From the IMG/VR virus record IMGVR_UViG_3300037486_000467, positions 1 through 64,000 of that record: DNA of 64,000 nucleotides; one strand, written 5' to 3'. The position numbers were made by a program, and so were the translations under genes. Below are positions 1-64,000 of this stretch, in pieces. Within the stretch, counting starts at the first letter, position 1. The number at the start of each line of letters is the position of its first letter. Under the pieces are notes generated by a model. It did not search any database. It was not told where the DNA came from and saw only the letters and a list, made by a program, of their open reading frames with translations. The stretch comes from a virus.

Positions 1-2
1 AT

Positions 3-128
3 AAAGGCGATCATATAAAAATGACTGTATGTACTCAGTGTGCTTTAGAAGAACAACAAAGAGAATGGGAAATAGAGAGACTACAGAATACAACATATTA
101 TGACGAAGGCTATGATGAAAATCGTTAA
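3..128 (+). CDS. 3' end of an upstream gene (partial; ...KGDHIKMTVCTQCALEEQQREWEIERLQNTTYYDEGYDENR*)
   Basis: Open frame from the window edge to TAA 126-128; CxxC; its stop lies inside the leader DNA of the next gene. Confidence 0.6.
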   Translation, partial: KGDHIKMTVCTQCALEEQQREWEIERLQNTTYYDEGYDENR

Positions 129-1497
129 AGAATATATTAATGAAAAGTTTACTGAAGATTCTGATCCTATACACGATATGGGTATCGGAATCAATAAAAA
201 ATTTATAGCACATCAACTTGTTCTAACAAACCCAGCAAATTCATATTTTGAAAATGCAGAATCATGGCCAGATAATATTTTATTAAAATATAGTGGAAGA
301 TTAGGAAACCCAGAATATATTGAGGGCTTTATGTCAAATGCAAAAAATATTAGAAAAGAAGATATTAATAATTGTTTACATGAAAGTGTAATGGCTTATG
401 AATTTGAAAATGTTAAATTATTAGTTGAAAAATATAAAGCAAATCCCAATGCTCCAAAAGTTATGGAATGCGCGTTAGCATCATTGGGAATCTTTCCTCA
501 TAGACATATAAAAGATCCAAATTTAGAAATTGCAAAATTTTTAATGAAACACGGTGGAAAAATACATTTTCAAAATGAAATAATTTTACGTGAAGCATGC
601 GCATTCGCTGATACTCAAATCATTAAATTTATATTAGATGATGGAGCTGATCCGCATGTGTTAAATGATGCCTGTTATCGAAAAGCTGCATTGTGGATGA
701 GTGCATCGCCTATAGTTATTAAAAAACAACGTCAAGCTGTAATAAATCTTTTGAATCAATACACAGACAAAAAACTAATTAAAGAATATATTAATGAAAA
801 GTTTACTGCAGATTCAGATCCAATAAAAGATTTGGGAATTGGACTCTATGTAATACATAATTTTTCTACTTATGATGACGCGTTTAATTGGCTCCATGCT
901 CATATAGCTATAATACTTGGTTCAGATGAAATTCCAGGCGATATTGTTTATCCAGCCGGACATCACAATATTTATAGATGGAAATATTACGAGATATTAA
1001 AAAAGTTCAGCGACAAATATATACGCATTAATGATAATCCTAATGCACACCTTATATATGATGTAGCAGAAAGATTAAGAAAAGAAGGATATCCCACTGA
1101 AACAGTTCTTGAAACAGTTAAAGAATCTTTATACGAAAAATTTACAGCAGATTCAGATCCAATCAGAGATTTAAAAATAGGTATTATCAGTGAAATAACT
1201 AGTGAAGTTTTGTTTCACACCGTTGAATATGATGAAGAACAAGTAAACGAAATAGAAAAATATGATCCGCATTTTGCTATGCTTATAAAAGCAGCTCAAC
1301 AACTTGTAGAAGAAGGAATAATAGAACAAGGAAGATATTATGATTGGATGGAAGACGAAGAGTTAGATCTTTATATTCGTAAATATCGAAAAGGAAGATA
1401 CGTCTATAATGCAAATCCAGGTAGTGATGGAGTAGGAGTATTCTTTTCAGAAATAAAATTGCCCAAAGTAAATAAAATTGTCTATGAAAATAGTTAA
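115..1497 (+). CDS. Tagged modular protein, 3 modules (module 1 ankyrin repeats; module 2 IPxDI family)
   Basis: Start moved to ATG 115 (MKIVKEYINEKF); three tag copies; ankyrin-like ILREACAFADTQIIKFILDDGADPH. Confidence 0.85.
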   Translation: MKIVKEYINEKFTEDSDPIHDMGIGINKKFIAHQLVLTNPANSYFENAESWPDNILLKYSGRLGNPEYIEGFMSNAKNIRKEDINNCLHESVMAYEFENVKLLVEKYKANPNAPKVMECALASLGIFPHRHIKDPNLEIAKFLMKHGGKIHFQNEIILREACAFADTQIIKFILDDGADPHVLNDACYRKAALWMSASPIVIKKQRQAVINLLNQYTDKKLIKEYINEKFTADSDPIKDLGIGLYVIHNFSTYDDAFNWLHAHIAIILGSDEIPGDIVYPAGHHNIYRWKYYEILKKFSDKYIRINDNPNAHLIYDVAERLRKEGYPTETVLETVKESLYEKFTADSDPIRDLKIGIISEITSEVLFHTVEYDEEQVNEIEKYDPHFAMLIKAAQQLVEEGIIEQGRYYDWMEDEELDLYIRKYRKGRYVYNANPGSDGVGVFFSEIKLPKVNKIVYENS

Positions 1498-1939
1498 AGA
1501 ACATATATACGAAAAGTTTACAGCAGATTCAGATCCAATATATGATATGGGAATTGGTATGAAAAAAATATATTCTCCGTTAAAAATACAGCATATATTA
1601 AATGCAATGACGCCTTTATGGAAAAGAATCGTTAGAAACGCCTTTAACGAATCTTTAGAAAATATTTATTATTTGGGAAATAGTTCAAGAGATAGTAAAG
1701 AATATTTAAAAAGACTTGTTTCGTTAACAGCTGCAGGAAGAAGAATATTTCAAAAAACTTTTACAACAGAATATCCTGATACAGGCGTGCCAGAAACAAT
1801 AACAGTTAAAATATATGAAACAGAGTTAGGAAAAATAGGAACATTTCAATATCCTGAATATGAAGAGGAGGCAACGCAATACTTAGGTTCTCTTGATATA
1901 GCTGTAGAATTACGAGCAAAAGAAAATATAAAACGTTGA
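1484..1939 (+). CDS. Tagged single-module protein
   Basis: ATG 1484 MKIVKEHIYEKFTADSDPIYDMGIG. Confidence 0.85.
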   Translation: MKIVKEHIYEKFTADSDPIYDMGIGMKKIYSPLKIQHILNAMTPLWKRIVRNAFNESLENIYYLGNSSRDSKEYLKRLVSLTAAGRRIFQKTFTTEYPDTGVPETITVKIYETELGKIGTFQYPEYEEEATQYLGSLDIAVELRAKENIKR

Positions 1940-2298
1940 AATTGGTACGAGAACATATTAACGAAAAGTTTACTTCAGATTCAGATCCTATAAAAGATAT
2001 GGGTATAGGTGGTATATCAATTGAAGAAATGGCACAAAAAACTATACGAAATAAAAAACTTAAAGGAACAGCTGGATTATATAAATGGCGTGAATATTTA
2101 AATTCTTTAGTTGGAAAAAAGATTACTGGAAAATTTGTAAAGTTTTCTTCTTTAGAAACAAGAAAAACAAATATTGATGAATATACATTTATAATACGTG
2201 ACTATTATAGCTTTTACGGCGGAACTGAAGTAGGATTTAAAGATGATAAAGAAAATAATTATGTTGCTATTCAAACTGAAAGATATGTAATTAGATGA
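1936..2298 (+). CDS. Tagged single-module protein
   Basis: TTG start, tag intact, 4-nt overlap with upstream stop. Confidence 0.85.
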   Translation: MKLVREHINEKFTSDSDPIKDMGIGGISIEEMAQKTIRNKKLKGTAGLYKWREYLNSLVGKKITGKFVKFSSLETRKTNIDEYTFIIRDYYSFYGGTEVGFKDDKENNYVAIQTERYVIR

Positions 2299-3017
2299 AA
2301 TTAGTTAAAGAATATATTAACGAAAAGTTTACTGAAGATTCAGATCCAATTTCAGATATGGAAATAGGTTTATTTACTAAATGGAGTAAATTGAAACCAG
2401 GAGATATAATATACAATAAAGATACAATCGGCGTTATTCAACATATAACAATACATAATTCCGGCACCATAGAAATAAGATATGCGCCTTTTTATAATGT
2501 CAAAGTTAATAAAGATATAGCAGAACGCAGCAAAGAATATATAAATTCTCATTATTCGCAAAGTATATATACACGCAAAGCTACTACTTGGGAGAAAAAA
2601 TTTAAAATTCTTAAACCAGGGGAAAAACTTTATGAGTATATAAACGAGAAGTTTACTGAAGATTCAGATCCTATTAAAGATATGGGCATAGGCGTATTTA
2701 ATAAACGCGATTTTGCTTCTTTAAGAAAATCATGGAAATTTATGTATGATATTGCTCCATATTTAGTAGGAATTAAAGATCAAAAAGAACTTCTTGATGT
2801 ATCCGCCGCACATTATATTAATGAAAATCATTATGAAACATTAAGTGATTATTATTTAGAATACATTACAGTAAAAGGATCATCACATGGATTATGGGCA
2901 GATTCTTTTGCAGATTTTATTAAAGAAAAAAAGAGAATAGGCGATCATAGCAAATATGGAAATACAATGGATAGTGATAATTATAGATATAGAAAAGGAC
3001 TAAGGAAAAACCTTTAG
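2295..3017 (+). CDS. Tagged 2-module protein (module 1 WxxLKxGD family)
   Basis: Two tag copies; WSKLKPGDIIYN. Confidence 0.85.
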   Translation: MKLVKEYINEKFTEDSDPISDMEIGLFTKWSKLKPGDIIYNKDTIGVIQHITIHNSGTIEIRYAPFYNVKVNKDIAERSKEYINSHYSQSIYTRKATTWEKKFKILKPGEKLYEYINEKFTEDSDPIKDMGIGVFNKRDFASLRKSWKFMYDIAPYLVGIKDQKELLDVSAAHYINENHYETLSDYYLEYITVKGSSHGLWADSFADFIKEKKRIGDHSKYGNTMDSDNYRYRKGLRKNL

Positions 3018-3025
3018 AAATATAA

Positions 3026-3547
3026 ATGAAGATAGTACAAGAACATATTAACGAAAAGTTCACTGAGGAATCTGATCCAATAAAAGATCTTAATATTGGT
3101 GTTATTGATAAAATTAATGAATGGATAGAAAAAAATATGCAAGTTAATAGGCACACATTAGATTCTGATATGAAAAAAAAATGTGAAGAAAAACCTCTAT
3201 ATATAATTAATGATAATGGAACTATCAACGTATATGGCACTGCGTGGATAAATTTTGGTTATAGCCCAGGCACTTATAGTAATTTAAATTTAATATTTCC
3301 AAAATATATTAATTTTAATATAATATATGGAAATTTTGATATGGGCCATCGCGACGTAATATCATTAAGAGGATGTCCTCAAAAAGTATATGGTTATTTT
3401 CGTTGTTCTCATAATAATTTAACTTCATTAAAGTATTGTCCTAAATGGGTAGAAGGACAATTTTATTGTGAATATAACGCAGTACAGTTTATAAAAGAAG
3501 ATGTAAAAAAATATTGTAAGCATATTGGAAAAGAAATAACACTATAA
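3026..3547 (+). CDS. Tagged protein with LRR-like repeats
   Basis: Tag plus ISLRGCPQKVYGYFRCSHNNLTSLKYCPKWVEGQFYCEYN repeats; paralogous to 43707..44351. Confidence 0.8.
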   Translation: MKIVQEHINEKFTEESDPIKDLNIGVIDKINEWIEKNMQVNRHTLDSDMKKKCEEKPLYIINDNGTINVYGTAWINFGYSPGTYSNLNLIFPKYINFNIIYGNFDMGHRDVISLRGCPQKVYGYFRCSHNNLTSLKYCPKWVEGQFYCEYNAVQFIKEDVKKYCKHIGKEITL

Positions 3548-3549
3548 TA

Positions 3550-4839
3550 ATGAAATTAGTACGAGAACATATTAACGAAATATTTACTGAAGATTCAGAT
3601 CCCATTATTGACATGAGTATAGGTCTTAAAGCTGTAAAAAACGAAATGTGGAAAACTCCATTCGGTGAATTAAATGATAAATATTTCTCAAAGTATCGCG
3701 TAAAATATACACTCGATAATTGGACCATTATTAATTGCCGCTTAATATTATGTGATAGTTTATGCGATATATTTGGATATATGACAGATGAAGAATATCA
3801 TTTAACTCCACAAGAAGCATTTAATAAAACACTTAATGATCCTAAATTTAATAGGCTCGAATATAATCGAGGCATTATTGGAACTGCTATAGATGATTCA
3901 GATAAACTAAGAGATGCTAATGAAATTAGAAGTCAAATTATAGCTGAAGTTTTATATGACAATTGGAAAATTAAAATTGATCCAGAAATTAAAAATGAAG
4001 CACTCACTGAAAAGTTTACTGTAGATTCAGATCCAATAAAGGATCTGGGCATTGGCGTTTTTGCTAAGCGTAACTTTACTGTAAGAGAAGATTTTATTAA
4101 TTTTTTAATAGACGCAATGCCAACTATTTTAGGAATGTCAGGAATACCTGAAGATATTGTTATAGAAATCGGATATTTAAATAAAAAATATTTTCATATT
4201 ATACGTGAATATCTTTTTAAATATGATATAACATTCGATAGTAAAAGTATATGTGATAACGATAGTTCGCCCGTATATTTTTGGCCAAAATTTGTTCGTA
4301 ATGAATTAATCAATAGAAAGATAGTAAAAGCACGCAGAAAAATAAAGGAATCTTTAAATGAAAAGTTTACTGAAGATTCTGATCCAATACATGATTTAGG
4401 AATAGGCGGAATCAATCTTTCAAAAGAAATATATTTATTAATAGAGAAATTTAAATTAACTAATATACATCAAATGGCATATATGCCTGAAGTAATAAAA
4501 TATTGGAAAGATGTATTAGAAAGAGTATTTTTAGATAGACAAGTAACTGGAATTTTTGCAAGAGGAAATGAAAATAGTTGGGGAGCTTTTCATAAATTGA
4601 CTACACAAGAAATTAAGAAAGTTGTTTTGTTTGCTGAAGATACGTTAACTTCTGATAATATGGCAGTTTTAGATTTTGCTTTAATTGCAGATGATCCTGG
4701 TGCATGGGAAAAAAATCTAGAAGATTCTAAACATTATCTTGAAAATCCCGATGAAACTTGGTATTATTATTCATTCGGCGATATGTTCTACAGGAAAGAT
4801 TATACACCTAAACAAAAATATACTATCTATTTGAAATGA
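3550..4839 (+). CDS. Tagged 3-module protein
   Basis: Three tag copies; module 2 ILGMSGIPEDIV (IPxDI family). Confidence 0.85.
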   Translation: MKLVREHINEIFTEDSDPIIDMSIGLKAVKNEMWKTPFGELNDKYFSKYRVKYTLDNWTIINCRLILCDSLCDIFGYMTDEEYHLTPQEAFNKTLNDPKFNRLEYNRGIIGTAIDDSDKLRDANEIRSQIIAEVLYDNWKIKIDPEIKNEALTEKFTVDSDPIKDLGIGVFAKRNFTVREDFINFLIDAMPTILGMSGIPEDIVIEIGYLNKKYFHIIREYLFKYDITFDSKSICDNDSSPVYFWPKFVRNELINRKIVKARRKIKESLNEKFTEDSDPIHDLGIGGINLSKEIYLLIEKFKLTNIHQMAYMPEVIKYWKDVLERVFLDRQVTGIFARGNENSWGAFHKLTTQEIKKVVLFAEDTLTSDNMAVLDFALIADDPGAWEKNLEDSKHYLENPDETWYYYSFGDMFYRKDYTPKQKYTIYLK

Positions 4840-5558
4840 AATTGGTAAAAGAACATATATATGAGAAGTTTATTGAAGATTCAGATCCAATAAAAGATCT
4901 GGGTATTGGAATTGAAGAAAAATTAAAACCACATTCTTTAGATAAATTAAAAGGAACAACTCCGCATTCTACAAGAATATGTATAGATATTTCAGAGTTA
5001 TTTGACTTACCATTATCTAAAATTTATCTTTTAGGATATTTTATAAATTCTGTTACTATTGATTCAAGAACTTATAATTTATTAGTTGATAAAAAAACAA
5101 AATTAATTAAAGAACTTAAAAAGGAAATTTCGGGTAATGGCAATGATTTAACACTATATCAAACGCCCTATGGAATGATAATGACTGAAAAGAATTTTAG
5201 TATAAATGTATGGGGAGATATAAACGCAGCAGCATATGTTCTTTTTAATGATGTTAACGAAAAGTTTATTGCTGATTCTGATCCTATTTCTGATTTAGGA
5301 ATAGGTGTATTTACTAAAAAAACATTCAGTACTCCAGAAGAAGCCGCTAAGTGGGTATTTAGGATTTTACCCGTTATTCTGAAAACAAACGAAATTCCTA
5401 AAAATATTTTAAATCGAGTAGGCGAATATTTTGGTAGTAGTTATTGGAATGAAATAGAAGAATATTATATGAGTTATATAAATATAATACCACATGATAT
5501 GATGGATTTTAAAAGATTTCATACAGAATTAGTAAAATTATGCAAGAATAATAAATGA
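4836..5558 (+). CDS. Tagged 2-module protein
   Basis: Two tag copies; module 2 ILKTNEIPKNIL. Confidence 0.85.
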   Translation: MKLVKEHIYEKFIEDSDPIKDLGIGIEEKLKPHSLDKLKGTTPHSTRICIDISELFDLPLSKIYLLGYFINSVTIDSRTYNLLVDKKTKLIKELKKEISGNGNDLTLYQTPYGMIMTEKNFSINVWGDINAAAYVLFNDVNEKFIADSDPISDLGIGVFTKKTFSTPEEAAKWVFRILPVILKTNEIPKNILNRVGEYFGSSYWNEIEEYYMSYINIIPHDMMDFKRFHTELVKLCKNNK

Positions 5559-6067
5559 AGTTGGTTAAAGAACATATAGACGAGAAGTTTGCTGAAGATA
5601 GCGATCCTATACGCGATATGGGTATTGGCATAATTACTAAAGCAGAACTCTACAAACTTGTTGCAACTCTTAAACAAAAAATACAAGAAATATTTCCTCA
5701 TGAGACTATAGAACTTAGAATTCTTACAGGAGCAAATATATATTTTTATGAAATACAAATAGAGTTCGTAGAAACTGGATCTTATGTATGGGATATATAT
5801 TTCGTTGCAAAAAAAGATCTAAATATAGGCGGTATATTACAAGATATGGGGTGGCATATTACTGTAACAACTAAAGATACATTTATTAATACTTATGATT
5901 TAGATACTTTAATACCTGCAATATTTAAAAAAGCTATTAAAACTAAAAAATTCGCGCAACAACGTATTGAAGAACTAACTATAAGATTAGAGAGATTAAA
6001 AAGACAAGAGAATCAGGTAGAAAAAACTATAGAAACGACAAAAATAATGCAGTCATACTTAAAATGA
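5555..6067 (+). CDS. Tagged single-module protein with C-terminal coiled coil
   Basis: Tag; heptad-like C-terminus similar to 20988..21560. Confidence 0.85.
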   Translation: MKLVKEHIDEKFAEDSDPIRDMGIGIITKAELYKLVATLKQKIQEIFPHETIELRILTGANIYFYEIQIEFVETGSYVWDIYFVAKKDLNIGGILQDMGWHITVTTKDTFINTYDLDTLIPAIFKKAIKTKKFAQQRIEELTIRLERLKRQENQVEKTIETTKIMQSYLK

Positions 6068-6414
6068 AGTTAGTTAAAGAACATATAAACGAGAAGTTTA
6101 CATTAGATTCAGATCCAATAAAAGATCTGGGTATTGGTAAGATAAATTTCAGAGATGAATTTGATAAGCAATATTTTGAGCCTTCTATTAAGTTATTTAG
6201 AAAATGGGAAAAATATGTTGATCAATTTCGAGGAAAAACAATTTGCGGCATTTTTAATGTATATGATTTTAGAGGAGATTATTCTGGAAAAAAAGGATAT
6301 GCAGAAGTAGAATTTACAAGTATAACATTGGATAGAGAAGGCACCATGAATTTAGAAACACCCGATCATAGTACATATTGTATACTTGATAGTGAAAGCT
6401 ATATTATTAAATAA
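6064..6414 (+). CDS. Tagged single-module protein
   Basis: Tag; W..Y....GK.I.G.F pattern shared with 1936..2298. Confidence 0.85.
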   Translation: MKLVKEHINEKFTLDSDPIKDLGIGKINFRDEFDKQYFEPSIKLFRKWEKYVDQFRGKTICGIFNVYDFRGDYSGKKGYAEVEFTSITLDREGTMNLETPDHSTYCILDSESYIIK

Positions 6415-6419
6415 AGAGA

Positions 6420-6788
6420 ATGAAATTAGTTAAAGAACATATATATGAAAAGTTTACCCCAGATTCAGATCCTATTGAAGATATGGGTATAGGAGAGTCT
6501 TATTTATTGAGAAAAAAATTTTATGAATTACAGAGAGAAAGCTATGTAGGTTCAATAAAACTTAGTTATGATGAAGATAAAGATTATTATTATGTAGAAA
6601 TGTATTACGCGTATAATGATTTGATTGGAGTAACTGCAAAATTTTTTAAACATATAGATCGAAAATATATTAATGGTAATTTTTTTAAAAGTATAGGTTC
6701 TTTAAGAGTTATAGCAGGTTATATAGTTAAACCAGAATATGTAAATATATTTAAAAAAGCACTTGAATTTTATAATGAAACTAGTTAG
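6420..6788 (+). CDS. Tagged single-module protein
   Basis: MKLVKEHIYEKFTPDSDPIEDMGIG. Confidence 0.85.
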   Translation: MKLVKEHIYEKFTPDSDPIEDMGIGESYLLRKKFYELQRESYVGSIKLSYDEDKDYYYVEMYYAYNDLIGVTAKFFKHIDRKYINGNFFKSIGSLRVIAGYIVKPEYVNIFKKALEFYNETS

Positions 6789-7134
6789 AGAACATATAAA
6801 CGAGAAGTTTACATCAGATTCAGATCCAATTACAGATATGGGTATTGGAATTGACGCAATATCTTTTAAATTAAAGGGTATTTTACTTTGGGGCTATATT
6901 CATAAAACAAGGAGAGAATATCGTGAATGGTTAAATGATGATCAAATAATTGAAGTTTTAAATCACCCATATAGTAAAATGTTTAATTTTGGAGAAGGTG
7001 GAATTGCAATATCTGTAAAAGAAGTATTTTTTTTACAAGAAAATCATATGGTTTATGATTCCATTCGTGCAATGCTTTCTGATAATTTAATTTACATCAA
7101 GTATGATGGCAAATATTATAATATACAAAAATGA
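6775..7134 (+). CDS. Tagged single-module protein
   Basis: Start moved to ATG 6775 (MKLVREHINE). Confidence 0.85.
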   Translation: MKLVREHINEKFTSDSDPITDMGIGIDAISFKLKGILLWGYIHKTRREYREWLNDDQIIEVLNHPYSKMFNFGEGGIAISVKEVFFLQENHMVYDSIRAMLSDNLIYIKYDGKYYNIQK

Positions 7135-7484
7135 AACTAGTTAGAGAACATATATACGAGAAATTTACTGAGCAATCTGATCCTGTACACGATCTTGGAA
7201 TAGGAATTGATGAAACAGTTGAACAATTTAAGAAGGAATTAAATGATGAATGGCCTACATTAACAGAGCGACATGAACATTTTCATTATTTTAAATCAGA
7301 ACCCAAATTCATTAGAATAGATGCGTATCCGCTTTCGCTATTAGGAGTGCAACATTTAAATCAAGCGCTTAAAAAGATTTATCCTAAATACAGAGATGTT
7401 TTAAAAATTACTCGTTTTGCTGGTTATAAAAATAATATAAGAAGAGGTAACGTTAATCAAGACGTCATTATTAAGATAAGATGA
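7131..7484 (+). CDS. Tagged single-module protein
   Basis: MKLVREHIYEKFTEQSDPVHDLGIG. Confidence 0.85.
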   Translation: MKLVREHIYEKFTEQSDPVHDLGIGIDETVEQFKKELNDEWPTLTERHEHFHYFKSEPKFIRIDAYPLSLLGVQHLNQALKKIYPKYRDVLKITRFAGYKNNIRRGNVNQDVIIKIR

Positions 7485-7837
7485 GAGCAAGACTAATATA
7501 TGAAAAGTTTACTGCAGATTCAGATCCAATACACGATTTGGGTATCGGAGTATTTAGTGTTCATAAATTTGAAAGTACAAAGGATATAGCCAAGTTTTTA
7601 GTAATTATTTTGCCAGCTATTTTAAGGACAAATGAAATTCCAGAAGATATTATACTCCATAAAAGATATCTTATGAATCCTAAATATCACGATAAAATGG
7701 ATGCGTATTTGAATACATATATTAAACTATACGATAAACATCTTGGACCTAAAGATACAAGATGGGACGTATATAATGAGTTATTTAAAATTTTATTAAA
7801 AATGGGATACTTACATAATGGAGAAGAATCTAGATGA
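7481..7837 (+). CDS. Tagged single-module protein (IPxDI family)
   Basis: Variant leader MRARLIYE; ILRTNEIPEDII. Confidence 0.85.
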   Translation: MRARLIYEKFTADSDPIHDLGIGVFSVHKFESTKDIAKFLVIILPAILRTNEIPEDIILHKRYLMNPKYHDKMDAYLNTYIKLYDKHLGPKDTRWDVYNELFKILLKMGYLHNGEESR

Positions 7838-9042
7838 AATTAGTTAGAGAACATATAAACGAGAAGTTTGCTGAAGATTCAGATCCAATAAAAGATATGG
7901 GTATTGGAATTACTGGGCCTAAAAAATTTTATAATAAAAAGGAACTTGTCGATCATATTATACATGCTCTCCCTCTTATATGTAATTCGGAAACAATTCC
8001 AGAAGATATTTTATATAGTATCGAACGAAACGATATACTTCCAGTAAACCTTTTTTATGAAATAATTAATTTTTTAGAAGAACATAATCAAGTAATGATT
8101 AGTAAAGATAAAAATTATACGTCAGTTAATTATGAACATGCAAGTGCATTTGATTTTAATTTTTCAAGATGGACAGTTGATCTTAGAGATAGATTACTAG
8201 AAATGGGATATGAGCAAAAACATAAAATTATTAAAGAACATATTAACGAGAAGTTTACCGATGATTCAGATCCTATAAGAGATCTAAGAATTGGCGCGTT
8301 TAAAAGAAAGATGACTTTTACAGATAAAGATGAATATATTTCTACATTATTATCTTTATTACCTCTTATTCTTGGAACTAAAGAAATTCCTAAAGATATT
8401 ATAGCTTCTTCTAACAATTATATATTTTCACCTTACTATCATACAATATCAGCTTACGTAGGTAATTATTTTACTTTTGAAGACAGTAAAAACGTAAAAG
8501 CATTTCATGACATTGAATGGTGTTTTCTTTTAAGAACAGAATTAAGAAGAATGGGATTTGAACATTTTACGTATAACGAAGATTTAAAATTAAATGTAAA
8601 TGAAAAGTTTTCTGGAGATTCTGATCCTATAACAGATATGGGAATTGGTACTATAGGTGCAATTAGGAATTTTTGTAAGCCATATATTAATCATATGGGT
8701 AAATCAGGCAGACAACATAAATTTAATTTAGATGTTATTGACGATTTATTGCTTATGTGTATTAAGGCGAAAAATCATGAATATGCCAAATATCTTTTAG
8801 ATCATGGCGCAGATGTACATTATGATGGTCCAAGTTCTACTCCTGGACTTGAAATTCCATTACGTTACGCATTCTTTTATAATGATATTAAAATGATAGA
8901 TTTGCTTATGAAATATGGCGCAGATATAAAAAAATCTATATATGATAATGAATTAGATATTGGAAGTCATAATACTCAAGGATTTAGAAAAACTACTATA
9001 AAACATGTATTAAATATATTACATGGTAAAATTTATAAATGA
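7834..9042 (+). CDS. Tagged 3-module protein (2 IPxDI modules plus an ankyrin module)
   Basis: Three tags; YAKYLLDHGADVH...PLRYAFFYNDIKMIDLLMKYGADI. Confidence 0.85.
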   Translation: MKLVREHINEKFAEDSDPIKDMGIGITGPKKFYNKKELVDHIIHALPLICNSETIPEDILYSIERNDILPVNLFYEIINFLEEHNQVMISKDKNYTSVNYEHASAFDFNFSRWTVDLRDRLLEMGYEQKHKIIKEHINEKFTDDSDPIRDLRIGAFKRKMTFTDKDEYISTLLSLLPLILGTKEIPKDIIASSNNYIFSPYYHTISAYVGNYFTFEDSKNVKAFHDIEWCFLLRTELRRMGFEHFTYNEDLKLNVNEKFSGDSDPITDMGIGTIGAIRNFCKPYINHMGKSGRQHKFNLDVIDDLLLMCIKAKNHEYAKYLLDHGADVHYDGPSSTPGLEIPLRYAFFYNDIKMIDLLMKYGADIKKSIYDNELDIGSHNTQGFRKTTIKHVLNILHGKIYK

Positions 9043-11522
9043 AACTAGTACAAGAACATATAAATGAAAAGTTTACATCAGAATCTGATCCAATAAAAGA
9101 TATGGGTATAGGTGTTAATGTTATTAAACTTGTTTGCGCCGCGGTATTATCAAATGATTCTACTGATTATAGAGATTTAACTCCAAAAACAATTAAAATG
9201 ATATTATCTAATTTTAGTAATTATTATGATTATAAAGAGATAGTATTTGCAGATGACGAAGATAACACCTATGGTACAGAAGATATGAATAACAAATATT
9301 TTGAATATCAAGGAAAAATATATCATATTGGAGAAGAAGAAACTTTAAACGAAAAGTTTACTGAAGATTCAGATTCTATAAAAGATATGGGTATAGGCGT
9401 GTATTCCAAAAGAGATTTTCCAGATTTACTATCTTTTCATGAATGGCTTTGTCTAGCAACACCCGTTATATGTAATATTAAAAAAGTTGAAGACATATTT
9501 AAATATGCAAATAAAAGACGCATAAATCAAACTTGTTATGATAAATTATTAGATTATAGTAATGAATATGTAACAATTAAAGGAGAACGTCTTGATAATA
9601 TAATATATCTTCAAAATTTTGTAGAATTAATTAAAGCAAAGGTTAAAGAACAAAAGAGTGTTAACGAAAAGTTTACTGAGGATTCAGATCCTATAAATGA
9701 TTTAGGCATAGGTATATTACATCGTCGCAAATTTGATACAGTTAAAGAAGCAGCAGAATTTTACGTAGAACATATAAACCTATTATCAAAAGGAATGTTT
9801 AAATCTAAAGAAGATTTAAAAGAATATCTTTCTGGAATTGGAAAAGGTAATTATTCAGAAACTAGAAGTTTGTTGCGTGCAGTTAAAAACTTTGTAGATG
9901 GATATGATGGAGAATTTAAAAACTTAGTTATTAAGGAAATAGATGAGTGGAATAAATTGCAATACGTTATAAGACTCAGAAATGCTATAAGAGAAATATT
10001 TGATTTTATAGATGAAGCGTTTACTGCAGATTCAGATCCAATCAGAGATATGGGTATTGGAATCTTTAAACGAAAAATGAATTTTACAAATCAAGAAGAA
10101 CTTGTTGATGCAATATTAACTTTAGTACCGTCTATTCTTGGAACAGATAAAATACCCGAAGATATTATTAATACTGATCATAATATTTTACTACCACATT
10201 ATTATCATACAATAAATTTATATCTTTATAAATATTTTACTTATAATAATAAGCTCGTATCTGAATCTAACACAGAATGGTGTCTTGCTTTAAGACAAAA
10301 ATTAAGAGACATAGGATTTGAACACCCTAAAAGTAGCATTGATAGATTACCAAGAGTGAATGAAAAGTTTACCGTAGATTCAGATCCTATACATGATATG
10401 GGAATTGGAGATGAGATAGAGTGGGAAAATTTAAAGGAAGGCGATATACTATACAATGATGATACTTTTATGATAGTTAAAGGAACTCCAAAAAAAGATG
10501 GCGATATATTAGAAATAATTACAATTCCATTTCCATTTGGTAATAATAAACAAGGTAGAGATACATTAGTAACTATCTTAAAAGGTAGACAACATTATGT
10601 TGATCTTTATTTAAATTCAGAACGTAGGAAGACACTTTCCAATTGGCAAAAAGAATTTAAAATTCTTCAACCACGAGAAATTAAAAAATATTTAAACGAA
10701 ACATTTACTTCAGATTCTGATCCAATACATGATTTAGGTATAGGTATATTATCAAGACTTAAACTATTTGATGTTCTTAGATGTAAAGAAAGAATAGAGG
10801 CACATCTTGAAACTGGGAAGTATAAATTTTATATTGAGCCAGGTGAATATTCTGTTATAATACAAAATATTGATTTTAAATCAAATGAAGTTGAACTTGT
10901 AGTAGCAACATATAGTCATTATCCACATCATTTTATGGAAGCAGATATACCGTATATAGGTAAAGAACATGTAAGTTTACCTATAGATAAATTCTCTGAT
11001 CACTTTGAAATCGTTAAGAGTGATGTTCTACAAGAGAAATTTACAGATGAAACTGATCCTATTGTAGATATGGGAATTGGAATGACTACTCATTTTAAAG
11101 AACTGATGAAATTATTTGGAAACGCAGATACAAAAAAATATATTTATAGCATAGTTATTGACGATTCAGAATTTATAGATTTTTGGTTTTATAGAAATAA
11201 TATTAAATTCTTACCTAAGAATGAAATTAAAGATTTATTTAAGTATGTTACAAATATTATTGATCAACTAGGATTTAGTTACATATTAGATGCCGTTAAA
11301 TTCATTGAGGGTTATTCAGGAGACGGATCGAAAGAAGAGGCGGATAATGATGAATTACCAAGAATGATAAGATTTAAAGTACATCCACAATTTCAAGAAA
11401 TATTTAAACTTGGACATTATAGAAGAAGCGCCAGCGCGTATGATTATAATTCTAATATAGATGATCAATTTTATTTTTATAGTAGTAATGATGATAACTA
11501 TCCATATAGAATAATTAGATGA
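9039..11522 (+). CDS. Tagged 7-module polyprotein
   Basis: Seven tag copies, preceded by INE/LNE/VNE/IDE/VNE/LNE/LQE. Confidence 0.9.
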   Translation: MKLVQEHINEKFTSESDPIKDMGIGVNVIKLVCAAVLSNDSTDYRDLTPKTIKMILSNFSNYYDYKEIVFADDEDNTYGTEDMNNKYFEYQGKIYHIGEEETLNEKFTEDSDSIKDMGIGVYSKRDFPDLLSFHEWLCLATPVICNIKKVEDIFKYANKRRINQTCYDKLLDYSNEYVTIKGERLDNIIYLQNFVELIKAKVKEQKSVNEKFTEDSDPINDLGIGILHRRKFDTVKEAAEFYVEHINLLSKGMFKSKEDLKEYLSGIGKGNYSETRSLLRAVKNFVDGYDGEFKNLVIKEIDEWNKLQYVIRLRNAIREIFDFIDEAFTADSDPIRDMGIGIFKRKMNFTNQEELVDAILTLVPSILGTDKIPEDIINTDHNILLPHYYHTINLYLYKYFTYNNKLVSESNTEWCLALRQKLRDIGFEHPKSSIDRLPRVNEKFTVDSDPIHDMGIGDEIEWENLKEGDILYNDDTFMIVKGTPKKDGDILEIITIPFPFGNNKQGRDTLVTILKGRQHYVDLYLNSERRKTLSNWQKEFKILQPREIKKYLNETFTSDSDPIHDLGIGILSRLKLFDVLRCKERIEAHLETGKYKFYIEPGEYSVIIQNIDFKSNEVELVVATYSHYPHHFMEADIPYIGKEHVSLPIDKFSDHFEIVKSDVLQEKFTDETDPIVDMGIGMTTHFKELMKLFGNADTKKYIYSIVIDDSEFIDFWFYRNNIKFLPKNEIKDLFKYVTNIIDQLGFSYILDAVKFIEGYSGDGSKEEADNDELPRMIRFKVHPQFQEIFKLGHYRRSASAYDYNSNIDDQFYFYSSNDDNYPYRIIR

Positions 11523-11908
11523 AGTTAGTAAGAGAACATATTAACGAGAAGTTTACTGAAGATTCAGATCCAATTCATGATTTAGGAATTGGTGGTATGT
11601 GTGCTGCCGGTTCTATTTTAAGAACTAAACGTGAAGTTCCTTGTATTAAAGACGAACCTTATTGTTGTATTAGTAAAGATGACAAAAGTACAGGTTCATA
11701 TATGATAGCGGATTCACTTTGGTTTGTAATAAGTGTTCTTTCGCGTAAAAAAGATTTTATGATCAGATTAAAAGCAATGCAAAATTTGAAACACGCTAAA
11801 TTGTACGCGAAATATGAAAGAAATGATTCTTATCCAGATTGGGTTCCATTTAATATTAAACTTTCATATAATGAATTAAAAAAATATTTTGAAATAGTTT
11901 CAACATGA
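11519..11908 (+). CDS. Tagged single-module protein (paralog of 13514..13897)
   Basis: GGMCAAGSILRTK... aligns end to end with GGMCTTGSIIKTK... Confidence 0.85.
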   Translation: MKLVREHINEKFTEDSDPIHDLGIGGMCAAGSILRTKREVPCIKDEPYCCISKDDKSTGSYMIADSLWFVISVLSRKKDFMIRLKAMQNLKHAKLYAKYERNDSYPDWVPFNIKLSYNELKKYFEIVST

Positions 11909-13527
11909 AATTAGTTAGAGAACATATTAACGAGAAGTTTACTATAGATTCAGATCCTGTACATGATTTAGATATAGGCATGAAAGCAGCGTGGGATTCT
12001 ATAAAAAGCGGTTCTATTTTGAGAATTACAAAACCAATAAATCGTTCTCACCCAAAAAATTCTTATGTTGTAGTAGAAGGTATAAATAATAGAGGCGCAG
12101 ATTATATACAATTTAGTTATTATGGATATAAAAATAAAGAAGCTTTATTAAAGCATGGAAATACAAGTTCAAAGTATCATTTTCATTATGGCTGGCACAT
12201 ATCGTTTGATTTTTTCAAAGAATATATGGAACTTGTATATCTACCAGATTTAAATGAAAAGTTTAGTAAAGATTCAGATCCGATACAAGATATGGGCATA
12301 AGCGGTATTTACATTGAAGATATAGTAAGAGAAATAAAAGATGTAGACAAACAATATGAAAACAGAATATACATTACATTTGAGGGAAATAAAGTTGCAA
12401 AAATTCAAATGGGAGTTAAAGGTTATTATGGAAAAGAAGAATTTGATTATGTAAGAAAAATACTTAAAAAAACAAATTATAATCATATTTTCCGCGGATT
12501 TCAAGTAAATCCAACATACGATAATGAATTATTGTTATATACTAAACCTGAATACCGCAATATTATTAAATATACTCATAAACATCCTGAAATTGAAAAA
12601 TATCATTATTGGTTTTATTCTGAAGAATCATTAAATGAAAAGTTTACTTCAGATTCAGATCCTATAAGTGATTTGGGTATAGGTTTAATGTCTGAAGTAC
12701 GGAAATTTTTCGCAGAATATAAAGAAGATCTTACTGTTAGCGAAAAAATAAACAAAGATTATACAGAACTTGACGAAATGCTATTACTTTGTGTTGATAA
12801 AGAGAAATATACTTATGTTGAATACCTTTTAAGTATTGGAGCGAATCCGAATACAAGTATAGGTATTCATGAAAAAGGATATTGCTCTCTTCCATTAAGA
12901 TATGCTATTTGGCATAATAATGTAGATATTGTTGAATTGCTTATAAAGTATGGAGGAGATATTGCAAAATGTGGTATAACTGATGAAAGTCATTTAGGCG
13001 AGTTTATAAATATGGGTCATTATCTAAGTGAAGAATTAAAAACTATTATTAGAAGTTCATTTAAAAATAAATCAAAAAGGATATCTAAAAATAAGGCAAA
13101 AAGTATATTTAAAAAGAAAGCAGATAGGACTGATGAAAGTATTGTTAATGAGAAGTTTACTGGAGATTCAGATCCTATACACGATTTGGGTATAGGTATG
13201 AAAGTTTTAATAGAAAAATTTCTAAGTAAATTTGAAGACGGCTTGAAATGGACTGATAGATATAAGCTACAAAAATGTATTGAGCATAAACATTACGATT
13301 TTGCAGAATATATTATATTACATAGTAAAAACTTAAAGAGTGATTATATATACATATTATCTGATTTAGCGTATCATAGAAATTGGGAAGGCATGAAATA
13401 TCTAATAAGTAAAGGCGCAAGTTTAAATGGTGCTATTAGATATGCAAAAAAATGTCATCTTGATCATACTACTCAGGGTTTATTAGATTTTAAAACATAT
13501 TGGGCAAATATAGATGAAGTTAGTTAG
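11905..13527 (+). CDS. Tagged 4-module polyprotein (modules 3-4 ankyrin-like)
   Basis: Four tags; YVEYLLSIGANPN...PLRYAIWHNNVDIVELLIKYGGDI. Confidence 0.88.
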   Translation: MKLVREHINEKFTIDSDPVHDLDIGMKAAWDSIKSGSILRITKPINRSHPKNSYVVVEGINNRGADYIQFSYYGYKNKEALLKHGNTSSKYHFHYGWHISFDFFKEYMELVYLPDLNEKFSKDSDPIQDMGISGIYIEDIVREIKDVDKQYENRIYITFEGNKVAKIQMGVKGYYGKEEFDYVRKILKKTNYNHIFRGFQVNPTYDNELLLYTKPEYRNIIKYTHKHPEIEKYHYWFYSEESLNEKFTSDSDPISDLGIGLMSEVRKFFAEYKEDLTVSEKINKDYTELDEMLLLCVDKEKYTYVEYLLSIGANPNTSIGIHEKGYCSLPLRYAIWHNNVDIVELLIKYGGDIAKCGITDESHLGEFINMGHYLSEELKTIIRSSFKNKSKRISKNKAKSIFKKKADRTDESIVNEKFTGDSDPIHDLGIGMKVLIEKFLSKFEDGLKWTDRYKLQKCIEHKHYDFAEYIILHSKNLKSDYIYILSDLAYHRNWEGMKYLISKGASLNGAIRYAKKCHLDHTTQGLLDFKTYWANIDEVS

Positions 13528-13897
13528 AGAACATATCAACGAGAAGTTTATAGAAGATAGCGATCCTATATCAGATATGGGCATCGGTGGTATGTGCACT
13601 ACTGGTTCTATTATAAAAACTAAGAATGATGTTGCTTGCACTAATAAAGATGTACCTTATTGTACTATTAGTACACGTGGTGATTCATATATGCAAGCAA
13701 ACACTTTTTGGGTTGTAACAAAATTTCGTTCAAGCGGAAAAGATTATATAATTAGAGTGAAGGGAATGGAAAATTTAAAACATGCTACATTATACGCAAA
13801 ACATAAAAGAAATAATTCTTATACAAATTGGACTCCATTTAATATTAAGCTTTCTTTTAATGAATTTAAAGAATATTTTGAAGTAGTTCCAATATGA
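13514..13897 (+). CDS. Tagged single-module protein (paralog of 11519..11908)
   Basis: Tag; shared LKHAxLYAK and WxPFNIKLSxNE. Confidence 0.85.
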   Translation: MKLVREHINEKFIEDSDPISDMGIGGMCTTGSIIKTKNDVACTNKDVPYCTISTRGDSYMQANTFWVVTKFRSSGKDYIIRVKGMENLKHATLYAKHKRNNSYTNWTPFNIKLSFNEFKEYFEVVPI

Positions 13898-15366
13898 AAT
13901 TAATACGAGAACATATCAACGAAAAGTTCACTTCAGATTCAGATCCTATATCAGATATGGGAATCGGAATACGTTCTGTAATTGAAAAAGAGCACGAAAA
14001 AATTAATGCTATGTCTCTTTCAGATGCATCATTATATCTTTTTAACAATAAAACTTATATGGCAGCGGTAATAGGTCTTAAACGAATTTTATCTAATATG
14101 TTAAATCAAAGTGTTTATGCAGAAGGAAAAGAGTTAAATGAAATAATTAATAATGCACGGCTAAATTACGGATTATCAGATTTTGGAATGGATCTTATAT
14201 TAAAATTTTTAAAACAAAAAATTAATGCTAGTGTCAAAACAAAAACTAAAAAAACTATAACAGAGAAGTTTACTGCAGATTCTGATCCAGTGAAAGATAT
14301 GGGAATTGGATTTGATCATGTACGAAATTTCGATAATCTTGTAGAAAGAACAGATTGGATTGCTAGAAATCTAGCTCATATATTAGATATGGAAGAAATT
14401 CCTAAAGACATTATTACTGATAAACATCATTATATTAATATGAAATACATAGATGCTATAACAGATTATGCTAGAAAATATCTTAGATATAGAGGAAATG
14501 TATATGAAGAAATTTATTGGATGAATTTAAATAACTCTTTAGAAGATCAAGGATACGTAAACGATTCGTATAATATCGATGAGAAGTTTACTGCTGATTC
14601 TGATCCAATACACGATTTAGGTATAGGTATGCCTGCAATATGGAAAACTTTAAGAAAGGGCGATGTATTAAGATTCAAAAGAACATTACAAATGAAAAAC
14701 TCTAGTAAGGTAGATATACCAAAAAACGTTTATCCTAAAGGAACTTATATTCTTATAAGAAAAGTTGAAAATCGTGATAATGACGAAAAGCTTGTTGGGT
14801 ATACTTATTATAAAACTACTAAAGATAATTTTCTAGAAAGCACACCTTCGCATAGTGCTGATTGGTTTTGGAATTATAAATTTTTTATTACATATTTTGA
14901 TTTTGTTAAAAAGGGAAATATAAAAGAATCTCTTAACGAAAAATTTACTGAAGATTCAGATCCTATAGTTGACTTAGGAATTGGTATAGACAATAGATAT
15001 AAAAAATGGTGCGAATATAAAGACGAAAAACCTTATTCTTATGAGTCATTTGTTACAGCTATCGATGAATTAAAATATGACTTTGTTAAACATTTGTTAA
15101 AGAAGGGATTAGATGTAGATGCAAAGCCAATGAGCAATAAATGGTCATATGGAGCACCTTTAAGATATGCAATATCAACTGGAAATACTAAAATGATAAG
15201 AATATTATTAAATGCTGGCGCTAATCCTAATTATGCTACAATAGCTGGTTGGATGAGGTTTACTAAGATACCTACACGAATTGAGAAGCTTATAAATGAT
15301 AAAATAAAAGAATGGAACGAACAACATCCTAAAGAATTTAATGAGAATAGTACGCGAACATATTAA
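13894..15366 (+). CDS. Tagged 4-module polyprotein (IPxDI, WKTLRKGD and ankyrin modules)
   Basis: Four tags; APLRYAISTGNTKMIRILLNAGANPN. Confidence 0.88.
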   Translation: MKLIREHINEKFTSDSDPISDMGIGIRSVIEKEHEKINAMSLSDASLYLFNNKTYMAAVIGLKRILSNMLNQSVYAEGKELNEIINNARLNYGLSDFGMDLILKFLKQKINASVKTKTKKTITEKFTADSDPVKDMGIGFDHVRNFDNLVERTDWIARNLAHILDMEEIPKDIITDKHHYINMKYIDAITDYARKYLRYRGNVYEEIYWMNLNNSLEDQGYVNDSYNIDEKFTADSDPIHDLGIGMPAIWKTLRKGDVLRFKRTLQMKNSSKVDIPKNVYPKGTYILIRKVENRDNDEKLVGYTYYKTTKDNFLESTPSHSADWFWNYKFFITYFDFVKKGNIKESLNEKFTEDSDPIVDLGIGIDNRYKKWCEYKDEKPYSYESFVTAIDELKYDFVKHLLKKGLDVDAKPMSNKWSYGAPLRYAISTGNTKMIRILLNAGANPNYATIAGWMRFTKIPTRIEKLINDKIKEWNEQHPKEFNENSTRTY

Positions 15367-16135
15367 CGAGAAGTTTACTAACGATTCAGATCCTATACAT
15401 GATCTTGGAATAGGAATGCCTTATATATGGAAGACATTAAAAAGAGGTGATATATTAAGATTTAAGAAGACACTACGTATGAATGGTAGTCATGAAGATA
15501 CAACAGGAAACACATATCATAAAGGAACTTATATTGTTGTATTAAGAGTTAAAGCTGAGGAAAAAGGTGAATGGGGTGATAAAGAAATTACGTATGATTA
15601 TTATAATTCTAAAAACAAAAATTTTTTAGATAATCCACCCGTAGAATCTAGTAATGATTGGACATGGGATTATGAATTTTTTAATGAATTCTTTGAATTA
15701 GTCAGACGAGATTTGAAGGAATCCCTTAATGAAAAGTTTACTGAAGATTCAGATCCTGTACATGATCTTGGAATAGGATATATACACCTAATAGAAGATA
15801 GAATAAAGAAAGCTGGTTATAAAAATTGGCCAAAAAATAGTTATCTTATCGTATGTGCAATACTTGGAGAAAACGAATATATTAAACTTTTATTAGATGA
15901 CGGATGGAATGTACATGAAGATAATGAAGCAGCTTTAAAAAATGCGATTCTTATGAATCGATACGAAACAGTAAAAATATTATTAGAAGCAGGCGCAGAT
16001 GTAAATGTTGAACCTCACCATATAGCGAGAGATGTTTATGAAAAAACAGTATTACAATACGCAAAAGAAGAGGGCGACATTAGAATAGTTAAACTTATTT
16101 TGAAGTATATAGCTAAAAGTAAATTAAATAAATAA
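15341..16135 (+). CDS. Tagged 2-module protein (WKTLKRGD module plus ankyrin module)
   Basis: Two tags; ALKNAILMNRYETVKILLEAGADVN. Confidence 0.88.
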   Translation: MRIVREHINEKFTNDSDPIHDLGIGMPYIWKTLKRGDILRFKKTLRMNGSHEDTTGNTYHKGTYIVVLRVKAEEKGEWGDKEITYDYYNSKNKNFLDNPPVESSNDWTWDYEFFNEFFELVRRDLKESLNEKFTEDSDPVHDLGIGYIHLIEDRIKKAGYKNWPKNSYLIVCAILGENEYIKLLLDDGWNVHEDNEAALKNAILMNRYETVKILLEAGADVNVEPHHIARDVYEKTVLQYAKEEGDIRIVKLILKYIAKSKLNK

Positions 16136-17214
16136 TGATAGCTAAATTTATATACGAAAAGTTTACTGCAGATTCAGATCCAATATCAGATATGGGAATT
16201 GGTATATTGTCAAGACTTAAGCCATTTGATATTCTTAAATGTATCAAAAGAATAAAAGCATATATAGAAGATCAACCACTCGTTTATTTTTTCATAGAAC
16301 CAGGCTATTATTCTGTTATAAATAGTGTTGATTGGAAAAATAGCAATAGTGTTATTTTTAAGTTAGCAACATTTGATAAACCTCCAAGACATTTTGATGC
16401 ACATATTTTTTCATATGGTGGTGTGGAAATTGTAACTATGTCTCCAAATAAGTTTTTTAAGCATTTTGAAATTGTTAAAGACATTAATATTAACGAGAAG
16501 TTTACTGAATATTCAGATCCAATAGCTGACTTAGGAATTGGCGGGATAAAGTCTTTTCTAATTAAAGAACTTCAAAGAGAAGGAGGAACATCTTCAGTTG
16601 ATTCTTCAAGATGTTATTATGGTAATTCTAGATATACAGATGAAGCTTTTGTAGTCTATAAAGTTTTATCTATTATAGTAGAAATAGATAATTATACGCC
16701 TGCTGGTATGCAAGCTGCATTTCAACAAGCTTTAGATGACCCTCATTCATATCGTTCTAAAACTAGAAAAACATTGCGCATAAATAAAGTAATTGAAGCG
16801 TTGTCTAAATTCTTTTACATAGATGTTGTTGATCCTAATAAAACTAAAAAACTTAAAGAATCTTTAAATGAAAAGTTTACTGAAGACACAGATCCAATAG
16901 CTGATCTTGGAATTGGTGGGTTGAAATCTTTTCTAATTAAAGAACTTGATAGAGAAGGACATATAACTTCAATTGATTCTTCGAAAAATTATTATGGTAC
17001 TTCTAAATATCATGATGAAGCTTTTGTAGTCTTTAAAATTTTATCTCGTATTGCAAAAAATGATGATTATACACCTGCGGGTCTGCAAAGCGCATTTAAT
17101 TCCGAATTAAGCTTTCAATATCATTTTGATCCCGAAATTAAGAAGACTTTGCACGTAGATAAAATAATCGAAGCGCTGGCTAAATTCTTTTACGTAAATG
17201 TTGTTCGTCCCTGA
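16135..17214 (+). CDS. Tagged 3-module protein (modules 2 and 3 tandemly duplicated)
   Basis: GGIKSFLIKELQREG / GGLKSFLIKELDREG. Confidence 0.88.
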   Translation: MIAKFIYEKFTADSDPISDMGIGILSRLKPFDILKCIKRIKAYIEDQPLVYFFIEPGYYSVINSVDWKNSNSVIFKLATFDKPPRHFDAHIFSYGGVEIVTMSPNKFFKHFEIVKDININEKFTEYSDPIADLGIGGIKSFLIKELQREGGTSSVDSSRCYYGNSRYTDEAFVVYKVLSIIVEIDNYTPAGMQAAFQQALDDPHSYRSKTRKTLRINKVIEALSKFFYIDVVDPNKTKKLKESLNEKFTEDTDPIADLGIGGLKSFLIKELDREGHITSIDSSKNYYGTSKYHDEAFVVFKILSRIAKNDDYTPAGLQSAFNSELSFQYHFDPEIKKTLHVDKIIEALAKFFYVNVVRP

Positions 17215-17248
17215 TAAAACTTAAGTCTCTTTTCTTCATAGAATCTTT

Positions 17249-18964
17249 ATGGACAATCTCTCTCAGAAACTCGAAGACTTCGCACATACTTTTCTAGATC
17301 CCGATTTCGTCTGGCGCCGCGGACAACGTGAAGCAATCCTTGAAATAGTCGAAGCGTACTCAAAGGGTACGAAAACTGTTATTCTTGACGCTCCAGTCGG
17401 GTCGGGAAAATCTTTGATAGGCATGGCCGTCGCGTGGCTACTAAATTCAGATAAAAAGAAAGGATACATACTCGCTTCTGAACTCTCGTTACAAGAACAG
17501 TACGAGAAAGACTTCTTCCGCTTTCATTTTAACTGGGGATCGATCAAAGGTATAGATAACTATCTTTGTAGCGACACTGGAGACAAGAATTCGCTTGGAA
17601 CTTGTCGTATTCGCAATAAGAATCCCCATACGATGCCTTGTTATGGCGAATGTCCTTACTTCTCAGCTCGATATATCGCGTCTAAGTCTCCGACATCTCT
17701 TCTTAACTACGCGTACTGGCTTATTATGCAAAATTACGTAAATAAGGGAGACGACGATGATCTTTTTCCTCCTCGGGACTTCACGATCTGCGACGAAGGA
17801 CACAAGATCCTTGATATCGTCCAGAATCACTACTCTCCGAGATTTGATGCGAAAACTATCGAAAAAATGCAGAAACTTACAGATTTTTTCACAAATTACA
17901 AAGTTTATGATCATTCGAGTGATCTACGTGCACTAAAAACTGCTTTAAGTAAGCTATATAAGGACGAGAATCAAGATTCTCTACATGAAACTCTGTTAAA
18001 CGTAGAGGAATTACTCGAAGCGTATCTCGAGTCTGTAAAAGTGCTTCGAAAAAAGGTGAGCGATGAGTTTCCGCGGAGTGAGCCACCTAAAGAATGGTTG
18101 CATGCTCTTCGATTAGCGGATTGGGTGAAGGATTTGCACTGCAAAGTAGAGGATTACAACGACATCATAGATCAGACCAGCACACGCAATTTGGTCAAAA
18201 ATCCAAGCGGTTCTGAGGAGCTGACTTTCAACTGTCTGCAAGAATCGTACATGATGAGTAAGTACTTTCACCAGTGGACGGGATTCACGCTGCTGATGAG
18301 CGCGACGTTCTCAGATCCTACGAGTTATCTGAGAAGTATTGCGCTAACAGGAGCAAAGTACATTAAAATGGATAGTAACTTCGACTTCAAGAATTCGCCT
18401 ATAATGTTCTACAATCGGAGACGAATGACGTACAATCAAATGGAGCGAAATTTGCCGTGGCTCTATTCGAAGATTGATGAGATACTTGAGACTCATAAGA
18501 ACGAGAATGGAATCATACATACTGCAAGCTATGACCTCGCGCAGAAGATCTATGAGAACATTCCGAAGCGTCATAGGCGTCGTCTCTTAGTCTATAACGG
18601 AACAGAAGAAAAGAGAGCAGAGTTAGATAAGCTGAAGAGACAAAAGAATAGAGTACTTATGGGGCCGAGTCTGTTAGAAGGACTTGACTTGAAAGACGAT
18701 TGGAGTCGATTCGCTATCTTTGCAAAGGTTCCTTACTTATCTCTAAATGATCGATTTGTTGCAGCGAAGTTGAAAATTAATCCTGAATGGTATCGATGGA
18801 AAGCGATCATCAATGTATTACAAGGCACGGGAAGAAGCGTGAGAAGCGAGACCGACTGGGCAATTACGTACATGCTCGATGGCGCGCTGGCAGATTTGAT
18901 ACATAACAATCGCAAGAGTTTCCCTATTGAATTTATTTCAAGACTCCAGATAATTGACGAATAA
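17249..18964 (+). CDS. DinG/Rad3(XPD)-family SF2 DNA helicase with Fe-S cluster cysteines
   Basis: Q motif RRGQ, Walker A DAPVGSGKS, four Cys (NYLC, GTC, PCYGECPY), ICDEGH, LMSAT, EGLDL, QGTGRSVRSETDWA. Confidence 0.92.
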   Translation: MDNLSQKLEDFAHTFLDPDFVWRRGQREAILEIVEAYSKGTKTVILDAPVGSGKSLIGMAVAWLLNSDKKKGYILASELSLQEQYEKDFFRFHFNWGSIKGIDNYLCSDTGDKNSLGTCRIRNKNPHTMPCYGECPYFSARYIASKSPTSLLNYAYWLIMQNYVNKGDDDDLFPPRDFTICDEGHKILDIVQNHYSPRFDAKTIEKMQKLTDFFTNYKVYDHSSDLRALKTALSKLYKDENQDSLHETLLNVEELLEAYLESVKVLRKKVSDEFPRSEPPKEWLHALRLADWVKDLHCKVEDYNDIIDQTSTRNLVKNPSGSEELTFNCLQESYMMSKYFHQWTGFTLLMSATFSDPTSYLRSIALTGAKYIKMDSNFDFKNSPIMFYNRRRMTYNQMERNLPWLYSKIDEILETHKNENGIIHTASYDLAQKIYENIPKRHRRRLLVYNGTEEKRAELDKLKRQKNRVLMGPSLLEGLDLKDDWSRFAIFAKVPYLSLNDRFVAAKLKINPEWYRWKAIINVLQGTGRSVRSETDWAITYMLDGALADLIHNNRKSFPIEFISRLQIIDE

Positions 18965-18985
18965 ATAAAATAAAGTCAATCGTTC

Positions 18986-19438
18986 GTGAAGTTAGTACGA
19001 GAATACATATACGAAAAGTTTAGTGAAAATGGAGATCCCATTAGAGATATGGGCATCGGATCAAAATGGGCGCGACTCGAACCACGCAAAAGCCTCATAA
19101 AACCCAAAACTCGTATGTTCATGGATACGATAAAAGCGTATGAGTATGATAATCGTAGAGATGGGTGTGAATTGAATTTCATTTTAAGTCCTAAAAAAAG
19201 ATATGTTATTCATGGAGATGATAGTAATTATGGATGTATCGTAATGACAGTTGAAGAAAAAGAGAACGGAAATCTATATATAGAAGCAATACCATTTGGC
19301 GAGAGTGAAAACGCACGTAAATACATTGAAAAATATAAAGGAGATAATTGGAAAGATTCGTTTGATTGGTTTTACAAAGAAGCGCCTATTGAAGTTTGGG
19401 ATGATAAATTTGATGTCGTAAAAGAAAACGAGAAATGA
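18986..19438 (+). CDS. Tagged single-module protein (paralog of 19836..20267)
   Basis: GTG start; shared NGNLYIEAIP and DWFYKEAPI. Confidence 0.85.
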   Translation: MKLVREYIYEKFSENGDPIRDMGIGSKWARLEPRKSLIKPKTRMFMDTIKAYEYDNRRDGCELNFILSPKKRYVIHGDDSNYGCIVMTVEEKENGNLYIEAIPFGESENARKYIEKYKGDNWKDSFDWFYKEAPIEVWDDKFDVVKENEK

Positions 19439-19839
19439 AGTTAGTACGAGAATACATATACGAAAAATTTACTGAAGTTAGTGATCCGATACGAGATATG
19501 GGAATTGGCATGAGATCACTAATTGATCAATGGTATAAAGAAACGTATCATAGAAAAAGAATAATGAATTGGAATAGAGAATCAGACATAAACAGTATGT
19601 TGTCTATAGTAGCTGCTACGGGTAGAACTGATTTCATAGATTATTTGTTAACTATTGGCGCAGATATACATCATAACGGAGAAGTTGCATTACGTAATGC
19701 AGCAGTTATGAATCATATTGACACGGTAACTCATCTAATAAAAAGGGGCGCAAATGTTGATAAAGCAATAAATAACGCAATATCTGAATCTACTAAAATA
19801 ATGTTAACAAAAGCAAAAAAACTATGTAGAACAAAATGA
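19435..19839 (+). CDS. Tagged ankyrin-repeat protein
   Basis: FIDYLLTIGADIHHNGEVALRNAAVMNHIDTVTHLIKRGANV. Confidence 0.87.
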   Translation: MKLVREYIYEKFTEVSDPIRDMGIGMRSLIDQWYKETYHRKRIMNWNRESDINSMLSIVAATGRTDFIDYLLTIGADIHHNGEVALRNAAVMNHIDTVTHLIKRGANVDKAINNAISESTKIMLTKAKKLCRTK

Positions 19840-20267
19840 GATTAGTTCCAGAACATATATACGAAAAGTTTAGCGAAGAGGGCGATCCTATACGCAATAT
19901 GGGCATCGGGTCAAAATGGGTGCGACTTAAACCCGGAGAAAATATAATAAGACCGAAAAAATTAATGTATATGAATAATGTAGTAGGTCAGAATCATGTT
20001 CGCACTGATGGATGTCAATTAGATCTTGATATAAATGATGATTTTAAATACAGAGTTAATATAGACTATCATAGTATTGTGATGATGGTTAAAAACAAAA
20101 AGAATGGAAATCTATACATAGAAGCTATACCTCTTGGTTCAAAAGATCGATGTGAATCATATGTTAAAACTGGTGTAATTAAATATCATTTATGGAAAAA
20201 AGAATATGATTGGTTTTATAAAGAAGCTCCAATTTCATTTTGGGAAGATTATTTTGATGTTGTATAA
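19836..20267 (+). CDS. Tagged single-module protein
   Basis: MRLVPEHIYEKFSEEGDPIRNMGIG. Confidence 0.85.
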   Translation: MRLVPEHIYEKFSEEGDPIRNMGIGSKWVRLKPGENIIRPKKLMYMNNVVGQNHVRTDGCQLDLDINDDFKYRVNIDYHSIVMMVKNKKNGNLYIEAIPLGSKDRCESYVKTGVIKYHLWKKEYDWFYKEAPISFWEDYFDVV

Positions 20268-20276
20268 AGAAGCGCG

Positions 20277-20987
20277 ATGAGATTAGTTCCAGAACATATA
20301 TACGAAAAGTTTAGTGAAAATAGCGATCCTATACGCGATATGGGCATCGGAATATTTAGACAAAGAATATTTGATGATGCTAATACTGCAATTGAATTTA
20401 TGTTGAATGTTCTGCCCACTATTCTTAAAACTGACGAAATACCTGACGATATAATTGTTTCAAATGATAGAATAGATTATCCAGCTTGGAGTTTCAATGA
20501 TAAATATGCTCAAACTATAGTAAAATATATTGCAAGGTACGTTAACTCTCACGCTAATAATTTAGAATTCAAAACAAAAGTAGTGTGGGAATTAGTATCA
20601 AATTTACACAAAAAGGGATATCCTGGAAACGTAAAACAGAATGATAATATAGATGAGAAGTTTGTTGAAGATAGCGATCCTATAGTTGATATGGGAATTG
20701 GATTGTACAAAAGTAAAGTAAATTTAAATTCTGAAAAAGAATTCTTTCAATATATCTTATGGATAATACCTAAGATACTCGAAACTGATGTTATTCCTAA
20801 AGATATCTTAAGTAAGACTAATAATGCTAGGCATAGATCATCAATTAGTAGTGGATATTTTAATGAAATTAATCTATACTTGGAAGAGTATGTTTCATAT
20901 AAAGGCATATCAATGGCGCTAACGAAATGCGAAATGTTTTGTTGGAATAGCATAGTTGGCACTTTTTTAAAAAAACAGGGATATTAA
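20277..20987 (+). CDS. Tagged 2-module protein (both IPxDI family)
   Basis: ILKTDEIPDDII and ILETDVIPKDIL. Confidence 0.85.
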   Translation: MRLVPEHIYEKFSENSDPIRDMGIGIFRQRIFDDANTAIEFMLNVLPTILKTDEIPDDIIVSNDRIDYPAWSFNDKYAQTIVKYIARYVNSHANNLEFKTKVVWELVSNLHKKGYPGNVKQNDNIDEKFVEDSDPIVDMGIGLYKSKVNLNSEKEFFQYILWIIPKILETDVIPKDILSKTNNARHRSSISSGYFNEINLYLEEYVSYKGISMALTKCEMFCWNSIVGTFLKKQGY

Positions 20988-21560
20988 ATGAAATTAGTTA
21001 AAGAACATATAAACGAAAAGTTTAGCGAAGATAGTGATCCCATTAGTGATATGGGTATTGGTAAACTTTCTTTAAAAGAAATTAGAAAAATTCTTAGAAA
21101 TGTTAAGCAAAAATTTAAAGAACTTTTGCCTACTGATCAGATAAGAGTTGAAATGTATTCATATTTTGAAGAAGACTTAGACGTTTATGAAGTTACGTTT
21201 AAACTTAAATCTGGTTATCATCTTCAAGCAACACTTTTTGGATCGCAAAGGGGTGTTGATAAATGGCATGAAGTGAATGCTGAAAGATTAAAATCTGCGA
21301 ATATTCATTCAACACTTCCCAAACGTATTGGCTGGGCGGTGTATAGATATTATTCTTCTAATAATAAAGCATACTTTGTTGAATTAGAAAACTATGATGA
21401 ATTAATAAAAGATATGATTAAATGTACGTTTTCTGGAGACTTTTTCGATGGTATGATAAATAAGGAAACTGCGTTACGAGATAGATTAGCAAAAAAATTA
21501 TCTAATGTTCAAATATCTATTGATTCAACAAAAATTTTAAAACAAGTTTTTTCAGAATGA
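20988..21560 (+). CDS. Tagged single-module protein
   Basis: Tag; resembles 5555..6067. Confidence 0.85.
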   Translation: MKLVKEHINEKFSEDSDPISDMGIGKLSLKEIRKILRNVKQKFKELLPTDQIRVEMYSYFEEDLDVYEVTFKLKSGYHLQATLFGSQRGVDKWHEVNAERLKSANIHSTLPKRIGWAVYRYYSSNNKAYFVELENYDELIKDMIKCTFSGDFFDGMINKETALRDRLAKKLSNVQISIDSTKILKQVFSE

Positions 21561-22324
21561 AAAGAGTTAAAGAATATCTTGTTGAAAAGTTTACTGAAGA
21601 TTCTGATCCTATTAGCGATATGGGAATTGGAATAGTATCTAAATTGAATGAAAAATTACCAGAATTAATATTAAAAGCTGACAAACAATATCTTCTTTGG
21701 TCTGTAGCAATAAGCAATAATGAAATAACTTTTCATTTTGATCATGCAAGACTTAGTACACACAAGGAATTTAGATCTGAAAAAATACTTTTACATACTG
21801 TAAAAAAAATTATTAATGATTTACATTTAAATACAGTTTTTTCAGATATTAAATTAAGCCCTCTTAAAATACAAAATGATGCGTATGGTAATTTTTCACG
21901 CGCACCAAAAGTTATTGGAAAAATAAATAAAGAGTTTCAAAGATATTTAAAAACAGAAGAAGATATTTTTTTAAATAGAAGTGCGTTGAATGATTATATT
22001 AATGAAAAATTTATTGAGAATTCTGATCCGATACAAGATATGGAAATAGGAAATAGAATTTCATGGGAAACTCTAAAACGTGGAGATGTAATATACAATC
22101 TTAATAGAAGTAGCACTGCAATCGTTCAAGATACTTTTAAAAAAGATGATATTTTATCAATAACATATGTACCCTTTGCGGGTGGTACTATCGAAGAACG
22201 CATAGAAATAGCAAAAAATTGGGAAAGATATATTGTTTTTATGAATAATACAAAAGAAATGAAAATTTCGGAATGGGAAAAACAATACAAAATTCTTCAA
22301 CCTTATGAATTTAAAAATAAGTAA
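21557..22324 (+). CDS. Tagged 2-module protein
   Basis: Two tags; module 2 WETLKRGDVIYN. Confidence 0.85.
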   Translation: MKRVKEYLVEKFTEDSDPISDMGIGIVSKLNEKLPELILKADKQYLLWSVAISNNEITFHFDHARLSTHKEFRSEKILLHTVKKIINDLHLNTVFSDIKLSPLKIQNDAYGNFSRAPKVIGKINKEFQRYLKTEEDIFLNRSALNDYINEKFIENSDPIQDMEIGNRISWETLKRGDVIYNLNRSSTAIVQDTFKKDDILSITYVPFAGGTIEERIEIAKNWERYIVFMNNTKEMKISEWEKQYKILQPYEFKNK

Positions 22325-22328
22325 TTCA

Positions 22329-22862
22329 ATGAAAATTATTAATGAAAAATTTACAGATAATGATACTGATGCATTACAAGATATGGGCATCGGAATAACT
22401 ACTATAATGACTAAATGGTTTGAAGAAGAATTAAAAATAAAACAACCAAAGCCTGATGATGCATTAGTAATTTGTGCTAGAAACGGAAAACTTGAATTTG
22501 TTCAATATTTAGTTCAACATGGAGCAAAGGTAAAAAGAAATGATTCTGAATGTCTTCAACAAGCAGCCGCAAATAATCATATAGAAGTAGTAAAATATTT
22601 ATTAAGTAAAAAATCTAAAGCAGACGGAAATGATAGTTTTGGAATGAGACAAGCCGCAAGGAATGGTAGTTATGAAATGACTAAACTTTTACTTGATGCA
22701 GGAGCAGATCCGAATGCTAAAAAAGGATTTGCGCTAAAAATGGCAAAATTATATGGACTCAAAGAAATAGTTAAATTACTTAAACAGTATGGCGCAGTTG
22801 AAGATGTTCCGCCTATAGTAAAAGATAGTATTGCTAATGATGTACCCAATACAGAATTTTAG
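22329..22862 (+). CDS. Ankyrin-repeat protein with divergent tag (last gene of the array)
   Basis: Start moved to ATG 22329 (MKIINEKFTDNDTDALQDMGIG); four clear ankyrin repeats. Confidence 0.88.
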   Translation: MKIINEKFTDNDTDALQDMGIGITTIMTKWFEEELKIKQPKPDDALVICARNGKLEFVQYLVQHGAKVKRNDSECLQQAAANNHIEVVKYLLSKKSKADGNDSFGMRQAARNGSYEMTKLLLDAGADPNAKKGFALKMAKLYGLKEIVKLLKQYGAVEDVPPIVKDSIANDVPNTEF

Positions 22863-22888
22863 TGTAAATGTTATAAAATTAATATGAT

Positions 22889-22904
22889 GAATAAATAAAA
22901 TAAA
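22889..22904 (+). promoter_or_regulatory. Putative late promoter, consensus RATAWATAAAATAAA (representative copy)
   Basis: Same motif recurs 5-40 nt upstream of starts at about 18959, 24270, 30386, 33258, 34763, 39724, 41747, 42660 and 46268 (+) and 61359-61373 (-); resembles the T4 late promoter TATAAATA. Confidence 0.6.
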
Positions 22905-22910
22905 AAATAA

Positions 22911-24251
22911 ATGGCATTACATAATCGTTATAATAATGAGGATATTTTATCAAGAGCAGTTGTTGCTGGAATATTAAACATTCTAAACAACAAAATTACT
23001 TATGAACAAGTGTGGAGTAATGAACAAATAGAAACTGTAATAATTCCTTGGTATTATAATATGTCCGGTGATGAAAGATTTATGCAAGATTTTTATACAC
23101 ATTATGCTGATTGTCTTCCGCCAAGACCGGCTGATGGAAATTTTGATATGATACCAAGAGGAATCATTTCATATACAGGATCAGTTATAGATTCAGCCCG
23201 TACAACTTCTCGTTATGTTCAGGGTAATTATCTTAAGGATGTTGGAGGGCAATTGCAAACATATCGATCTTTTCTTTATTATATTCCTTTAAATATAAAT
23301 TTTGATTGTGAAATATGGTTAGATACACAAATAACTGGATTAAAAGTTGAACAAGCAATTCGCGAATTATTTTATAAAACAGTTACTTTTTATGTTTATT
23401 ATAAAGGAATGAGATTGGGGTGTACAGCAGGATTTCCTGAAGATATTGCATTAGAAAAAAATATTCAATATTCTTTTGAAACCAGCAATAGCACAGTTGT
23501 AAAAATTAAATTTTCTATACAAATTGAAGCTTATCAACCTGTGTTTGATCCTACAACAGAAGTAAACGCCAATGAATACATAAGAGCATTAGGATATAGA
23601 ATTTTTAATAATAAAGAAAAAAGCGATGGCATTATTACAATAACTTCGCCACTTGATTCATCAGAAAATTCTCCGTTAGTTGTGCCTAAAGGATATTCTT
23701 TTTTAATAGAATGGGATTATACAAAAGAAAGCGCAATAATAAATAAAGTTGACGTTTATTGGATGTTACACGGAGAAGATATTAAACATGTCATAGAACG
23801 TTTTGTTCTCAATAATGAATATTATGTATGGAATATTCCAGAGACTTTCACTAATTTTAAACATCCTACTGTAATATGGAATGAAGTAAATGGTATTTCA
23901 ATTAATAGAAAGCCTATTATTAAGATAACTCCAAATACTTCTACAAATGAAATAGATGAAAGTTCATTTATGGTAGTTGATAGTGGATATTTTTTCTCTC
24001 CGGAGCCAGACATTTCAGTAGGAGCAATACTAGAAATGAAAAATATACAAGGAAGAATAGTTTATTCTGGAGATGCATCTCTATACTTTAATTTAAAAGA
24101 TAATAGAATAGATGAAGATGATCCAGTTGTATTGCCGTATGGTCCAATTGTATTTCCGGGAGAAGTAGATTATAAAATAATAGATATACAAATTGCTAAT
24201 AGTGTTAATAATGATGTATATGATGTTATCCAGAACATAAAAATTGTCTAA
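22911..24251 (+). CDS. T4 gp15-like tail terminator/sheath stabiliser with C-terminal beta-rich extension
   Basis: IIPWYY, MIPRGII, YIPLNINFDCEIW, KVEQAIRELFY correspond to gp15 VPITY, LPRI, PIKMIYELSIF, QIVEQILPYF. Confidence 0.65.
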   Translation: MALHNRYNNEDILSRAVVAGILNILNNKITYEQVWSNEQIETVIIPWYYNMSGDERFMQDFYTHYADCLPPRPADGNFDMIPRGIISYTGSVIDSARTTSRYVQGNYLKDVGGQLQTYRSFLYYIPLNINFDCEIWLDTQITGLKVEQAIRELFYKTVTFYVYYKGMRLGCTAGFPEDIALEKNIQYSFETSNSTVVKIKFSIQIEAYQPVFDPTTEVNANEYIRALGYRIFNNKEKSDGIITITSPLDSSENSPLVVPKGYSFLIEWDYTKESAIINKVDVYWMLHGEDIKHVIERFVLNNEYYVWNIPETFTNFKHPTVIWNEVNGISINRKPIIKITPNTSTNEIDESSFMVVDSGYFFSPEPDISVGAILEMKNIQGRIVYSGDASLYFNLKDNRIDEDDPVVLPYGPIVFPGEVDYKIIDIQIANSVNNDVYDVIQNIKIV

Positions 24252-24317
24252 AAAAAACAAAAACTAATAAATATATAAAATAAAATAAAAGTTATAAAAA
24301 TTAAATAATACGTGACT

Positions 24318-26573
24318 ATGATAACCAAAATTAATCAATTAAAATCACAAACAGCAATAGTTGAAGTTAAAGCATTATGCGAGTCTACAATAAATGCTAT
24401 TAGCTCTGCTATTTATAACGGCGTTTCAACTGATGCACGTTTAGAAATAGAAAGAGTTGCTCTAAGTAATCTTTTTGAAGGATTAGAAAAATATCCTGAA
24501 GATAAGATAATTAGCGAATGGTTAAGCAATCAAAAAAGGCTTTATACAGTTAAAAACTTAGGCATCAGAAAAGCTGTAAACTCTTTAATAGAAAAAGAGG
24601 CTAAGTATAATGATACACTTGCCGTTATTCTTGAAGATTTTCGCGAAAAACTAGATAATGTTCCCGAAGTTCTTTTGTATGAAGCATTTATATCGGCAAT
24701 ATCTAATTTTTCTCATCTTCCTGCATGCCAAACAGAATTGGGAGCAATAGGTGAAAGAGTTGACAAATATAAAAATGATGTAAACATCAGTAAGATAATT
24801 GAAACTATGAAATTGACTCGCAGTAATTATCTTATTCCGTTAATTGAAGATGTTGTTGATGGTTATCTTACTAACAAAAATGAACAAAGCAAACATATTC
24901 TTAAAGAAACTTTAGTTAAATTTAGTTATGATCCATTTATTCGTGACATTATAAACATCGTTACATTAGATGCAACAGAACTACAATTAGAATATGCAAA
25001 CGCAGAATGCGATATTGAAGATAGATTATTTTCTCCTATTATGTATTTAGGAGAAAATGAAGTATTATTTAATGTTAGAGGAACTTATTATGTTAAAAAA
25101 GGAAATAATGTTAATAAATTAAAGAAAGATGAAGTGATTGGTCTTAATGAAGACTTTAAAAATCTATGTGATCTTCTTAATCTTCCTAGTATAGAAATTT
25201 CTAAAAAAGATATTAAAGTATTTGTAGGAGAAGATAGCGCCGTTTTAACTGATTTAGAAACAGTTGTTAATGGTAAATCTTTTAGTTCACAACAAATTAA
25301 CGAAGCAACGACTGCAGCTGCTTGGGCAGGAAATGAAAGTTTCTATAAATTTATGCATGTATTAAGAGAAAATTTTAACGAAATAGCAGAATTAGATTTC
25401 GTTAAAAGAGTTTATCTAAAAGAGAATGAAAATTATGCAGCTGATGTATTTAAATTGAGAGATAATATATTCATTACAACATTTGATCCTATCAATAATA
25501 AATCTACATTTTATCGTAATATTAATCCTATACAGGCTGAAAAGATTATGATGGAACACATGAGATTTGATGTTTCAAAAACTTTTGAAGATATTCTTCC
25601 AAATAAAGAAAAGGTTTTACTTGAAATTGATGCAACTAAAAAAGAATATTCAAATTATATTGCAGAAATACAAGAAAAAATTAATACATTTAAAAATAAT
25701 TATGCTGTAAATGACGTTACATCTTCTGTAATTACTGCTCTTTTAGAAGAACTAGAAGAAGTTAAAACAGATTATAAAAACTATCTTAATGAAGTTGAAC
25801 AATATACTAATGTTGTTGAAAATTTACAAGTTACAGTTGGCGATACTAATACCGGAAAAACTTATACTGTAGTTGTTCCTACCGGAGCAATGGCTGCTAA
25901 AGGTGAACAAGGACAAGGAGAACCTGGAGCAGAAGGTGATCAATTTGGAACTGAAGTAGGTATGGCAAGTATGAAATCGCCAGATGGAGCAGGCGGCGCA
26001 GATGGTGCAGCTTCAGCTGTTACATTTGATGATGATCAATCAGAACTTATTAGTGATCAACCCTCAGATGAAAGAGATCAAGTAGATTTAGGCGCTGATG
26101 AATTAGAAGCTTACGCTGATAAAGTTGATGCTGAAGGTGAATTAGAAAAACCAGAAGAAGCTCCAGGATCTGCTAGCATGAGTTCTCCTGAAGGCGGAGA
26201 AGGCGGTGGATTAGGTGGAGAAATGGGTGGCGGAATGAGCGGAGAAGAAAACGCTCCAGGTGATGAATTAAATTTAGGTGATACTGGAACTGAAGGAACA
26301 TCAGAATTAGATATGGATAATTCTCCGGAAGGAGAAGCTGGCGAACAACCTGTAGCTGGAGAAACTCCTCCAGAAGAAACTCCAACAGAAGCTCCCGGAG
26401 AAGCTCCAGCAGAAGCTCCAGCAGAAGCTCCAGCAGAAAAACCAGAAGAAGCAGTAGGTCCTCCACAAAAGAACTTAGAAAAAACTAATTTTGCAAAAGA
26501 TAAAAATCCAAACGATTTACAAGAACCTAAGAAAACAAGAGTAGTTCTTAAAAGACCAAAAGCAAAAAAATAA
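24318..26573 (+). CDS. Large hypothetical virion/head-assembly protein with acidic Gly/Glu/Pro-rich disordered C-terminus
   Basis: Long ORF behind the late-promoter motif; helical N-terminus, coiled coil, EAPA repeats; ATG 24318 preferred to GTG 24312. Confidence 0.6.
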   Translation: MITKINQLKSQTAIVEVKALCESTINAISSAIYNGVSTDARLEIERVALSNLFEGLEKYPEDKIISEWLSNQKRLYTVKNLGIRKAVNSLIEKEAKYNDTLAVILEDFREKLDNVPEVLLYEAFISAISNFSHLPACQTELGAIGERVDKYKNDVNISKIIETMKLTRSNYLIPLIEDVVDGYLTNKNEQSKHILKETLVKFSYDPFIRDIINIVTLDATELQLEYANAECDIEDRLFSPIMYLGENEVLFNVRGTYYVKKGNNVNKLKKDEVIGLNEDFKNLCDLLNLPSIEISKKDIKVFVGEDSAVLTDLETVVNGKSFSSQQINEATTAAAWAGNESFYKFMHVLRENFNEIAELDFVKRVYLKENENYAADVFKLRDNIFITTFDPINNKSTFYRNINPIQAEKIMMEHMRFDVSKTFEDILPNKEKVLLEIDATKKEYSNYIAEIQEKINTFKNNYAVNDVTSSVITALLEELEEVKTDYKNYLNEVEQYTNVVENLQVTVGDTNTGKTYTVVVPTGAMAAKGEQGQGEPGAEGDQFGTEVGMASMKSPDGAGGADGAASAVTFDDDQSELISDQPSDERDQVDLGADELEAYADKVDAEGELEKPEEAPGSASMSSPEGGEGGGLGGEMGGGMSGEENAPGDELNLGDTGTEGTSELDMDNSPEGEAGEQPVAGETPPEETPTEAPGEAPAEAPAEAPAEKPEEAVGPPQKNLEKTNFAKDKNPNDLQEPKKTRVVLKRPKAKK

Positions 26574-26579
26574 AAATTT

Positions 26580-27218
26580 ATGGAAAACATAAACGAAAAT
26601 AATATTCAAGAAGAATATAAACCTTTAAATGAAAGTGTTCAGATAGGAGACGCAGTTAAACTTGATGGGCAGAAGGGATTTGTTATTGGACAAATTGATG
26701 GAAAAGTAATTATTCAGGTTCAGGGAAATACAAGTCTTGTAACTCCTGACAAAGTTAAAGAATATGGAAAAAAACCAGATCTTCTTACTGTTCCTCATAT
26801 GAAATTTGATGAAGAAACTCAAAAACTTTTATTTGAACAATTTGTTAAGTGCGGAGTTTTTATGGGTAATGTTCCTATTAAAATGAGTGATTGTTATGTT
26901 AAATACAATCAATGGGAAAAAGCAATGCCTGATCAACAAATAAAGGTTCTTATAGAAGGCAATACTGTATTTATGCCAAAATCACAGGTTAGAATATTTG
27001 AAGATTTAAATAATTTTGCAAATCCAGATAACTATATTCCGGGCGTTATTGTTGATGAACCAACTGAAATTGCTCTTGAAAATGTTTTAATTAACGCAAT
27101 AGATTTTTCAAATGCAATTGGAGATGCAGATTCTGTTCAAATTATTCGTAAAGCTCCAGATGGTACGCAAGAAATGCAGACAATGCCAAGAGCAGCGTTA
27201 AGAACATTATCAGTATAA
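26580..27218 (+). CDS. Hypothetical protein with KOW/SH3-like segments
   Basis: VQIGDAVKLDGQKGFVIG; N-terminal INE/LNE sites. Confidence 0.65.
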   Translation: MENINENNIQEEYKPLNESVQIGDAVKLDGQKGFVIGQIDGKVIIQVQGNTSLVTPDKVKEYGKKPDLLTVPHMKFDEETQKLLFEQFVKCGVFMGNVPIKMSDCYVKYNQWEKAMPDQQIKVLIEGNTVFMPKSQVRIFEDLNNFANPDNYIPGVIVDEPTEIALENVLINAIDFSNAIGDADSVQIIRKAPDGTQEMQTMPRAALRTLSV

Positions 27219-27221
27219 CAT

Positions 27222-27656
27222 ATGTCAGAGTCGCCAAAATCAGTTAAAACGTTTTTAGAACTTTTTAAGAGTTACTGGGGCTATTTTATGACTCTATTAG
27301 CTGCTGTTACTTTTATTTGGACATTAGGCGTAAAATCAGAAAAAAAGAATATTGAAAAAGGATCTCTGCAAAAAGATGTAATCCAAATAAAGGAAACACA
27401 AAAAGTACAAGGAAAAAATATAGATTCATTATTAAATATTGTTACTGATGTAAAAGAAAGCCAAGTAGAAGTGTTAGATAATCAAAATGCTTTACGTAAT
27501 TCATATGTTAAATACGTTGTTAATGATAAAAGTTTAACAACAAAACAATTTTTAGAATATATGGAAGGATTAGAGTTTCAATTACAACCACTAAAAAGTG
27601 TAGTTGACACTACAGGTAAAAATTACAAAATATCTGTTAAAAAGAAAGATGAGTAA
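27222..27656 (+). CDS. Membrane-anchored coiled-coil protein
   Basis: One N-terminal hydrophobic helix followed by heptads. Confidence 0.65.
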   Translation: MSESPKSVKTFLELFKSYWGYFMTLLAAVTFIWTLGVKSEKKNIEKGSLQKDVIQIKETQKVQGKNIDSLLNIVTDVKESQVEVLDNQNALRNSYVKYVVNDKSLTTKQFLEYMEGLEFQLQPLKSVVDTTGKNYKISVKKKDE

Positions 27657-27802
27657 TGACAGTTAGCGAATTTGAAAAAATATTAGACAAAGATAAGCCT
27701 AAAAAGAAATGTTACAAAAAGCAATATGTTATAATGTTATCTGCTGCAATAGTATTTTTCATCTACTTAGTTTACAATATAATTAATATAGCCGGAATTT
27801 AA
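27656..27802 (+). CDS. Small membrane protein, 48 aa (not in the ORF track)
   Basis: MTVSEFEKILDKDKPKKKCYKKQYVIMLSAAIVFFIYLVYNIINIAGI*; TAATG overlap with the upstream stop; followed by a terminator. Confidence 0.6.
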   Translation: MTVSEFEKILDKDKPKKKCYKKQYVIMLSAAIVFFIYLVYNIINIAGI

Positions 27803-27824
27803 AAAATAAATGTTAAAAAATATG

Positions 27825-27854
27825 AACGCGATAAAAACTTATCGCGTTTTTTTT
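27825..27854 (+). terminator. Intrinsic terminator
   Basis: AACGCGATAA-AAAC-TTATCGCGTT followed by a T run. Confidence 0.85.
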
Positions 27855-27888
27855 CATATAAAATAAAAATTTAATAAAATTTTAATTT

Positions 27889-28239
27889 ATGGCTACTCAT
27901 CATGTAAGAAACGCTGATTTGCGAAACGAAATAATAAAATCTAAAGAAAGCAACGAATTAACTAAAGAAGCATTAGATATGTTTATTCTAATGGCAAAGA
28001 AATTTTCTACAAAATTAAATTACATTTATCCAGAAGATCGAGAAGATTGTATTTCCTTTGCTATAATGGATTGTTTTCAATATTGGAGAGGATATGATCC
28101 AGAAAAATCTCAAAATGCTTTTGCTTATTTTACTCAAATAATTAAAAATGGATTTGCAAAAGGCTGGCGCAAAATTTATGGTAATATGCCAAAGAGCCGA
28201 AAAATAAGTGTTTCAAATAATAAAATTTACAACATTTAA
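27889..28239 (+). CDS. T4 gp55-like late-transcription sigma factor (short)
   Basis: HVRNADL, REDCISFAIMDC, YDPEKSQNAFAYFTQII match gp55-family motifs; adjacent to gp4/gp2/portal. Confidence 0.8.
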   Translation: MATHHVRNADLRNEIIKSKESNELTKEALDMFILMAKKFSTKLNYIYPEDREDCISFAIMDCFQYWRGYDPEKSQNAFAYFTQIIKNGFAKGWRKIYGNMPKSRKISVSNNKIYNI

Positions 28240-28827
28240 ATGCTAAACGATACTTATAAACGTTGGCACAAACCAAATAAAAATCCAGATTCTAAAATAA
28301 AACAGGGTTACTACAAAGTTCAAAATACTGATAAATATATAGGTGATCCTAATTTAGTTATTTATAGAAGTTCCTGGGAACATGCATTTTGTCGTTGGTG
28401 CGATTTCTCTCCCTCAATAATACATTGGAGTTCTGAACCTATAAAAATTCCCTATTATGATAGAGTATCAAAACTTGATGAATGTAAAAGATATGGACTT
28501 AATCCCAATGATCCCAAAAATTGGGTAATTAAAAATTATAACACTGATTTCTGGGTAGAAATACAAAAGCAAGATAATACAGTAGATCGAATGTTTATCG
28601 AAATAAAGCCTTCGAATAAATTACTAAAGCCAGTTCCGCCATCGCAAGGAGCTTCTTTAAAGGAACAAAGAAGATTTAATATAGATGCAAAAGAATATTT
28701 GATAAATGAGGCTAAATGGGCAGCAATGAATGCGTATGCTAAACAAAACAATGTAAAGTTTTATGTGTTCACAGAGAAGACATTAAGCTCACTTATAGGA
28801 CGTTTTTGGGCTCCAAATAATGAATAA
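28240..28827 (+). CDS. T4 gp4-like head completion nuclease (TnsA-like fold)
   Basis: KYIGDPNLVIYRSSWE, WSSEPIKIPY, TDFW, IEIKP, INEAKWAA, FYVFTE. Confidence 0.88.
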   Translation: MLNDTYKRWHKPNKNPDSKIKQGYYKVQNTDKYIGDPNLVIYRSSWEHAFCRWCDFSPSIIHWSSEPIKIPYYDRVSKLDECKRYGLNPNDPKNWVIKNYNTDFWVEIQKQDNTVDRMFIEIKPSNKLLKPVPPSQGASLKEQRRFNIDAKEYLINEAKWAAMNAYAKQNNVKFYVFTEKTLSSLIGRFWAPNNE

Positions 28828-28837
28828 TATATAATAC

Positions 28838-29545
28838 ATGGAGTCTCCTATTATCATATATAATAAATTAAAAGATATAGATAACATTAAAGATGTTGCG
28901 TACACACGCTTATTTGAAAATTATCTTGAACTTGAATTAAAGGGTCCTGATAAATTAATAGAGATTGATTCAACAGATCAAGAATCTGTCTTAAATAAGC
29001 TTAAAAGAGGGCGTCCAGTTCATGGAATGTTATATACATTTATTCATTTAAATGATACAAATTTATTAGAATTACAAAATTACAAAACAGGAAAAAATGT
29101 TGAATTTCATGATTTTACTCCTATAGTTTTTTGCATGTCTTATAATAATGATAAACATTTATTGAAGGGCCTGAATCTTATCATGTTACCACATAAAGAG
29201 CGAGTAAAGTTTTTTCAAGCATATTGGGAAATGTACAGAAAATTTCTGAATAGAGTTGAAGAATTAACTGAATATAATAAATCTGCGATTAATATAGAAT
29301 ATCAAATTGCAGCATTATCAGGAAAGAACTCTGAAATAATAAAGATGTTTAATAACAAACAGAAGGCTATGTTTAATTTTGCTTATAGATCTTATGAAAT
29401 GAAAAATCTTCGTAAATTTAGAATGCTTGAGTATGAAGAATGGCAATATGTTCCATTCTTTGATGCGCAAACTTCTTTTAAGAAGATTAATTTAGTTAAT
29501 ATGTATCAAACATATTATGAAAATAGAAATAGTTATTTAAAATAG
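28838..29545 (+). CDS. T4 gp2-like DNA end protector
   Basis: GMLYTFI, DFTPIVF, KGLNLIMLP..R, YRSY, EEW; synteny with gp4. Confidence 0.65.
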   Translation: MESPIIIYNKLKDIDNIKDVAYTRLFENYLELELKGPDKLIEIDSTDQESVLNKLKRGRPVHGMLYTFIHLNDTNLLELQNYKTGKNVEFHDFTPIVFCMSYNNDKHLLKGLNLIMLPHKERVKFFQAYWEMYRKFLNRVEELTEYNKSAINIEYQIAALSGKNSEIIKMFNNKQKAMFNFAYRSYEMKNLRKFRMLEYEEWQYVPFFDAQTSFKKINLVNMYQTYYENRNSYLK

Positions 29546-30256
29546 TTCTATATTATTAATACACTTTTTAGCATCTATAAAATCTATAATTTGTGAATTT
29601 TCGCAGTCTCGTTTGAATTTGCGAGTAGTTATTTCTACATTTATATGTTCTAAATCTTTATAATCGAATTGAGGAAATGGATGTAAATGAGTGTTATATA
29701 CAGGACCACAATATGCTCGTCCTTTATTAATGTTAAAGTTAAACCGTCTGCCATCCTTTATATAAACAATAAAACCTATATTTAACTTCTCTAATTCTTT
29801 ATAGGTTGTATCAGCGGGTATTTTATTATATTCTATTAATAAATTTAACGCTTTTTCTTTATGCATTGTGTGTCCAGACTCTTGTCTATTTTTACATATT
29901 CTAACTGATTTTTCTTTAAATCTTTGTAAAGAATTTGTTGTGGCTTCTCTAAATTGTTCAATAGCTTTTTCTGGATTTTTATCAAATAGAAACCATTCAT
30001 TATATCTTACTGAATTTTTTTGTCTAGGTATTCTCATACTAGCTAAAGAATCAAAAATCTGATGATCTGTCATTTTATCAGAAATTTCAACTGTACAGCT
30101 ATATTCTCCTATTTCCCAAGTTCCTCTAGATAAAGTAGCTAAATTTTTTTTTAAATTTTCAGTGTTTCCTACTTTATACATACCTATTCTTGCATCTGAA
30201 GGCGTGGTATAAAGATAAGCAAATCTCTGTTTTTCTGTTTTGTTATCTGTTTCCAT
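29537..30256 (-). CDS. T5orf172/GIY-YIG-like domain protein (possible homing-endonuclease derivative)
   Basis: AYLY...MYKVGNT...DHQIFDSL...R...NEWF; lone reverse-strand gene in the head operon. Confidence 0.6.
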   Translation of the reverse strand: METDNKTEKQRFAYLYTTPSDARIGMYKVGNTENLKKNLATLSRGTWEIGEYSCTVEISDKMTDHQIFDSLASMRIPRQKNSVRYNEWFLFDKNPEKAIEQFREATTNSLQRFKEKSVRICKNRQESGHTMHKEKALNLLIEYNKIPADTTYKELEKLNIGFIVYIKDGRRFNFNINKGRAYCGPVYNTHLHPFPQFDYKDLEHINVEITTRKFKRDCENSQIIDFIDAKKCINNIELF

Positions 30257-30416
30257 TGAAATATTTTTTAGTTATATTTTATAATTTCCCAAACAAATAT
30301 TGTTTTAACGTAAAAACAATATTAACAGAAATTTAACAGAAATGGTATAAAAGACCGATATATAATAAAACTATTTAGAACTTTAAATATATAAAATAAA
30401 TAAAAGTTAATAAAAA

Positions 30417-32210
30417 ATGGCCGGCTTCGGACTAAGAAACCTCGATAAAAGATCAGCATCTTTTTTAGATAATATACAACGTAACATACGTTATCTCAGC
30501 ATCCTTGGGATGAAATGGGATGAAAAAGTAATAAAACAATCTCGTGCCATAGGTATTAGTGAAATGACTGAAGACTCTATGTATAGTCTTTATGGTCAAC
30601 ATCAACTATATTCAGGCGCAGATATTAATCAAAAAGAATTTATTGCATTCTTTGATAAAGAATATCCTACAAGAAGAGATTTCTTGAGAAGATTTGCAAT
30701 GAATGGAGAAATTGAACATGTTATAGAAGTTATAGCAGATGAAACTATCATTCAAGATGATGCTAATTTCTTTGCTTATCCCAATACTAAGAAATTAAAA
30801 TCTGTTCTTAAAGCTGAAAAAGCAAAAGAAATTGTAGATGATCTTAATGAATCATTCAAAAAGGTTTATTATGCCTTTGGCTTTAATAGTGGCCATGATG
30901 GATGGCATTATGCTAAAAAATTCTTAATTGATGGTTTCCTTTCTTTTGAAATTATTTATGACGGTGAAGGTTCAGATCCAGCTAAACATATATTAGGATT
31001 TAAAGAACTTGATCCAGTTACTCTTGAGCCTGAAATGAGAAAAGACGAAGAAGGAAATGAGTATAGAATGTGGATACAATTTAGGGGAGATTCAGAAAAA
31101 CAAAGAGAATTAGTTGACGGAAATATAATTTATATCTCTTGGGCAAGAGGAAATTTTATATCTCGTCTATCATATGTTGAAAGACTTGTTAGAGCATTCA
31201 ACATGCTTAGAACAATGGAGAATTCACGTATTATTTGGAATGTTATGAATTCTCAACAACGTATGAAAATAGTTGTTCCTATTGGAACTCAATCAGAGGT
31301 TAAAGCAAGAACTCGTCTTTCAGAACTTCGAGCTATGTATAAAGAAGATGTTACAATTGATTATCAAAGTGGAGAAGTTACAATAAATGGTACGCCAAAT
31401 TTCTCTTTCGCTAAACAGTATATTTTTCCTGTAAAAGATGGCCAACAAGTTGATGTAAATTCATTTGCTCCAGCAGGTTGGGATTTGTCAGGAACAATGG
31501 CTCTCGATTATTTTTGGAAAAGATTTATTATTGAAACAAAAGTTCCTAAAGATAGATTTACAACAACAGGAGAAGAAGGCGGTCAGGGCAGCAATTGGTC
31601 TAGTGGTGGTGAAGGTATTGCTAGAGAAGAAATTAGGTTTGCTTATTTTATTAATCGTATTCGTTCTATTCTTCAAGAAATATTGTTAAAGCCTACATGG
31701 ATACAATTTTGTTTAAAACATCCTGAATTTGCACAAGATAAAGCATTACGAGGCGCTATAGGTCTTGAATTTGTTGAAGAAAACTTATTTACAGAAGCCA
31801 AAAAACGTGATATAGCAGAAAAGGGTGCTGCAATAGTTACTACACTTATGGGCATAAATCAACCCGAAGTTGATAATGAAGGTGTAGTAAATAATGACGG
31901 AATGTACTTTGATCCTAAATTCTTAGTTGAAAAGTATATGGATTATACTGATGAAGATCTTAAACTTAATGAAAAATATAAGAGAGAAAGAAGAGAACAA
32001 TTAACTCGTATTGCAGATAGCATCAAGCGTATCAATGCAATTAAAGGCACAGGAGAAGAAGGAGAAGCTGGCGCAGGTGGTGACATGACTGGCTTAGGAG
32101 GAATGGAAATGGGCGGTGGCGAAATAGCCGGAGGAGCTCCAACAGAACCTGGCGCAGAAGGCGAAACCGGTGAAGAAGAAGCGGGCGGCACAACTGAATT
32201 AGGAGTTTAA
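30417..32210 (+). CDS. T4 gp20-like portal protein
   Basis: EIEHVIEVIADE, KKFLIDG, ELDP, SYVERLVRAFNMLRTMENSRIIW, TKVPKDR, IAREEIRFAYFINRIR. Confidence 0.9.
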   Translation: MAGFGLRNLDKRSASFLDNIQRNIRYLSILGMKWDEKVIKQSRAIGISEMTEDSMYSLYGQHQLYSGADINQKEFIAFFDKEYPTRRDFLRRFAMNGEIEHVIEVIADETIIQDDANFFAYPNTKKLKSVLKAEKAKEIVDDLNESFKKVYYAFGFNSGHDGWHYAKKFLIDGFLSFEIIYDGEGSDPAKHILGFKELDPVTLEPEMRKDEEGNEYRMWIQFRGDSEKQRELVDGNIIYISWARGNFISRLSYVERLVRAFNMLRTMENSRIIWNVMNSQQRMKIVVPIGTQSEVKARTRLSELRAMYKEDVTIDYQSGEVTINGTPNFSFAKQYIFPVKDGQQVDVNSFAPAGWDLSGTMALDYFWKRFIIETKVPKDRFTTTGEEGGQGSNWSSGGEGIAREEIRFAYFINRIRSILQEILLKPTWIQFCLKHPEFAQDKALRGAIGLEFVEENLFTEAKKRDIAEKGAAIVTTLMGINQPEVDNEGVVNNDGMYFDPKFLVEKYMDYTDEDLKLNEKYKRERREQLTRIADSIKRINAIKGTGEEGEAGAGGDMTGLGGMEMGGGEIAGGAPTEPGAEGETGEEEAGGTTELGV

Positions 32211-32253
32211 TTTAAATAAATTAATAAATAATATAACTTAAAAAATTAAAATT

Positions 32254-32613
32254 ATGAACACAACTTTGATTTCTATTATTGGCAGCCTCGTTGTAATTTG
32301 CATTGTAGTATGGATAATTGCATACAGAAATAAGAAAAAAAGAAGAGAAGAATCAGAACGCGAAGATGCCGCACGTCTTGAAAATAGACTTAATGAAATA
32401 ATTAAACAGGAACGTGAAGAGCAAGAATTTGCTGAAAGAGAACGTAAAGAACAAAAGCGTATTGAAGAAGAACATCGTGCAAAGCTTGAGCAAGAACTTA
32501 AAGAAAGCGCTGAAGCAGAAAGTAAAAAGGCTACTGAAGTTAAATTAGCTCCAGTAAAAAAAGCAAAGAGTGGGAAAAAGCCAGTAAAGAAAACTGTTAA
32601 AAAAAACAATTAA
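32254..32613 (+). CDS. Membrane-anchored charged coiled-coil protein with Lys-rich tail
   Basis: N-terminal TM helix, E/R/K helix, basic C-terminus. Confidence 0.65.
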   Translation: MNTTLISIIGSLVVICIVVWIIAYRNKKKRREESEREDAARLENRLNEIIKQEREEQEFAERERKEQKRIEEEHRAKLEQELKESAEAESKKATEVKLAPVKKAKSGKKPVKKTVKKNN

Positions 32614-32629
32614 AAATAAATAAATAATT

Positions 32630-32887
32630 ATGAAAGAATTTTTTAAAAAACTTTGGGAAAAAGTAAAAGCATGGGCAACTCTAACTGCTTGGCCTTGGCT
32701 TAAGAAGAGTTGGATGCAAATAGTGAATATTGTTGTAGTTGCAATTGCATGGGATAAATTAAGTGATCTGGGAACAGCTCCAGGTGTAGAAACTATAACA
32801 GGATTATGGTTATTTCTCCTTCTTGCTTATTATATTTTCTGGAAACTTTTAGGAGCAGAAAAATTATTCAAAAAGAAGGAAGTTTAA
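32630..32887 (+). CDS. Small 2-TM membrane protein
   Basis: Two hydrophobic segments, basic termini. Confidence 0.65.
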   Translation: MKEFFKKLWEKVKAWATLTAWPWLKKSWMQIVNIVVVAIAWDKLSDLGTAPGVETITGLWLFLLLAYYIFWKLLGAEKLFKKKEV

Positions 32888-32957
32888 CATTAGATTAACA
32901 AATATATAATATCAAATTATGTAATTTATATTATATTGTTATATAGTTCTTTAAAAT

Positions 32958-33200
32958 ATTGAGAAATGCTCTACGGAGCTAGTTATAGAGTAGGTATGCA
33001 ACACCGCGGTTCGACCCCGCGCACCTCCACAAAAGTTTGTAGCGAAATCTCGGTCTCTTTTCAAAAAGCCGAACTTCAATAGGGGGTGACCTGGCTTTGA
33101 CTGCATATTGAGGGTGTTAATGAACGTCTCAACACGTCAAATAAACGACGCAAACATTTATGAAATGCAAATGGCTGCTTAAGAAGCACTCATTTACAGG
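32958..33200 (+). ncRNA. ssrA: Circularly permuted (two-piece) tmRNA gene
   Basis: T-arm CGCGG-TTCGACC-CCGCG (33005-33021) and 3' acceptor strand CACCTCC-A (33022-33029) lie upstream of the 5' strand GGGGGTG-ACCTGGCTTTGAC (from 33082); 7-bp acceptor stem with G3-U70; GGTATGCA pairs with TGCATATT; tag frame after ATAAAC reads DANIYEMQMAA* (33147-33182). Outer boundaries approximate. Confidence 0.9.
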
Positions 33201-33206
33201 AAACTG

Positions 33207-33235
33207 GCCGGTCGCCTAAGGTACCGGCTTTTTTT
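33207..33235 (+). terminator. Intrinsic terminator after tmRNA
   Basis: GCCGGT-N10-ACCGGC followed by T7. Confidence 0.85.
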
Positions 33236-33284
33236 ATCTTTCGTTATTAGCAACGGGGATATATAAATAAAATCATACAATTAA

Positions 33285-34751
33285 ATGCAAGCCAAATTAG
33301 TGCATGAAGATTTAAATGAAAAATTTACTGATGAATCTGATCCTATAAAAGATTTAGGAATAGGAGAAGGCACTCTTCATAATTTAAAACGGGGTGATAT
33401 AATAAAAGTAAAATATAATTGTAGTATTGATAAAAATAAAAGATTGGTATTTTCATTTAAGTTGGCTACATATTTTAAACCTACAATGGATTGGATATAT
33501 AAAGGCTTATATTTAATAGTAGATAAAGTAGAATATAAAGATGATAAAGTTTTTATTATAGGTTTTAACGGTAGTAATAATTTAGTTGTAGCTAAAGATC
33601 GAAAACGTGTACTTTTTATTGAATATCCTGATTTTCAACCGCCTATTCCTAAAGGAGATTTTTGGGTTTTTGAAAAAAATATTGACAAAATGTTAGAATT
33701 TGTTAAAGATAATAAAATAAAAGAATCTTTAAATGAAAAATTCCAAGATATCTCGGATCCCATTAAAGATATGGGAATTGGATATCCCCAATGTCTTGTA
33801 GGAACAAAAATATACATACCATTTGGTTATGAATTAAGTGTATATAATAAACTATATAAAAGATCTAACTCTGAAAATGAAAATGGAAAGATTTGGACAA
33901 TTAACTCTGCTATTAGAGAAGGCGAATTTATTAAAGTTACGTTAAATAATTTTACTGTATTTTTAACCGAAAAACAACTTAAGTTATTTTCAAAAAAATA
34001 TCAAAATTTAATAAAGGAAGATTTAAATGAAAAATTTACAGAAGAATCTGATCCAATCCACGATTTAGGCATAGGGTATTTTGAAATTGTTAAAAAACCT
34101 CGTAATGTATTTTATTTCATTGAAAGAGGCCCAAATTATGTTGAAGGTGGAAAGCCAACTACATACGTGTATTCTATGGATAAAGGAAACGTTTACAGAA
34201 CACACCCTAATTTATATGCTCACCAAGAATTAAGATCAAATTCTAACGCCTTTAATAAAGGAAATACTGATAAAATGGCTATTCCAAATGATTTTAATAA
34301 AGCATATGCATTCATAATGGATCATTATATTAAGAAGAGAAAAAGAGCTAGATTAAGAGAATCTTTAAATGAAAAATTTACAGAAACATCTGATGCAATT
34401 GTAGATATGGGTATAGGATTTAATCCTCAAAAAACCAAAACTAAATCATTTAAGATACTATTATTCATTAATTCAAGAGGAGAAGATGGCGCATCTTTAT
34501 TAGAAATACAGCATTTTATTTATGTAGAATTAAACGGAGGTTCTGAACAACAATTTTGGGAAACTAAAGAAGACAGGTATTGGCCCGGTAAGAAACGAAT
34601 AACTCGAGGATATTGGTGTACAAATTTATTAGGATCACATAGATGGCCGGGATTACTTCATAAATATTGCAAAAAGAATGAAAAGGGTAAATGGGTTATT
34701 AAAAGGTGGCCTAAGTTTGAAGAAAATCTTTATGATTTCGACAAAAAATAA
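33285..34751 (+). CDS. Tagged 4-module polyprotein outside the main array
   Basis: Four E(S/D)LNEKF.....D.I.D.GIG copies; late-promoter motif upstream. Confidence 0.88.
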   Translation: MQAKLVHEDLNEKFTDESDPIKDLGIGEGTLHNLKRGDIIKVKYNCSIDKNKRLVFSFKLATYFKPTMDWIYKGLYLIVDKVEYKDDKVFIIGFNGSNNLVVAKDRKRVLFIEYPDFQPPIPKGDFWVFEKNIDKMLEFVKDNKIKESLNEKFQDISDPIKDMGIGYPQCLVGTKIYIPFGYELSVYNKLYKRSNSENENGKIWTINSAIREGEFIKVTLNNFTVFLTEKQLKLFSKKYQNLIKEDLNEKFTEESDPIHDLGIGYFEIVKKPRNVFYFIERGPNYVEGGKPTTYVYSMDKGNVYRTHPNLYAHQELRSNSNAFNKGNTDKMAIPNDFNKAYAFIMDHYIKKRKRARLRESLNEKFTETSDAIVDMGIGFNPQKTKTKSFKILLFINSRGEDGASLLEIQHFIYVELNGGSEQQFWETKEDRYWPGKKRITRGYWCTNLLGSHRWPGLLHKYCKKNEKGKWVIKRWPKFEENLYDFDKK

Positions 34752-34786
34752 ATAAATATATAGAATATATAAAATAAAGTATAATT

Positions 34787-35362
34787 ATGAAAGCAGGACA
34801 ATTTAACATCAATGATTACTTAGAAAAACTCTACGAAGCATCAGGAGATGGACAACTTCCAGATCCAGAAGGTATGATAATTCCTGAAGAAAATCAAAAA
34901 GCATATCAATGGTTGAAGAAAGAATATCAAAAAGCGCAAACTGAGGTTAAAGTTGAAATTAATATGGGTGGTGCTAAATTTGAACCTGGATATGATCTTC
35001 AAACAGATCTTGATTCAGTTAAAGATTTCAAACCAGGCATGTTTGGAGAAGTAAAAACAGCTGATAACGAAGGCGAACCCAAAAAACCTGCAAATCTTGA
35101 TACTAAAAAAGAAGTTCCAAACTTTGCGAAAGGCGAAGGAGAAAAAAAGGAAGAAAAAACTGGTGAAAAACCAAATTTTTCGAAAACCAAAGCAGCTTCA
35201 GGTGATATAAAAGATAAAGAACACGAAGCCGGAGAATCTAAAGAAAAAGAAGAAAAGGAAGAACACGAAGCCGGAGAATCTGAAGAAAAGGAAGAAAAAG
35301 AAGAAAGCAAAAAAGGCGATACTGAAGTTAAAAAAATAGATCTTAAAACCAAAAAGAAATGA
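34787..35362 (+). CDS. Glu/Lys-rich hypothetical protein (possible head core protein)
   Basis: Late-promoter motif; duplicated EHEAGES(K/E)EKEEKE. Confidence 0.6.
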   Translation: MKAGQFNINDYLEKLYEASGDGQLPDPEGMIIPEENQKAYQWLKKEYQKAQTEVKVEINMGGAKFEPGYDLQTDLDSVKDFKPGMFGEVKTADNEGEPKKPANLDTKKEVPNFAKGEGEKKEEKTGEKPNFSKTKAASGDIKDKEHEAGESKEKEEKEEHEAGESEEKEEKEESKKGDTEVKKIDLKTKKK

Positions 35363-35640
35363 CAATAAAAAATAATTCTTTGGGCGATATATTAAATACA
35401 GCTAAAAATAAACAAACTACTCCCGAAGAAGAAAAAAATGAACCAGAAAAAGGAGATCCAACTTTAGATTTCCTTAATTCTATTATAGTTCTTGCAGTAT
35501 TTTTAATAAAATCTTTTGTATTTGGATATGCTTTAAAAATACTTCTTCATAACGATTGGAAATTTTTTGGCATAATATGCATGGGCCTTGCCATTAATTT
35601 TTTATTCCAATATTTTTACGGCATAATTCATAAAAATTAA
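35359..35640 (+). CDS. Small 2-TM membrane protein
   Basis: Two hydrophobic helices; ATGA overlap. Confidence 0.6.
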   Translation: MTIKNNSLGDILNTAKNKQTTPEEEKNEPEKGDPTLDFLNSIIVLAVFLIKSFVFGYALKILLHNDWKFFGIICMGLAINFLFQYFYGIIHKN

Positions 35641-35686
35641 AACAAATTTCATACTATATAATAAAAACATATTAAAAACTAAAAAT

Positions 35687-36361
35687 ATGGGAAAATTAAT
35701 ATGCCTCTCGGGCTTAGACGCAAGTGGTAAAAGCACTCAAATAGATCTAATAAAAAAATATTTTGAAGAAAATAATATAAAATATACATATCTACATTTT
35801 CCTATATACGAAGATAATGAAGCTGGCAAAATAATTTCATCTTATCTTCGTGGAGAATACGGAGATATTAACGAAGTAGATCCTATTTTTGTTGCAAATA
35901 TATATGCAATGAATAGATATTTATATCTTCCAGAATTAAATAAACAACTTTTAGATAATGATGTAGTTTTATTAGATCGTTATGTATTTTGTAATATGGC
36001 TTATCAGGGCGCAAAATATGATACAGACGCGCAATCTCAAATAATGAGAGACTGGATAAATGAATTTGAATTTGGATTTCTAGAACTTCCATATCCAGAT
36101 TTAAATATATTTATTGATACACCATTAGATTTAATAGAAAGTAGACTTTCAGATAAAAGAGAAGGAAAAGATAGAAGATATTTAAATGGAAGATCTGATA
36201 TTCACGAAATGAACATAGAATTTCAAAAGAAAGTAAGAGAAAATTATTTGTGGTTAAATACTTATGAAAATTATTTAATTGTTTCTCCTGAAAAATTAAC
36301 GCCAGAAGAAATATTTAAAAAATATGAAAAAGATTTATTTAGAGCATTGTTAATAAAATAA
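35687..36361 (+). CDS. tmk: Thymidylate (dTMP) kinase
   Basis: P-loop SGLDASGKST, HFP, LLDRY, AYQG, LPYPDL, DIHE. Confidence 0.92.
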   Translation: MGKLICLSGLDASGKSTQIDLIKKYFEENNIKYTYLHFPIYEDNEAGKIISSYLRGEYGDINEVDPIFVANIYAMNRYLYLPELNKQLLDNDVVLLDRYVFCNMAYQGAKYDTDAQSQIMRDWINEFEFGFLELPYPDLNIFIDTPLDLIESRLSDKREGKDRRYLNGRSDIHEMNIEFQKKVRENYLWLNTYENYLIVSPEKLTPEEIFKKYEKDLFRALLIK

Positions 36362-36364
36362 TTT

Positions 36365-36655
36365 ATGATAAATAGCGGCGGTTTTCAATATAATAAAAAA
36401 ACAAAATTAGTTAGAAAAGTATATACTGACAATATTAATACATATCCTAGTCATAAAATATTGTATACACTAACAAAATCTCATTCACCTTCAACCATTG
36501 TATTTTTAGAAGATAGAGAAGATCCGTGGCTTATTCTTGTTAAAACATATAGAACAAAAACGGGAGTAATTACTAATTCGAGCATAATTATTAAACCAGA
36601 TATTGAAACACACTTATCTTATGCACAATCAAACGGGTTTCAATTAAAAAAATAA
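36365..36655 (+). CDS. Hypothetical protein
   Basis: ORF in operon orientation. Confidence 0.55.
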   Translation: MINSGGFQYNKKTKLVRKVYTDNINTYPSHKILYTLTKSHSPSTIVFLEDREDPWLILVKTYRTKTGVITNSSIIIKPDIETHLSYAQSNGFQLKK

Positions 36656-36783
36656 CAGCAATTTAATTTTATTAAAAATAATTAACACCAAACCGTATTA
36701 TATTGGATATATACAAAAACTTTTTTAAAAATTATATATATAAAATTAAATAAAATAAAAACTTAAACTAAAATAAAAAAATT

Positions 36784-37074
36784 ATGGCAGATCAAATTCC
36801 AAACGTAGCAAAAGTAGATGCAACACAGAAAGTTGAAACAAACGCTTATGTGCCAACTTATAAAATTAAACCAGACTTTAAGAAAGCTCTTCTTCAATCA
36901 ATTGGAGATAGACCATTTAATGAAATAGCAGGTCTTATTCAAGCAATTGATGTTGAAGTGATGGATCATCAAACTCTTACACAAATTGTAAATGCTATTG
37001 GGCAATTTCCATTCGTAAGAGTAGAGCAACTTATGAAAAATATTTCAAATCTTGTTGAACAGGTAATTGAATAA
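36784..37074 (+). CDS. Hypothetical protein with internal PF.E(I/V) repeat
   Basis: IGDRPFNEIAGLI / IGQFPFVRVEQLM; A-rich leader. Confidence 0.7.
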   Translation: MADQIPNVAKVDATQKVETNAYVPTYKIKPDFKKALLQSIGDRPFNEIAGLIQAIDVEVMDHQTLTQIVNAIGQFPFVRVEQLMKNISNLVEQVIE

Positions 37075-37105
37075 TCATTTCATTTTTCTTAAACTAATTA
37101 ATTTT

Positions 37106-37732
37106 ATGAGAAAAAAAAGACACAGTATTCAAAATATAGCATTAGATTTTATAGAAAATAAAAACAATAAAACGTTTAGCGTTTTAATGAAACGTTTAAA
37201 ACCAGGACTTTTATCATTTGCATATAAATACGTTAAAGATAAAGATTTGGCAAATGAAGTTGCTTCTCAAACATTTATTATCCTTTGGGAAAAAATAGAT
37301 CAATATAACAATAAATTTAATTTTTCAACATGGGTATATGCAATAGCAAAAAATGAAGCATTAGGAATAATTAGAAATGGAAACAAAAATTTATCATTTG
37401 ATAAATTTTCAAATAATCATTCTAAGCTGCTTCAAATATATAATCCGGTATTTAATATGAATATTGAAACTATCGCGCCTATAGGAGAAGAATTAACGCA
37501 ACAATTATATGACGCATCTATTTTAGCAATAAATGAATTAGAAGAGCCTTATAAAACTGTTATGGTTGAAAGAGAAGTTAATCAAAAACATTTAACTGAT
37601 ATTGCAGATTATTTAGGATGGAATTTATCTACAGTTAAAACACGACTTCGTAAAGCAAGAAAAGATATTGCTGAAATATTATATAAAAAATATCCAAGCG
37701 AAGTAGATTCTTATTTTGGAAATGAAGAATAA
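37106..37732 (+). CDS. ECF-type sigma-70 family RNA polymerase sigma factor
   Basis: Region 2 DLANEVASQTFIILWEKIDQY...FSTWVYAIAKN; region 4 DIADYLGWNLSTVKTRLRKAR; start moved to ATG 37106. Confidence 0.9.
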   Translation: MRKKRHSIQNIALDFIENKNNKTFSVLMKRLKPGLLSFAYKYVKDKDLANEVASQTFIILWEKIDQYNNKFNFSTWVYAIAKNEALGIIRNGNKNLSFDKFSNNHSKLLQIYNPVFNMNIETIAPIGEELTQQLYDASILAINELEEPYKTVMVEREVNQKHLTDIADYLGWNLSTVKTRLRKARKDIAEILYKKYPSEVDSYFGNEE

Positions 37733-37734
37733 AG

Positions 37735-38217
37735 ATGAAAGCAAATGAATGGTTTAAACCTCGAAATTGGGGATGGATTAAAGTTTATCGAGATTTTGAA
37801 AATTTTAATGATTGGAAAAAAATTATTAAAAGAGAAGAAAAAAATGTAGATTCTAAGTTCAATAAATGGAATTTACAACATACAAAATTATACGATATTT
37901 TCGTTACAATCTCTTTAGATGAAGAAGATGCGCAATTGCCAGAAATCATTAAGCGTACAAAAGTATTAGAATCTTTAAATCCTATTAATCGCTATTTAGA
38001 TGAGGAACTTGGTTTTGCTGAATGCCTTAGTTGTGAGTTCAATCAATTTGAAGATGATAAAGGTATACCCACATTATCTTATTTAATTGTTTATAGATTC
38101 ATTTTTAATAAGTTTTCTATAATATGGTTATTAAAATTTATTACAATAACGGGAGCATTAACCTATCTTGCTATAAGGCTTGATGATATAATCAAATGGA
38201 TTTTCAATTCGATATAA
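37735..38217 (+). CDS. Hypothetical protein with C-terminal TM helix
   Basis: ORF in operon; hydrophobic C-terminus. Confidence 0.65.
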   Translation: MKANEWFKPRNWGWIKVYRDFENFNDWKKIIKREEKNVDSKFNKWNLQHTKLYDIFVTISLDEEDAQLPEIIKRTKVLESLNPINRYLDEELGFAECLSCEFNQFEDDKGIPTLSYLIVYRFIFNKFSIIWLLKFITITGALTYLAIRLDDIIKWIFNSI

Positions 38218-38972
38218 ATAATATAAAATGGATAAAGGGTTCTCGTGGTTTGCCGGAATGTGTGTATAAGATAAAAATTCCAAGTGTATCTACGATTTTA
38301 AGTGAAATGATTCCCGATCCTGAATATGATGAATTTGTTGCAGCAGTAGGAAAAGAAAGAGCAGATAAAATAATGACTTCTGCTGGTAATAGGGGTTCAT
38401 CTATGCATACTTTTATAGAAACGTTTATAGCTAAATACTCATCTAGTAAAGATGTTTCAGAAGCATTGAAATACACTCAAGAAGAAAGTCCTAAATTATT
38501 AGAAATAGAAAATATACCAAAAGATAAAATTGAAGAAGGCAGAAGTCTTTTTTATAAATTTTATTATTCAGATTATTCTAATAGATATTTAGATACTCTA
38601 GCTATAGAATTAGGAGTATATTCTCCCTCTTTATTTTATCGAGGTAAATTAGATATTTTATATAAAGATAAACTATTTGGACTTTCATTAACTGATTTTA
38701 AATCTTCTAATGGTAAAATTAAAAATGGAAGTACTAAAGAATTAAAATATCGATATCAATTAGGAGGATATGCAAACTGTATTGATGAAATGTATAAAGA
38801 GCAAAATGTTATTATTAATAGAGCTTCAATATTATGCGTAGATAAAAATAATGATATTTTGCAAGAAATAGAGTGTGTTGGAAAAGAATTACAAGAATAC
38901 AAAGAAAAGTTTAAAGTGTTAGTAATTGAGTATCATAAAAAAAATAATACAGAATATTTATTAAGTAATTGA
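38196..38972 (+). CDS. PD-(D/E)XK exonuclease (RecB/Cas4-like)
   Basis: PSVSTIL, RGSSMH, E..GKLD, TDFKSS, YQLGGY. Confidence 0.85.
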   Translation: MDFQFDINNIKWIKGSRGLPECVYKIKIPSVSTILSEMIPDPEYDEFVAAVGKERADKIMTSAGNRGSSMHTFIETFIAKYSSSKDVSEALKYTQEESPKLLEIENIPKDKIEEGRSLFYKFYYSDYSNRYLDTLAIELGVYSPSLFYRGKLDILYKDKLFGLSLTDFKSSNGKIKNGSTKELKYRYQLGGYANCIDEMYKEQNVIINRASILCVDKNNDILQEIECVGKELQEYKEKFKVLVIEYHKKNNTEYLLSN

Positions 38973-39027
38973 TTTTTTAAAACTATTTTTTGTAAATGCC
39001 ATAAAATATAAAATAATACATAAAAAT

Positions 39028-39651
39028 ATGAAAAAAGAAGATGAAAAATCTGCTAGTGTTCTTACTGTAGTAAAAGATAATACAGAAAATACCAAAGAAG
39101 TAAATAAGCCTACGCCCGAAGAAGCTGCGCAGTTTAAAGAAGAATTTGAAAAATCAGCCGAAGCATTTAAAACAACTAAATGGGAAATTAGCGAAAAAGG
39201 AAAATTTGGAGCTAACGATGTAGGAATGTTTATAATGGATTTTATGAAAAAATTTGCATTTTGGACAAAAACTGGCTGGATGGGAATGCTAAAGATGACC
39301 GAAGAATTAAATAAAGCTATGAATTTAGTTGATGAAAATACGGGTCTTCAATTAGAATATCAAGCACTTGAATTTTTAGCATATATGTTGTCAAATCCTG
39401 GAAATACAGGATTAGATGCAGCTATTGAATTTGAACAAATAGCAGATAAATATTCTAAAATTGGAATAGTTATTGGAACAAAACTTGAAGAGGCGCGAAA
39501 ACAATTAAAAGATCTTCAATATCTTCAAGAAAAATGGGCTGCTGCTGAACAGGGATATTATCTTGCAGAACTTGAGCCTAAAAAAGAAGAAAAATTAGAA
39601 GGAAACGCAGTGGAAATTGATATATCTAAAAAAGAAGAAAAACCCGAATAA
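39028..39651 (+). CDS. Hypothetical helical protein
   Basis: ORF followed by a terminator. Confidence 0.7.
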   Translation: MKKEDEKSASVLTVVKDNTENTKEVNKPTPEEAAQFKEEFEKSAEAFKTTKWEISEKGKFGANDVGMFIMDFMKKFAFWTKTGWMGMLKMTEELNKAMNLVDENTGLQLEYQALEFLAYMLSNPGNTGLDAAIEFEQIADKYSKIGIVIGTKLEEARKQLKDLQYLQEKWAAAEQGYYLAELEPKKEEKLEGNAVEIDISKKEEKPE

Positions 39652-39671
39652 CCTTTTATATATTTCATTTT

Positions 39672-39698
39672 AAGAGGCCCAAAACTTGGGCCTCTTTT
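39672..39698 (+). terminator. Intrinsic terminator
   Basis: AAGAGGCCCAA-AAC-TTGGGCCTCTT-TT. Confidence 0.8.
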
Positions 39699-39750
39699 GA
39701 TAATATAAATATAAATATCTAGAGATATATAAAAACAAAAGACACTAATT

Positions 39751-40095
39751 ATGGCACTTACACCTCAACAATTCTTTGAACGTTATGCTAAATGGCTATT
39801 ACTTGTATTTATAGCTTTATTTTTATTTAAATCTGTACAAAGTTGTAATAGAAACATGAAATTAACAATAGATTCAAAAAAATATACACATGAAATCGAT
39901 TCTTTAAAGACTTTAAACCAAAATTCTTTAGATAGTATCAAAAAACTTAATTTTGAATTAGAAATTGCATCAGAAAAAGCTAAATCTGCAAATGATAGAG
40001 CGGTTGCCGTTCAAAGTGCAGTTGAAAAGATGCGAACAAATACAACTATTACTGTTAAAGGTGCAGAACAAATTAAAGACACAACAAAAAGATAA
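39751..40095 (+). CDS. Membrane-anchored coiled-coil protein (spanin-like topology)
   Basis: N-terminal TM helix, Cys, long coiled coil. Confidence 0.55.
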   Translation: MALTPQQFFERYAKWLLLVFIALFLFKSVQSCNRNMKLTIDSKKYTHEIDSLKTLNQNSLDSIKKLNFELEIASEKAKSANDRAVAVQSAVEKMRTNTTITVKGAEQIKDTTKR

Positions 40096-40415
40096 TGAAT
40101 TATAATAAAGAAAATATTTGTTCTTTTTGTGATGGAACCAAGGGTTGGACATTTATTCATGATAATGATCCTTCTAGAGGTCCTGTTTTTCATCCGTGTT
40201 ATTGTGAAGATGGAACGCGTGTAGGACAATTAATTAGTGATCTCGCAATTCAAAAATTACAGAATGAACAAATATATGATGATTATAATCAACTTCGACA
40301 ATGGGTGGAAAAAACTTCAACATGCAAAACGTGTAAAGGAGATCAGTATAGTATTCCAGGCGGAACTCTTTGCTCTGAATGCAGATTGCCCGGATTACAA
40401 CCATGGGGAGGATAA
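40095..40415 (+). CDS. Cys-rich zinc-finger protein
   Basis: CSFC, CYC, CKTCKG, CSEC. Confidence 0.65.
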   Translation: MNYNKENICSFCDGTKGWTFIHDNDPSRGPVFHPCYCEDGTRVGQLISDLAIQKLQNEQIYDDYNQLRQWVEKTSTCKTCKGDQYSIPGGTLCSECRLPGLQPWGG

Positions 40416-40435
40416 ATAAATAAAATAAATAAAGA

Positions 40436-41650
40436 ATGAAATTAGGAAATCTTAAAATTACGAATAAAGGTCTTTATTGGGGATTGATAATCACCTTTTT
40501 CTTGATATACATTTGCGTAGGCTTTGTATCAACATTGCATGCTATTACTTTTTTTCAAATGGCAAATACTATGGGACTGGCAGTTCTATTAGCTCTTGCA
40601 TTTGAAGTTGGTCAAAGCTCAGTATTGTTTTCAATATTAATGACAAAAAACAAAGAAAAATTTCTGCCATGGTTTTTAATGGTTCTATTAACAGGATTGC
40701 AAATAACCGGTAACGTTTTTTCTTCATTTAAACATATAATGACATCAGGAAGTTTAGATTGGCAATATTTTCAAAAATCTATTCTTTTTGGAGTTCAGGC
40801 TTCAAATCCTGAAATGTATCAAGTTATAATATCTTGGTTGCAAGGCGCTCTTTTACCCGTTGTTGCTCTTGGACTTACAGCATTGGTTGCACAAAATATT
40901 AATATATTAATTCCGCATGAAGAGGAGGAAAAAAAGCTTAAAGAAATTATACCCGAAATAGATGAAACGCCTGAAGATTCTCCCGAAACGCCGATGGTTG
41001 AAAAAGTAGTTTTTAAATCTCCAGGAATACCTAGAGTTGAAAAAGGAGGTGAAACAATAAATTTTACACCGGTTGAATCAACTATTGCCTCTGCACTTGG
41101 AATAGATGCTGAAGAAGAAATGAAAAATTACAGAGTTGCTGATTTAGCTGATAAAGAACTAATGAATAATGAACAAGATGATGAATTTGTCGATTCTTAT
41201 TTGGTTTCACTTCAAGAAGAATCTCCGCAAGAAATAAATGTATTACCAGAAGAACCTAAAATAGAAGAAAAAAAAACTGATGTAAGAGGAAAAAGGCCTC
41301 CACTTAGTATGCGTGAAATTATACAGCAAGTTGCAGATAGGGGCGGAGCAGGCGATTTAACAAAATTATTAGCTGGAAATATACAGCCAGAGAAAGAAGA
41401 ACAAGAATTAAATGAAGTAGTTGAATTAAAAAAAGAAAAGGAATCTTTGCTAAAAGAGGACGTAAAGGTTCCGCAAGAAAACACAAAGTCTCTAAAGAAA
41501 TTAACAATAAATGACGAAAAACAAAAAAATACTTCTCAACTTCAAAAAATTTACGCACAGATAGCAAAAGAACATTTAGATGATGATATAGAAGGCGTAG
41601 AAATAATAGATGGCGAAGCTATTCCTAAATCAAACGTAAAAAAAAAGTAA
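40436..41650 (+). CDS. Multi-pass membrane protein with long acidic tail
   Basis: About 4 TM helices in the first 155 aa, then Glu-rich low-complexity sequence. Confidence 0.7.
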   Translation: MKLGNLKITNKGLYWGLIITFFLIYICVGFVSTLHAITFFQMANTMGLAVLLALAFEVGQSSVLFSILMTKNKEKFLPWFLMVLLTGLQITGNVFSSFKHIMTSGSLDWQYFQKSILFGVQASNPEMYQVIISWLQGALLPVVALGLTALVAQNINILIPHEEEEKKLKEIIPEIDETPEDSPETPMVEKVVFKSPGIPRVEKGGETINFTPVESTIASALGIDAEEEMKNYRVADLADKELMNNEQDDEFVDSYLVSLQEESPQEINVLPEEPKIEEKKTDVRGKRPPLSMREIIQQVADRGGAGDLTKLLAGNIQPEKEEQELNEVVELKKEKESLLKEDVKVPQENTKSLKKLTINDEKQKNTSQLQKIYAQIAKEHLDDDIEGVEIIDGEAIPKSNVKKK

Positions 41651-41719
41651 AAATGAAATTAGAAAAATCTGGTATCCATATTAACCCCGGAGAACATCAA
41701 AATTTTGATAGAATTTAAG

Positions 41720-41741
41720 AAGGAGCGTAAGCTCCTTTTTT
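41720..41741 (+). terminator. Intrinsic terminator
   Basis: AAGGAGC-GTAA-GCTCCTT-TTTT. Confidence 0.8.
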
Positions 41742-41768
41742 ATTGAAATATATAAAATAAAATAATAG

Positions 41769-42665
41769 TTGAAATTAGTCAGAGAACATATTAATGAAGA
41801 ACAAATAGACGAAATGTTAATATTTTTAATAAGTTCGCCTAGTTTAAATGAATCATTAAATGAATCTATAAATTTAGATAAAATAAAAAATATTGTAAAT
41901 AAAATAAAAGATAAAAGCAAAGCTTTTTATACTATAATACAAAAATTCAATGATACAAAAGATGAAAAAATAAAAAACTATTTTGCAATTGTTTTAACAA
42001 TTTTAGTTTTAAGTTTACCTTCAATAAATATACAGAATCCAAATATACAAGAAATATCTAATGAAATTTCAAAAAGAAAAACAATTACGCCTTTAGATGT
42101 AAATAAAATAATAAATCTACCCATATTTAGTTTAGAGCTTTCAAAACAAAAATTAATAAAAATAGACAATCCTATAAATATTGAAAAAGCACATATTTCA
42201 GAAGATACTAAGCAATTAATAAAAGAACACGAAAAATTAAAATTAAAAGCATATTCAATTGGCGATGGAATGATTACAATAGGTTGGGGGCATGCTGAAC
42301 CATTAAATTCTTCTACATATAAAATAGGACATACTATATCTAAAAAAGAAGCTGATATATTATTTCAAAAGGATTTAAATAAAATAGAAAACGGAGTTAA
42401 GCGTATATTTTATCAATGGGAACAAGAAGGAAAGAATATTAAAATGACTCAAGGAATGTTTGATTCTATGGTGTCTTTAGGATATAATATAGGAATAAGT
42501 GGATTAAGAAAAACTGAATTCATACAACATGTTAAAAATAATGATATTCTTGCTGCTGCCGAAAAAATAAAAACAACGAAAATAAATTCTAAATTTCCAG
42601 GATTAAAAGACAGAAGACAAAAAGAACATGAATTATTCATAAAAGATTTAAATTTTAATGAATAA
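41769..42665 (+). CDS. GH24 (phage) lysozyme with MKLVREHINE leader
   Basis: IKEHEKLKLKAY..GDGMITIGWGH, TQGMFDSMVSLGYNIG, GLKDRRQKE. Confidence 0.88.
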   Translation: MKLVREHINEEQIDEMLIFLISSPSLNESLNESINLDKIKNIVNKIKDKSKAFYTIIQKFNDTKDEKIKNYFAIVLTILVLSLPSINIQNPNIQEISNEISKRKTITPLDVNKIINLPIFSLELSKQKLIKIDNPINIEKAHISEDTKQLIKEHEKLKLKAYSIGDGMITIGWGHAEPLNSSTYKIGHTISKKEADILFQKDLNKIENGVKRIFYQWEQEGKNIKMTQGMFDSMVSLGYNIGISGLRKTEFIQHVKNNDILAAAEKIKTTKINSKFPGLKDRRQKEHELFIKDLNFNE

Positions 42666-42688
42666 ATAAATAAAATAATTATGTAAAT

Positions 42689-43705
42689 ATGGCAGATTTA
42701 TTTAATAATACATCCAATGATTATATTAACCCTACTTTAAATCCTTGCCCTGGCGCCGGTGATGGTGGTGCATCTGGTACATTTGAATTTTTACCCGGTC
42801 AAGAAGTAGGAGTAATATCTGGAAGTGATATTGTAACATCAATGGGATTAGGAGATATATCTGTACCTGTAGATGGTTGGACTAACCAATCAAAAATATT
42901 ACAATCAGGAGAAGTAATATTCATTCCTGGATTAACAAAAGGCATTTCATATAGATATCAAAGTTTTCCGTTTGATGGTTCTGTATTATATACTAATACA
43001 AATCACTCATTCTATTTAGCAGTAGATATGTCAATTAATTATTATAGAAATTTTAGATACTATGAAGATGCAATACATGCAGAAGCTAATTTAACAAATG
43101 GAATAACTATTGAAAATGCTCTACAAATTGCGTTAGATGCTAAATTAATAAATGTCACTACTACATATGATGCAAGTGGTTTAACATTTATAGGAACTGC
43201 CTTAGGATATTCTTATGATATAACTGCATTAGACGTTAGTCTTTTTCAATATAATTCATTAACAAGAGAAACTTTGGCAGAAGATGCATCAGTTGCAATT
43301 CCGGCATTTAAATATCCTAATGGAGCGATGTTGGGATATGTGTTAAAAGCAACGTATCCTTCAACCGTTGAAGATTATGAATCGTATATCGAAATAAATC
43401 ACGTACCTGATAGTTTAGTTTATTATGAAGTAAGCACTGGAGGATGTTATTCAAGATATGAAAAATTAGTTGACGTTGGATTAAATAGTGGTTTGCTTTG
43501 TGTAGGTAATACAACTGTAATGAGTGCGGCGGATTATCTTACATATGTTGAAGAAAATAGTTTATGGGAAAAAGTAGGAGTTATTAGAATTTGGTTAACT
43601 GCGACTGATCCCGATAATTCATTAATTGAAAATTTAATTACTGGATTTTATATTTATAATCCACATACATTTCCTGTACAAATATCATATATGATAATAT
43701 TATAA
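42689..43705 (+). CDS. Hypothetical beta-rich virion protein
   Basis: Late-promoter motif; Thr/Gly/Tyr-rich, Lys-poor composition. Confidence 0.55.
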   Translation: MADLFNNTSNDYINPTLNPCPGAGDGGASGTFEFLPGQEVGVISGSDIVTSMGLGDISVPVDGWTNQSKILQSGEVIFIPGLTKGISYRYQSFPFDGSVLYTNTNHSFYLAVDMSINYYRNFRYYEDAIHAEANLTNGITIENALQIALDAKLINVTTTYDASGLTFIGTALGYSYDITALDVSLFQYNSLTRETLAEDASVAIPAFKYPNGAMLGYVLKATYPSTVEDYESYIEINHVPDSLVYYEVSTGGCYSRYEKLVDVGLNSGLLCVGNTTVMSAADYLTYVEENSLWEKVGVIRIWLTATDPDNSLIENLITGFYIYNPHTFPVQISYMIIL

Positions 43706-43706
43706 A

Positions 43707-44351
43707 ATGAAATTAGTAAAGGAACACTTAAATCAATATTATTTAAAATTCACAAATACAGGTGATCCTGTACATGATATGGGTATAGGAATTGAATCTC
43801 AAATTAAAGATTGGTTAGCTCAATATAATATTCATCAATATGCTTTAACTAAGAAATTTTCAATAAATGTATATACTTCTATAGATTTTTCGAATAAATC
43901 TATAAAGCAATTTCCTGATTATATAAAATTTAATCATATAATAGGAGGATTTCATTGTGAACACAGTGATCTAATTTCATTAAAAGGCGGTCCTTATAGT
44001 GTTACTGGATCTTTTCTCGTTCGATATAATAATTTAAAAAATTTAATAAATGGGCCAGTTTCGGTTAAAGGTATATATAGTATAAGTTATAATGGAACAG
44101 AATCATTAGAAGGTTTAGCTAAATTTATAGAAGGCGCGGTATATCTTAGTCATAATAATTTAAAATCATTAGAAGGCGTGCCAAAAATAATTAAAGGCGA
44201 ATTTGCAATACACGATAATCCAATAAAAACATTAAAATATTTTCCTGAAGAAGTAGAGGGAGATGTAACTTTTTCGCCTTCCGATATTATAACAAAAGAG
44301 AAAATATTAAATATATGCAAAGTTGGCGGAGAAATAAAAGAATATAATTAA
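43707..44351 (+). CDS. LRR-like repeat protein with degenerate tag
   Basis: MKLVKEHLNQYYLKFTNTGDPVHDMGIG; ~22-aa repeats L.SL.G.P..V.G.F....N. Confidence 0.8.
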   Translation: MKLVKEHLNQYYLKFTNTGDPVHDMGIGIESQIKDWLAQYNIHQYALTKKFSINVYTSIDFSNKSIKQFPDYIKFNHIIGGFHCEHSDLISLKGGPYSVTGSFLVRYNNLKNLINGPVSVKGIYSISYNGTESLEGLAKFIEGAVYLSHNNLKSLEGVPKIIKGEFAIHDNPIKTLKYFPEEVEGDVTFSPSDIITKEKILNICKVGGEIKEYN

Positions 44352-44365
44352 AAAAATAGAAATAT

Positions 44366-46264
44366 ATGAATAGTTATTATCCATTACTAGAAGATTTTTT
44401 GACAAAAATTAACGAAGATGCTACTAAAGAACAAGTGGCAAAAGCAGTTGCAATTCCAAGACTTGAAGATCAGAAGGAAGTTACTTCACCTAATACAGGA
44501 AAGGTTATTAATATAAAAAAAGTTATGGCAGATATGGATGCTGCTAAGTATAAAATAGTTACACAATCTCCACTTTATCGTCCATATGTTCATGAATTTG
44601 ATCCAATAATTTATACTTGGTATGTTCCAACTATGGCTACTGATGGAGTTAGATTATTTGTTAATCCAGAATTTGCAGATAGTCTTAGCTGGATGGGAAA
44701 GGTATTTGTTTTAATCCATGAAATTATGCACTGTATTCTAATGCACATGGAAAGGGGTCAAGGATTTGATAATAGATTATTTAATATAGCAGGTGATTTG
44801 GAAATCAACACAATAATAGTTGATACAACTGATGATTTTGATGAAAAATTTGTTAAAGAAGAAATTCAGGGATTATACGATAAAAAATATTTAAATATTC
44901 CAGTTGAACAAATTTATCATGATATTGAAAAAAATATGCCCAAATTGCCGCCTCCACCACCAGGAGCTGGCCAGGGACAAGGCCAGGGTCAAGGACAAGG
45001 CCAGGGCCAAGGGCAAGGACAAGGCCAAGGGCAAGGACAAGGGCAAGGACAAGGCCAGGGTAAAGGAAAAGGAAAGGGAAAGGGACAAGGTCAGGGACAA
45101 AATGAAATTGGAGTAGGAACCAAAGTTAAAATTAACGCAACGGGACAGAAGGGTGTAGTTAAACAGATTAATCCCGATGGAACTTATGAAGTAGATATCA
45201 TTAATGAGAGCTTTTATCCAAAATTAATTAACGAAGGATATCAAAAATCTGAATTAACTCCTCTTAGTGATGCTGGAAAAGGCGAAAGCGGCAGCGGCGG
45301 CGGAGATGGCAGCGAAGCAGAAAAAGATGCAAAATCAGGAGAAGGCGGCGGAAATCAAGTAATAGATAAGCAAAAAGAAAAAGAAATGAAAGGAAAAAAT
45401 AAAGCAGCAGATACATCTGGGCCATCTGCTGCTGAAGAAATGGATGCTACTGGTAGAGCTCTTAAAAAGAAAACTGAATATGCAGATCAAGGAAGAGCTG
45501 GAGGAATTATAGACAAAAGAACGGGAGAAGAAATAGCTAGAGCTTCTGGTTATGATCCAGAAGAAATAAATGCTGGTGAAGATGGTAGATCTAAATGGGA
45601 AGCTAATGCAAGAGAGATTGTTAAAACATTAGAAAAACAAAAACAAGCTGGAAGTGGTAGAGGAGATGCTTTAATTAATAGATTAGGAAAAATACTTAAA
45701 GGAACTTCTAATTGGAGATCATTATTAAAGGCGTATGTAGGTACAGCACTATCTGCTGAAAAAGAATATAGAATAGGCGCCAAAAAGCATTTATATAAAA
45801 GTGATGAATATCTAAAAAGAGGTCTTAAAGTAAAAAAGGACGCTATGAAAAAGGTTGTTATATGTGTGGATGTATCAGGCTCTATGTTTGGAGGAAATAC
45901 CTTTGAAAAAGTAATTGGAGAAGTAAATGATATAATATTTGCAAAAAAAATAAAAGAAATTACTATCATATTCTTTGATGATGGAGTAGATCCAGGTTCT
46001 GTACAAAAAGTTAAACAAGGAATAAAAGTTTGGAAACCTAAAGCAATTAAGGGTGGAGGCGGAACAAATTTTCAAAAACCATTAGATTGGATACATGATA
46101 ATTATAAAGATGCCATTAATCTTTGTATTTTTTTAACTGACGGATATGCATCTAATCCTTCTAGGCCTAAATATGCAAATAAATTTATTTGGGTAATATA
46201 CGATAATTTTAATTGGGAAGCTCCATTTGGAAAAGTTATAAAAACGTCAATAGGCGATATGTAA
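44366..46264 (+). CDS. HExxH metallopeptidase-like plus VWA domain protein (DUF2201-type)
   Basis: TMATDG, HEIMH, NIAGDLEIN; (GQ)n linker; MIDAS DVSGSM, GGGTNF, LTDG. Confidence 0.88.
   Translation: MNSYYPLLEDFLTKINEDATKEQVAKAVAIPRLEDQKEVTSPNTGKVINIKKVMADMDAAKYKIVTQSPLYRPYVHEFDPIIYTWYVPTMATDGVRLFVNPEFADSLSWMGKVFVLIHEIMHCILMHMERGQGFDNRLFNIAGDLEINTIIVDTTDDFDEKFVKEEIQGLYDKKYLNIPVEQIYHDIEKNMPKLPPPPPGAGQGQGQGQGQGQGQGQGQGQGQGQGQGQGQGKGKGKGKGQGQGQNEIGVGTKVKINATGQKGVVKQINPDGTYEVDIINESFYPKLINEGYQKSELTPLSDAGKGESGSGGGDGSEAEKDAKSGEGGGNQVIDKQKEKEMKGKNKAADTSGPSAAEEMDATGRALKKKTEYADQGRAGGIIDKRTGEEIARASGYDPEEINAGEDGRSKWEANAREIVKTLEKQKQAGSGRGDALINRLGKILKGTSNWRSLLKAYVGTALSAEKEYRIGAKKHLYKSDEYLKRGLKVKKDAMKKVVICVDVSGSMFGGNTFEKVIGEVNDIIFAKKIKEITIIFFDDGVDPGSVQKVKQGIKVWKPKAIKGGGGTNFQKPLDWIHDNYKDAINLCIFLTDGYASNPSRPKYANKFIWVIYDNFNWEAPFGKVIKTSIGDM
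44968..45100 (+). repeat. Hexanucleotide-period coding repeat, (GQ)n/(GK)n linker
   Basis: GGCCAGGGACAAGGCCAGGGTCAA... with synonymous variation. Confidence 0.9.
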
Positions 46265-46301
46265 AAAGAATATATAAAATAAAAATAATAAATTAAATAT
46301 T

Positions 46302-47960
46302 ATGAAAAAATTAGTTCCAGAATCAATTGAAGAGTCTTTACAGATACTTAAAAGAGAAAATTTAAATGAAAGTACAATTGGCCAATGGTTTAATACAGCA
46401 AAAGACCTCGTTAAAGGCATGTTCAAGAAAGTAGGAAATTTCTTTGTAGCATTTTTTAAAGATAAAGAAATACCTGCTATGGTACCAGTAAATATTGGAA
46501 TAATGTATAAAGATGGCAATTTACCAAAATGTGTTAATTATGTTCCAAGTGCTGAAGATATCCAACTTGAGCCAGCTTTAGCTAAATATAAAAGCGGCGC
46601 TGCTATATTAAATAGAGTTAAAAAAGATTATCAAGAAGCTGCGGCTAGAAATAAGTCAAGAAAAAAAATATCAGAATCACTTATTACAATAAAAAAACTT
46701 GATGAAGAAACTGTACCATTGAAATATTCTGAAGAAGATAAAGTTAAAAATGTTAACTCTGATTTTCTTATTAAAAGATTACAATTACAGGTAAAAAATC
46801 CAAAACTTATGCCGCCTTGTATTTGGGGTGCGCCCGGTATCGGAAAAACGGCTATAACTAAAGGTGTTATTAATGCACTAGGACCTGGCCATAGAATAAT
46901 TGATGTTCAAACTTCTAAAATGATGCCAGATGATTGGGCTCTTCCTTCAATTTATAAAACAGTTACCCCTGAAGGAAAAGAACATATTGAAGCTAGAGAT
47001 CTTCCAAAAAATTGGCTTCCAACCTGGGAACCAACTAAGCCTTCTGATCCAGAAGAAGATGCAAGAAGAGATGACGTTGCAAATGATGGTAACGGGGGCA
47101 TAATTTTTCTTGATGAAATATCAAGAGCTTCTACAGAAGTTCAAAATACTTGTTTAAAACTTGTTGATGAAAGAATTATCGGTGATAGAAAATTAGGAAG
47201 TAAATGGGCTGTAGTAGCTGCATCTAACAGAACTACTGATGATCCAGAAGGCGGCCAAACTGCAATGGGTTCAGCGCTTGCAAACCGTTTTCAACATTGG
47301 AATTTTGTTCCTACAGTAGATGAATGGATTGCATGGGCTAAAGGAGTAAATATTGATGATAGAATAACCACATTTGTTGATTTTAATAGAGACCATTTTT
47401 ATCTATTCGATAATCAATCAAAACTTAATACAACGCCGCGTACATGGGAAGCTCTTTCAAAAATGTTAGCAGAATGTCAAAATTATGGAGATATTATATT
47501 TTCAAAATCAGATATTGAAACTATTGTTGGCGGACAAATTCATCCAAAAACTACAGAACAGTTAATGGCGTTTTTGGTTCTTATTGAAACATTTAAACCA
47601 GAAGAGATAAAAATGATATTTACTAATCCTGCAAAGGCTCCAAAACCAAAGGCAAAAGGATCTGGATTTGATATTCCTCAAGCGAATGCATTAATCGGAG
47701 CAGCTTGTTCACAATCAAAAGACATGAAATTATCAGCAGAACAACTTGAAAATTATGTTCAATATTGGGTAAATTTAGGCGATGCTTCATTGGCCGCTAA
47801 AGCATTATGGCTTATTGTAGAAACGCATCCTTATATACATGAACAAACCGGCGACATAAAAGATGGCAAACATGATAAATACTTGAAAGCAATGAATATA
47901 TTTAGAACAGCATTCGGAAAAATTAAATTTGGAAAAAGAGAGGATGTAATGGGAGCATAA
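46302..47960 (+). CDS. MoxR-like AAA+ ATPase
   Basis: WGAPGIGKT, IIFLDEISRA, VAASNR, ALANRF, TPRTWE; adjacent to the VWA gene. Confidence 0.9.
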   Translation: MKKLVPESIEESLQILKRENLNESTIGQWFNTAKDLVKGMFKKVGNFFVAFFKDKEIPAMVPVNIGIMYKDGNLPKCVNYVPSAEDIQLEPALAKYKSGAAILNRVKKDYQEAAARNKSRKKISESLITIKKLDEETVPLKYSEEDKVKNVNSDFLIKRLQLQVKNPKLMPPCIWGAPGIGKTAITKGVINALGPGHRIIDVQTSKMMPDDWALPSIYKTVTPEGKEHIEARDLPKNWLPTWEPTKPSDPEEDARRDDVANDGNGGIIFLDEISRASTEVQNTCLKLVDERIIGDRKLGSKWAVVAASNRTTDDPEGGQTAMGSALANRFQHWNFVPTVDEWIAWAKGVNIDDRITTFVDFNRDHFYLFDNQSKLNTTPRTWEALSKMLAECQNYGDIIFSKSDIETIVGGQIHPKTTEQLMAFLVLIETFKPEEIKMIFTNPAKAPKPKAKGSGFDIPQANALIGAACSQSKDMKLSAEQLENYVQYWVNLGDASLAAKALWLIVETHPYIHEQTGDIKDGKHDKYLKAMNIFRTAFGKIKFGKREDVMGA

Positions 47961-48484
47961 TGAATATTATAAGAGAAAATATAGTTAAAGAAGGCTACGG
48001 AGCTGGATTTTCATTTAGTAGTGGAAGTGGATTTCGTGGAGGAATGGGAAGTACATCTCGCGGAGGATTTGGTGGCGCCAGTAATTTAGGCGGGCCTAAT
48101 TTAATGTATACTTATGAAATAAAACCCCTTAATCATACATTAGAGCAAGTACCTTCTATATACAATAATGACGAATCTCAAATACAAATAGGATCGGTTG
48201 TTATAGGAGAACCTGTATTATCAAATGCAACACCCGAAAAAAAGAAAATTAAAGGTGTTGTTCATAAAATTGCGATAACTGATGGTGGCGCTATAAAATA
48301 TTATATTGTTCAAGATGAAGCAACACAAAATAGTGTAAAATTAGATCCTTTATCTGTACGCTTAATTATTCATGAGCCTGTTGAATATTATTTTGATTCA
48401 ACAGACGCCAATCTTAGTAAAAGAAAGGAAAAAATTAGAATTGCAGCTAAAGAAAGAAAAATAGTTAGAGAATCTATATGTTAA
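47960..48484 (+). CDS. Hypothetical protein with Gly-rich N-terminus and SH3-like domain
   Basis: MNIIRENIVKE leader, GG-rich stretch. Confidence 0.65.
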   Translation: MNIIRENIVKEGYGAGFSFSSGSGFRGGMGSTSRGGFGGASNLGGPNLMYTYEIKPLNHTLEQVPSIYNNDESQIQIGSVVIGEPVLSNATPEKKKIKGVVHKIAITDGGAIKYYIVQDEATQNSVKLDPLSVRLIIHEPVEYYFDSTDANLSKRKEKIRIAAKERKIVRESIC

Positions 48485-50388
48485 AAAAAATATTAATTAT
48501 ATTAATTTTTCTTTTATCAGCGTTAAATAGCGCTGATGCTGCTCCTAAGCCTACTATAAAAACTTATTATATTGCTACTAATGGAAGCGATATTACAGGA
48601 GTAGGCACAACTAGAAAACCGTGGAAAACATTATCATATGCATGTACACAAGTAACTGCCCAGGGAAGTATTATTAAGTTTAAAGGAGGAAATTATATTG
48701 AAACTATCCCTTCTATAGTAGCTCCAAGAGTAAATATTGACGCCGGAGGCGCTACTATTACATCTAATGTTCTAAATTCACCCACAATCATCCTGATGTC
48801 TTCAGAAGGAACAAATGGAAGCCAATATATAGCCAATTTAATAATGAATGGAGATGCTCTTAAAGCACACAGTGCTATTCTTGTGTCAGGAAGAAGTAAT
48901 GTTAGCATTCACCATAGTGTATTTAGAGATTTTAGAGTATCGGGCGTAATATTCAATGGAGGCACAGATACAACAGATACAAAGTCAAGAATTATGTTTG
49001 GACGCGATACTATTCCGCTAGCTCCAACAAAATATGCAACAGGTAATCAATTTCTTAGAAACGAAATTGATAATTGCGCAATTTTCTATCCATCTAATAG
49101 GGCAAAGGGCGCATTAATGATAGGTGGTCAAGATGGAATGCAAATATTAGATAATACAATTATTCAAGATTCAAGAGAAGTAGGAACAAATGGCTATCCT
49201 ATAAAATATTATCGAGGAGGACATAATAATAATATTATAGTTGCCAGAAACATATTAATAAGATCTCCTCAAATATTATTGAGAGATGAATTTTTCTTGG
49301 GATGCGCCATAGAACTTTGGCATTCAAATAATATTACAATATCTGAAAATAGATTGGTTGGAGGAATATCCTTAACATATCTTAATGGTGCACAAATACA
49401 TCACAATACAATTTCTTTTGATGCATTAGATGAATATCCTAAAACAGGAATTCATATTTCTGGAGATGCAAACAATATTACTATAAATAATAATTATTTT
49501 AAAAATCTTGCTCTACAAATTGATATTATTGCTTTTTCTAAAACTACTTTAGATAATATCAAAATTCATACTAATATAATGTATAATATTGGTGTATCTA
49601 CTAATGAGTGGTGGGGAGAAGGAATTAGAATAGGTGGCTTAACAGCAGATACAGTTACGAATATTAATATTATAAGTAATACTATAATAGCAAATCCCGA
49701 AGATAGAAATACAAGAATAGGACTTTATTTACCTACAACCGGTTATGCAACAGATATTAATATTCAAAATAACATTATAACAGGATTTAGATATGCATCT
49801 ATATTTGCCGCTGGGCCTCAAGCCATTATTAATAAAATTTCTATAGAAAATAATTTACTATGGGATAATATTCAAACTGGCAAAAGCTATGCAATAAATG
49901 ATAATCCATATTTTACAAACATTAAAGATCCTTTAAATTTAAGTTATAAAAACAATATTATTTTTAGTCCTTTGTTTGTATCGGAAATAGATTTTCATTT
50001 GCAGGATTCTTCTCCAGCAGTATCAGCAGGAATTTACGTTCCATGGATAACACTTGATTATGATGATATAAGCGTAGGCAATCCGCCAAATATTGGAGCT
50101 TATTCAAGTATTAGTCTTAAATCACGACTTTTAGAAGATGAATATCATTTAATAGTATATCCAGTTCCTACAACTAATTATTTAACAGTATCTGTAAATG
50201 ATCCCAGTTTTGAGCCTAATCGTATTACAATATATGATATCAATGGTAAAACTGTATATTCGCAACGCATATACGAAAATTATATACACATATATCCTTT
50301 AAATCTTTTTCCAGGTGTTTATATTGTAAAAGTAGAGGGTTCACTTAATAAGATACTTGCGGAAAAAATAATAGTAGGAGTTAAATAA
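48478..50388 (+). CDS. Secreted right-handed beta-helix protein with T9SS (Por) C-terminal sorting domain
   Basis: Signal peptide MLKKILIILIFLLSALNSADA; YYIATNGSD..G.GT..KPWKT; parallel beta-helix repeats; CTD VYPVP...ITIYDINGK...GVYIVKV...KIIV. Confidence 0.82.
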   Translation: MLKKILIILIFLLSALNSADAAPKPTIKTYYIATNGSDITGVGTTRKPWKTLSYACTQVTAQGSIIKFKGGNYIETIPSIVAPRVNIDAGGATITSNVLNSPTIILMSSEGTNGSQYIANLIMNGDALKAHSAILVSGRSNVSIHHSVFRDFRVSGVIFNGGTDTTDTKSRIMFGRDTIPLAPTKYATGNQFLRNEIDNCAIFYPSNRAKGALMIGGQDGMQILDNTIIQDSREVGTNGYPIKYYRGGHNNNIIVARNILIRSPQILLRDEFFLGCAIELWHSNNITISENRLVGGISLTYLNGAQIHHNTISFDALDEYPKTGIHISGDANNITINNNYFKNLALQIDIIAFSKTTLDNIKIHTNIMYNIGVSTNEWWGEGIRIGGLTADTVTNINIISNTIIANPEDRNTRIGLYLPTTGYATDINIQNNIITGFRYASIFAAGPQAIINKISIENNLLWDNIQTGKSYAINDNPYFTNIKDPLNLSYKNNIIFSPLFVSEIDFHLQDSSPAVSAGIYVPWITLDYDDISVGNPPNIGAYSSISLKSRLLEDEYHLIVYPVPTTNYLTVSVNDPSFEPNRITIYDINGKTVYSQRIYENYIHIYPLNLFPGVYIVKVEGSLNKILAEKIIVGVK

Positions 50389-51235
50389 CAGTATCATTTT
50401 TTACTTTTATTTCTTTTCCATTTTTAAGCCACGGAACTTCAAATTTATGTATTTTTACATCTAATTTTCTAACGTATACATTATTATCAGGAACATTGAA
50501 TAGCATAATTGCGTTTTCACCTTCTTTCCAATTTTCCCAACGTTCTACTGCTACATCAATTAATGATTTCGGAAAATGATCTTTTGCGCTCCAATTTTCC
50601 AACTTTTTACGAATATCTCTTCTAATCCATGCACCGTGTCCCATCCTGATCACTTCATCTGGAAAGAGGTATGTTCCTATATTCATTGGATTAAATATAC
50701 GTCGAGTGGGATCTGTGGGTCCTGGAGCTGGTCCATTAAAGGTATATGTAAAGTAAGTTGAACATATGCCAGGAACAAATGGTCTAAATGGATATACTAA
50801 ATAATGTTCAAAATCTCTGTAATAATTAACATAACTCCAATAAGTAATTGGCCAACCTTTTTCATTGATTTGTTTTTTTGCTTCTCTAAATTGATCTTTA
50901 TCGTAAAATTCATCTGCATCAATATTTAATATATGAGAGTAGCCCTTTTCTCTCATTGAATTTATTCCTAAGTTTCTTTTAACAGTTTCTTGTTCTCTAT
51001 GTGGTTTTGAAAAATCTGGAACAAACTCTATTAATTCATCAACTAAACCCTTAGATTTTAGATTATTTAATTCTTCCATATCTTTAGGATCCATTGAATT
51101 TCCACAATATGATTTTTTCTGATAAACTGCCGCAACATAATCTACCTGATCTTTAATTTCAGTTATTAACGCATCAAGTAATTCTGAAGCATCGAAGCTG
51201 TTTATCGTGAGAGCTAATTTTTTTATTTTTCCCAT
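50381..51235 (-). CDS. GT-A fold (GT2-like) glycosyltransferase
   Basis: ETVKRNLG, HILNIDADEFY (DxD), MGH.AWIR. Confidence 0.7.
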   Translation of the reverse strand: MGKIKKLALTINSFDASELLDALITEIKDQVDYVAAVYQKKSYCGNSMDPKDMEELNNLKSKGLVDELIEFVPDFSKPHREQETVKRNLGINSMREKGYSHILNIDADEFYDKDQFREAKKQINEKGWPITYWSYVNYYRDFEHYLVYPFRPFVPGICSTYFTYTFNGPAPGPTDPTRRIFNPMNIGTYLFPDEVIRMGHGAWIRRDIRKKLENWSAKDHFPKSLIDVAVERWENWKEGENAIMLFNVPDNNVYVRKLDVKIHKFEVPWLKNGKEIKVKNDTVI

Positions 51236-51249
51236 TAGTTATTATTAAT

Positions 51250-51486
51250 TTAATATGATTTATTTTTTTTATTGCTTAAAAATTTTAAAGTTTGTTTATC
51301 TTTTTTTCTTCTTTCTTTCTCTTCGTTTTTTATTGTTTTTCGAAATCTTATTAAAGCGATAATTACTAAAACAAGAAACATAGTCATCCCTAATATAAAA
51401 AAATATAAGAGATGATTCTCTAACCAATTATGTTGCACATGGTTAGTAAAAAATTCTTTTATTATATTCCATATTTTTTCAAACAT
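51250..51486 (-). CDS. Small membrane protein
   Basis: Single TM helix followed by a basic tail. Confidence 0.6.
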   Translation of the reverse strand: MFEKIWNIIKEFFTNHVQHNWLENHLLYFFILGMTMFLVLVIIALIRFRKTIKNEEKERRKKDKQTLKFLSNKKNKSY

Positions 51487-51488
51487 TT

Positions 51489-51647
51489 TTATCTATAAAG
51501 TTTAGTATAACAATCATAACAAAGTTGTCCAACTCCTTCAATATAATAATTTCTTAAATCAAGATGCAAATCTTTTGAATATCGTGTTTCTTTTCCACAA
51601 GAAACACATTTATCTTTTTCGATTATCTTTTTATTTTCTTTTTTCAC
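51489..51647 (-). CDS. Small zinc-ribbon protein, 52 aa (not in the ORF track)
   Basis: GTG start; MKKENKKIIEKDKCVSCGKETRYSKDLHLDLRNYYIEGVGQLCYDCYTKLYR*; two CxxC. Confidence 0.7.
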   Translation of the reverse strand: MKKENKKIIEKDKCVSCGKETRYSKDLHLDLRNYYIEGVGQLCYDCYTKLYR

Positions 51648-51726
51648 CTTGTATAATAAGTATATTTTTTATTTATTATATTAACATAATTATACGAGGT
51701 TTTAAGAAATTGTTAAAAGATTATAA

Positions 51727-54700
51727 TTATTTGCCAAAAGTTATTGTTCCATTATCAGTTCCAAAAAAGCGAAATTGAAATGTTCCCTGAGGTAATCCGG
51801 TTATAGGCGCAAGTTGTTCATCAGGTTTTCCAGCATTTAATTTAGTAAAGGCTTCAGCAGCAGTAGCAAGTTGAGTTGTAGCTGCTGATAATTTAACTAA
51901 ATTAGCATCTAAAGAATTATATCCTCCAGCAGGACCGCCAGAAGAAGGCATATTTTTGAAAGCGCCCGAATTGACTAATTTTTCAAGATTTTTAACATCT
52001 AATGCTCCCATATTACTAACTAATAATCCTAAATTAGTAGCAAGATCCCCTAAACTCTTAGATAATTTATCTACTCCGGATAAATTAGTTGAAAAACTGT
52101 TAAGTTTTGAAATTACATCGTCAAAACTCTTTAAATTTTGATCAATTGTTTTTCTTTTAGCTTTATCTGTTTCGCCGCCGCTTGCTAAATCTACAGAAAA
52201 CGCTTTATTAATTTCTGTCATAAACATAGATATGCCATTAGTCAGGCCTTTTACTATTTTATCAATTGGTTTATGAGTTATTTTTCCATTTTCGTCAGTT
52301 ACTGGAAATCCTGCTGAAGTAATGTCTGCGTATTGCCCTAATACTTCTGCAAATTTTAAAATAGGCTCTATTAATCCAGGCTTATCTTGTTTCCACGGCA
52401 ACTTAAATTTTCCAAATAATCTTGGCGCTTGTTGTCCTAAAAGAAGTTGCGCTATATTTACAGTAGTATCATTAGATAAAGTTTCTAATGTAGATTGTTG
52501 ATTTTTAAATTCAGTAAAAAATAATGACAGCGCTTTAACTATATGTTCTGCAACAGTTTTTGGAGAAATAGAAGTTCCCTTCTTTATCTTTCCTTTTTCA
52601 TCAACATCATAAACAGGAATTTTATCTTTTTCTGCAAATAAAGAAAGCAAATTAGCAAATTTAGTTAATGCGTCTATTATTCCTGGTTTTTCTGCTATAC
52701 GTATTCCTAAAAATTTACGTGCACTAGTTCCTAACAATATTTGAGAAATTTCTCCTATTTTTTTATCAGAAGGTATAACTGCAGTGTTTTTAAACAATGT
52801 TGTTAATGTAGTAAAGAATGAAGAAAGCGCAGTAACTATTTTAGTTGCAGCTCCTATCGGAGAAGCATAGCCTGCTACTTTTGTATTTCCGTTTGCATCT
52901 ACACCTTCAAAAATAGGTATACTTTGAATCTTTGAAAATTTTGTAAGTAAATCTGCAAATTTAGATAATGCATCAATTATTCCTGGCTTATCATTTAATT
53001 TCCCTTTTCTAACTAAACGCTGTGAAATCTTACTTCCTAATAATGATTGCGCAATTCTTTCTACGTTTTCAGTATCAGGCGTATATATTTTAGTAGTTAA
53101 TTCTCGGAAGAAACCAGAAATTGAATTAGCTATAGTAGTCGCTATAGTAGCAGGATCTGTATAACTTATTATCTTTGGCTTTCCTTTATCATCAACTTCA
53201 TAAACTGGCATTTGATTAATTTTTCCATACATTGAAATCATTTTTGCAAATTGAGATAATGCATCGACTAATCCTGGATCATCTGGCACGCCTTTTCTAA
53301 TTAAACGTCTAGATATTTCAGTTCCCAATAATGCATGAGTAATATTTATTATCTCATAATTAGATGGAATCTTTATACCTTTTAATCCTTGAAAGAATTT
53401 AGAAATTGCTGATGTGATATTAAGCGCTATTTTTTCGGGCTCAACATATTGTTTTATTTTTGTTTTTCCTTCAGCATTAATATCATAAACAGGAATTACA
53501 GTAGCTTTAGAAAATGTAGAGAGTAAATCTGCAAATTGAGATAATGCATCGACTAATCCTGGATCATCTGGCACACCTTTTCTAATTAAACGTCTAGATA
53601 TTTTAGTGCCTAATAATGCGTGTGTAATATTTGTTATTTCAGAATTAGAAGGTAACGCTATGCTTGTTAATCCTGTAAAGAACTTAGAAACAGAATTGCT
53701 TATATTTTTTGCAATATCTACGGTGCTAATGTAACTTTTTACTACAGGCTTTCCATCTTCTATATTATAAACCGGAAGGTGATCAGCTTTATTAAATATA
53801 GAAAGTAGATCTGCAAATTTAGTTAATGCATCAATTAAACCAGGATATTCTACTGTTTTTGTTGTACGCATTCCTAAAAATCTTGGACCTTTAACTCCTA
53901 ATAATGCTTGAGTAATTACCCATATATCATCCATCGAAGTTAACTTACTTCTTATACCAGATAAACCAGTAAAGAACGATGAAATTGTTGTAGCTATATT
54001 AGTTGCTACTGTTCCAGGATCTACATATCCAGATACTTTAATATTTCCTTTATCATCAACTGCATAAACAGGAATTTGATTTACTTTTGAAAAGATAGTA
54101 AGCATCTCTGCAAATTTAGTTAATGCGTCTATTATTCCGGGAGTTCCAGTTGAATATACTCTTATTCCCAATAATTTGGGGCCAGCATTACCCATTAATA
54201 ATTGAGATATAACTGCCATTTTTGCTGCTGAAGGCATAACTGTGTTCTTTTCTCCAAATGTTTCTATTAATGATGAAAAGAATGAAGAAACTGTACCAGC
54301 TATTGTGCCAGCTATGTATGCAGGAGTAACATATTCAGTTATTTTAGCTTCACCATCTACAATTTCGTAAATTGGAAGTTGATTTATTTTTGAATATACA
54401 GTAATTAATTCAGTAAATTTAGTTAATGCATCTATTATTCCTGGAGTTCCAGACGAATGTAACTTTATTCCTAATAGTTTGGGGCCAGCATTACCCATCA
54501 ATAATTGAGAAACTGCTGCCATTTTTACTGCTGAAGGAATTATTTCAGGATTTTTGAATGTTTCAATAAGAGTAGTAAAAAATGATCCTATTGATTTAGC
54601 TATATTTGTTCCTGCTGATACAACATCTATTTCTGGGCCAAATATGGGATTTCCTTTTGCATCATGTCCAGTAATAGTTTTTACTACACCTGCTTTTGTA

Positions 54701-57700
54701 AAAGCTTTTAAAGATGTAGCAAACAATATAAGAGCTAAAGAAACTCCTCCTAGTAATCCTATTGATGCTATTAATATGTCTACATTTTTAATAACTTTTC
54801 CAACTTTTCCAAAAAATCCTTCTGGCCTATCTCCCTTTTCTCCTAATACTCCTATGCTTATTCCACTTATAATACCTTGTAATACACCGCTTAGCAATAA
54901 TGATATGTTTTCAGTCATAGTATTTACACCATCTTTTCCACCCATCTTATTAATGATAGCGCCTATTCCCATTGATACTAGTGCAAATGCGCCAAGAGAG
55001 AATGACATTGCAATAAGAACCAATGCGCCTTTTGCTATAGGTATTGCAGCTAAGCCTAAAGCAGCTAATGTTAATCCTAATAATGCTATTCCTTTGGCTG
55101 TTGTTAAAAGCATTTTACCAACGTCAATTTTAAAAACTTTATCCAATAATGCATACGTACTACCTAATGCTAATAATCCTCCAGTTAACCATAGTATTCC
55201 TTTAGCCATTGGTTTAGCTACTAATGCCCCTAAGAATAAAGGTATACTAATGATTCCCAATCCAGCAAACAATAGGCCCATTAGCCCAATTGCGCCCATC
55301 GAAATTAGCAAAGCTTGTCTGGTTTTTTCTGGACTTCCAGTCATTATGTTCATTAGCGTATATGATCCTATCATCGCTAGTAAGCCTATTGCTACAATTC
55401 CTATTCCTACGCCCATCATTGCTATAGCAGCACTACCTAGAGCTATTGGTACAGCTAACATACCTATCATAGCAAATCCTCCTGCTAATATTGCAAGAGA
55501 ACCTACGATAGTTCCCATAACTTGTCTAGGTTCAACTTTAAATATAGCTGATGCTACATATATTGTAGTGACTAATATAGCTATTGATCCAGCAAATGCT
55601 AACATTACTTTAGCAATGCCACTTAATACTTTGCCAATTCCTATAAAAGCTACTCCTACCGCTGCTATTACTGTTGCACCTGCTAAAAGCACGGGAGCTG
55701 CAACGCCTGCTGCCCCAACTACTCCAAGTAAAGCAGTCAATCCTACAGTTGTAGCTGTTAATAATCCAGTTGAAGATACTATTCCAAATCTTAATACGCC
55801 TTTGGCTAATTTGGGCAATGCTTCTCCAAGAGCAACTAATAATCCAGCAGTAATCATTACTTCTGGAGATAATTTAGATAGTTTAGCCAGTCTATCCATA
55901 AAGTCTATTATGGAATTTTTAAATGCAGTTGGAATTACTCCAAAGAATATTAATCCCTTAGATAATTTAGGTAATGCATCTGCAATAATTCCCATAGATT
56001 CTGCAACAATTTTTGCAGTTAGTGTAGCAATTTTTCCCTCATGTTTAGATAAATCATACAACTTTTTAATAAATGACAATAAAGATGTTTTAAATGCTCC
56101 CGGAATTAATCCAAATTTTATGAGTCCACTACTTAATTTAGGCAACGCTGTAGCAATAATTCCCATAGATTCAGCAGCTATTTTTGATGCATCAGAAGAT
56201 TTTTTGCCTTTATATTCAGATAAAGATATTAATTCTCTAATAAATGATATTAAAGATGTTTTAAATACTTTAGGAATTAATCCAAATTTTAAAACTCCTC
56301 CTGCTAAATTTGGTAATACATTTACAATAATGCCCATTGATTCGGCTGCTATTTTTGCAGCCTCATTAGATTTTTTGCCTTTATAAGTAGATAAAGATAG
56401 TAATTCTTTAATAAATGATATTAGCAATGTTTTAAACATTTTGGGAATTAACCCAAATTTTATGAGTCCAGCTCCTAAATTTGGTAATGCTCCAGCTATA
56501 ATACCCATTCCTTCGGCAGCAGTTCTTGCTGCTTTTCCTGCATCTTTTCCTTTGTGTTCAGATAATGATAATAAATCTTTTACAAAAGTTATTAGTGATG
56601 TTTTAAATCCTTTTGGAATTAATCCAAATTTTAAAAGTCCTCCAGAAAGAGGCCCTAATACTGAAGATAGATTTTTAATTGCTTCAGACGTATCAGTTAA
56701 ACTTGTTGTAGTTTTTTTATCTACTGAAATAGATTCTACATTAGCATTTAGAGCTTTTAAAGATTTTCCAATTAAAGATAATTTCTTTAAATCTTTTGTT
56801 ACGTCAAAATCTTTAAGTTCAGTGCTAAATTTATTTAAAGTTTTTATAATAGTAGATAAATTGATAGATAGTTGTTTAGTAGCATCAGTTATATCGACGT
56901 CTTTAATAGTAGATAACTCTGTCAAACTCTTTGCAAAATTAGTAATAGATTTTACAGTTTCTTCGGGAATAGAATCTACACCAGAAATTTGATTTACTAA
57001 TTTAGATACAGAATCTCCAATTATCGCTAAAGTTTTTTCTAATTCTTTGGCTGCATCAGCAGATTTTAATTTTCCGGAAGATAAGTTAAATAATTCTTTA
57101 ATAAATTCAGAAATTTGTTTTGGCTTTTCAGCAGCTATATTAAATTCAGATATCTTTGTAAAGAATTTTGATAAAGAATCACCAACTTCATTTATAGATT
57201 CTACTGTGGTTTTGGTAGTTTCTATAAATTTTGTATCTTTAAATATGGGTAATGAAAATAAATCTTGAATGAAACTATTTAAAGATTTTTTGGTTTTATC
57301 TGAAATTGAGTCAAATGAAGATAATTTTGTAAAAAATTCTGATAAAGAAGAGCCCATTACAGTTATAGATTGTATCATTTCTGTTGGAACTGATTTAATT
57401 CCAGAAATAACATCTATTAATTTTGTAATAGAAGTTCCTATAATTATTAAACTTTTATCTATTTCATTTGCAATTTCAGTTGATTTATTTTTTGTAAATG
57501 AAGATAGAGAAAACAATTCTTTAATAAATTCAGATATCTTTTTTGATTTATCAGCAATTATTTCTACACTATTTATTTTTGTAAAAAAGCCTGATAGAGA
57601 ATCTCCAACAACATTCATAGATTCTAATGTAGTTTTAGCAGTTTCTATAAGTTTCGTATCTTTAAATATAGATAATGAGAAAAACTCGTTAATGAAATCA

Positions 57701-60700
57701 GAAATTTGTTTTTTAGATTTGTCAGAAACACTAAACGTAGATATCTTTCCAAAAAACTCTGATAAATAATTACCAATTATTGCTACAGATTCTCCAGTTG
57801 CTTTAACTACTTCTGCGAATTTTACATCTTTGAATATAGATAATGAAAAGAAATCTTGTATAAAATTCTTTAACGATTCTTTAGATTTATCAGAGATAAG
57901 TTCAAACTTTTTAATAGTTTGCAGTAATGATGGAAATGAATCTCCTATTACTTTTAATGTTTCTGATAAATTTTTTGCATTATCAATAGTTTTAGTATCT
58001 TGGAATACAGATAAAATATTTTGTATAAATTGTTTGATTGACTTTCCTGATTTAGAAATAGCTTCAAATTTAGCAGTTTGGCCAGAAAATGATATTAATG
58101 AGTTTCCAATTATAGATAAAGATTTTTCTAATTGTTTAGCACTATCAACTGACTTAAGATTATTAAATAAAGATGAAAATAAACTTTCAATAAAATTTAT
58201 AGTAGATGTTGCAGAAGTATAAATATTTTCTGGAACAACACCAATCTTTAATAATTTTCCTGTAAATGTAGATAACATATTTACTATAATAGATAAATTT
58301 TTATCTAAATCTTTTACACTACCAAGAGATTTAACATCTTTGAATATAGATAACGAAAATAAATCTTGTACAAAGGCTGCCGTAGATTTAGCAGATTTAT
58401 ATATTGCATCAGGTATTACTTTAAATTTTCCTAATTTTTCTGTAAATGCCGATAACATATTTACTATAATAGATAAATTTTTATCTAAATCTTTTACATC
58501 ATCAAAAGATTTAATATTATCAAATAAAGATAATGAAAATAAATCTTGTATAAAATCTACTGTAGTTTTAGCAGATCTATAAACTGGTTCGGGTATTATT
58601 TTAAATTTTCCTAATTTTTCTGTAAATGCAGATAATGTATATCCTATAATAGATAAAGATTTTTCTAATTGTTTTATGTTATCAAGAGATTTAATATTAT
58701 TGAATATAGATAATGAAAATAAATCTTGTATAAAATCTACTGTAGTTTTAGCAGATCTATAAACATTTTCTGGAATTGCGCCAATTTTTGGTAATTTTTC
58801 TGTAAATGACAATAAAGAATTAACTATGATATATAATGATTTATCTAATTCTTTTAAAAGATTCGGAGATTTAAATTTATCAAACAAAGATAAAGAAAAT
58901 ATATCTTGCATAAAATTAAGAGCAGTTTTTGCAGAAGAGTATATATTTTCAGGAACTGAACCTATTTTGGCTAATTTTCCAGTAAATGTTAATAACGAAT
59001 CTATTATAATCAATAGAGATTTTTCAAATTCTTTTAAAGTATTAATAGATTTAATATTATTAAATAGAGATAATGAAAATAAATCTTGTATAAAATCTAC
59101 TGTAGTTTTAGCAGATGCATATGTGTATTCTGGTATTGCATTTAATTTCATCAATTTTCCTGTAAATGTCAATAGCAAATCACCCACAATTGATAATGAT
59201 TTATCTAATTGTTTTATTATATCTGCTGATTTAAATTTATCGAATAATGATAATGAGAATATATCTTCTATAAAATTCAGTGTGGTTTTTGCAGAAGCGT
59301 AAATATTGTCAGATATGTTACCTATTTTTGGTAATTTTCCTGTAAAAGATATTAACGAATCTACTATAGTTGATAATGATTTATCTAATTGCTTTATTGT
59401 ATTAATAGATGTAGTTTTGTCAAACATAGATAGAGAAAATAAATCTTGAATAAAATCTACTGTAGTTTTTGCAGATTTGTAAACATTTTCGGGTATAATA
59501 TTTAATTTTATTAATTTATTAGTAAATACTGAAATTGAATCTATAATAACAGACAATGATTTATCTAATTGTTTTATTATATCTACTGATTTAAATTTAT
59601 CAAATAAAGATAATGAAAAAATGTCTTGTATAAAATTTAATATAGTTTTTGCTGAAGCATAAATACCTTCTGGAATTGAACCAATTTTAGATATTTTTCC
59701 GGTAAATGATGTCAATATATTTAATATAGCAAACAACGATTTATCTGTCTGCTTTATATTATCAATTGATTTATTAGTATTAAACATAGACATAGAAAAT
59801 AAATCTTCTATGAAATTTGCAGTAGTTTTTACAGCTTTATATGTTATAGCAGGCAATATATCAAATTTTGCTATTCTTTCAGTAAATTGTAATAAAGTAT
59901 CTGTAATTATATTTAATTCTTTAGATAAATTTTTTGGAGTTACGCCTAGCTTTTCATTTTTAAATAGAGATAGAGAGAATAAATCTTGAATAAACCCAAC
60001 AACAGTTTTTGCAGAATTAAAGACTGCTTCTGGTACTAAATCAATTTGAGTTAGATTTTTAGCAAATAATAATAATGAATCACTAATAATGAATAATGAT
60101 TTATTTAGTTGTTTGGCATCATTTAATTTAATATTTTTAAATATTGACAATGTAAATAAAGATTCAATAAAATCTATTGTAGTTTTCGCAGATTTATAAA
60201 TATCTGGAGAAATTGAACTAAATGATGATAATTTTTCAGTCAATTGAAATAATACATTTCCAAGTTCATCAAAAGCGCTTGATATTTTTTTTGCAACTTC
60301 GATAATATTTTTATCTTTAAATAATGATAAAGAAAAAAGTTCTTTTATGAAATCTGTTGTAGTTTTTTTAATATTTTTTGTTGTTAATTCAAATTCAACT
60401 AACTTTTTAGCAAATGTAGGTAATGAATCGCCTACAATAAGTAAAGAACTCTCTAATTGTTTAGCTGCAGTAATAGAACTTGCTTTATCAAAAATTGATA
60501 GAGAAAATAAATTTTGAATAAAATCTATAAAAGAAACTTTGGCCTTATTGGGAATAGAATCTATTATCGTTATTCCATTAGTTAATTTAGATAATGAATT
60601 ACCTATAATTTCTATCGCTTCTGCTGTAGTTTTTGCTGCTAGAGTAGAACTCATATTTTTAAATACAGACAAAGATAATAAATCATTAATAAAATTTAGA

Positions 60701-61344
60701 GTAGTTATTTTTGATTTATCTGGCACCAAAGAAAATTTAATTATTCCACCAGATAAATTGATTAAAGAACTTCCAATAATAGCTAATGCATTAGATATAA
60801 TTTCTGCAGTTTGTGTAGTTTTAAGATTTTTAAACACAGATAAAGAAAATAAGTCTTTAATAAAACCTATTAGCGATGTTTTTGATTTATCTGAAACTTT
60901 TCCAAATTTTATTATACCTAAAGATAATTCAGATAATGAATTAACAATAATAGCTATAGCTTCTGCTGCAGTTTTAGCCGCATCAGTAGATTTTATATCT
61001 TTAAACACAGATTGTGATAACAAATCATGAATAAAATTTACAATTGATTGTTTTAATGTTTTTGGAACTGCAGCAAATGCAGAAATACTTTTTGTTAATT
61101 CTGGCAAAGATGCTGATAAAATTTTAAGAGATTCTGCGGTATCTTTTATTTGACCAGTTGTTTTTTTATCAGTCGCAAATTTATCGAGATCTAATCCTAA
61201 GCCTTTGGTTTTACGCTTTGCATCAGCTGTTTCTACATCAACTGCTCCAGCAGATTTAATACTTTGCTGTACATTTTCTAATTTTGTATCTATTTTCCCA
61301 AGTACGCCTAAAATATCTTTTAATAACTCCGGAGAAGTCTTCAT
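51727..61344 (-). CDS. Tape measure protein (~3200 aa)
   Basis: Very long amphipathic-helical repeat protein with a central hydrophobic Ala/Gly block, downstream of sheath, tube and hub genes; ATG 61344 preferred to TTG 61347. Confidence 0.8.
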   Translation of the reverse strand: MKTSPELLKDILGVLGKIDTKLENVQQSIKSAGAVDVETADAKRKTKGLGLDLDKFATDKKTTGQIKDTAESLKILSASLPELTKSISAFAAVPKTLKQSIVNFIHDLLSQSVFKDIKSTDAAKTAAEAIAIIVNSLSELSLGIIKFGKVSDKSKTSLIGFIKDLFSLSVFKNLKTTQTAEIISNALAIIGSSLINLSGGIIKFSLVPDKSKITTLNFINDLLSLSVFKNMSSTLAAKTTAEAIEIIGNSLSKLTNGITIIDSIPNKAKVSFIDFIQNLFSLSIFDKASSITAAKQLESSLLIVGDSLPTFAKKLVEFELTTKNIKKTTTDFIKELFSLSLFKDKNIIEVAKKISSAFDELGNVLFQLTEKLSSFSSISPDIYKSAKTTIDFIESLFTLSIFKNIKLNDAKQLNKSLFIISDSLLLFAKNLTQIDLVPEAVFNSAKTVVGFIQDLFSLSLFKNEKLGVTPKNLSKELNIITDTLLQFTERIAKFDILPAITYKAVKTTANFIEDLFSMSMFNTNKSIDNIKQTDKSLFAILNILTSFTGKISKIGSIPEGIYASAKTILNFIQDIFSLSLFDKFKSVDIIKQLDKSLSVIIDSISVFTNKLIKLNIIPENVYKSAKTTVDFIQDLFSLSMFDKTTSINTIKQLDKSLSTIVDSLISFTGKLPKIGNISDNIYASAKTTLNFIEDIFSLSLFDKFKSADIIKQLDKSLSIVGDLLLTFTGKLMKLNAIPEYTYASAKTTVDFIQDLFSLSLFNNIKSINTLKEFEKSLLIIIDSLLTFTGKLAKIGSVPENIYSSAKTALNFMQDIFSLSLFDKFKSPNLLKELDKSLYIIVNSLLSFTEKLPKIGAIPENVYRSAKTTVDFIQDLFSLSIFNNIKSLDNIKQLEKSLSIIGYTLSAFTEKLGKFKIIPEPVYRSAKTTVDFIQDLFSLSLFDNIKSFDDVKDLDKNLSIIVNMLSAFTEKLGKFKVIPDAIYKSAKSTAAFVQDLFSLSIFKDVKSLGSVKDLDKNLSIIVNMLSTFTGKLLKIGVVPENIYTSATSTINFIESLFSSLFNNLKSVDSAKQLEKSLSIIGNSLISFSGQTAKFEAISKSGKSIKQFIQNILSVFQDTKTIDNAKNLSETLKVIGDSFPSLLQTIKKFELISDKSKESLKNFIQDFFSLSIFKDVKFAEVVKATGESVAIIGNYLSEFFGKISTFSVSDKSKKQISDFINEFFSLSIFKDTKLIETAKTTLESMNVVGDSLSGFFTKINSVEIIADKSKKISEFIKELFSLSSFTKNKSTEIANEIDKSLIIIGTSITKLIDVISGIKSVPTEMIQSITVMGSSLSEFFTKLSSFDSISDKTKKSLNSFIQDLFSLPIFKDTKFIETTKTTVESINEVGDSLSKFFTKISEFNIAAEKPKQISEFIKELFNLSSGKLKSADAAKELEKTLAIIGDSVSKLVNQISGVDSIPEETVKSITNFAKSLTELSTIKDVDITDATKQLSINLSTIIKTLNKFSTELKDFDVTKDLKKLSLIGKSLKALNANVESISVDKKTTTSLTDTSEAIKNLSSVLGPLSGGLLKFGLIPKGFKTSLITFVKDLLSLSEHKGKDAGKAARTAAEGMGIIAGALPNLGAGLIKFGLIPKMFKTLLISFIKELLSLSTYKGKKSNEAAKIAAESMGIIVNVLPNLAGGVLKFGLIPKVFKTSLISFIRELISLSEYKGKKSSDASKIAAESMGIIATALPKLSSGLIKFGLIPGAFKTSLLSFIKKLYDLSKHEGKIATLTAKIVAESMGIIADALPKLSKGLIFFGVIPTAFKNSIIDFMDRLAKLSKLSPEVMITAGLLVALGEALPKLAKGVLRFGIVSSTGLLTATTVGLTALLGVVGAAGVAAPVLLAGATVIAAVGVAFIGIGKVLSGIAKVMLAFAGSIAILVTTIYVASAIFKVEPRQVMGTIVGSLAILAGGFAMIGMLAVPIALGSAAIAMMGVGIGIVAIGLLAMIGSYTLMNIMTGSPEKTRQALLISMGAIGLMGLLFAGLGIISIPLFLGALVAKPMAKGILWLTGGLLALGSTYALLDKVFKIDVGKMLLTTAKGIALLGLTLAALGLAAIPIAKGALVLIAMSFSLGAFALVSMGIGAIINKMGGKDGVNTMTENISLLLSGVLQGIISGISIGVLGEKGDRPEGFFGKVGKVIKNVDILIASIGLLGGVSLALILFATSLKAFTKAGVVKTITGHDAKGNPIFGPEIDVVSAGTNIAKSIGSFFTTLIETFKNPEIIPSAVKMAAVSQLLMGNAGPKLLGIKLHSSGTPGIIDALTKFTELITVYSKINQLPIYEIVDGEAKITEYVTPAYIAGTIAGTVSSFFSSLIETFGEKNTVMPSAAKMAVISQLLMGNAGPKLLGIRVYSTGTPGIIDALTKFAEMLTIFSKVNQIPVYAVDDKGNIKVSGYVDPGTVATNIATTISSFFTGLSGIRSKLTSMDDIWVITQALLGVKGPRFLGMRTTKTVEYPGLIDALTKFADLLSIFNKADHLPVYNIEDGKPVVKSYISTVDIAKNISNSVSKFFTGLTSIALPSNSEITNITHALLGTKISRRLIRKGVPDDPGLVDALSQFADLLSTFSKATVIPVYDINAEGKTKIKQYVEPEKIALNITSAISKFFQGLKGIKIPSNYEIINITHALLGTEISRRLIRKGVPDDPGLVDALSQFAKMISMYGKINQMPVYEVDDKGKPKIISYTDPATIATTIANSISGFFRELTTKIYTPDTENVERIAQSLLGSKISQRLVRKGKLNDKPGIIDALSKFADLLTKFSKIQSIPIFEGVDANGNTKVAGYASPIGAATKIVTALSSFFTTLTTLFKNTAVIPSDKKIGEISQILLGTSARKFLGIRIAEKPGIIDALTKFANLLSLFAEKDKIPVYDVDEKGKIKKGTSISPKTVAEHIVKALSLFFTEFKNQQSTLETLSNDTTVNIAQLLLGQQAPRLFGKFKLPWKQDKPGLIEPILKFAEVLGQYADITSAGFPVTDENGKITHKPIDKIVKGLTNGISMFMTEINKAFSVDLASGGETDKAKRKTIDQNLKSFDDVISKLNSFSTNLSGVDKLSKSLGDLATNLGLLVSNMGALDVKNLEKLVNSGAFKNMPSSGGPAGGYNSLDANLVKLSAATTQLATAAEAFTKLNAGKPDEQLAPITGLPQGTFQFRFFGTDNGTITFGK
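58200..60200 (-). repeat. 120-nt (40-aa) tandem repeats in the tape measure gene
   Basis: AAAATAAATCTTGTATAAAATCTACTGTAGTTTTAGCAGAT-type blocks recur in register every few 60-nt lines; protein unit SAKTTVDFIQDLFSLS.F...KS....K.L.KSL.I; exact period read by eye. Confidence 0.6.
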
Positions 61345-61384
61345 CAATATAATGTAAATTTATTTTATATATCTCTACAAAATA

Positions 61385-61407
61385 AAAAAAGACTCTTTCG
61401 AGTCTTT
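61385..61407 (-). terminator. Intrinsic terminator
   Basis: Minus strand AAAGACTC-GAAA-GAGTCTTT-TTTT. Confidence 0.75.
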
Positions 61408-61654
61408 AGTATTTAGGCATTTGAAATTTTGGCATTTCAAATTTTGGTTGTTTAAAGTCTCCCATATTTGGAGGCTTAAATGATTTATCAGTAGCTTTTT
61501 GTTGTTTCTCGTATTCTTTATTTTCTTTTTGCACGTGCTCTTCATATTCTTTTATAAGATATTGAATTCTATAGAATTCTAATCTTTCAAGTTCTGACGG
61601 AGGAATATGTAGTTTAAACGCAAAAATAAATTCAATCTTATTCCAATTGTCCAA
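61406..61654 (-). CDS. Small baseplate hub/tail assembly protein (T4 gp51-like position and pattern)
   Basis: Lies between the gp26-like gene and tape measure; F.....H....ELE.L.FY....L; only a TTG start. Confidence 0.5.
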   Translation of the reverse strand: MDNWNKIEFIFAFKLHIPPSELERLEFYRIQYLIKEYEEHVQKENKEYEKQQKATDKSFKPPNMGDFKQPKFEMPKFQMPKY

Positions 61655-62582
61655 ATGGATCTGAAATAAGGAAAAGAGATTTAATCCCGCCTTGAAAGTT
61701 TAGAGGAGCTGTTTGCTCCACACCCCCGTCATCAACAAATCTAACAATAGGATTTATTGTATCACTGAAGAGTTTTTTAACATGAACTAACAAGGATATC
61801 ATTTTTATATCCCATTTATGAGAATCTTCTACAAAATGATCGTAACTATCATCAGTTAATCCTCTCCAATTACTAATTACAAAAGGCGCAAATGATAAAT
61901 AATCCTCGTCAATATATTCTTGAGCTCTTTGCTTTCTAATAATATGATTTTTAATCCATTGAGTTACGCCAACGCTTGGAATATCTAATTTAAGAACTCT
62001 TCCACTTTTAAATTTTAATACGAAGCAACGCTCAACTTCATCATAATATTTCATTAATTGAGGATCTAAAGAAATATAGCTTACCATATCTTTAGAAACA
62101 TCTACTTTCTTTGTTTCAGAAATTTTAACCTGTAATTTATTTTCTCCTTCTGCAAATGTTAATTCATGAACTGCTAAAAGAAGATAAAATCTATCTACTT
62201 CTTTTATGTCTTTCCATGATAAGTAACTTTCAGCTCCTGCCTTTATTGTAACACATCTTTCAATGATATAATTAAGCATATCATCTAATGCTGAAAGATC
62301 ATCTTCTTGCAATGTAGACCAGTGTCTAATTTCTCCACCAGTAGCCGCACGAATTGCAATTTCAGCATTAGCTGGATAAAATAATCCTCTTGTTGGAAGA
62401 TCGTCTAATGAAAGTTTAATCCAACCAATCATATTTGCTAAAGGTCTCGGAGTTTTTTCCCATGGTTTAGGCCCAGGAACATCAATTATATCAGGCCCTA
62501 TTTGAGAAGTTTTAGGAACAGTAAGTTCTTCTTTTTCAACGTAATCTTTAAGAATTTCTTCATTCTCGGTTTTTGCTGCCAT
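61638..62582 (-). CDS. T4 gp26-like baseplate hub/tail assembly chaperone
   Basis: LPTRGLFYP, IRAATGGE, EVDRFYLLLAVHELTF; synteny. Confidence 0.6.
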   Translation of the reverse strand: MAAKTENEEILKDYVEKEELTVPKTSQIGPDIIDVPGPKPWEKTPRPLANMIGWIKLSLDDLPTRGLFYPANAEIAIRAATGGEIRHWSTLQEDDLSALDDMLNYIIERCVTIKAGAESYLSWKDIKEVDRFYLLLAVHELTFAEGENKLQVKISETKKVDVSKDMVSYISLDPQLMKYYDEVERCFVLKFKSGRVLKLDIPSVGVTQWIKNHIIRKQRAQEYIDEDYLSFAPFVISNWRGLTDDSYDHFVEDSHKWDIKMISLLVHVKKLFSDTINPIVRFVDDGGVEQTAPLNFQGGIKSLFLISDPFGQLE

Positions 62583-62651
62583 ATTTTTTAAATTTTAATA
62601 TTATTTATATTCTATATATCATAATATACACAAAAACCGAAAAAGTTTCAT

Positions 62652-62678
62652 AAAAAAAGGAGAAATTTCTCCTTTTTT
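62652..62678 (-). terminator. Palindromic (potentially bidirectional) terminator
   Basis: AAAAAAAGGAGAAATTTCTCCTTTTTT. Confidence 0.75.
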
Positions 62679-63042
62679 ATCTTTGCGTTAAAAGTTTAAA
62701 TGTTTCAATAAATTTTTGTATGATAGGCTGATATGGATTTTCAGATTTAAATCCTATAGGATTTCTTTTTAAATATGGATGCATATTTAAAGTAGTCTTA
62801 AATATTTGAGCAGCTATTACGGGAGCCTGAGGAATAAACTCTATTAATTGTGAAACATAGTCATCAAATTCTTCAGGAGATAATTTAATTGTAGAAGGAG
62901 GAACCATATTAGAAAAATCGTTATGCGTTTCTTCGCTTTCTTGATCTTCTTGCGGAGATGAATACGCAATATCATAATTTTCTAATCCGGTATCGCTAGA
63001 CTCCCAATATTCATTTAAATTTTCCGAAACAAGCTTTTTCAT
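62677..63042 (-). CDS. Hypothetical protein with leader-like N-terminus MKKLVSENLNE
   Basis: Own promoter-like motif and terminator; leader resembles the array leader. Confidence 0.7.
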   Translation of the reverse strand: MKKLVSENLNEYWESSDTGLENYDIAYSSPQEDQESEETHNDFSNMVPPSTIKLSPEEFDDYVSQLIEFIPQAPVIAAQIFKTTLNMHPYLKRNPIGFKSENPYQPIIQKFIETFKLLTQR

Positions 63043-63065
63043 ATTTAATAACTTACTTTATATAT

Positions 63066-63097
63066 AAATAAGGGGATAAAGATTTATCCCCTTATTT
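63066..63097 (-). terminator. Hairpin terminator after the tail tube gene
   Basis: AAATAAGGGGATAAA-GA-TTTATCCCCTTATTT. Confidence 0.75.
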
Positions 63098-63112
63098 GAT
63101 TAAAGATAATAA

Positions 63113-63709
63113 TTAAACAATTGTTTCGTCCCAGTAATCAACAGCTATAGTGAATCCTGTTATCTTATAGTTATCAGTAGACTGATAATCCATAGGAACT
63201 TCAGGCATAGGAGTCATTGGGAATACATCGTAACATTTCCACTGCCAGAATGGTCTTGCTCCTCTGTCATACATTGTTATCAACATCCATGGTGCAACAT
63301 AATCAGCCTTTAGTCCAGTTCTGCCTGTTAAAGGATCATATGCTAAGTCACACCACTTACGAAGTGTTTTAACTATATATACACTCGGAGTATGATCAAT
63401 GTTAACTTCGAAATCTATTGTTAAGTCCATTGTAGTTGTATCAGGTTTAGCACCTACGAAACGTCTTGCTGCCCATTTGTAATATTGAACCATTGGAGTT
63501 CCTGGATATTTATGTGATACTAATCCACCAATCTTTTGAACATTTTCTAGTAATAGATTAGATCCTTCTTCACTTACACCAATTGATGCAGGAAGTTGGA
63601 ACTGTATTGTGAACATGTTCAAATATACGGGTTCGAACATCTCTTGCGATGCACGAGAATTTCTAAAGTGTGATAAACCAAAGGTACCTTGTGATTTAAA
63701 ATCTGCCAT
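63113..63709 (-). CDS. Tail tube protein (T4 gp19-like)
   Basis: EPVYLNMF, R.F.G, LTIDF, LRKWCDL..D..TG, W....VFP, F..DYW; directly after the sheath gene. Confidence 0.82.
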   Translation of the reverse strand: MADFKSQGTFGLSHFRNSRASQEMFEPVYLNMFTIQFQLPASIGVSEEGSNLLLENVQKIGGLVSHKYPGTPMVQYYKWAARRFVGAKPDTTTMDLTIDFEVNIDHTPSVYIVKTLRKWCDLAYDPLTGRTGLKADYVAPWMLITMYDRGARPFWQWKCYDVFPMTPMPEVPMDYQSTDNYKITGFTIAVDYWDETIV

Positions 63710-63749
63710 ATCGTTTTATTTATTTTATTTTTATTATTTTTATTATTTA

Positions 63750-64000
63750 TTAGAATACAAATCCACCAGTACTGATACCTGAATTGCTATTAACAGTAAT
63801 TCTATTAACAATCTTAGTAAGACCGTACATAATCCAAACGTTAATATCAATTATTCCAAATCCTTCTGCTATTAATTCTGGAGGGTTATTGGTTTCATCC
63901 ATAACTACTTCGTATTTTGTTAATGCTCCAGCATCTTTCATTGTTTCAAGAATAGGAGTTATTGAGTTAAGGATATTTAATCTGGTAACAGGATTGTTGA
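63750..64000 (-). CDS. Tail sheath protein C-terminus (partial; T4 gp18-like)
   Basis: Frame open to the window edge: NNPVTRLNILNSITPILETMKDAGALTKYEVVMDETNNPPELI...IIDI. Confidence 0.85.
   Translation of the reverse strand, partial: NNPVTRLNILNSITPILETMKDAGALTKYEVVMDETNNPPELIAEGFGIIDINVWIMYGLTKIVNRITVNSNSGISTGGFVF

Follow-up and report, generated by a model that had tools for sequence, protein, structure and literature searches.

A short repeated tag heads dozens of small modules in a huge phage with T4-type head genes and may direct their loading into the prohead

[quoted passage not shown] In the T4 record (NC_000866), IPII and IPIII both begin MKTYQEFIAE, and the gp23 junction reads FLTE↓AEIGG, where the arrow marks the junction. 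According to the available portion of the review PMC9026906, the gp21 protease cleaves after L/I-X-E, and processing of the 10-residue capsid-targeting sequence (CTS) of IPIII is governed by residues 8 and 10. The available portions of PMC9026906 and PMC5694885 describe a second set of systems in the huge phages phiKZ, 201phi2-1 and SPN3US, whose inner-body and ejection proteins include many paralogous internal head proteins. Their gp21-like proteases cut after Glu within a short motif (S/A/G-x-E), their N-termini are conserved among otherwise diverged paralogs, and their propeptides, many of which exceed 100 residues, contain redundant cleavage sites; polyproteins carrying many cargos are not described in those portions of the two papers.

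Here, we describe a phage locus that shares features with both systems. The window that we analyzed is a stretch of 64,000 nucleotides from IMG/VR record IMGVR_UViG_3300037486_000467, a contig that CheckV scores as 21% complete and that derives from a sediment phage of roughly 400 kb. Scanning all six reading frames for the core pattern D[PSA][IVL].[DN][LM].I[GS], we found 58 copies of a 25-residue tag, (MKLVREHI)NEKFTxDSDPIxD(M/L)GIG, all on the plus strand (Table 1). Fifty-three copies lie between positions 115 and 22862 within 28 ORFs and five lie in two other genes, which reproduces the count given in the original prediction, and no tags occur in the remaining 19.6 kb of the contig. The array genes are also as tightly coupled as had been claimed, since most neighbors either overlap by 4 nt (ATGA) or are separated by 0-9 nt according to their ORF coordinates.

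Table 1. Tagged genes, tag-related genes and neighboring features in the window
Feature	Coordinates	Strand	Description
3' end of gene cut by contig start	3..125	+	CxxC, then Q/E-rich tail
Array block 1	100..17214	+	21 overlapping genes, 1-7 modules each, 44 tags
Example 25-aa tag	7834..7908	+	10-aa leader ending in I-N-E, then 15-aa core KF(T/A)xDSDPIxDMGIG
Largest multi-module ORF	9039..11522	+	827 aa, 7 tags; candidate polyprotein
Helicase gene	17249-18964		Between blocks 1 and 2
Promoter-like word ATATATAAAATAAA, one mismatch	18961..18974	+	12 nt upstream of block 2 start
Array block 2	18986..22862	+	7 genes, 9 tags; begins 21 nt past helicase gene
Portal gene, T4 gp20-type	30417..32210	+	Context, outside array
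Four-tag ORF	33285..34751	+	About 1 kb downstream of portal gene
GH24 lysozyme	41769..42665	+	Exact leader LKLVREHINE (TTG start), SLNESLNES, hydrophobic helix; DSDPI core absent
Single-tag gene	43707..44351	+	Divergent leader, repeat-rich cargo
ATPase	46302..47960	+	Leader-like start MKKLVPESIEE ... NLNE; core motif absent
121-aa gene	62677..63042	-	Leader plus degenerate core (MKKLVSENLNEYWESSDTGL...); adjoins putative tail-tube gene (the latter assigned by gene order and length only)

Each tag is followed by 70-193 aa of cargo. The cargos had been described as all different, which is true of 20 singletons, whereas the other 38 of 58 group into 10 recurring families (12 members in a helical 'EIPEDI' family, 8 in an ankyrin family, 3 in each of two families and 2 in each of six). 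The ankyrin assignment is borne out by Pfam matches in four proteins, three of which exceed the Ank cut-off of 21.1 bits (28.8, 24.5 and 26.3 bits in 11905-13527, 13894-15366 and 100-1497, respectively) and one of which exceeds the Ank_3 cut-off of 22.3 bits (22.6 bits in 7834-9042). In contrast, the proposal of LRR-like cargo received no Pfam support in either 3026-3547 or 43707-44351. The gene end at the contig start weakly resembles a Zn-ribbon cargo family, and thus the array may extend upstream beyond the contig. Exact copies of the promoter-like word found near block 2 precede the portal gene and five other genes; in a complete 405-kb relative, this portal-associated word is found ahead of many non-structural genes as well and so does not by itself indicate late timing.

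Residues D17 and I24 are identical in each of the 58 tags, and the codons for P, G, I and S differ synonymously, which indicates that conservation of the tag acts at the protein level. Conservation is also uneven, with a median pairwise identity of 73% for the 15-aa core vs 30% for the 10-aa leader. In a fixed register at positions 8-10, [ILV]-x-E immediately precedes K-F in 56 of the 58 tags, so that P3 is I, L or V in these 56, with [ILV]-N-E accounting for 37 of them, and a second [ILV]-x-E occurs four residues further upstream in 37 tags. Among the best 150 public relatives, the residue before K-F is E in 485 of 505 tags. These features bear on whether the repeat is kept mainly as a DNA recombination site for cassette shuffling, with a peptide that has no common function. 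Modules have clearly been shuffled and duplicated at tag boundaries, and some pairs of tags are up to 92% identical in DNA, as such a site would allow. However, synonymous variation at invariant residues is free, every tag is read in frame from the coding strand, median DNA identity of tags is just 65%, and the peptide is retained across relatives whose cargo identity has fallen to about 30-40%. We give this explanation almost no credence, and codon variation, DNA divergence and reading frame disfavor a recombination site as the sole explanation.

The window array is not unique to its contig but belongs to a large metagenomic family, with the tag present in 1594 representative metagenomic proteins and in 88 copies in the complete 405-kb relative. 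It is almost absent from the 185,579 cellular genomes searched and is essentially restricted to phages. The tag has no match in Pfam or NCBIfam, none in the PDB at E-values up to 10, and no real match in PHROG, where two weak hits are at chance level (one matching a single tag of the 58, at 12.7 bits, and the other matching none). The tag therefore does not correspond to a known domain common in cellular genomes, an outcome that leaves the predicted capsid role standing, and our literature searches, in agreement with the original prediction, found no description of the tag or of such an array.

The leader of the array resembles that of the T4 internal proteins. As had been predicted, the 25 N-terminal tags with a 10-aa leader share residues with MKTYQEFIAE, of which 17 match at 5 of 10 positions, 2 at 6 and 6 at 4. 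Like IPI, IPII, IPIII and Alt, the array proteins have a 10-residue N-terminal leader with a hydrophobic residue 8 and Glu at residue 10, followed by small unrelated cargos that vary highly between relatives. The array differs in its scale, with 58 modules on one fragment, and in the stringing of many modules into putative polyproteins. The T4 internal proteins are basic, whereas the pI of the array modules is similar to that of other proteins. The array proteins show no match to an internal-protein PHROG, and their likeness to T4 internal proteins is limited to the leader pattern. Compared with the phiKZ-type proteins, the array has I, L or V at P3, leaders of 10 aa, and a tag that is short, two-part and internally repeated.

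The lineage of this phage is T4-like in its head genes and in the L/I-x-E type of its putative cleavage triplet. The window portal is gp20-like, and the complete 405-kb relative is syntenic, with a helicase 72% identical and a portal 82% identical to those of the window. The relative encodes one match to Peptidase_S77, the gp21 family (61 bits vs a cut-off of 27), within a 781-aa ORF that joins the protease to a scaffold-like region (the protease-scaffold ORF) and is followed by a gp23-like capsid gene, and the genes immediately upstream of the protease are tagged; the protease was found in the relative and not on the window contig, a fragment that holds the portal. The protease-scaffold ORF contains 10 [ILV]-N-E triplets vs 1.25 expected, which ranks first among 669 ORFs (Poisson 8e-7) and was reached in 0 of 2000 shuffles, and the enrichment is found only for N at P2 and E at P1. 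The triplet is again enriched in all 17 close relatives compared (8-13 sites each, against an expectation of 0.85-1.8) and, less strongly, in all 6 distant relatives, all of which are kin and not independent samples. Furthermore, among 20 close relatives the propeptide junction of the major capsid protein mostly reads HALNE↓A(A/E)MGG (LNE in 17, LTE in 1 and LYE in 2), whereas 6 distant relatives have HSINE↓NAY; the tags show the same set of P2 residues (N, Y and T). Because [ILV]-N-E is both enriched in the protease-scaffold ORF and present at the capsid junction, the specificity of the lineage protease appears, by this indirect evidence, to match the leader site.

The T4-type head genes and the triplet shared with the protease-scaffold and the capsid junction favor one part of the earlier claim, namely that the leader is a capsid-targeting sequence removed by the protease. 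However, the 15 best-conserved residues would follow the cut, unlike the T4 CTS, which precedes it, and T4 has no counterpart of this motif; the T4 analogy therefore leaves the tag core unaccounted for. A different explanation is that the proteins are cytoplasmic effectors or adaptors that never enter the virion, with the tag serving as a docking peptide for a common phage or host hub, the multi-module chains remaining intact and multivalent, and [ILV]-x-E forming part of the docking motif. The greater conservation of the core than of the leader suits a binding peptide over a discarded propeptide, and the most frequent cargo, present in 40 of 86 public relatives, is ankyrin, which is a scaffold for protein binding. 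Cargo regions also do not avoid the protease triplet, with 38 [ILV]-N-E observed vs 35.3 expected (ratio 1.08, compared with 1.26 for untagged proteins). In some public relatives, tags lie between large enzyme-like domains, as in P0040, which comprises a long N-domain, four tags and DUF6267. The position of the helicase gene inside the co-directional gene string also suits docking and counts against a capsid role, as do the lack of triplet avoidance in cargo and the tags between enzyme-like domains; the ordinary module pI counts against a capsid role as well. However, docking would require a coincidence for the same triplet to be enriched in the protease-scaffold, present at the capsid junction and placed at residues 8-10 of N-terminal tags; in addition, the leader is found on other proteins that lack the core, and a candidate partner is lacking. 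We regard docking as unlikely, though it carries more weight than a recombination site.

A known system with a comparable layout is the poxvirus ANK/PRANC proteins of eukaryotic hosts, in which many ankyrin-type domains are joined to a C-terminal F-box-like element that engages the host ubiquitin system. Both systems place many ankyrin-type binding domains on one short conserved element; the array peptide, however, belongs to a phage, stands at the N-terminus and recurs within single ORFs, whereas the poxvirus element is C-terminal. Exchangeable receptor-binding proteins usually consist of a conserved N-terminal piece and a variable binding domain, and the tag with its variable cargo has this layout. 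The tag could accordingly anchor variable binding domains to a repeated site on the capsid or tail, as in tailspike anchors or Hoc-like decoration, with ankyrin and repeat-rich cargos acting as adhesins. Prohead-protease sites at every module boundary are nevertheless unexpected in decoration proteins or fibers, the modules are small and mostly neither beta-helical nor fibrous, and no match to a structural-protein family was found in Pfam or PHROG, which makes surface display very unlikely.

Modules behave as independent units, since the last module of the four-tag ORF at 33285..34751 (residues 363-483) shares 48% identity with a one-tag gene that stands alone at the corresponding syntenic position of the 405-kb relative, and since 11 of the 12 largest cargo families occur in two settings, behind a Met-leader of their own and in non-first positions. 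Internal [LIV]KES[LVI]NE sites separate the modules of multi-module ORFs, and therefore ORFs of 2-7 modules would be polyproteins. Known polyproteins are those of RNA viruses and retroviruses, whose own proteases process them in the cytoplasm. The array ORFs would likewise yield several independent products per ORF through the same short site at each boundary, but the proposed cutter differs in being the capsid-maturation protease of a tailed phage, a case for which our literature searches found no precedent. Outside the array, the single-tag gene at 43707..44351 has an ortholog in the 405-kb relative with 50% identity, and the leader-like start of the ATPase is also kept there. The leader is separable from the core, because the GH24 lysozyme bears the exact leader and lacks DSDPI.

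The same protease and targeting evidence would also fit proteins that are packaged and processed but structural, forming a phiKZ-like inner body or core that arranges the roughly 400 kb of DNA or determines the size of the head, with any ejection incidental. Giant phages do hold large internal masses of processed paralogs, as the available portions of PMC9026906 and PMC5694885 describe. However, cargo turnover is extreme for a lattice: 326 unique modules fall into 107 clusters, 70 of which are singletons, and at the syntenic loci of two relatives, neighboring modules have given way to different ones. Moreover, the wider capsid lineage includes a 436-kb phage that contains no tags. A structural role is thus improbable, though less so than surface display.

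For the array as prohead-targeted polyproteins that are cut into modules by the head protease, with the modules probably ejected, we consider the chances about even. According to this proposal, a lineage-specific and greatly expanded set of small modular proteins would be loaded into the prohead, where a T4 gp21-type maturation protease would separate the modules. Each module would open with a two-part signal. The first part, of about 10 residues ending in [ILV]-N/x-E, would be MKLV(K/R)EHINE at gene starts, which agrees with the T4 CTS in length and at positions 8 and 10, and [LIV]KES[LVI]NE inside multi-module ORFs. The second part, KFTxDSDPIxD(M/L)GIG, would stay on the mature module and act in a second common step, such as core binding, ordering or ejection. 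The released modules of 10-22 kDa, which include modules of ankyrin, helical, beta-rich and Zn-ribbon type, would act as internal proteins of the head. Like T4 IPI-III and Alt, they would most likely be ejected together with the DNA, and they may have an anti-defense role. More tentatively, and with the odds somewhat against it, a clade of huge sediment and freshwater phages may use a two-part 'loading code' comprising a removable leader and the retained handle KFTxDSDPIxDMGIG, by which more than 50 to about 90 modules are packed, many of them cut from polyproteins, as a fast-evolving arsenal injected with the DNA; the handle would then be a new kind of signal, one that directs ordered ejection or docking to a shared host target.

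Even if the capsid role fails, a phage-only 25-residue element that is repeated about 60-90 times per genome and is absent from the domain libraries searched is a real and unexplained feature. If the proposal is true, these phages would deliver far more pre-made protein than the three internal proteins and Alt of T4, with dozens of small domains per particle made as cleavable strings, and would provide the first case found in our searches of tailed-phage polyproteins processed by a capsid-maturation protease. The leader, the [ILV]-N-E triplet and the 15-residue core would then provide a sequence rule for finding candidate ejected proteins in metagenomes, and the short tag could be used to load foreign proteins into large phage heads. 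Furthermore, the 1594 representative proteins, with their more than 100 cargo families, would constitute a large unexplored pool of likely host-takeover or counter-defense factors in Bacteroidota-type huge phages.

The window covers the initial 64 kb of a viral contig of 83,640 bp (CheckV completeness 21%) and has a GC content of about 28%. The sequencing runs in which it occurs are sediment metagenomes; none of those listed is an RNA run, and the best of them may represent the sample of origin. Using a six-frame scan with the pattern of the 15-aa core, we counted 58 copies of the tag, all of them on the plus strand; the remainder of the contig has none. The counts agree with the original observation of 53 tags in 28 array genes and five more in two genes elsewhere, which is entirely genuine and well outside anything chance would produce. 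A 41-aa gene end that weakly resembles a Zn-ribbon cargo family raises the idea that the array perhaps extends upstream. In a 57-row alignment, the tag has the consensus xxxxxExINEKFTxDSDPIxDMGIG, with F12, D17 and I24 invariant and E10, K11, P18, D21 and G25 conserved in at least 90% of rows. Where P, G, I or S is conserved, the codons vary synonymously, and pairs of tags show a median DNA identity of 65% compared with a protein identity of 73% for the core, which indicates selection on the tag peptide and makes a purely DNA-level repeat scarcely credible.

Coordinates of tagged genes and other features in the contig and in two relatives (G001, complete 405-kb syntenic relative; G005, 129.7-kb relative)
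Sequence	Feature	Positions	Strand	Remark
Window	Array block 1	100-17214	+	21 genes, 44 tags
Window	Array block 2	18986-22862	+	7 genes, 9 tags
Window	Permuted tmRNA	32978-33182	+	Rfam RF04321, 55.1 bits (gathering score 47); between portal region and four-tag gene
Window	Four-tag ORF	33285-34751	+	Outside array
Window	Sigma factor gene	37067-37732	+	Sigma70_r2 and r4_2; 76% identical to relative's counterpart
Window	GH24 lysozyme	41769-42665	+	Exact array leader, SLNESLNES and hydrophobic helix ahead of catalytic domain; no core
Window	Single-tag ORF	43707-44351	+	Outside array
Window	ATATATAAAATAAA, six exact copies	24271, 30387, 34765, 41748, 46270; 61359	+ (first five); - (last)	Word scan
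Window	3206-aa ORF	51727-61347	-	Part 43% identical to 969-aa protein of G001
Contig, beyond window	Collagen-like ORF	80468-83638	-	Long Gly-x-Gln-Gly repeat, runs off contig end; similar repeats adjoin capsid gene of G001
G001	181-aa protein	157439-157984	-	Five [ILV]-N-E sites (0.4 expected), among tag clusters
G005	Divergent tag copies	126961-129207	-	Four weak copies, 660-750 nt spacing, one 1282-aa open frame

With E-value limits of 1e-3, 1e-10 and 1e-30, a profile of the tag matched 1594, 678 and 105, respectively, of 1.84 billion representative proteins, and a single protein carried up to 10 tags. The ten clusters that we looked up were all metagenomic (ENA, JGI, Logan) and, if named, were called 'hypothetical protein' or 'ankyrin repeat protein'. 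In IMG/VR, tblastn confirmed 140 of 158 pattern matches, and the 80 best-scoring stretches kept yielded 68 loci. In line with the original expectation of arrays with variable cargo in related T4-like huge phages, a 405-kb relative carries 88 tags. A pattern search of 185,579 cellular genomes gave 49 matches, of which only 3 passed tblastn; two were true tags on contigs of 1.9 kb and 8.4 kb, with 31% GC, in metagenome bins, and the third was a chance match on a contig of 60% GC, so we rejected a cellular origin of the tag. Searches of Pfam, NCBIfam and the PDB gave no match to the tag, and two weak PHROG hits over the tag, phrog_24110 and phrog_1554, were dismissed as chance, since one fits a single tag of the 58 at 12.7 bits and the other fits none. 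In the libraries and genomes searched, the tag is thus not a known unrelated domain common in cells, which was one of the findings that would have refuted the original proposal.

Among 50,697 records of deposited phages, tblastn with a one-tag or a seven-tag protein came up empty even with the E limit relaxed to 1, and megablast with 12 kb gave nothing either. The nearest named relatives of the portal protein belong to Lak megaphages (about 40% identity), which therefore lack the tag. A 436-kb phage that is rated 95% complete and has a capsid protein 32% identical carries no tag, and another relative, G005, has only four weak copies, which may be an ancestral or decaying version of the tag family. 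The family is therefore confined to part of the lineage. The open literature searched, among the matches listed and including passages of papers on Jug-phages and moraphages, holds no description of the tag or of such an array, in line with what had been supposed, and the family could still be listed in protein-family tables of huge phages.

The relative G001 is an IMG/VR contig of 405,016 bp with direct terminal repeats, rated 100% complete, in which the 88 tag matches form about a dozen clusters across the genome. It is syntenic with our contig (helicase 72% and portal 82% identical), and most contig genes from 22.9 to 80 kb share 40-88% identity with their G001 counterparts. A single match to Peptidase_S77 (61 bits, cut-off 27) lies within a 781-aa ORF whose N-terminus aligns to T4 gp21 (PDB 5jbl, E 1.5e-4). 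Tagged genes stand immediately upstream of this ORF, and the 590-aa protein after it matches T4 gp23 (E 2e-5).

The T4 record confirmed that the internal proteins IPII and IPIII both begin with MKTYQEFIAE, as had been stated, and places the end of the gp23 propeptide at FLTE|AEIGG. According to the review PMC9026906, gp21 cuts after L/I-X-E, and the 10 N-terminal residues of IPIII are enough to direct it to the head, with residues 4 and 7 serving targeting and residues 8 and 10 serving processing. We found [ILV]-x-E at positions 8-10 in 56 of the 58 window tags, 37 of them [ILV]-N-E; the residue before the final E (P2) is N in 37, Y in 12, D in 4, T in 2 and Q in 1. Of the two exceptions, one is merely out of register and retains I-N-E ahead of K-F. 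The protease-scaffold ORF of G001 contains 10 [ILV]-N-E sites compared with 1.25 expected (Poisson 8e-7), which ranks it first of 669 ORFs; in sixth place is the capsid protein, where 3 sites compare with 0.23 expected. When the protease-scaffold ORF was shuffled, only N at P2 with E at P1 was enriched, and none of 2000 shuffles reached 10 sites. All 17 close relatives show the same enrichment in the homologous ORF, and all 6 distant ones do so less strongly, which reflects persistence rather than independent origin because these relatives are kin. Among 20 close relatives, most have HALNE|A(A/E)MGG at the end of the capsid propeptide, where P2 is N (17), T (1) or Y (2), all within the set found at P2 of the tags; the 6 distant relatives have HSINE|NAY there. 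Taken together, these patterns are good indirect evidence that [ILV]-N-E is the maturation site of the lineage, carried by every tag. A capsid-targeting leader removed by the head protease, as originally proposed, gains indirect support for the tag's first part from the sites in 56 tags, the protease-scaffold enrichment and the capsid junction; however, the best-conserved core lies after the proposed cut, which means that the T4 model explains the leader and not this part of the tag. Separately, the 181-aa protein of G001 may be a small prohead-core protein.

We favor, at about an even chance, the reading that the tagged genes encode polyproteins loaded into the capsid and cut into modules there. 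Several observations count against it: [ILV]-N-E is not avoided inside cargo (38 observed, 35.3 expected), the pI of the modules is ordinary and not distinct, a few public proteins have tags flanked by large domains that look like enzymes, and a helicase gene (phrog_2488, E 8e-108), which is flanked by tagged genes in G001 as well, interrupts the array within the same gene string. A non-virion protein family that shares a docking tag would be the main alternative to capsid loading, and set against the cleavage-site patterns we regard it as doubtful.

The cargo, 70-193 aa in size, had been described as a different domain after each tag, ankyrin among them. Ankyrin repeats are indeed present and are the sole cargo in the window that Pfam recognized, whereas the cargos are distinct for only 20 singletons, and the other 38 of 58 fall into ten shared families. 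Across the analyzed loci, 346 tags gave 326 unique modules in 107 cargo clusters, 70 of them singletons; the largest clusters are ankyrin or other repeat types (95) and a helical 'EIPEDI' family (46), followed by clusters of 13, 9 and 7. A scan of 86 public relatives recognized ankyrin in 40 of them and next to no other domain. Profiles of three cargo families found no relative in the PDB at E up to 0.1, a search of the ESM Atlas with 7481-7834 gave low scores only (pLDDT of the Atlas's own model, 0.40), and a 129-aa array protein had 6 homologs in a protein search, each a 'hypothetical protein' wherever a name exists. With cargo of this variety, assembly of the modules into a structural inner body is unlikely. 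Their display on the virion surface is more improbable still.

The final module of the four-tag ORF in the window (residues 363-483) is 48% identical to a lone one-tag gene at the syntenic G001 locus, and the neighboring modules differ between the two. Among the 12 largest cargo families, all but one include modules that open a gene with a Met-leader of their own as well as modules that sit behind another one. The fused and separate states are thus interchangeable, which would follow from cutting of the fusion products or equally from modules that work on their own.

Elements of the tag also occur apart. The GH24 lysozyme might act as a muramidase loaded into the head or as an endolysin anchored in the membrane. 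An ATPase at 46302 and its ortholog start with MKKLVPESIEE and share a conserved L-N-E some 20 residues further on, and a 121-aa gene adjoining the putative tail-tube gene carries a degenerate core. Judged from these sequences, leader and core are separable elements. Among public relatives, P0094, P0121 and P0138 have a second type of short N-terminal leader, ending in L-x-E, ahead of an untagged domain of about 400-550 aa, and in each of these proteins the leader reappears immediately ahead of the first tag. Another, P0040 (1339 aa), consists of a long untagged N-terminal domain, four tag modules and a C-terminal DUF6267 (E 1e-58).

A scan of 1-20000 for sigma-70 promoters and terminators gave results at or below shuffled expectation. 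The word ATATATAAAATAAA matched the window 39 times with up to 2 mismatches, compared with 19.8 expected, and each exact copy precedes a gene start by 8-28 nt and points the same way as that gene; the genes behind these copies include the portal, lysozyme, ATPase and 3206-aa ORF. One-mismatch copies precede 18986, 22911, 36784 and 40436. In G001, 60 of 75 copies with up to 1 mismatch fall within 60 nt of an ORF start, and an exact copy precedes the gene for the 181-aa protein. Its placement suggests a promoter or start signal of the phage, and it may resemble the T4 late promoter TATAAATA. It also stands ahead of many Zn-finger or nuclease-like genes in G001; since it is not specific to structural genes there, we draw no conclusion from it on late expression.

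Overall, the original interpretation has partial support. The case for a prohead-protease site and a T4-like targeting leader within the tag is reasonably strong, though indirect. Known systems of the same kind are found in T4 (the capsid-targeting sequence and internal proteins) and in giant phages (processed head proteins); the tagged array differs from them in its scale, its polyprotein layout and its retention of a second motif. We infer that the modules may be packaged in the head, ejected from it and active against host defense.

Follow-up and report, generated by a model that had tools for sequence, protein, structure and literature searches.

A conserved 15-residue peptide behind a likely head-protease site is common in a clade of huge phages

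A previously undescribed 15-residue tag, located directly after a likely head-protease site, is common in related huge phages, where it may act on small proteins that would be packaged in the phage head. In the 64,000-nucleotide stretch analysed here (the window), positions 145-189 of the plus strand encode KFTEDSDPIHDMGIG immediately 3' of the leader MKIVKEYINE; this translation agreed with the position that an earlier note on the same DNA had given for the first copy. Purifying selection acts on the peptide at the protein level, and the peptide is distinct from the leader.

The window is part of an 83,640-b record that is 21% complete, the parent phage measuring roughly 400 kb. Both strands of the whole record were searched with a fuzzy pattern allowing up to 7 substitutions and requiring at least 5 of the 8 core residues. 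The search yielded 57 copies on the plus strand and 0 on the minus strand, with no copy past position 43,790. One extra copy with a one-residue insertion brought the total to 58, as the earlier estimate of about 58 had it. The 57 copies are spread over 29 ORFs, as 29 first copies and 28 internal ones, with up to 7 modules per ORF. The motif array does not stand beside head genes in the window, the exception being the ORF at 33285-34751. Stop-codon recoding in the style of Lak phages was rejected, all three stops being in use and the long conserved genes being open under code 11. The features are given below in window coordinates; the 57 copies were located by the fuzzy pattern, copy 1 also by translation.

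100-22862 (+), 28 motif genes in a tightly coupled array with 52 copies and the variant, split by a helicase gene at 17249-18964
145-189 (+), motif copy 1, first copy of ORF 100-1497
799-843 (+), internal copy
1138-1182 (+), internal copy
1514-1558 (+), N-terminal copy
1966-2010 (+), N-terminal copy
2325-2369 (+), N-terminal copy
2649-2693 (+), internal copy
3056-3100 (+), N-terminal copy
3580-3624 (+), N-terminal copy
4012-4056 (+), internal copy
4363-4407 (+), internal copy
4866-4910 (+), N-terminal copy
5262-5306 (+), internal copy
5585-5629 (+), N-terminal copy
6094-6138 (+), N-terminal copy
6450-6494 (+), N-terminal copy
6805-6849 (+), N-terminal copy
7161-7205 (+), N-terminal copy
7505-7549 (+), N-terminal copy, 8-residue leader
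7864-7908 (+), N-terminal copy
8251-8295 (+), internal copy
8605-8649 (+), internal copy
9069-9113 (+), N-terminal copy, ORF with 7 copies
9354-9398 (+), internal copy
9669-9713 (+), internal copy
10017-10061 (+), internal copy
10365-10409 (+), internal copy
10701-10745 (+), internal copy
11037-11081 (+), internal copy
11549-11593 (+), N-terminal copy
11935-11979 (+), N-terminal copy
12259-12303 (+), internal copy
12640-12684 (+), internal copy
13153-13197 (+), internal copy
13544-13588 (+), N-terminal copy
13924-13968 (+), N-terminal copy
14266-14310 (+), internal copy
14584-14628 (+), internal copy
14941-14985 (+), internal copy
15371-15415 (+), N-terminal copy
15734-15778 (+), internal copy
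16159-16203 (+), N-terminal copy, 8-residue leader
16498-16542 (+), internal copy
16873-16917 (+), internal copy
19016-19060 (+), N-terminal copy
19465-19509 (+), N-terminal copy
19866-19910 (+), N-terminal copy
20307-20351 (+), N-terminal copy
20658-20702 (+), internal copy
21018-21062 (+), N-terminal copy
21587-21631 (+), N-terminal copy
22007-22051 (+), internal copy
22347-22394 (+), variant copy, one extra residue separating Phe from the D-x-[IVL] core, heads an ankyrin-like module
30417-32210 (+), portal protein (T4/Lak type), marks the record as phage
33321-33365 (+), N-terminal copy, 12-residue leader, ORF 33285-34751 downstream of the portal gene
33738-33782 (+), internal copy
34032-34076 (+), internal copy
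34374-34418 (+), internal copy
41769-42665 (+), lysozyme/endolysin-like protein, leader without motif
43746-43790 (+), exceptional copy, leader ends in Gln, 3 residues before the motif; ortholog in a complete relative alike
46302-47960 (+), AAA-type ATPase, leader-like start and second LNE site, no motif
62677-63042 (-), 121-aa ORF, leader-like start, no motif

Three residues of the motif, Phe (+1), Asp (+6) and Ile (+13), were invariant in the window (57/57 each). Gly (+14) and Asp (+10) (56/57 each), Pro (55/57) and Lys (0) (54/57) were nearly so, and Ser (52/57) and Gly (+12) (50/57) were held less strictly. The codons behind these residues vary synonymously, with CCT 26, CCA 22, CCC 4 and CCG 3 times for Pro, and GGA 24, GGT 21, GGC 9 and GGG 2 times for Gly (+14). 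Nei-Gojobori comparison of all pairs put the motif at pS 0.577 and pN 0.170, and a control of 15 unrelated codons 3' of it at pS 0.609 and pN 0.682; non-synonymous differences were thus four times lower in the motif, whereas synonymous differences were equally high. Identity was 0.81, 0.85 and 0.57 at the first, second and third codon positions, respectively. Because synonymous sites of the motif have diverged like those of unrelated codons while its pN is far lower, homogenisation at the DNA level fails as an explanation, and the earlier reading of the synonymous variation as a sign of protein-level selection was confirmed. That the stretch is kept as DNA, serving recombination or gene conversion in the shuffling of modules while its peptide has no role, is largely refuted by these values and is very improbable. 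In its favour, the same cargo family is found in different gene contexts, and three codons at the junction exceed their background shares of 13, 13 and 11%, namely AAG at K(0) (43/54), AAC at N(-2) (21/37) and GAG at E(-1) (18/56). Against it, the choice of Pro, Gly, Ile and Ser codons follows the background.

The leader, 10 residues of the form M/L/V-K/R-...-[ILV]-x-E, heads 25 of the 29 first copies and has the T4 CTS-like consensus MK-L/I-V-x-E-H/Y-I-x-E. As the earlier note had pointed out, the motif is separable from it: the lysozyme, the ATPase and the minus-strand ORF at 62677-63042 start leader-like and carry no motif, and the ATPase ortholog in the complete relative (G001) retains the leader and the second LNE. 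The 28 internal copies have no leader, yet they keep [ILV]-N-E. Their positions -10 to -4 are near random (identity 0.14, pN 0.608) and positions -3 to -1 are retained (identity 0.64); among 370 internal copies in relatives, position -3 was hydrophobic in 98% and position -2 was Asn in 72%. The further claim, that conservation of the motif exceeds that of the leader, is true of the pooled copies but not of the 25 standard N-terminal ones, in which pairwise identity was 0.76 for either segment and pN was 0.114 for the leader vs 0.172 for the motif. Motif identity was 0.75 among the internal copies vs 0.76 among the standard N-terminal ones. This indicated that the motif serves each module singly and not just the entry of the precursor.

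The motif is tightly coupled to the predicted cut site. Glu-(K/A/I/S)-Phe is contiguous with it in 523 of 525 copies from relatives, and Glu stands directly before it in 56 of 57 window copies and 86 of 88 copies of G001. The sole uncoupled orthologous pair, window ORF 43707-44351 and its G001 counterpart near 49774, holds the motif 3-4 residues from the Glu or without it. In the D-(M/L)-G-I-G segment of the 525 copies, D was present in 96%, M/L in 99%, G in 78%, I in 98% and the final G in 98%. Positions +2 to +4 are variable and shift genome by genome (x-D in G000, E-E in G001), and all 19 of 19 one-residue insertion variants carry the insertion between Phe and Asp-Pro. The confinement of insertions to the motif interior suggests that the motif is built of two boxes. 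Since it is almost never uncoupled from Glu, its K-F part may belong to the protease site. The description of the motif as a second signal stood in so far as the peptide is selected as protein and distinct from the leader, and it is to be qualified for K-F. A single copy of the 525 lies within 40 residues of a C-terminus; all are N-terminal or internal with cargo behind them. A double-glycine bacteriocin-type leader was rejected, as the motif ends in G-I-G, not G-G, and always has cargo behind it, and so was 2A-like or Asp-Pro self-cleavage, as no NPGP is present. The net charge of the motif is about -2 and the median pI of the cargo 8.5-8.7, so charge was uninformative.

A profile of the motif matched 1,591 metagenomic protein clusters (50% identity), with up to 10 modules per protein in the relatives. 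In 185,579 prokaryote genomes it was present in two, both times on short MAG contigs. It was missing from Lak-C1 and LR756500.1, though both encode S77 proteases. The tag is peculiar to this clade of phages. With E values up to 10 allowed, the profile had no match among 177,635 PDB sequences, and the motif corresponds to no family in Pfam or PHROGs. Full-text searches of main texts gave no account of the motif family, whose genes could be listed in supplementary family tables of huge phages, and the strings DMGIG, DLGIG and DSDPI returned no phage paper among the matches listed.

The complete relative G001 (405,016 b) carries 88 motif copies in 18 scattered clusters. A Peptidase_S77 domain (61 bits against a cut-off of 27) is encoded there and, again at 61 bits, in the relative G003. 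In G001 this domain is fused to a 781-aa scaffold-like protein rich in [ILV/M/T]-N-E, and two motif genes lie directly upstream of the protease gene. The N-terminal region of its gp23-like capsid protein reads ...ALNE followed by AAMGG, and the T4 gp23 counterpart reads ...FLTE65 followed by AEIGG; the available text of PMC5694885 gives the T4 capsid propeptide as 65 residues. The phmmer alignment of the two proteins starts at residue 89, so the G001 site lies outside the alignment and, by ungapped offset, precedes the T4 position by about 20 residues. A second gp23-like ORF of G001 has no leader. Neither a protease (PF03420) nor a capsid (PF07068) match was found in the record of the window, which is 21% complete.

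The modules behind the motif (n=582) have a median length of 124 aa, with a 5-95% range of 99-190, and make up 123 cargo clusters unrelated to one another. With modules so uniform and small and cargo clusters so unrelated, the tag cannot belong to a cargo fold. Inside cargo, [ILV]NE was observed 44 times vs 58.3 expected (z = -1.95, modest alone), whereas other ORFs of the same phages, a control set that includes the scaffold, itself rich in such sites, had 142 vs 101.5 expected. Dividing the cargo ratio by the control ratio gives 0.54, by our own arithmetic about 3.6 standard errors, and [ILV]ND was raised in cargo (77 vs 58.6). The scarcity of [ILV]NE in cargo would fit packaging in the head and cutting by the protease, if only indirectly. 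A Pfam search of 10 family members returned ankyrin repeats and sub-threshold matches only, with no embedded protease or enzymatic domain, and PHROGs gave no match for these 10. For a 116-aa member, tblastn against 50,697 phage records gave nothing at E up to 0.01, and a word-based homolog search returned 16 proteins, none with a Pfam domain or a name. Cluster members of 10 relatives bore no name beyond 'hypothetical protein'. For a 118-aa family-B protein, ESM Atlas returned a poor model (pLDDT 0.40) with feature matches up to 0.82 and no lead.

We propose that the 15 residues may be the downstream half of a two-box cassette heading every module of about 124 aa in this huge-phage family. Box 1, [ILV]-N-E followed by K-F, would be a T4-type (S77) prohead protease site cut after Glu. 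Box 2, S-D-P-(I/V)-x-D-(M/L)-G-I-G, separated from box 1 by three variable positions (+2 to +4), with a fourth in the insertion variants, would remain as the N-terminal end of every module set free. The leader of 10 residues would bring the precursor into the prohead core, and the protease would divide precursors, whether of one module or several, into small units. On each of these, box 2 would then act separately, most likely by binding one phage-encoded partner in the head (shell interior or core), so that each freed cargo would be held and handled alike. Cutting by the protease, packaging in the head and whatever box 2 binds are inferred, and the reading of box 2 as a per-module tag, kept on head-packaged cargo and binding a common in-head partner, is held tentatively, at somewhat short of an even chance. 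A packaged AAA+ unfoldase that reads the tag was rejected on the reasoning that the capsid holds no energy source.

The near-absolute contiguity of Glu-K-Phe with box 2 fits an extended protease site equally well as a retained tag. It is possible, if unlikely, that the full 15 residues form the P' side of an extended prohead-protease site, or a fixed unfolded spacer that exposes the Glu where domains are tightly packed, and have nothing to do once the cut is made; K(0) and F(+1) rank among the best-conserved positions, and the need for an own cut at every polyprotein junction would explain why the internal copies are conserved. However, a P' sequence of this kind is missing at the predicted sites of the G001 capsid protein and scaffold and at those of the lysozyme and ATPase that carry the leader alone, Lak-C1 and LR756500.1 manage S77 proteases without the motif, and the one uncoupled orthologous pair holds box 2 apart from Glu. 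Moreover, for the SPN3US homolog the available text of PMC10052503 gives a P1' Ser preference only. In a different reading the family is not packaged in the head, the leader and motif being one element of a cytoplasmic multigene family in which [ILV]-x-E is incidental; this is improbable, and equally so is its corollary that the internal copies are gene fusions. The scattering of motif genes in G001 and the lack of a Pfam, PHROG or PDB match that gives a function are in line with it, whereas the likeness of the leader to the T4 CTS and the matching protease in relatives speak for the head. Furthermore, an upstream segment that is random in internal copies while [ILV]-N-E is held would be unexpected for decaying fusions.

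N-terminal Lys and Phe are destabilising in bacteria. The tag might act after delivery, by binding a common host protein or through a Lys-Phe N-terminus that sets module lifetime in an N-degron-like manner. The motif starts exactly at the predicted new N-terminus, its role is played per module independently of cargo fold, and many cargo families are of binder type (ankyrin), as expected for host-directed proteins. We nevertheless regard action after delivery as doubtful: the motif is absent from cellular genomes bar the two short MAG contigs, and the joint shift of positions +2 to +4 in each genome fits a phage-encoded partner or a recent expansion at least equally well.

Short constant peptides before swappable variable domains are familiar from the demarcation motifs of polymorphic toxins (VENN in CdiA, DPxGL in Rhs). 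These stand C-terminal to a large constant region and are linked to secretion, whereas the window motif stands at a predicted capsid-protease site. A close likeness to the leader is found in the T4 internal proteins IPII and IPIII, whose 10-residue leader MKTYQEFIAE likewise ends in hydrophobic-x-Glu (I-A-E) and is identical to the window leader at 5 of 10 positions (M1, K2, E6, I8, E10). In T4 as in the window, varied small cargo follows a constant leader (PMC3012670, available text), and the relatives of the window phage encode a T4-type S77 protease (gp21 in T4). However, T4 has three IP genes, whereas the window has 58 modules in 64 kb, many in polyproteins with predicted internal cut sites. 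After the leader, IPII and IPIII share only A-[RS]-V, whereas the window modules share 15 more residues; the earlier statement that T4 internal proteins have no shared mature N-terminal motif was borne out by this comparison and by the accessible text of PMC3012670. In phiKZ-like giant phages (SPN3US gp53/gp54 and others), paralogous head proteins with conserved N-termini, a homologous protease and multiple stacked cut sites after Glu are described in the portions of PMC5694885 and PMC10052503 available to us; the propeptides there exceed 100 residues and are removed, and a conserved peptide on the mature side is not reported in those portions. The motif family shows no sequence similarity to these propeptide-processed head and ejection proteins.

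Polyvalent proteins (Iyer et al. 2017), as far as the available text of PMC5512222 and PMC7824862 goes, join unrelated domains in one polypeptide and are thought to be delivered together with DNA. The window family is similar in having several unrelated modules per polypeptide, up to 7 per ORF, but differs in that the same cassette precedes every domain, the modules are small and uniform, and Pfam detected no enzymatic or processing-protease domain in 10 members. Box 2 also fits the description of the family 1 encapsulin peptide given in the accessible part of PMC7925596, namely two hydrophobic residues split by Gly with Gly/Asp flanks. The same source gives D-L-G-I for the T. maritima peptide and L-G-I-G as the consensus, and box 2 ends in D-(M/L)-G-I-G. 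The encapsulin peptide docks cargo inside a shell of the HK97 fold, the fold class of phage capsid proteins. By this analogy, box 2 could be a phage counterpart of the loading peptide: once the prohead protease had cut the polyproteins, every module would remain docked through its N-terminal tag to a core protein or to the inner face of the HK97-fold shell. We consider this improbable: the identity spans 4-5 residues only and could be due to chance, and encapsulin peptides are C-terminal, whereas the window motif is N-terminal or internal. If true, a phage of about 400 kb would bring into the cell some 90 different small binder proteins as an ordered and addressable library, and the motif would be the first natural peptide address in a tailed-phage head that survives maturation.

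The placing, keeping and releasing of internal head proteins is unresolved even in T4; in the available text of a 2023 review of the T4 head, what localises core proteins 'remains mysterious' (PMC9958956). The clade offers a natural experiment in this respect, with one leader that occurs with or without a second peptide, one cassette in front of hundreds of unrelated cargos, and polyproteins in which a predicted cut site recurs regularly. Should box 2 serve to dock or handle cargo, it would provide an address that can be transferred to other proteins to load them into large capsids, and it would explain how huge phages deliver large arsenals of small proteins. Even as part of an extended protease site, the motif would mark a protein family of huge phages that is large and has not been described before, the 1,591 clusters being counted at 50% identity. 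The family fills about a quarter of the 83.6-kb record and, as estimated from 88 modules of about 124 aa, roughly 8% of the 405-kb genome.

The 83,640-b IMG/VR virus record (30% G+C, 21% complete by CheckV; the window is its first 64,000 b) encodes a portal protein about 40% identical to its counterparts in Lak megaphages and in LR756500.1 (462 kb). KFTEDSDPIHDMGIG is encoded at 145-189, immediately 3' of MKIVKEYINE, a T4 CTS-like leader. In the following, the motif denotes the 15 residues (0 to +14) directly after the Glu (-1) of the putative cut site. A fuzzy pattern detected 57 motif copies in the record, all 57 on the + strand and none on the - strand, 29 of them first in their ORF and 28 internal; over the whole record, no copy was detected past 43,790. 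Together with one insertion variant they account for the approximately 58 copies counted in the earlier note.

Motif-bearing regions of the window
100-22862, + strand: array of 28 tightly coupled motif genes with 52 copies and the variant
22347-22394: 58th motif copy, with a one-residue insertion
33285-34751, + strand: ORF 3' of the portal gene, four motif copies
43707-44351, + strand: ORF with one motif copy

The array was interrupted solely by a helicase gene. TGA was the stop codon in 16 of its 28 genes, and 15 of these stops shared a 4-base overlap with the next start (ATGA; TTGA at 1936); of the 24 genes listed beyond the array, 21 ended in TAA. Elsewhere in the window, a 3,206-aa ORF (51727-61347, - strand) contained several long opposite-strand ORFs.

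Within the window copies F(+1), D(+6) and I(+13) were invariant, and E(-1), K(0), S, P, I(+8), D(+10) and G(+14) were each conserved in at least 90%. Over all pairs, pS and pN were 0.577 and 0.170 for the motif as compared to 0.609 and 0.682 for 15 unrelated codons 3' of it, so that synonymous sites of the motif are saturated and replacements are suppressed about four-fold. This comparison bears out the protein-level selection that had been read from synonymous codon variation, and speaks against purely DNA-level homogenisation. The Pro, Gly, Ile and Ser codons of the motif tracked the background usage of the cargo, i.e., the module behind the motif. At the junction, K(0) was AAG in 43 of 54 cases (background 13%), N(-2) AAC in 21 of 37 (13%) and E(-1) GAG in 18 of 56 (11%) among the 57 window copies; this codon bias may stem from selection against A-runs or from an effect on translation.

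For the 25 first copies that have the standard 10-residue leader, identity was 0.76 for leader and motif alike (pN 0.114 and 0.172, respectively). Among the 28 internal copies, the stretch from -10 to -4 was near random (identity 0.14, pN 0.608), whereas positions -3 to -1 (0.64) and the motif (0.75) were kept. The earlier claim that the motif is more conserved than the leader thus holds for the pooled copies only, because both are equally conserved in the standard first copies and the leader region is near random in the internal ones. The motif was indeed separable from the leader, as the lysozyme (41769), the ATPase (46302) and the ORF 62677-63042 carry a leader without it; the ATPase ortholog of a relative kept the leader and a second LNE with diverged sequence in between. 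The supposed lack of a shared mature motif in T4 internal proteins was likewise found in IPII and IPIII, which have MKTYQEFIAE in common, followed by no more than A-[RS]-V. Residues M1, K2, E6, I8 and E10 are common to this T4 leader and the leader studied here.

Searched with a profile built from the 57 copies (30 positions), 1.84 billion cluster representatives yielded 1,591 proteins at E≤0.001, 676 of them at E≤1e-10, with up to 10 copies in a single protein. IMG/VR contained 128 confirmed motif stretches at 72 loci. The complete relative G001 (405,016 b, terminal repeats) carries 88 copies in 18 scattered clusters, and two other relatives (G002 and G003) carry 24 each; the motif is absent from Lak-C1 and LR756500.1, both of which encode S77 proteases. 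Among prokaryotes (185,579 species genomes searched), the motif occurred at only two loci. These lie on short contigs of 1.9 and 8.4 kb, probably mis-binned phage fragments, in MAGs assigned to Woesearchaeota and Peribacteria. Ten family members had no match in PHROG and, apart from ankyrin repeats and sub-threshold hits, none in Pfam; the motif profile matched nothing in PDB, the sole annotation of homologs and cluster members was "hypothetical protein", and a full-text literature search with motif strings returned no phage paper among the matches listed. The motif family is large and undescribed, and the observation itself is solid.

Cassette positions, shares from 525 copies in the best 150 of the 1,591 representatives
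-3: I/L/V, 93%
-2: N, 66%
-1: E, 96%
0: K, 86%
+1: F, 96%
+5: S, 82%
+6: D, 100% (a selection criterion for copies)
+7: P, 97%
+8: I/V, 98%
+10: D, 96%
+11: M/L, 99%
+12: G, 78%
+13: I, 98%
+14: G, 98%

The variable positions +2 to +4 differed per genome (mostly x-D in G000, E-E in G001). In 19 of the 21 copies without E at -1, one extra residue between Phe and Asp-Pro had merely shifted the register, and therefore Glu-x-Phe is contiguous in 523 of 525 copies; the other two, from the same protein, had two to three additional residues between Glu and Phe. An orthologous pair (window 43707-44351; G001 near 49774, - strand) kept F-T-x-T-G-D-P-V-x-D-M-G-I-G, with the motif three to four residues from the leader Glu, or with this Glu missing or replaced by Gln. 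Judged from these sequences, the cassette can be read as two boxes joined by a short variable spacer: a predicted cut box, [ILV]-N-E followed by K-F (box 1), and S-D-P-(I/V)-x-D-(M/L)-G-I-G (box 2).

Splitting the proteins of the window and its relatives at the motif gave 582 modules with a median length of 124 aa (5-95% range 99-190). Their cargos formed 123 clusters, the largest being ankyrin-like (111 modules), followed by three unknown families (87, 60 and 57). No copy in the best 150 representatives lacked a cargo. Since 123 cargo clusters were found and a cargo follows every copy, the tag cannot belong to a cargo fold. The uniform module length across unrelated clusters may reflect a size limit on particle content or release. 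The cargo of the orthologous pair shares cluster 4 with ORF 3026-3547 and appeared LRR-like by eye, with no family match; both genes lie near a leader-tagged AAA ATPase (window 46302; G001 45465-47117). Within cargo, [ILV]NE occurred 44 times versus 58.3 expected (z = -1.95) and [ILV]ND was raised (77 versus 58.6), whereas 281 ORFs from elsewhere in G000 and G001 had [ILV]NE in excess (142 versus 101.5); by our arithmetic the ratio of ratios is 0.54, about 3.6 standard errors. This pattern fits exposure of the cargo to a protease reading that site.

The Peptidase_S77 domain of G001 (61 bits, cut-off 27) is N-terminal in a 781-aa protein (open frame of 787 aa; L080:10658-13003, - strand), the remainder of which is scaffold-like with about a dozen x-N-E sites. 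It also heads long open frames in Lak-C1 (595 aa) and LR756500.1 (635 aa), which suggests protease-scaffold fusions across this huge-phage group. The G001 protease gene is immediately preceded by two motif genes (118 and 273 aa) and adjoined by the gene of a gp23-like capsid protein (590 aa). The N-terminus of the latter reads ...H-A-L-N-E / A-A-M-G-G and that of T4 gp23, with its 65-residue propeptide (excerpts of PMC5694885), ...F-L-T-E65 / A-E-I-G-G; the G001 cut site is a predicted one, as the phmmer alignment to T4 gp23 begins at residue 89. Directly downstream of the capsid gene is a 145-aa ORF of collagen-like G-x-Q-G-I-T/Q repeats (L080:8273-8710, - strand).

The motif is conserved at the protein level, present on every module, leader-independent and coupled to a hydrophobic-N-Glu site, and it is specific to one clade, in which the complete genome encodes both a protease of T4 type and a capsid protein with a T4-like site. 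In the proposed mechanism, the leader would target precursors to the prohead core like the T4 CTS (excerpts of PMC9958956 and PMC7697877), the S77 protease would cut after Glu, freeing modules of about 124 aa, and box 2 would remain on each of them. Because internal copies are conserved like first copies and one leader would be enough for entry, box 2 must serve each module and therefore acts at the cut or after it. We tentatively favour the possibility that after the cut box 2 binds, in the head, a single partner that is encoded by the phage and common to all modules. The main rival, in which the motif is an extended protease site or an accessibility spacer, is supported by its near-absolute contiguity with Glu; however, box 2 is missing from other predicted substrates and the same protease family occurs in relatives that lack the motif, for which reason a post-cut role is favoured and this rival seems rather unlikely. 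More doubtful is a family unrelated to the head, and a host-side role or N-degron is about as doubtful. A DNA-level recombination signal is highly improbable.

By analogy, the system appears to work like the CTS-tagged internal proteins of T4 and like the ejection proteins that undergo processing in phiKZ-type phages (excerpts of PMC5694885 and PMC10052503). It differs from both in that a peptide retained on the mature protein after the predicted cut is conserved, in its regular polyproteins and in scale. The T4 pattern, in which mature internal proteins share nothing, is not that of the motif family, whose members share the motif. The only likeness to polyvalent proteins, as these are described in excerpts of PMC5512222, is that unrelated domains are strung together. 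Encapsulin targeting peptides, which are C-terminal unlike the motif, contain D-L-G-I in a native peptide and L-G-I-G in the consensus (excerpts of PMC7925596). Box 2 closes with D-(M/L)-G-I-G, which matches their core over four to five residues only, a sequence likeness that may serve as a lead.

Follow-up and report, generated by a model that had tools for sequence, protein, structure and literature searches.

A seven-module candidate cargo polyprotein with T4-type prohead-protease motifs at its joints in a huge-phage contig

Introduction

The internal proteins of bacteriophage T4, among them IPI, IPII, IPIII, and Alt, are basic proteins, three to four in number and made as single units, in which a variable small cargo stands behind a conserved leader that gp21 processes; in IPII and IPIII this leader reads MKTYQEFIAE (record AF158101). 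In the T4 targeting sequence, according to the available text of PMC9026906, residues 4 and 7 serve targeting and residues 8 and 10 serve processing. Multiple cuts after Glu, of the kind proposed below, are made by the prohead protease in the T4 core proteins gp22 (which has 20 [ILV]xE motifs), gp67 and gp68 and, in phiKZ, 201phi2-1 and SPN3US, in inner-body and ejection proteins; the same text gives 29 cleavage sites in 19 proteins for 201phi2-1 and propeptides with redundant sites for phiKZ (PMC9026906). Polyvalent proteins carry 2–15 unrelated domains; the prediction is that the capsid holds them and that they are delivered along with the DNA, and their processing into single products has been proposed (Iyer, Burroughs, Anand, de Souza, Aravind 2017, PMC5512222); in the available part of that paper it would be self-processing by their own metallopeptidase domains, at joints that are not uniform.

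The system described here is probably a variant of the T4 internal-protein system. The leader of its single-module genes, MKLVREHINE, has the same length of 10 residues as that of IPII and IPIII and shares with it M1, K2, E6, I8, and E10; as in T4, variable small cargo stands behind it, and a gp21-family protease is encoded in a complete relative. In contrast to the single units of T4, the modules form chains of up to 7 (10 in database relatives) in which each joint bears a cut motif and a second conserved element, a 15-residue tag that would stay on the mature piece and has no counterpart in T4, and there are 58 to more than 66 modules per genome. They are also acidic, unlike the T4 proteins, which we count against the likeness. 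Whereas cutting of the gp22 and phiKZ type mostly removes propeptides or destroys the scaffold, the products here would be uniform folded modules, and the uniform module size and N-terminus that we propose resemble a viral polyprotein; a motif at each domain junction, as in such polyproteins, is found at 7/7 sites in the 827-aa ORF studied here and at 28/28 internal sites on the contig. Like the polyvalent proteins, this ORF has several unrelated domains in one polypeptide (seven modules), and Pfam and PHROG searches identified none of the polyvalent marker domains (metallopeptidase, MuF, enzymatic effector) in it. We lean, if not strongly, toward reading the ORF as a seven-module precursor in which every joint combines a T4-type prohead-protease site with the conserved tag, and which would be targeted by its leader and cut into pieces.

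The tag array and its genomic context

The window, which is the first 64,000 nucleotides of the viral record IMGVR_UViG_3300037486_000467, carries on its plus strand a tag-gene array (100..22862) with 53 tags in ORFs of 1–7 modules; most of the genes overlap their neighbours at ATGA start/stop junctions, and the array is broken by a DNA helicase gene (17249–18964). Also on the plus strand are genes for a head-closure (connector) protein (28240..28827; phrog_218, E = 7.5e-38) and a T4-type portal protein (30417..32210; Pfam Portal_T4, E = 5.6e-51), the latter indicating a phage with T4-like head assembly. A four-tag ORF (33285..34751, plus strand) follows the portal gene at a distance of about 1 kb, and PHROGs and Pfam searches found no protease, scaffold, or capsid protein among the ORFs from 32254 to 43705. 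The T4-type late promoter word TATAAATA is not enriched (23 matches vs. 25.2 expected), a count that is uninformative because the DNA is 29.5% GC. One copy of TATAAATA is at 33262–33269, immediately before the four-tag post-portal ORF.

A lysozyme-domain protein (41769..42665, plus strand, TTG start) has a KLVREHINE leader and the stretch SLNESLNES, without the KFT...GIG tag; its homologue in the complete relative G001 (see below) keeps LLQESLNESL behind a different N-terminus. The window further encodes a DUF2201-type metallopeptidase–VWA protein (44366–46264) and a MoxR-type AAA ATPase, and thymidylate kinase, sigma factor, and exonuclease genes lie near the tag genes. This mixed context, with a helicase in the array and replication genes nearby, is counted against a cargo function.

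Conservation of the tags and of the residues before them

With a profile of 47 tags identified by regex, 58 tags are detected on the 83.6-kb contig, 57 of which are directly preceded by [ILV]-x-E: 53/53 in the array (100–22862), just as a preliminary description of this DNA had stated, and 4/5 outside it. INE (21), LNE (12), IYE (10), VNE (5), and IDE (4) make up most of these tripeptides, and LQE, ITE, LYE, LTE, and LVE occur once each. The sole tag without a site (43707..44351, plus strand) follows a leader ending in ...HLNQYYL-KFT, in which Gln replaces Glu and an insertion is present. The rate before tags is far higher than the background in the module bodies, which have 110 [ILV]xE per 6448 residues. 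As the tags are homologous copies, the key point is that their conservation reaches three residues upstream of the tag itself. The codons at conserved residues vary (Glu is GAA 38 times and GAG 18 times, Pro uses 4 codons, and Gly 3–4), so selection acts at the level of the protein.

The conservation differs between the two kinds of tag. At the internal tags of the contig, E@−1 and [ILV]@−3 are each found in 28/28 and N@−2 in 21/28, and the information content, 0.5–1.4 bits from −14 to −4, reaches 2.3, 2.8, and 3.7 bits at −3 to −1. Before first-position tags the entire 10-residue leader is conserved (2–4 bits); counted in rigid register, the first-in-ORF tags of the contig have M@−10 in 23/30, I/L@−3 in 28/30, and E@−1 in 28/30. 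The leader thus decays internally except for its last three residues, which suggests that residues 1–7 matter only at the N-terminus and the last three everywhere, and this pattern matches T4's split between targeting and processing residues as given in the available text of PMC9026906. The K at P1′ is nearly fixed (54/57) and the conservation is unbroken from −3 to +14, so the tripeptide could merely begin an 18-residue binding motif. The module bodies show no depletion of cut motifs that would point to selection against cutting within modules ([ILV]NE, 5 vs. 6.9 expected; [ILV]xE, 110 vs. 103); since [ILV]xE motifs are likewise retained in mature T4 gp23, this outcome is neutral.

The seven-module ORF

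The candidate cargo polyprotein (9039..11522, plus strand) is an open frame of 827 aa, and its computed mass of 97.0 kDa agrees with the ~97 kDa given earlier. Its tags start at residues 11, 106, 211, 327, 443, 555, and 667, and all seven (7/7, again as described previously) follow an [ILV]-x-E, in order INE, LNE, VNE, IDE, VNE, LNE, and LQE. The tags themselves begin, in order, with KFT, KFT, KFT, AFT, KFT, TFT, and KFT, so every piece, if cut out, would start with (K/A/T)FT as proposed earlier (KFT five times, AFT and TFT once each). The leader MKLVQEHINE, with site 1 (I8-N9-E10), occupies 9039..9113 together with tag 1 (residues 11–25).

The internal joints, all on the plus strand and given here together with the tags that follow them, lie in or beside segments of the structure model with pLDDT < 50: joint 2, L103-N104-E105 (9345..9398), has L103 and N104 within segment 86–104; joint 3, V208-N209-E210 (9660..9713), coincides with segment 207–210, flanked by two confident modules; joint 4, I324-D325-E326 before the AFT tag (10008..10061), is in segment 319–328 and immediately follows a long modelled helix (H292–323); joint 5, V440-N441-E442 (10356..10409), is in segment 431–443; joint 6, L552-N553-E554 before the TFT tag (10692..10745), is in segment 515–556; and joint 7, L664-Q665-E666 (11028..11081), is in segment 567–668, which is poorly modelled overall. 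The P1 Glu is inside such a segment at 6/7 joints and adjacent to one at the seventh. Modules 2–4 are modelled confidently (pLDDT 70–97) within a whole model of pTM 0.33 and mean pLDDT 58.5. In the model the joints thus appear as low-confidence linkers separating confidently folded modules, which lends indirect support to cutting; poor alignment may partly explain the low pLDDT at the joints. A PDB fold search with the whole 827-aa model gave no match at E ≤ 0.001.

Cutting after each Glu would give fragments of 11.0, 12.4, 13.6, 13.5, 13.2, 13.0, and 19.2 kDa, which are acidic (pI 4.4–6.8). The 12–15-kDa units put forward in the preliminary description are close to this: five fragments (12.4–13.6 kDa) fall within that range, and the fragments of 11.0 and 19.2 kDa fall outside it. 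That pieces would have to be small in order to leave by way of the tail is a weak argument. The ORF has no Pfam family above cut-off and no informative PHROG, and no two of its seven modules share a BLASTP cluster (E ≤ 1e-5). At 5/6 internal joints there is no in-frame ATG, GTG, or TTG within 15 codons upstream, joint 5 alone having a nearby start-type codon (GTG at residue 440); separate modules could therefore arise only post-translationally, and internal translation starts were rejected as a source of single modules.

Chained and standalone modules in relatives

All 84 database hits of 454–1448 aa have at least 2 tags, and chains of 2–10 tags are common; 3 of the 84 come from this contig and were dropped, leaving 81 proteins. 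Their internal tags have [ILV]xE in rigid register in 256/280 cases. The 24 exceptions were read by eye: in 11 a small insertion displaces the [ILV]xE, P3 is Met in 7 and T, A, or K in 5, and the remaining one lacks an adjacent Glu. With the displaced cases counted, [ILV]xE stands at 267/280 of these joints and the Glu is kept in 279/280. The tripeptide is kept despite insertions before the tag, as in INEQLSKFT, IDERMGFT, and VNERLGFT.

Modules 2, 4, 5, 6, and 7 of the 827-aa ORF have homologues at other positions, 4 and 7 as single-module genes, and the fourth module of the post-portal ORF is a gene of its own in 7 relatives and part of a fusion in 2 genomes. This switching between fused and standalone forms supports, indirectly, that the modules are independent units. 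No cultured relative was found, GenBank portals being at most ~41% identical (Lak megaphages and one uncultured record), and a tblastn search with one single-module protein gave no match. The literature found on polyproteins and prohead proteases, and on capsid targeting in megaphages, has no description of tag-jointed chains, which the supplementary tables of huge-phage papers might contain; "DMGIG" appears in the literature found only in the context of GIGYF proteins. In the available portion of the Jug-phage paper (PMC12880540) a prohead protease is mentioned and the tagged-module family is not.

Protease, scaffold, and capsid protein in relatives

Peptidase_S77 (PF03420) has no match on the 83,640-bp contig to which the window belongs, which says little because the contig is only ~21% of a genome. 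The complete relative G001 (405,016 bp with terminal repeats, portal 82% identical, and tag matches, at least 66 of them, spread across its genome) does give a match over the cut-off (E = 2.1e-17), so the gp21-like enzyme assumed in the preliminary description has turned up in a relative and not on the contig itself. This enzyme forms the N-terminus of a 781-aa protease–scaffold protein whose gene adjoins that of the capsid protein. The protease aligns to T4 gp21 (5jbl): the His of its ELDHP matches the His of ELNHP in wild-type T4, and the Ser of its S-S-R is aligned to T4 A-S-R. The protease–scaffold protein has 10 [ILV]NE motifs against 1.2 expected, an ~8-fold excess reached by 0/2000 shuffles, with sites kept in 17, 19, and 14 of 19 aligned relatives.

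The capsid protein of G001 has L-N-E at residues 41–43 (...HALNE followed by AAMGG), and the site is [IL]-[N/T/Y]-E in 27/27 relatives, 7 of them only ~30% identical. T4 gp23 has FLTE followed by AEIGG, with the motif at residues 63–65, and its solved mature chain begins at residue 66. Because phmmer aligns the two proteins from residue 89 on and BLASTP aligns only residues 8–18, the site is left unaligned, and the capsid L-N-E is comparable in position to the T4 cut, not aligned with it. The T4-type cut motif is thus shared by capsid protein and scaffold, in relatives only. Conserved linkage of the tag genes with the protease and capsid-protein genes was considered and rejected, since among 31 capsid-protein loci a single one has tags less than 4 kb from the gene for the capsid protein.

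Discussion

The reading of the chains as prohead-cleaved cargo is, as a whole, partly supported. Judging from the sequences, the chains are probably cut to single cargo proteins within the capsid; packaging, cleavage, and delivery into the host are all three steps that we only infer. Like the IPII/IPIII targeting sequence in T4, the leader MKLVQEHINE would direct the chain to the prohead's scaffolding core, and the activated gp21-family protease of the lineage would then cut at the leader and at every exposed joint, in each case after the Glu. Seven pieces of 11–19 kDa, each beginning with K/A/T-F-T, would be freed in the same mature form as is expected from the single-module genes.

The chains might instead be uncut multi-domain tandem fusions, with the 18-residue [ILV]NE-KFTxDSDPIxDMGIG as one linear binding or localisation motif that acts inside the infected cell, for instance by docking all modules to a shared partner of phage or host origin, and needs no presence in the virion. 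Such a motif would suit the continuous conservation from −3 to +14 with its almost fixed P1′ Lys and Phe, the genome-wide spread of tag genes in G001 and their place among replication genes in the window, the acidic modules, the undepleted cut motifs within them, and the late promoter words of TATAAATA type that remain near expectation. It sits badly, however, with the decay of the first seven leader residues at internal joints where the last three persist, with a tripeptide that outlasts insertions parting it from the tag, and with the recurrence of that tripeptide, and of the same P2 alternatives (N, Y, T), in the capsid protein and scaffold of the lineage; the leader, moreover, is as long as the T4 targeting sequence and agrees with it at key positions, and the lysozyme-domain protein has a leader without a tag. 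We regard uncut fusions as unlikely, if still to be taken seriously.

Less probable again, in our estimate, is that packaged chains are cut only at the leader or at some joints, the internal [ILV]xE being relics of fusion, required by the tag or shielded. A Glu at −1 in 28/28 internal tags here and in 279/280 joints of the database chains is too constant for relics undergoing decay, the joints mostly lie in short low-confidence linkers, and gp21-type proteases need very little beyond the motif according to the available text of PMC9026906, so that exposed sites in the prohead would be expected to be cut. Relics would nevertheless fit the internal joints that resemble a whole leader (KKLIKEYINE at 769, HKIIKEHINE at 8221) and the ATGA overlaps of the array genes, which a small change could fuse, and shielding would fit the position of joint 4 right at the end of its modelled helix and the uncut motifs that remain in mature gp23. 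Cutting of the joints by another enzyme or elsewhere, through a cytoplasmic Glu-specific peptidase of host or phage or the DUF2201-type metallopeptidase (44366–46264), we consider very improbable: the window does encode this metallopeptidase–VWA protein and a MoxR-type AAA ATPase, and the S77 protease was not found on the contig, but the joint motif is that of T4-type prohead proteases and is found again in the scaffold and the capsid protein of the lineage, and the complete relative has an S77-family protease.

More tentatively, and as a possibility that we rather doubt, genomes of ~400 kb would each hold 60+ plug-in effector modules, loaded into the capsid as jointed polyproteins with one T4-like leader per chain and cut by the prohead protease to a uniform 11–19 kDa, the 15-residue tag acting afterwards (e.g., as an address on the host side or in ordered exit). 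No earlier polyprotein strategy in a tailed phage would then have had the head protease process functional products. Outside this proposal, such a strategy is known from eukaryotic viruses; with the chains cut as suggested, the head-maturation protease of tailed phages would be a polyprotein-processing enzyme. If this is true, dozens of ready-made, quickly shuffled proteins would be delivered alongside the DNA, huge phages would diversify their first-minute anti-host weapons through module swaps at a standard joint, and nature would have provided, in these chains, a design by which one gene supplies a capsid with several proteins.

Sites and tags at the joints

The ORF at 9039–11522 (+) is open for 827 aa (97.0 kDa) and carries seven tags of the form x-F-T-x-[DE]-[ST]-D-[PS]-I-x-D-[ML]-G-I-G, which start at residues 11, 106, 211, 327, 443, 555, and 667 and are directly preceded, in order, by INE, LNE, VNE, IDE, VNE, LNE, and LQE. 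A profile built from 47 tags found by regular expression recovered 58 tags on the contig. The preliminary description, that [ILV]-x-E stands before every tag of this ORF and of the array (the run of tag genes at 100–22862), is borne out (7/7 and 53/53); outside the array the site directly precedes four of five tags, and at the internal tags of the contig it is present in 28/28. The only tag without it lies in a 214-aa protein at 43707–44351 (...HLNQYYL-KFT), which has lost the site through Gln for Glu and three inserted residues and might represent a form that naturally escapes cutting. The conserved residues of tag and site are encoded by several synonymous codons, so the constraint acts on the protein.

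Long chains of this kind are also found in the databases, where 84/84 hits of 454–1448 aa carry 2–10 tags at a median spacing of 127.5 residues. After removal of three proteins from the same contig, 256 of the 280 internal tags in these chains have [ILV]-x-E in rigid register. The 24 exceptions, read by eye, comprise 11 sites displaced by a small insertion, seven with Met at P3, five with T, A, or K at P3, and one without an adjacent Glu. Because the tags are homologous copies, chance is not at issue; the question is whether the tripeptide is a separate functional element.

The tripeptide as a likely separate element

Where a tag is the first in its ORF, the ten residues before it (the leader, M-K-L-V-R/K-E-H-I-N/Y-E) are all conserved at 2–4 bits each. 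Across the internal tags, information drops to 0.5–1.4 bits at positions −14 to −4, while positions −3, −2, and −1 hold 2.3, 2.8, and 3.7 bits, with Glu at −1 in 28/28; in a fusion, then, constraint is lifted from leader residues 1–7 and stays on residues 8–10. Some relatives keep the tripeptide two to three residues away from the tag (INEQLSKFT, IDERMGFT, IYEALGFT, VNERLGFT). The leader also occurs without a tag: a lysozyme-domain protein at 41769–42665 (Pfam Phage_lysozyme, E = 5.5e-22; TTG start) begins KLVREHINE, continues with SLNESLNES and a hydrophobic stretch, and has no KFT...GIG tag. Its homologue in G001, a relative's complete genome, keeps LLQESLNESL behind a different N-terminus; the protein may serve as an ejection protein that is packaged in the head and degrades the wall, or as an endolysin anchored in the membrane. 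Judged from sequence, leader decay, insertion tolerance, and the tagless leader all favor the tripeptide as a separate functional element.

A second leader class of eight residues, M-[KR]-A-x-[FLR]-[IV]-x-E (e.g., MRARLIYE, MIAKFIYE), is seen at 7481–7837 and 16135–17214 in the window and at loci L002, L005, L008, L020, L029, and L041; in both classes the last three residues are [ILV]-x-E, and the tag follows at once. Untagged proteins with [IL]-N-E in their first 25 residues (MENINE...PLNE, ...TKINE, MKKLVPESIEE...NLNE, MKKLVSENLNE, MKINE) are encoded at 26580–27218, 44366–46264, 46302–47960, and 62677–63042 (minus), and at contig positions 68239–68910 (minus); these could be additional substrates whose propeptides are short.

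The ten-residue leader equals in length the N-terminus MKTYQEFIAE of T4 IPII and IPIII (record AF158101) and has M1, K2, E6, I8, and E10 in common with it. According to the review PMC9026906, IPIII needs no more than its first ten residues to be packaged; residues 4 and 7 are the main determinants of targeting, residues 8 and 10 those of processing, and Asp at position 10 stops processing, not targeting. The leader divides along the same line, one part being kept at N-termini alone and the other wherever a tag stands.

Module independence and joint accessibility

When 115 module bodies of the contig and its relatives were clustered by BLASTP, modules 2, 4, 5, 6, and 7 of the 827-aa ORF fell in families that also occur at other positions in other chains. 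The families of modules 4 and 7 include single-module genes, namely ORF 7481–7837 and one G001 gene. In G001 and a second relative, G002, the ORFs with six and eight tags have no BLASTP-level similarity to the modules of the 827-aa ORF, which indicates that the chains are quickly reshuffled. The fourth module of ORF 33285–34751 is a standalone gene in seven relatives, at a syntenic locus ≈ 1–2 kb downstream of the portal, and is fused on this contig (four modules) and at locus L001 (two modules). Standalone genes of the array are linked by ATGA start/stop overlaps, and the fused and standalone forms are apparently interchangeable. At five of the six internal joints no in-frame start-type codon occurs in the 15 codons upstream, so that single modules could arise there only post-translationally.

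The AlphaFold2 model of the whole ORF (input alignment of 59 sequences) has a mean pLDDT of 58.5 and a pTM of 0.33, with modules 2, 3, and 4 modelled confidently (block means 70–97). Segments with pLDDT < 50 include residues 1–12, 86–104, 207–210, 319–328, 431–443, 515–556, and 567–668; at six joints they take in the P1 Glu, and at the seventh the two residues before it. At joints 3–5 confidence dips sharply between well-modelled domains; joints 6 and 7 carry little information, as they lie in a C-terminal third that is modelled poorly from end to end. Although no columns are better conserved than the tags, their block means (46–79) are below those of the module bodies, a combination that suits a linear motif better than a folded element.

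A prohead protease and its candidate substrates in the lineage

A gp21-like protease had been expected elsewhere in the genome. Peptidase_S77 has no match on the 83,640-bp contig, which represents ≈ 21% of the genome; a complete relative encodes one of this family. Among 31 portal-related loci, one belongs to G001, a complete genome of 405,016 bp that has terminal repeats and a portal 82% identical to that of the window; in it, a Peptidase_S77 match (E = 2.1e-17) is above the curated cut-off. The protein of 781 aa (L036:8659–11004, minus) has the S77 domain at its N-terminus (roughly residues 1–165), followed by a long helical scaffold-like region, and its gene adjoins that of a 590-aa Gp23-family capsid protein. 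This fusion, kept in 19 aligned relatives (699–844 aa), differs from T4, in which gp21 and gp22 come from separate genes. Alignment with 5jbl, a structure of T4 gp21 (E = 1.5e-4), places the His of the protein's ELDHP at the His of wild-type T4 ELNHP and the Ser of its S-S-R opposite T4 A-S-R. With at least 66 tag matches in G001, the only complete tag-bearing genome looked at, protease and tags coexist in one complete genome.

The protease–scaffold protein itself is rich in sites: 10 [ILV]NE against 1.2 expected (0/2000 residue shuffles reach 10) and 29 [ILV]xE against 15.7 expected from such shuffles. Of these sites, the ones at 183, 466, and 750 (reference numbering) are conserved in 17/19, 19/19, and 14/19 aligned relatives. 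In the capsid protein of the G001 lineage the site is at residues 41–43 (...HALNE|AAMGG) and is kept in 27/27 relatives, as L-N-E, L-T-E, or L-Y-E in 20 close ones and as I-N-E in seven of only ≈ 30% overall identity; N, T, and Y are also the most frequent P2 residues before tags. T4 gp23 has FLTE|AEIGG at residues 63–65; its solved mature chains begin at residue 66, and one query segment aligns at 26–100 of the mature chain and at 91–165 of the full-length chain. The positions of these two sites are comparable but not aligned, as BLASTP covers only N-terminal residues 8–18.

Genomic context

The contig is viral and ≈ 21% complete; the window covers its first 64 kb, free of N and with a G+C content of 29.5%. 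Among the products of the window are a T4-type portal (30417–32210, +; Pfam Portal_T4, E = 5.6e-51) and a head-closure protein (28240–28827, +; phrog_218, E = 7.5e-38). A DNA helicase (17249–18964; phrog_2488, E = 8e-108) lies inside the array, which is therefore not purely a structural or late block, and the other replication-type genes of the window encode a thymidylate kinase, a sigma factor, and an exonuclease. Tags are scattered across the G001 genome and adjoin the capsid-protein gene in one of 31 loci. The context is not purely structural, helicase and nucleotide-metabolism genes being intermixed, and the T4-type late promoter words TATAAATA are not enriched. The predicted pieces are acidic (pI 4.4–6.8), whereas the T4 internal proteins are basic. 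For the proposed packaging and cutting, these points of context, promoter words, and charge are adverse or neutral.

The C-terminal sorting domain for type IX secretion (Por_Secre_tail, E = 3.5e-9) in a 636-aa protein at 48478–50388 points to a probable host among the Bacteroidota. The gene pair at 44366–47960 encodes a 632-aa VWA-domain metallopeptidase of the DUF2201 type and a 552-aa MoxR-like AAA ATPase, and a minus-strand ORF of 3206 aa occupies 51727–61347. The nearest GenBank phages are the Lak megaphages and one uncultured 462-kb record (portal identity ≈ 40%); the GenBank searches found no cultured relative.

Proposed packaging and cutting of the chain

The best reading, to which we lean with modest confidence, is leader-guided packaging followed by cutting at each joint by a gp21-family protease, leaving uniform pieces in the head. 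The chain would enter the prohead core via its leader, the protease would cleave behind each joint Glu, and seven pieces of 11.0–19.2 kDa with uniform K/A/T-FT N-termini would stay in the head and presumably enter the host together with the DNA. Small size, proposed earlier as a requirement for passage through the tail, is not needed, since T4 delivers large IPIII fusions (PMC9026906). The same review gives gp21 very few determinants beyond its motif, and exposed joints would for this reason likely be cut in a chain inside an active prohead; packaging is the weaker link of the proposal. That a packaged chain is cut only in part seems improbable to us, and we give very little credence to cutting by another peptidase, given the S77 protease encoded by the tag-bearing G001.

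Conservation is unbroken from −3 into the tag, and P1′ is Lys in 54/57, more than a T4-type protease would need; the tripeptide may accordingly belong to one longer binding motif. These features favor an uncut multi-domain protein carrying an 18-residue binding motif, and cut motifs inside modules are not depleted. Displaced tripeptides and the tagless leader speak for a separate element, and we regard the uncut protein as unlikely, though a more serious contender than partial cutting.

The closest systems are the T4 targeting-sequence/internal-protein system and the multi-site processing of T4 core and phiKZ-type inner-body proteins (PMC9026906), and the polyvalent proteins (Iyer et al., 2017; PMC5512222). 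The accessible parts of these sources do not describe chains of small modules with a uniform site-plus-tag joint, and the searchable literature, supplements being outside its reach, yielded no description of the tag string. G007 (locus L073), a 436-kb, 95%-complete genome from a distant capsid clade, keeps the N-terminal I-N-E of the capsid protein and has no tag matches, which suggests that the tag system is younger than the protease motif and specific to one clade.
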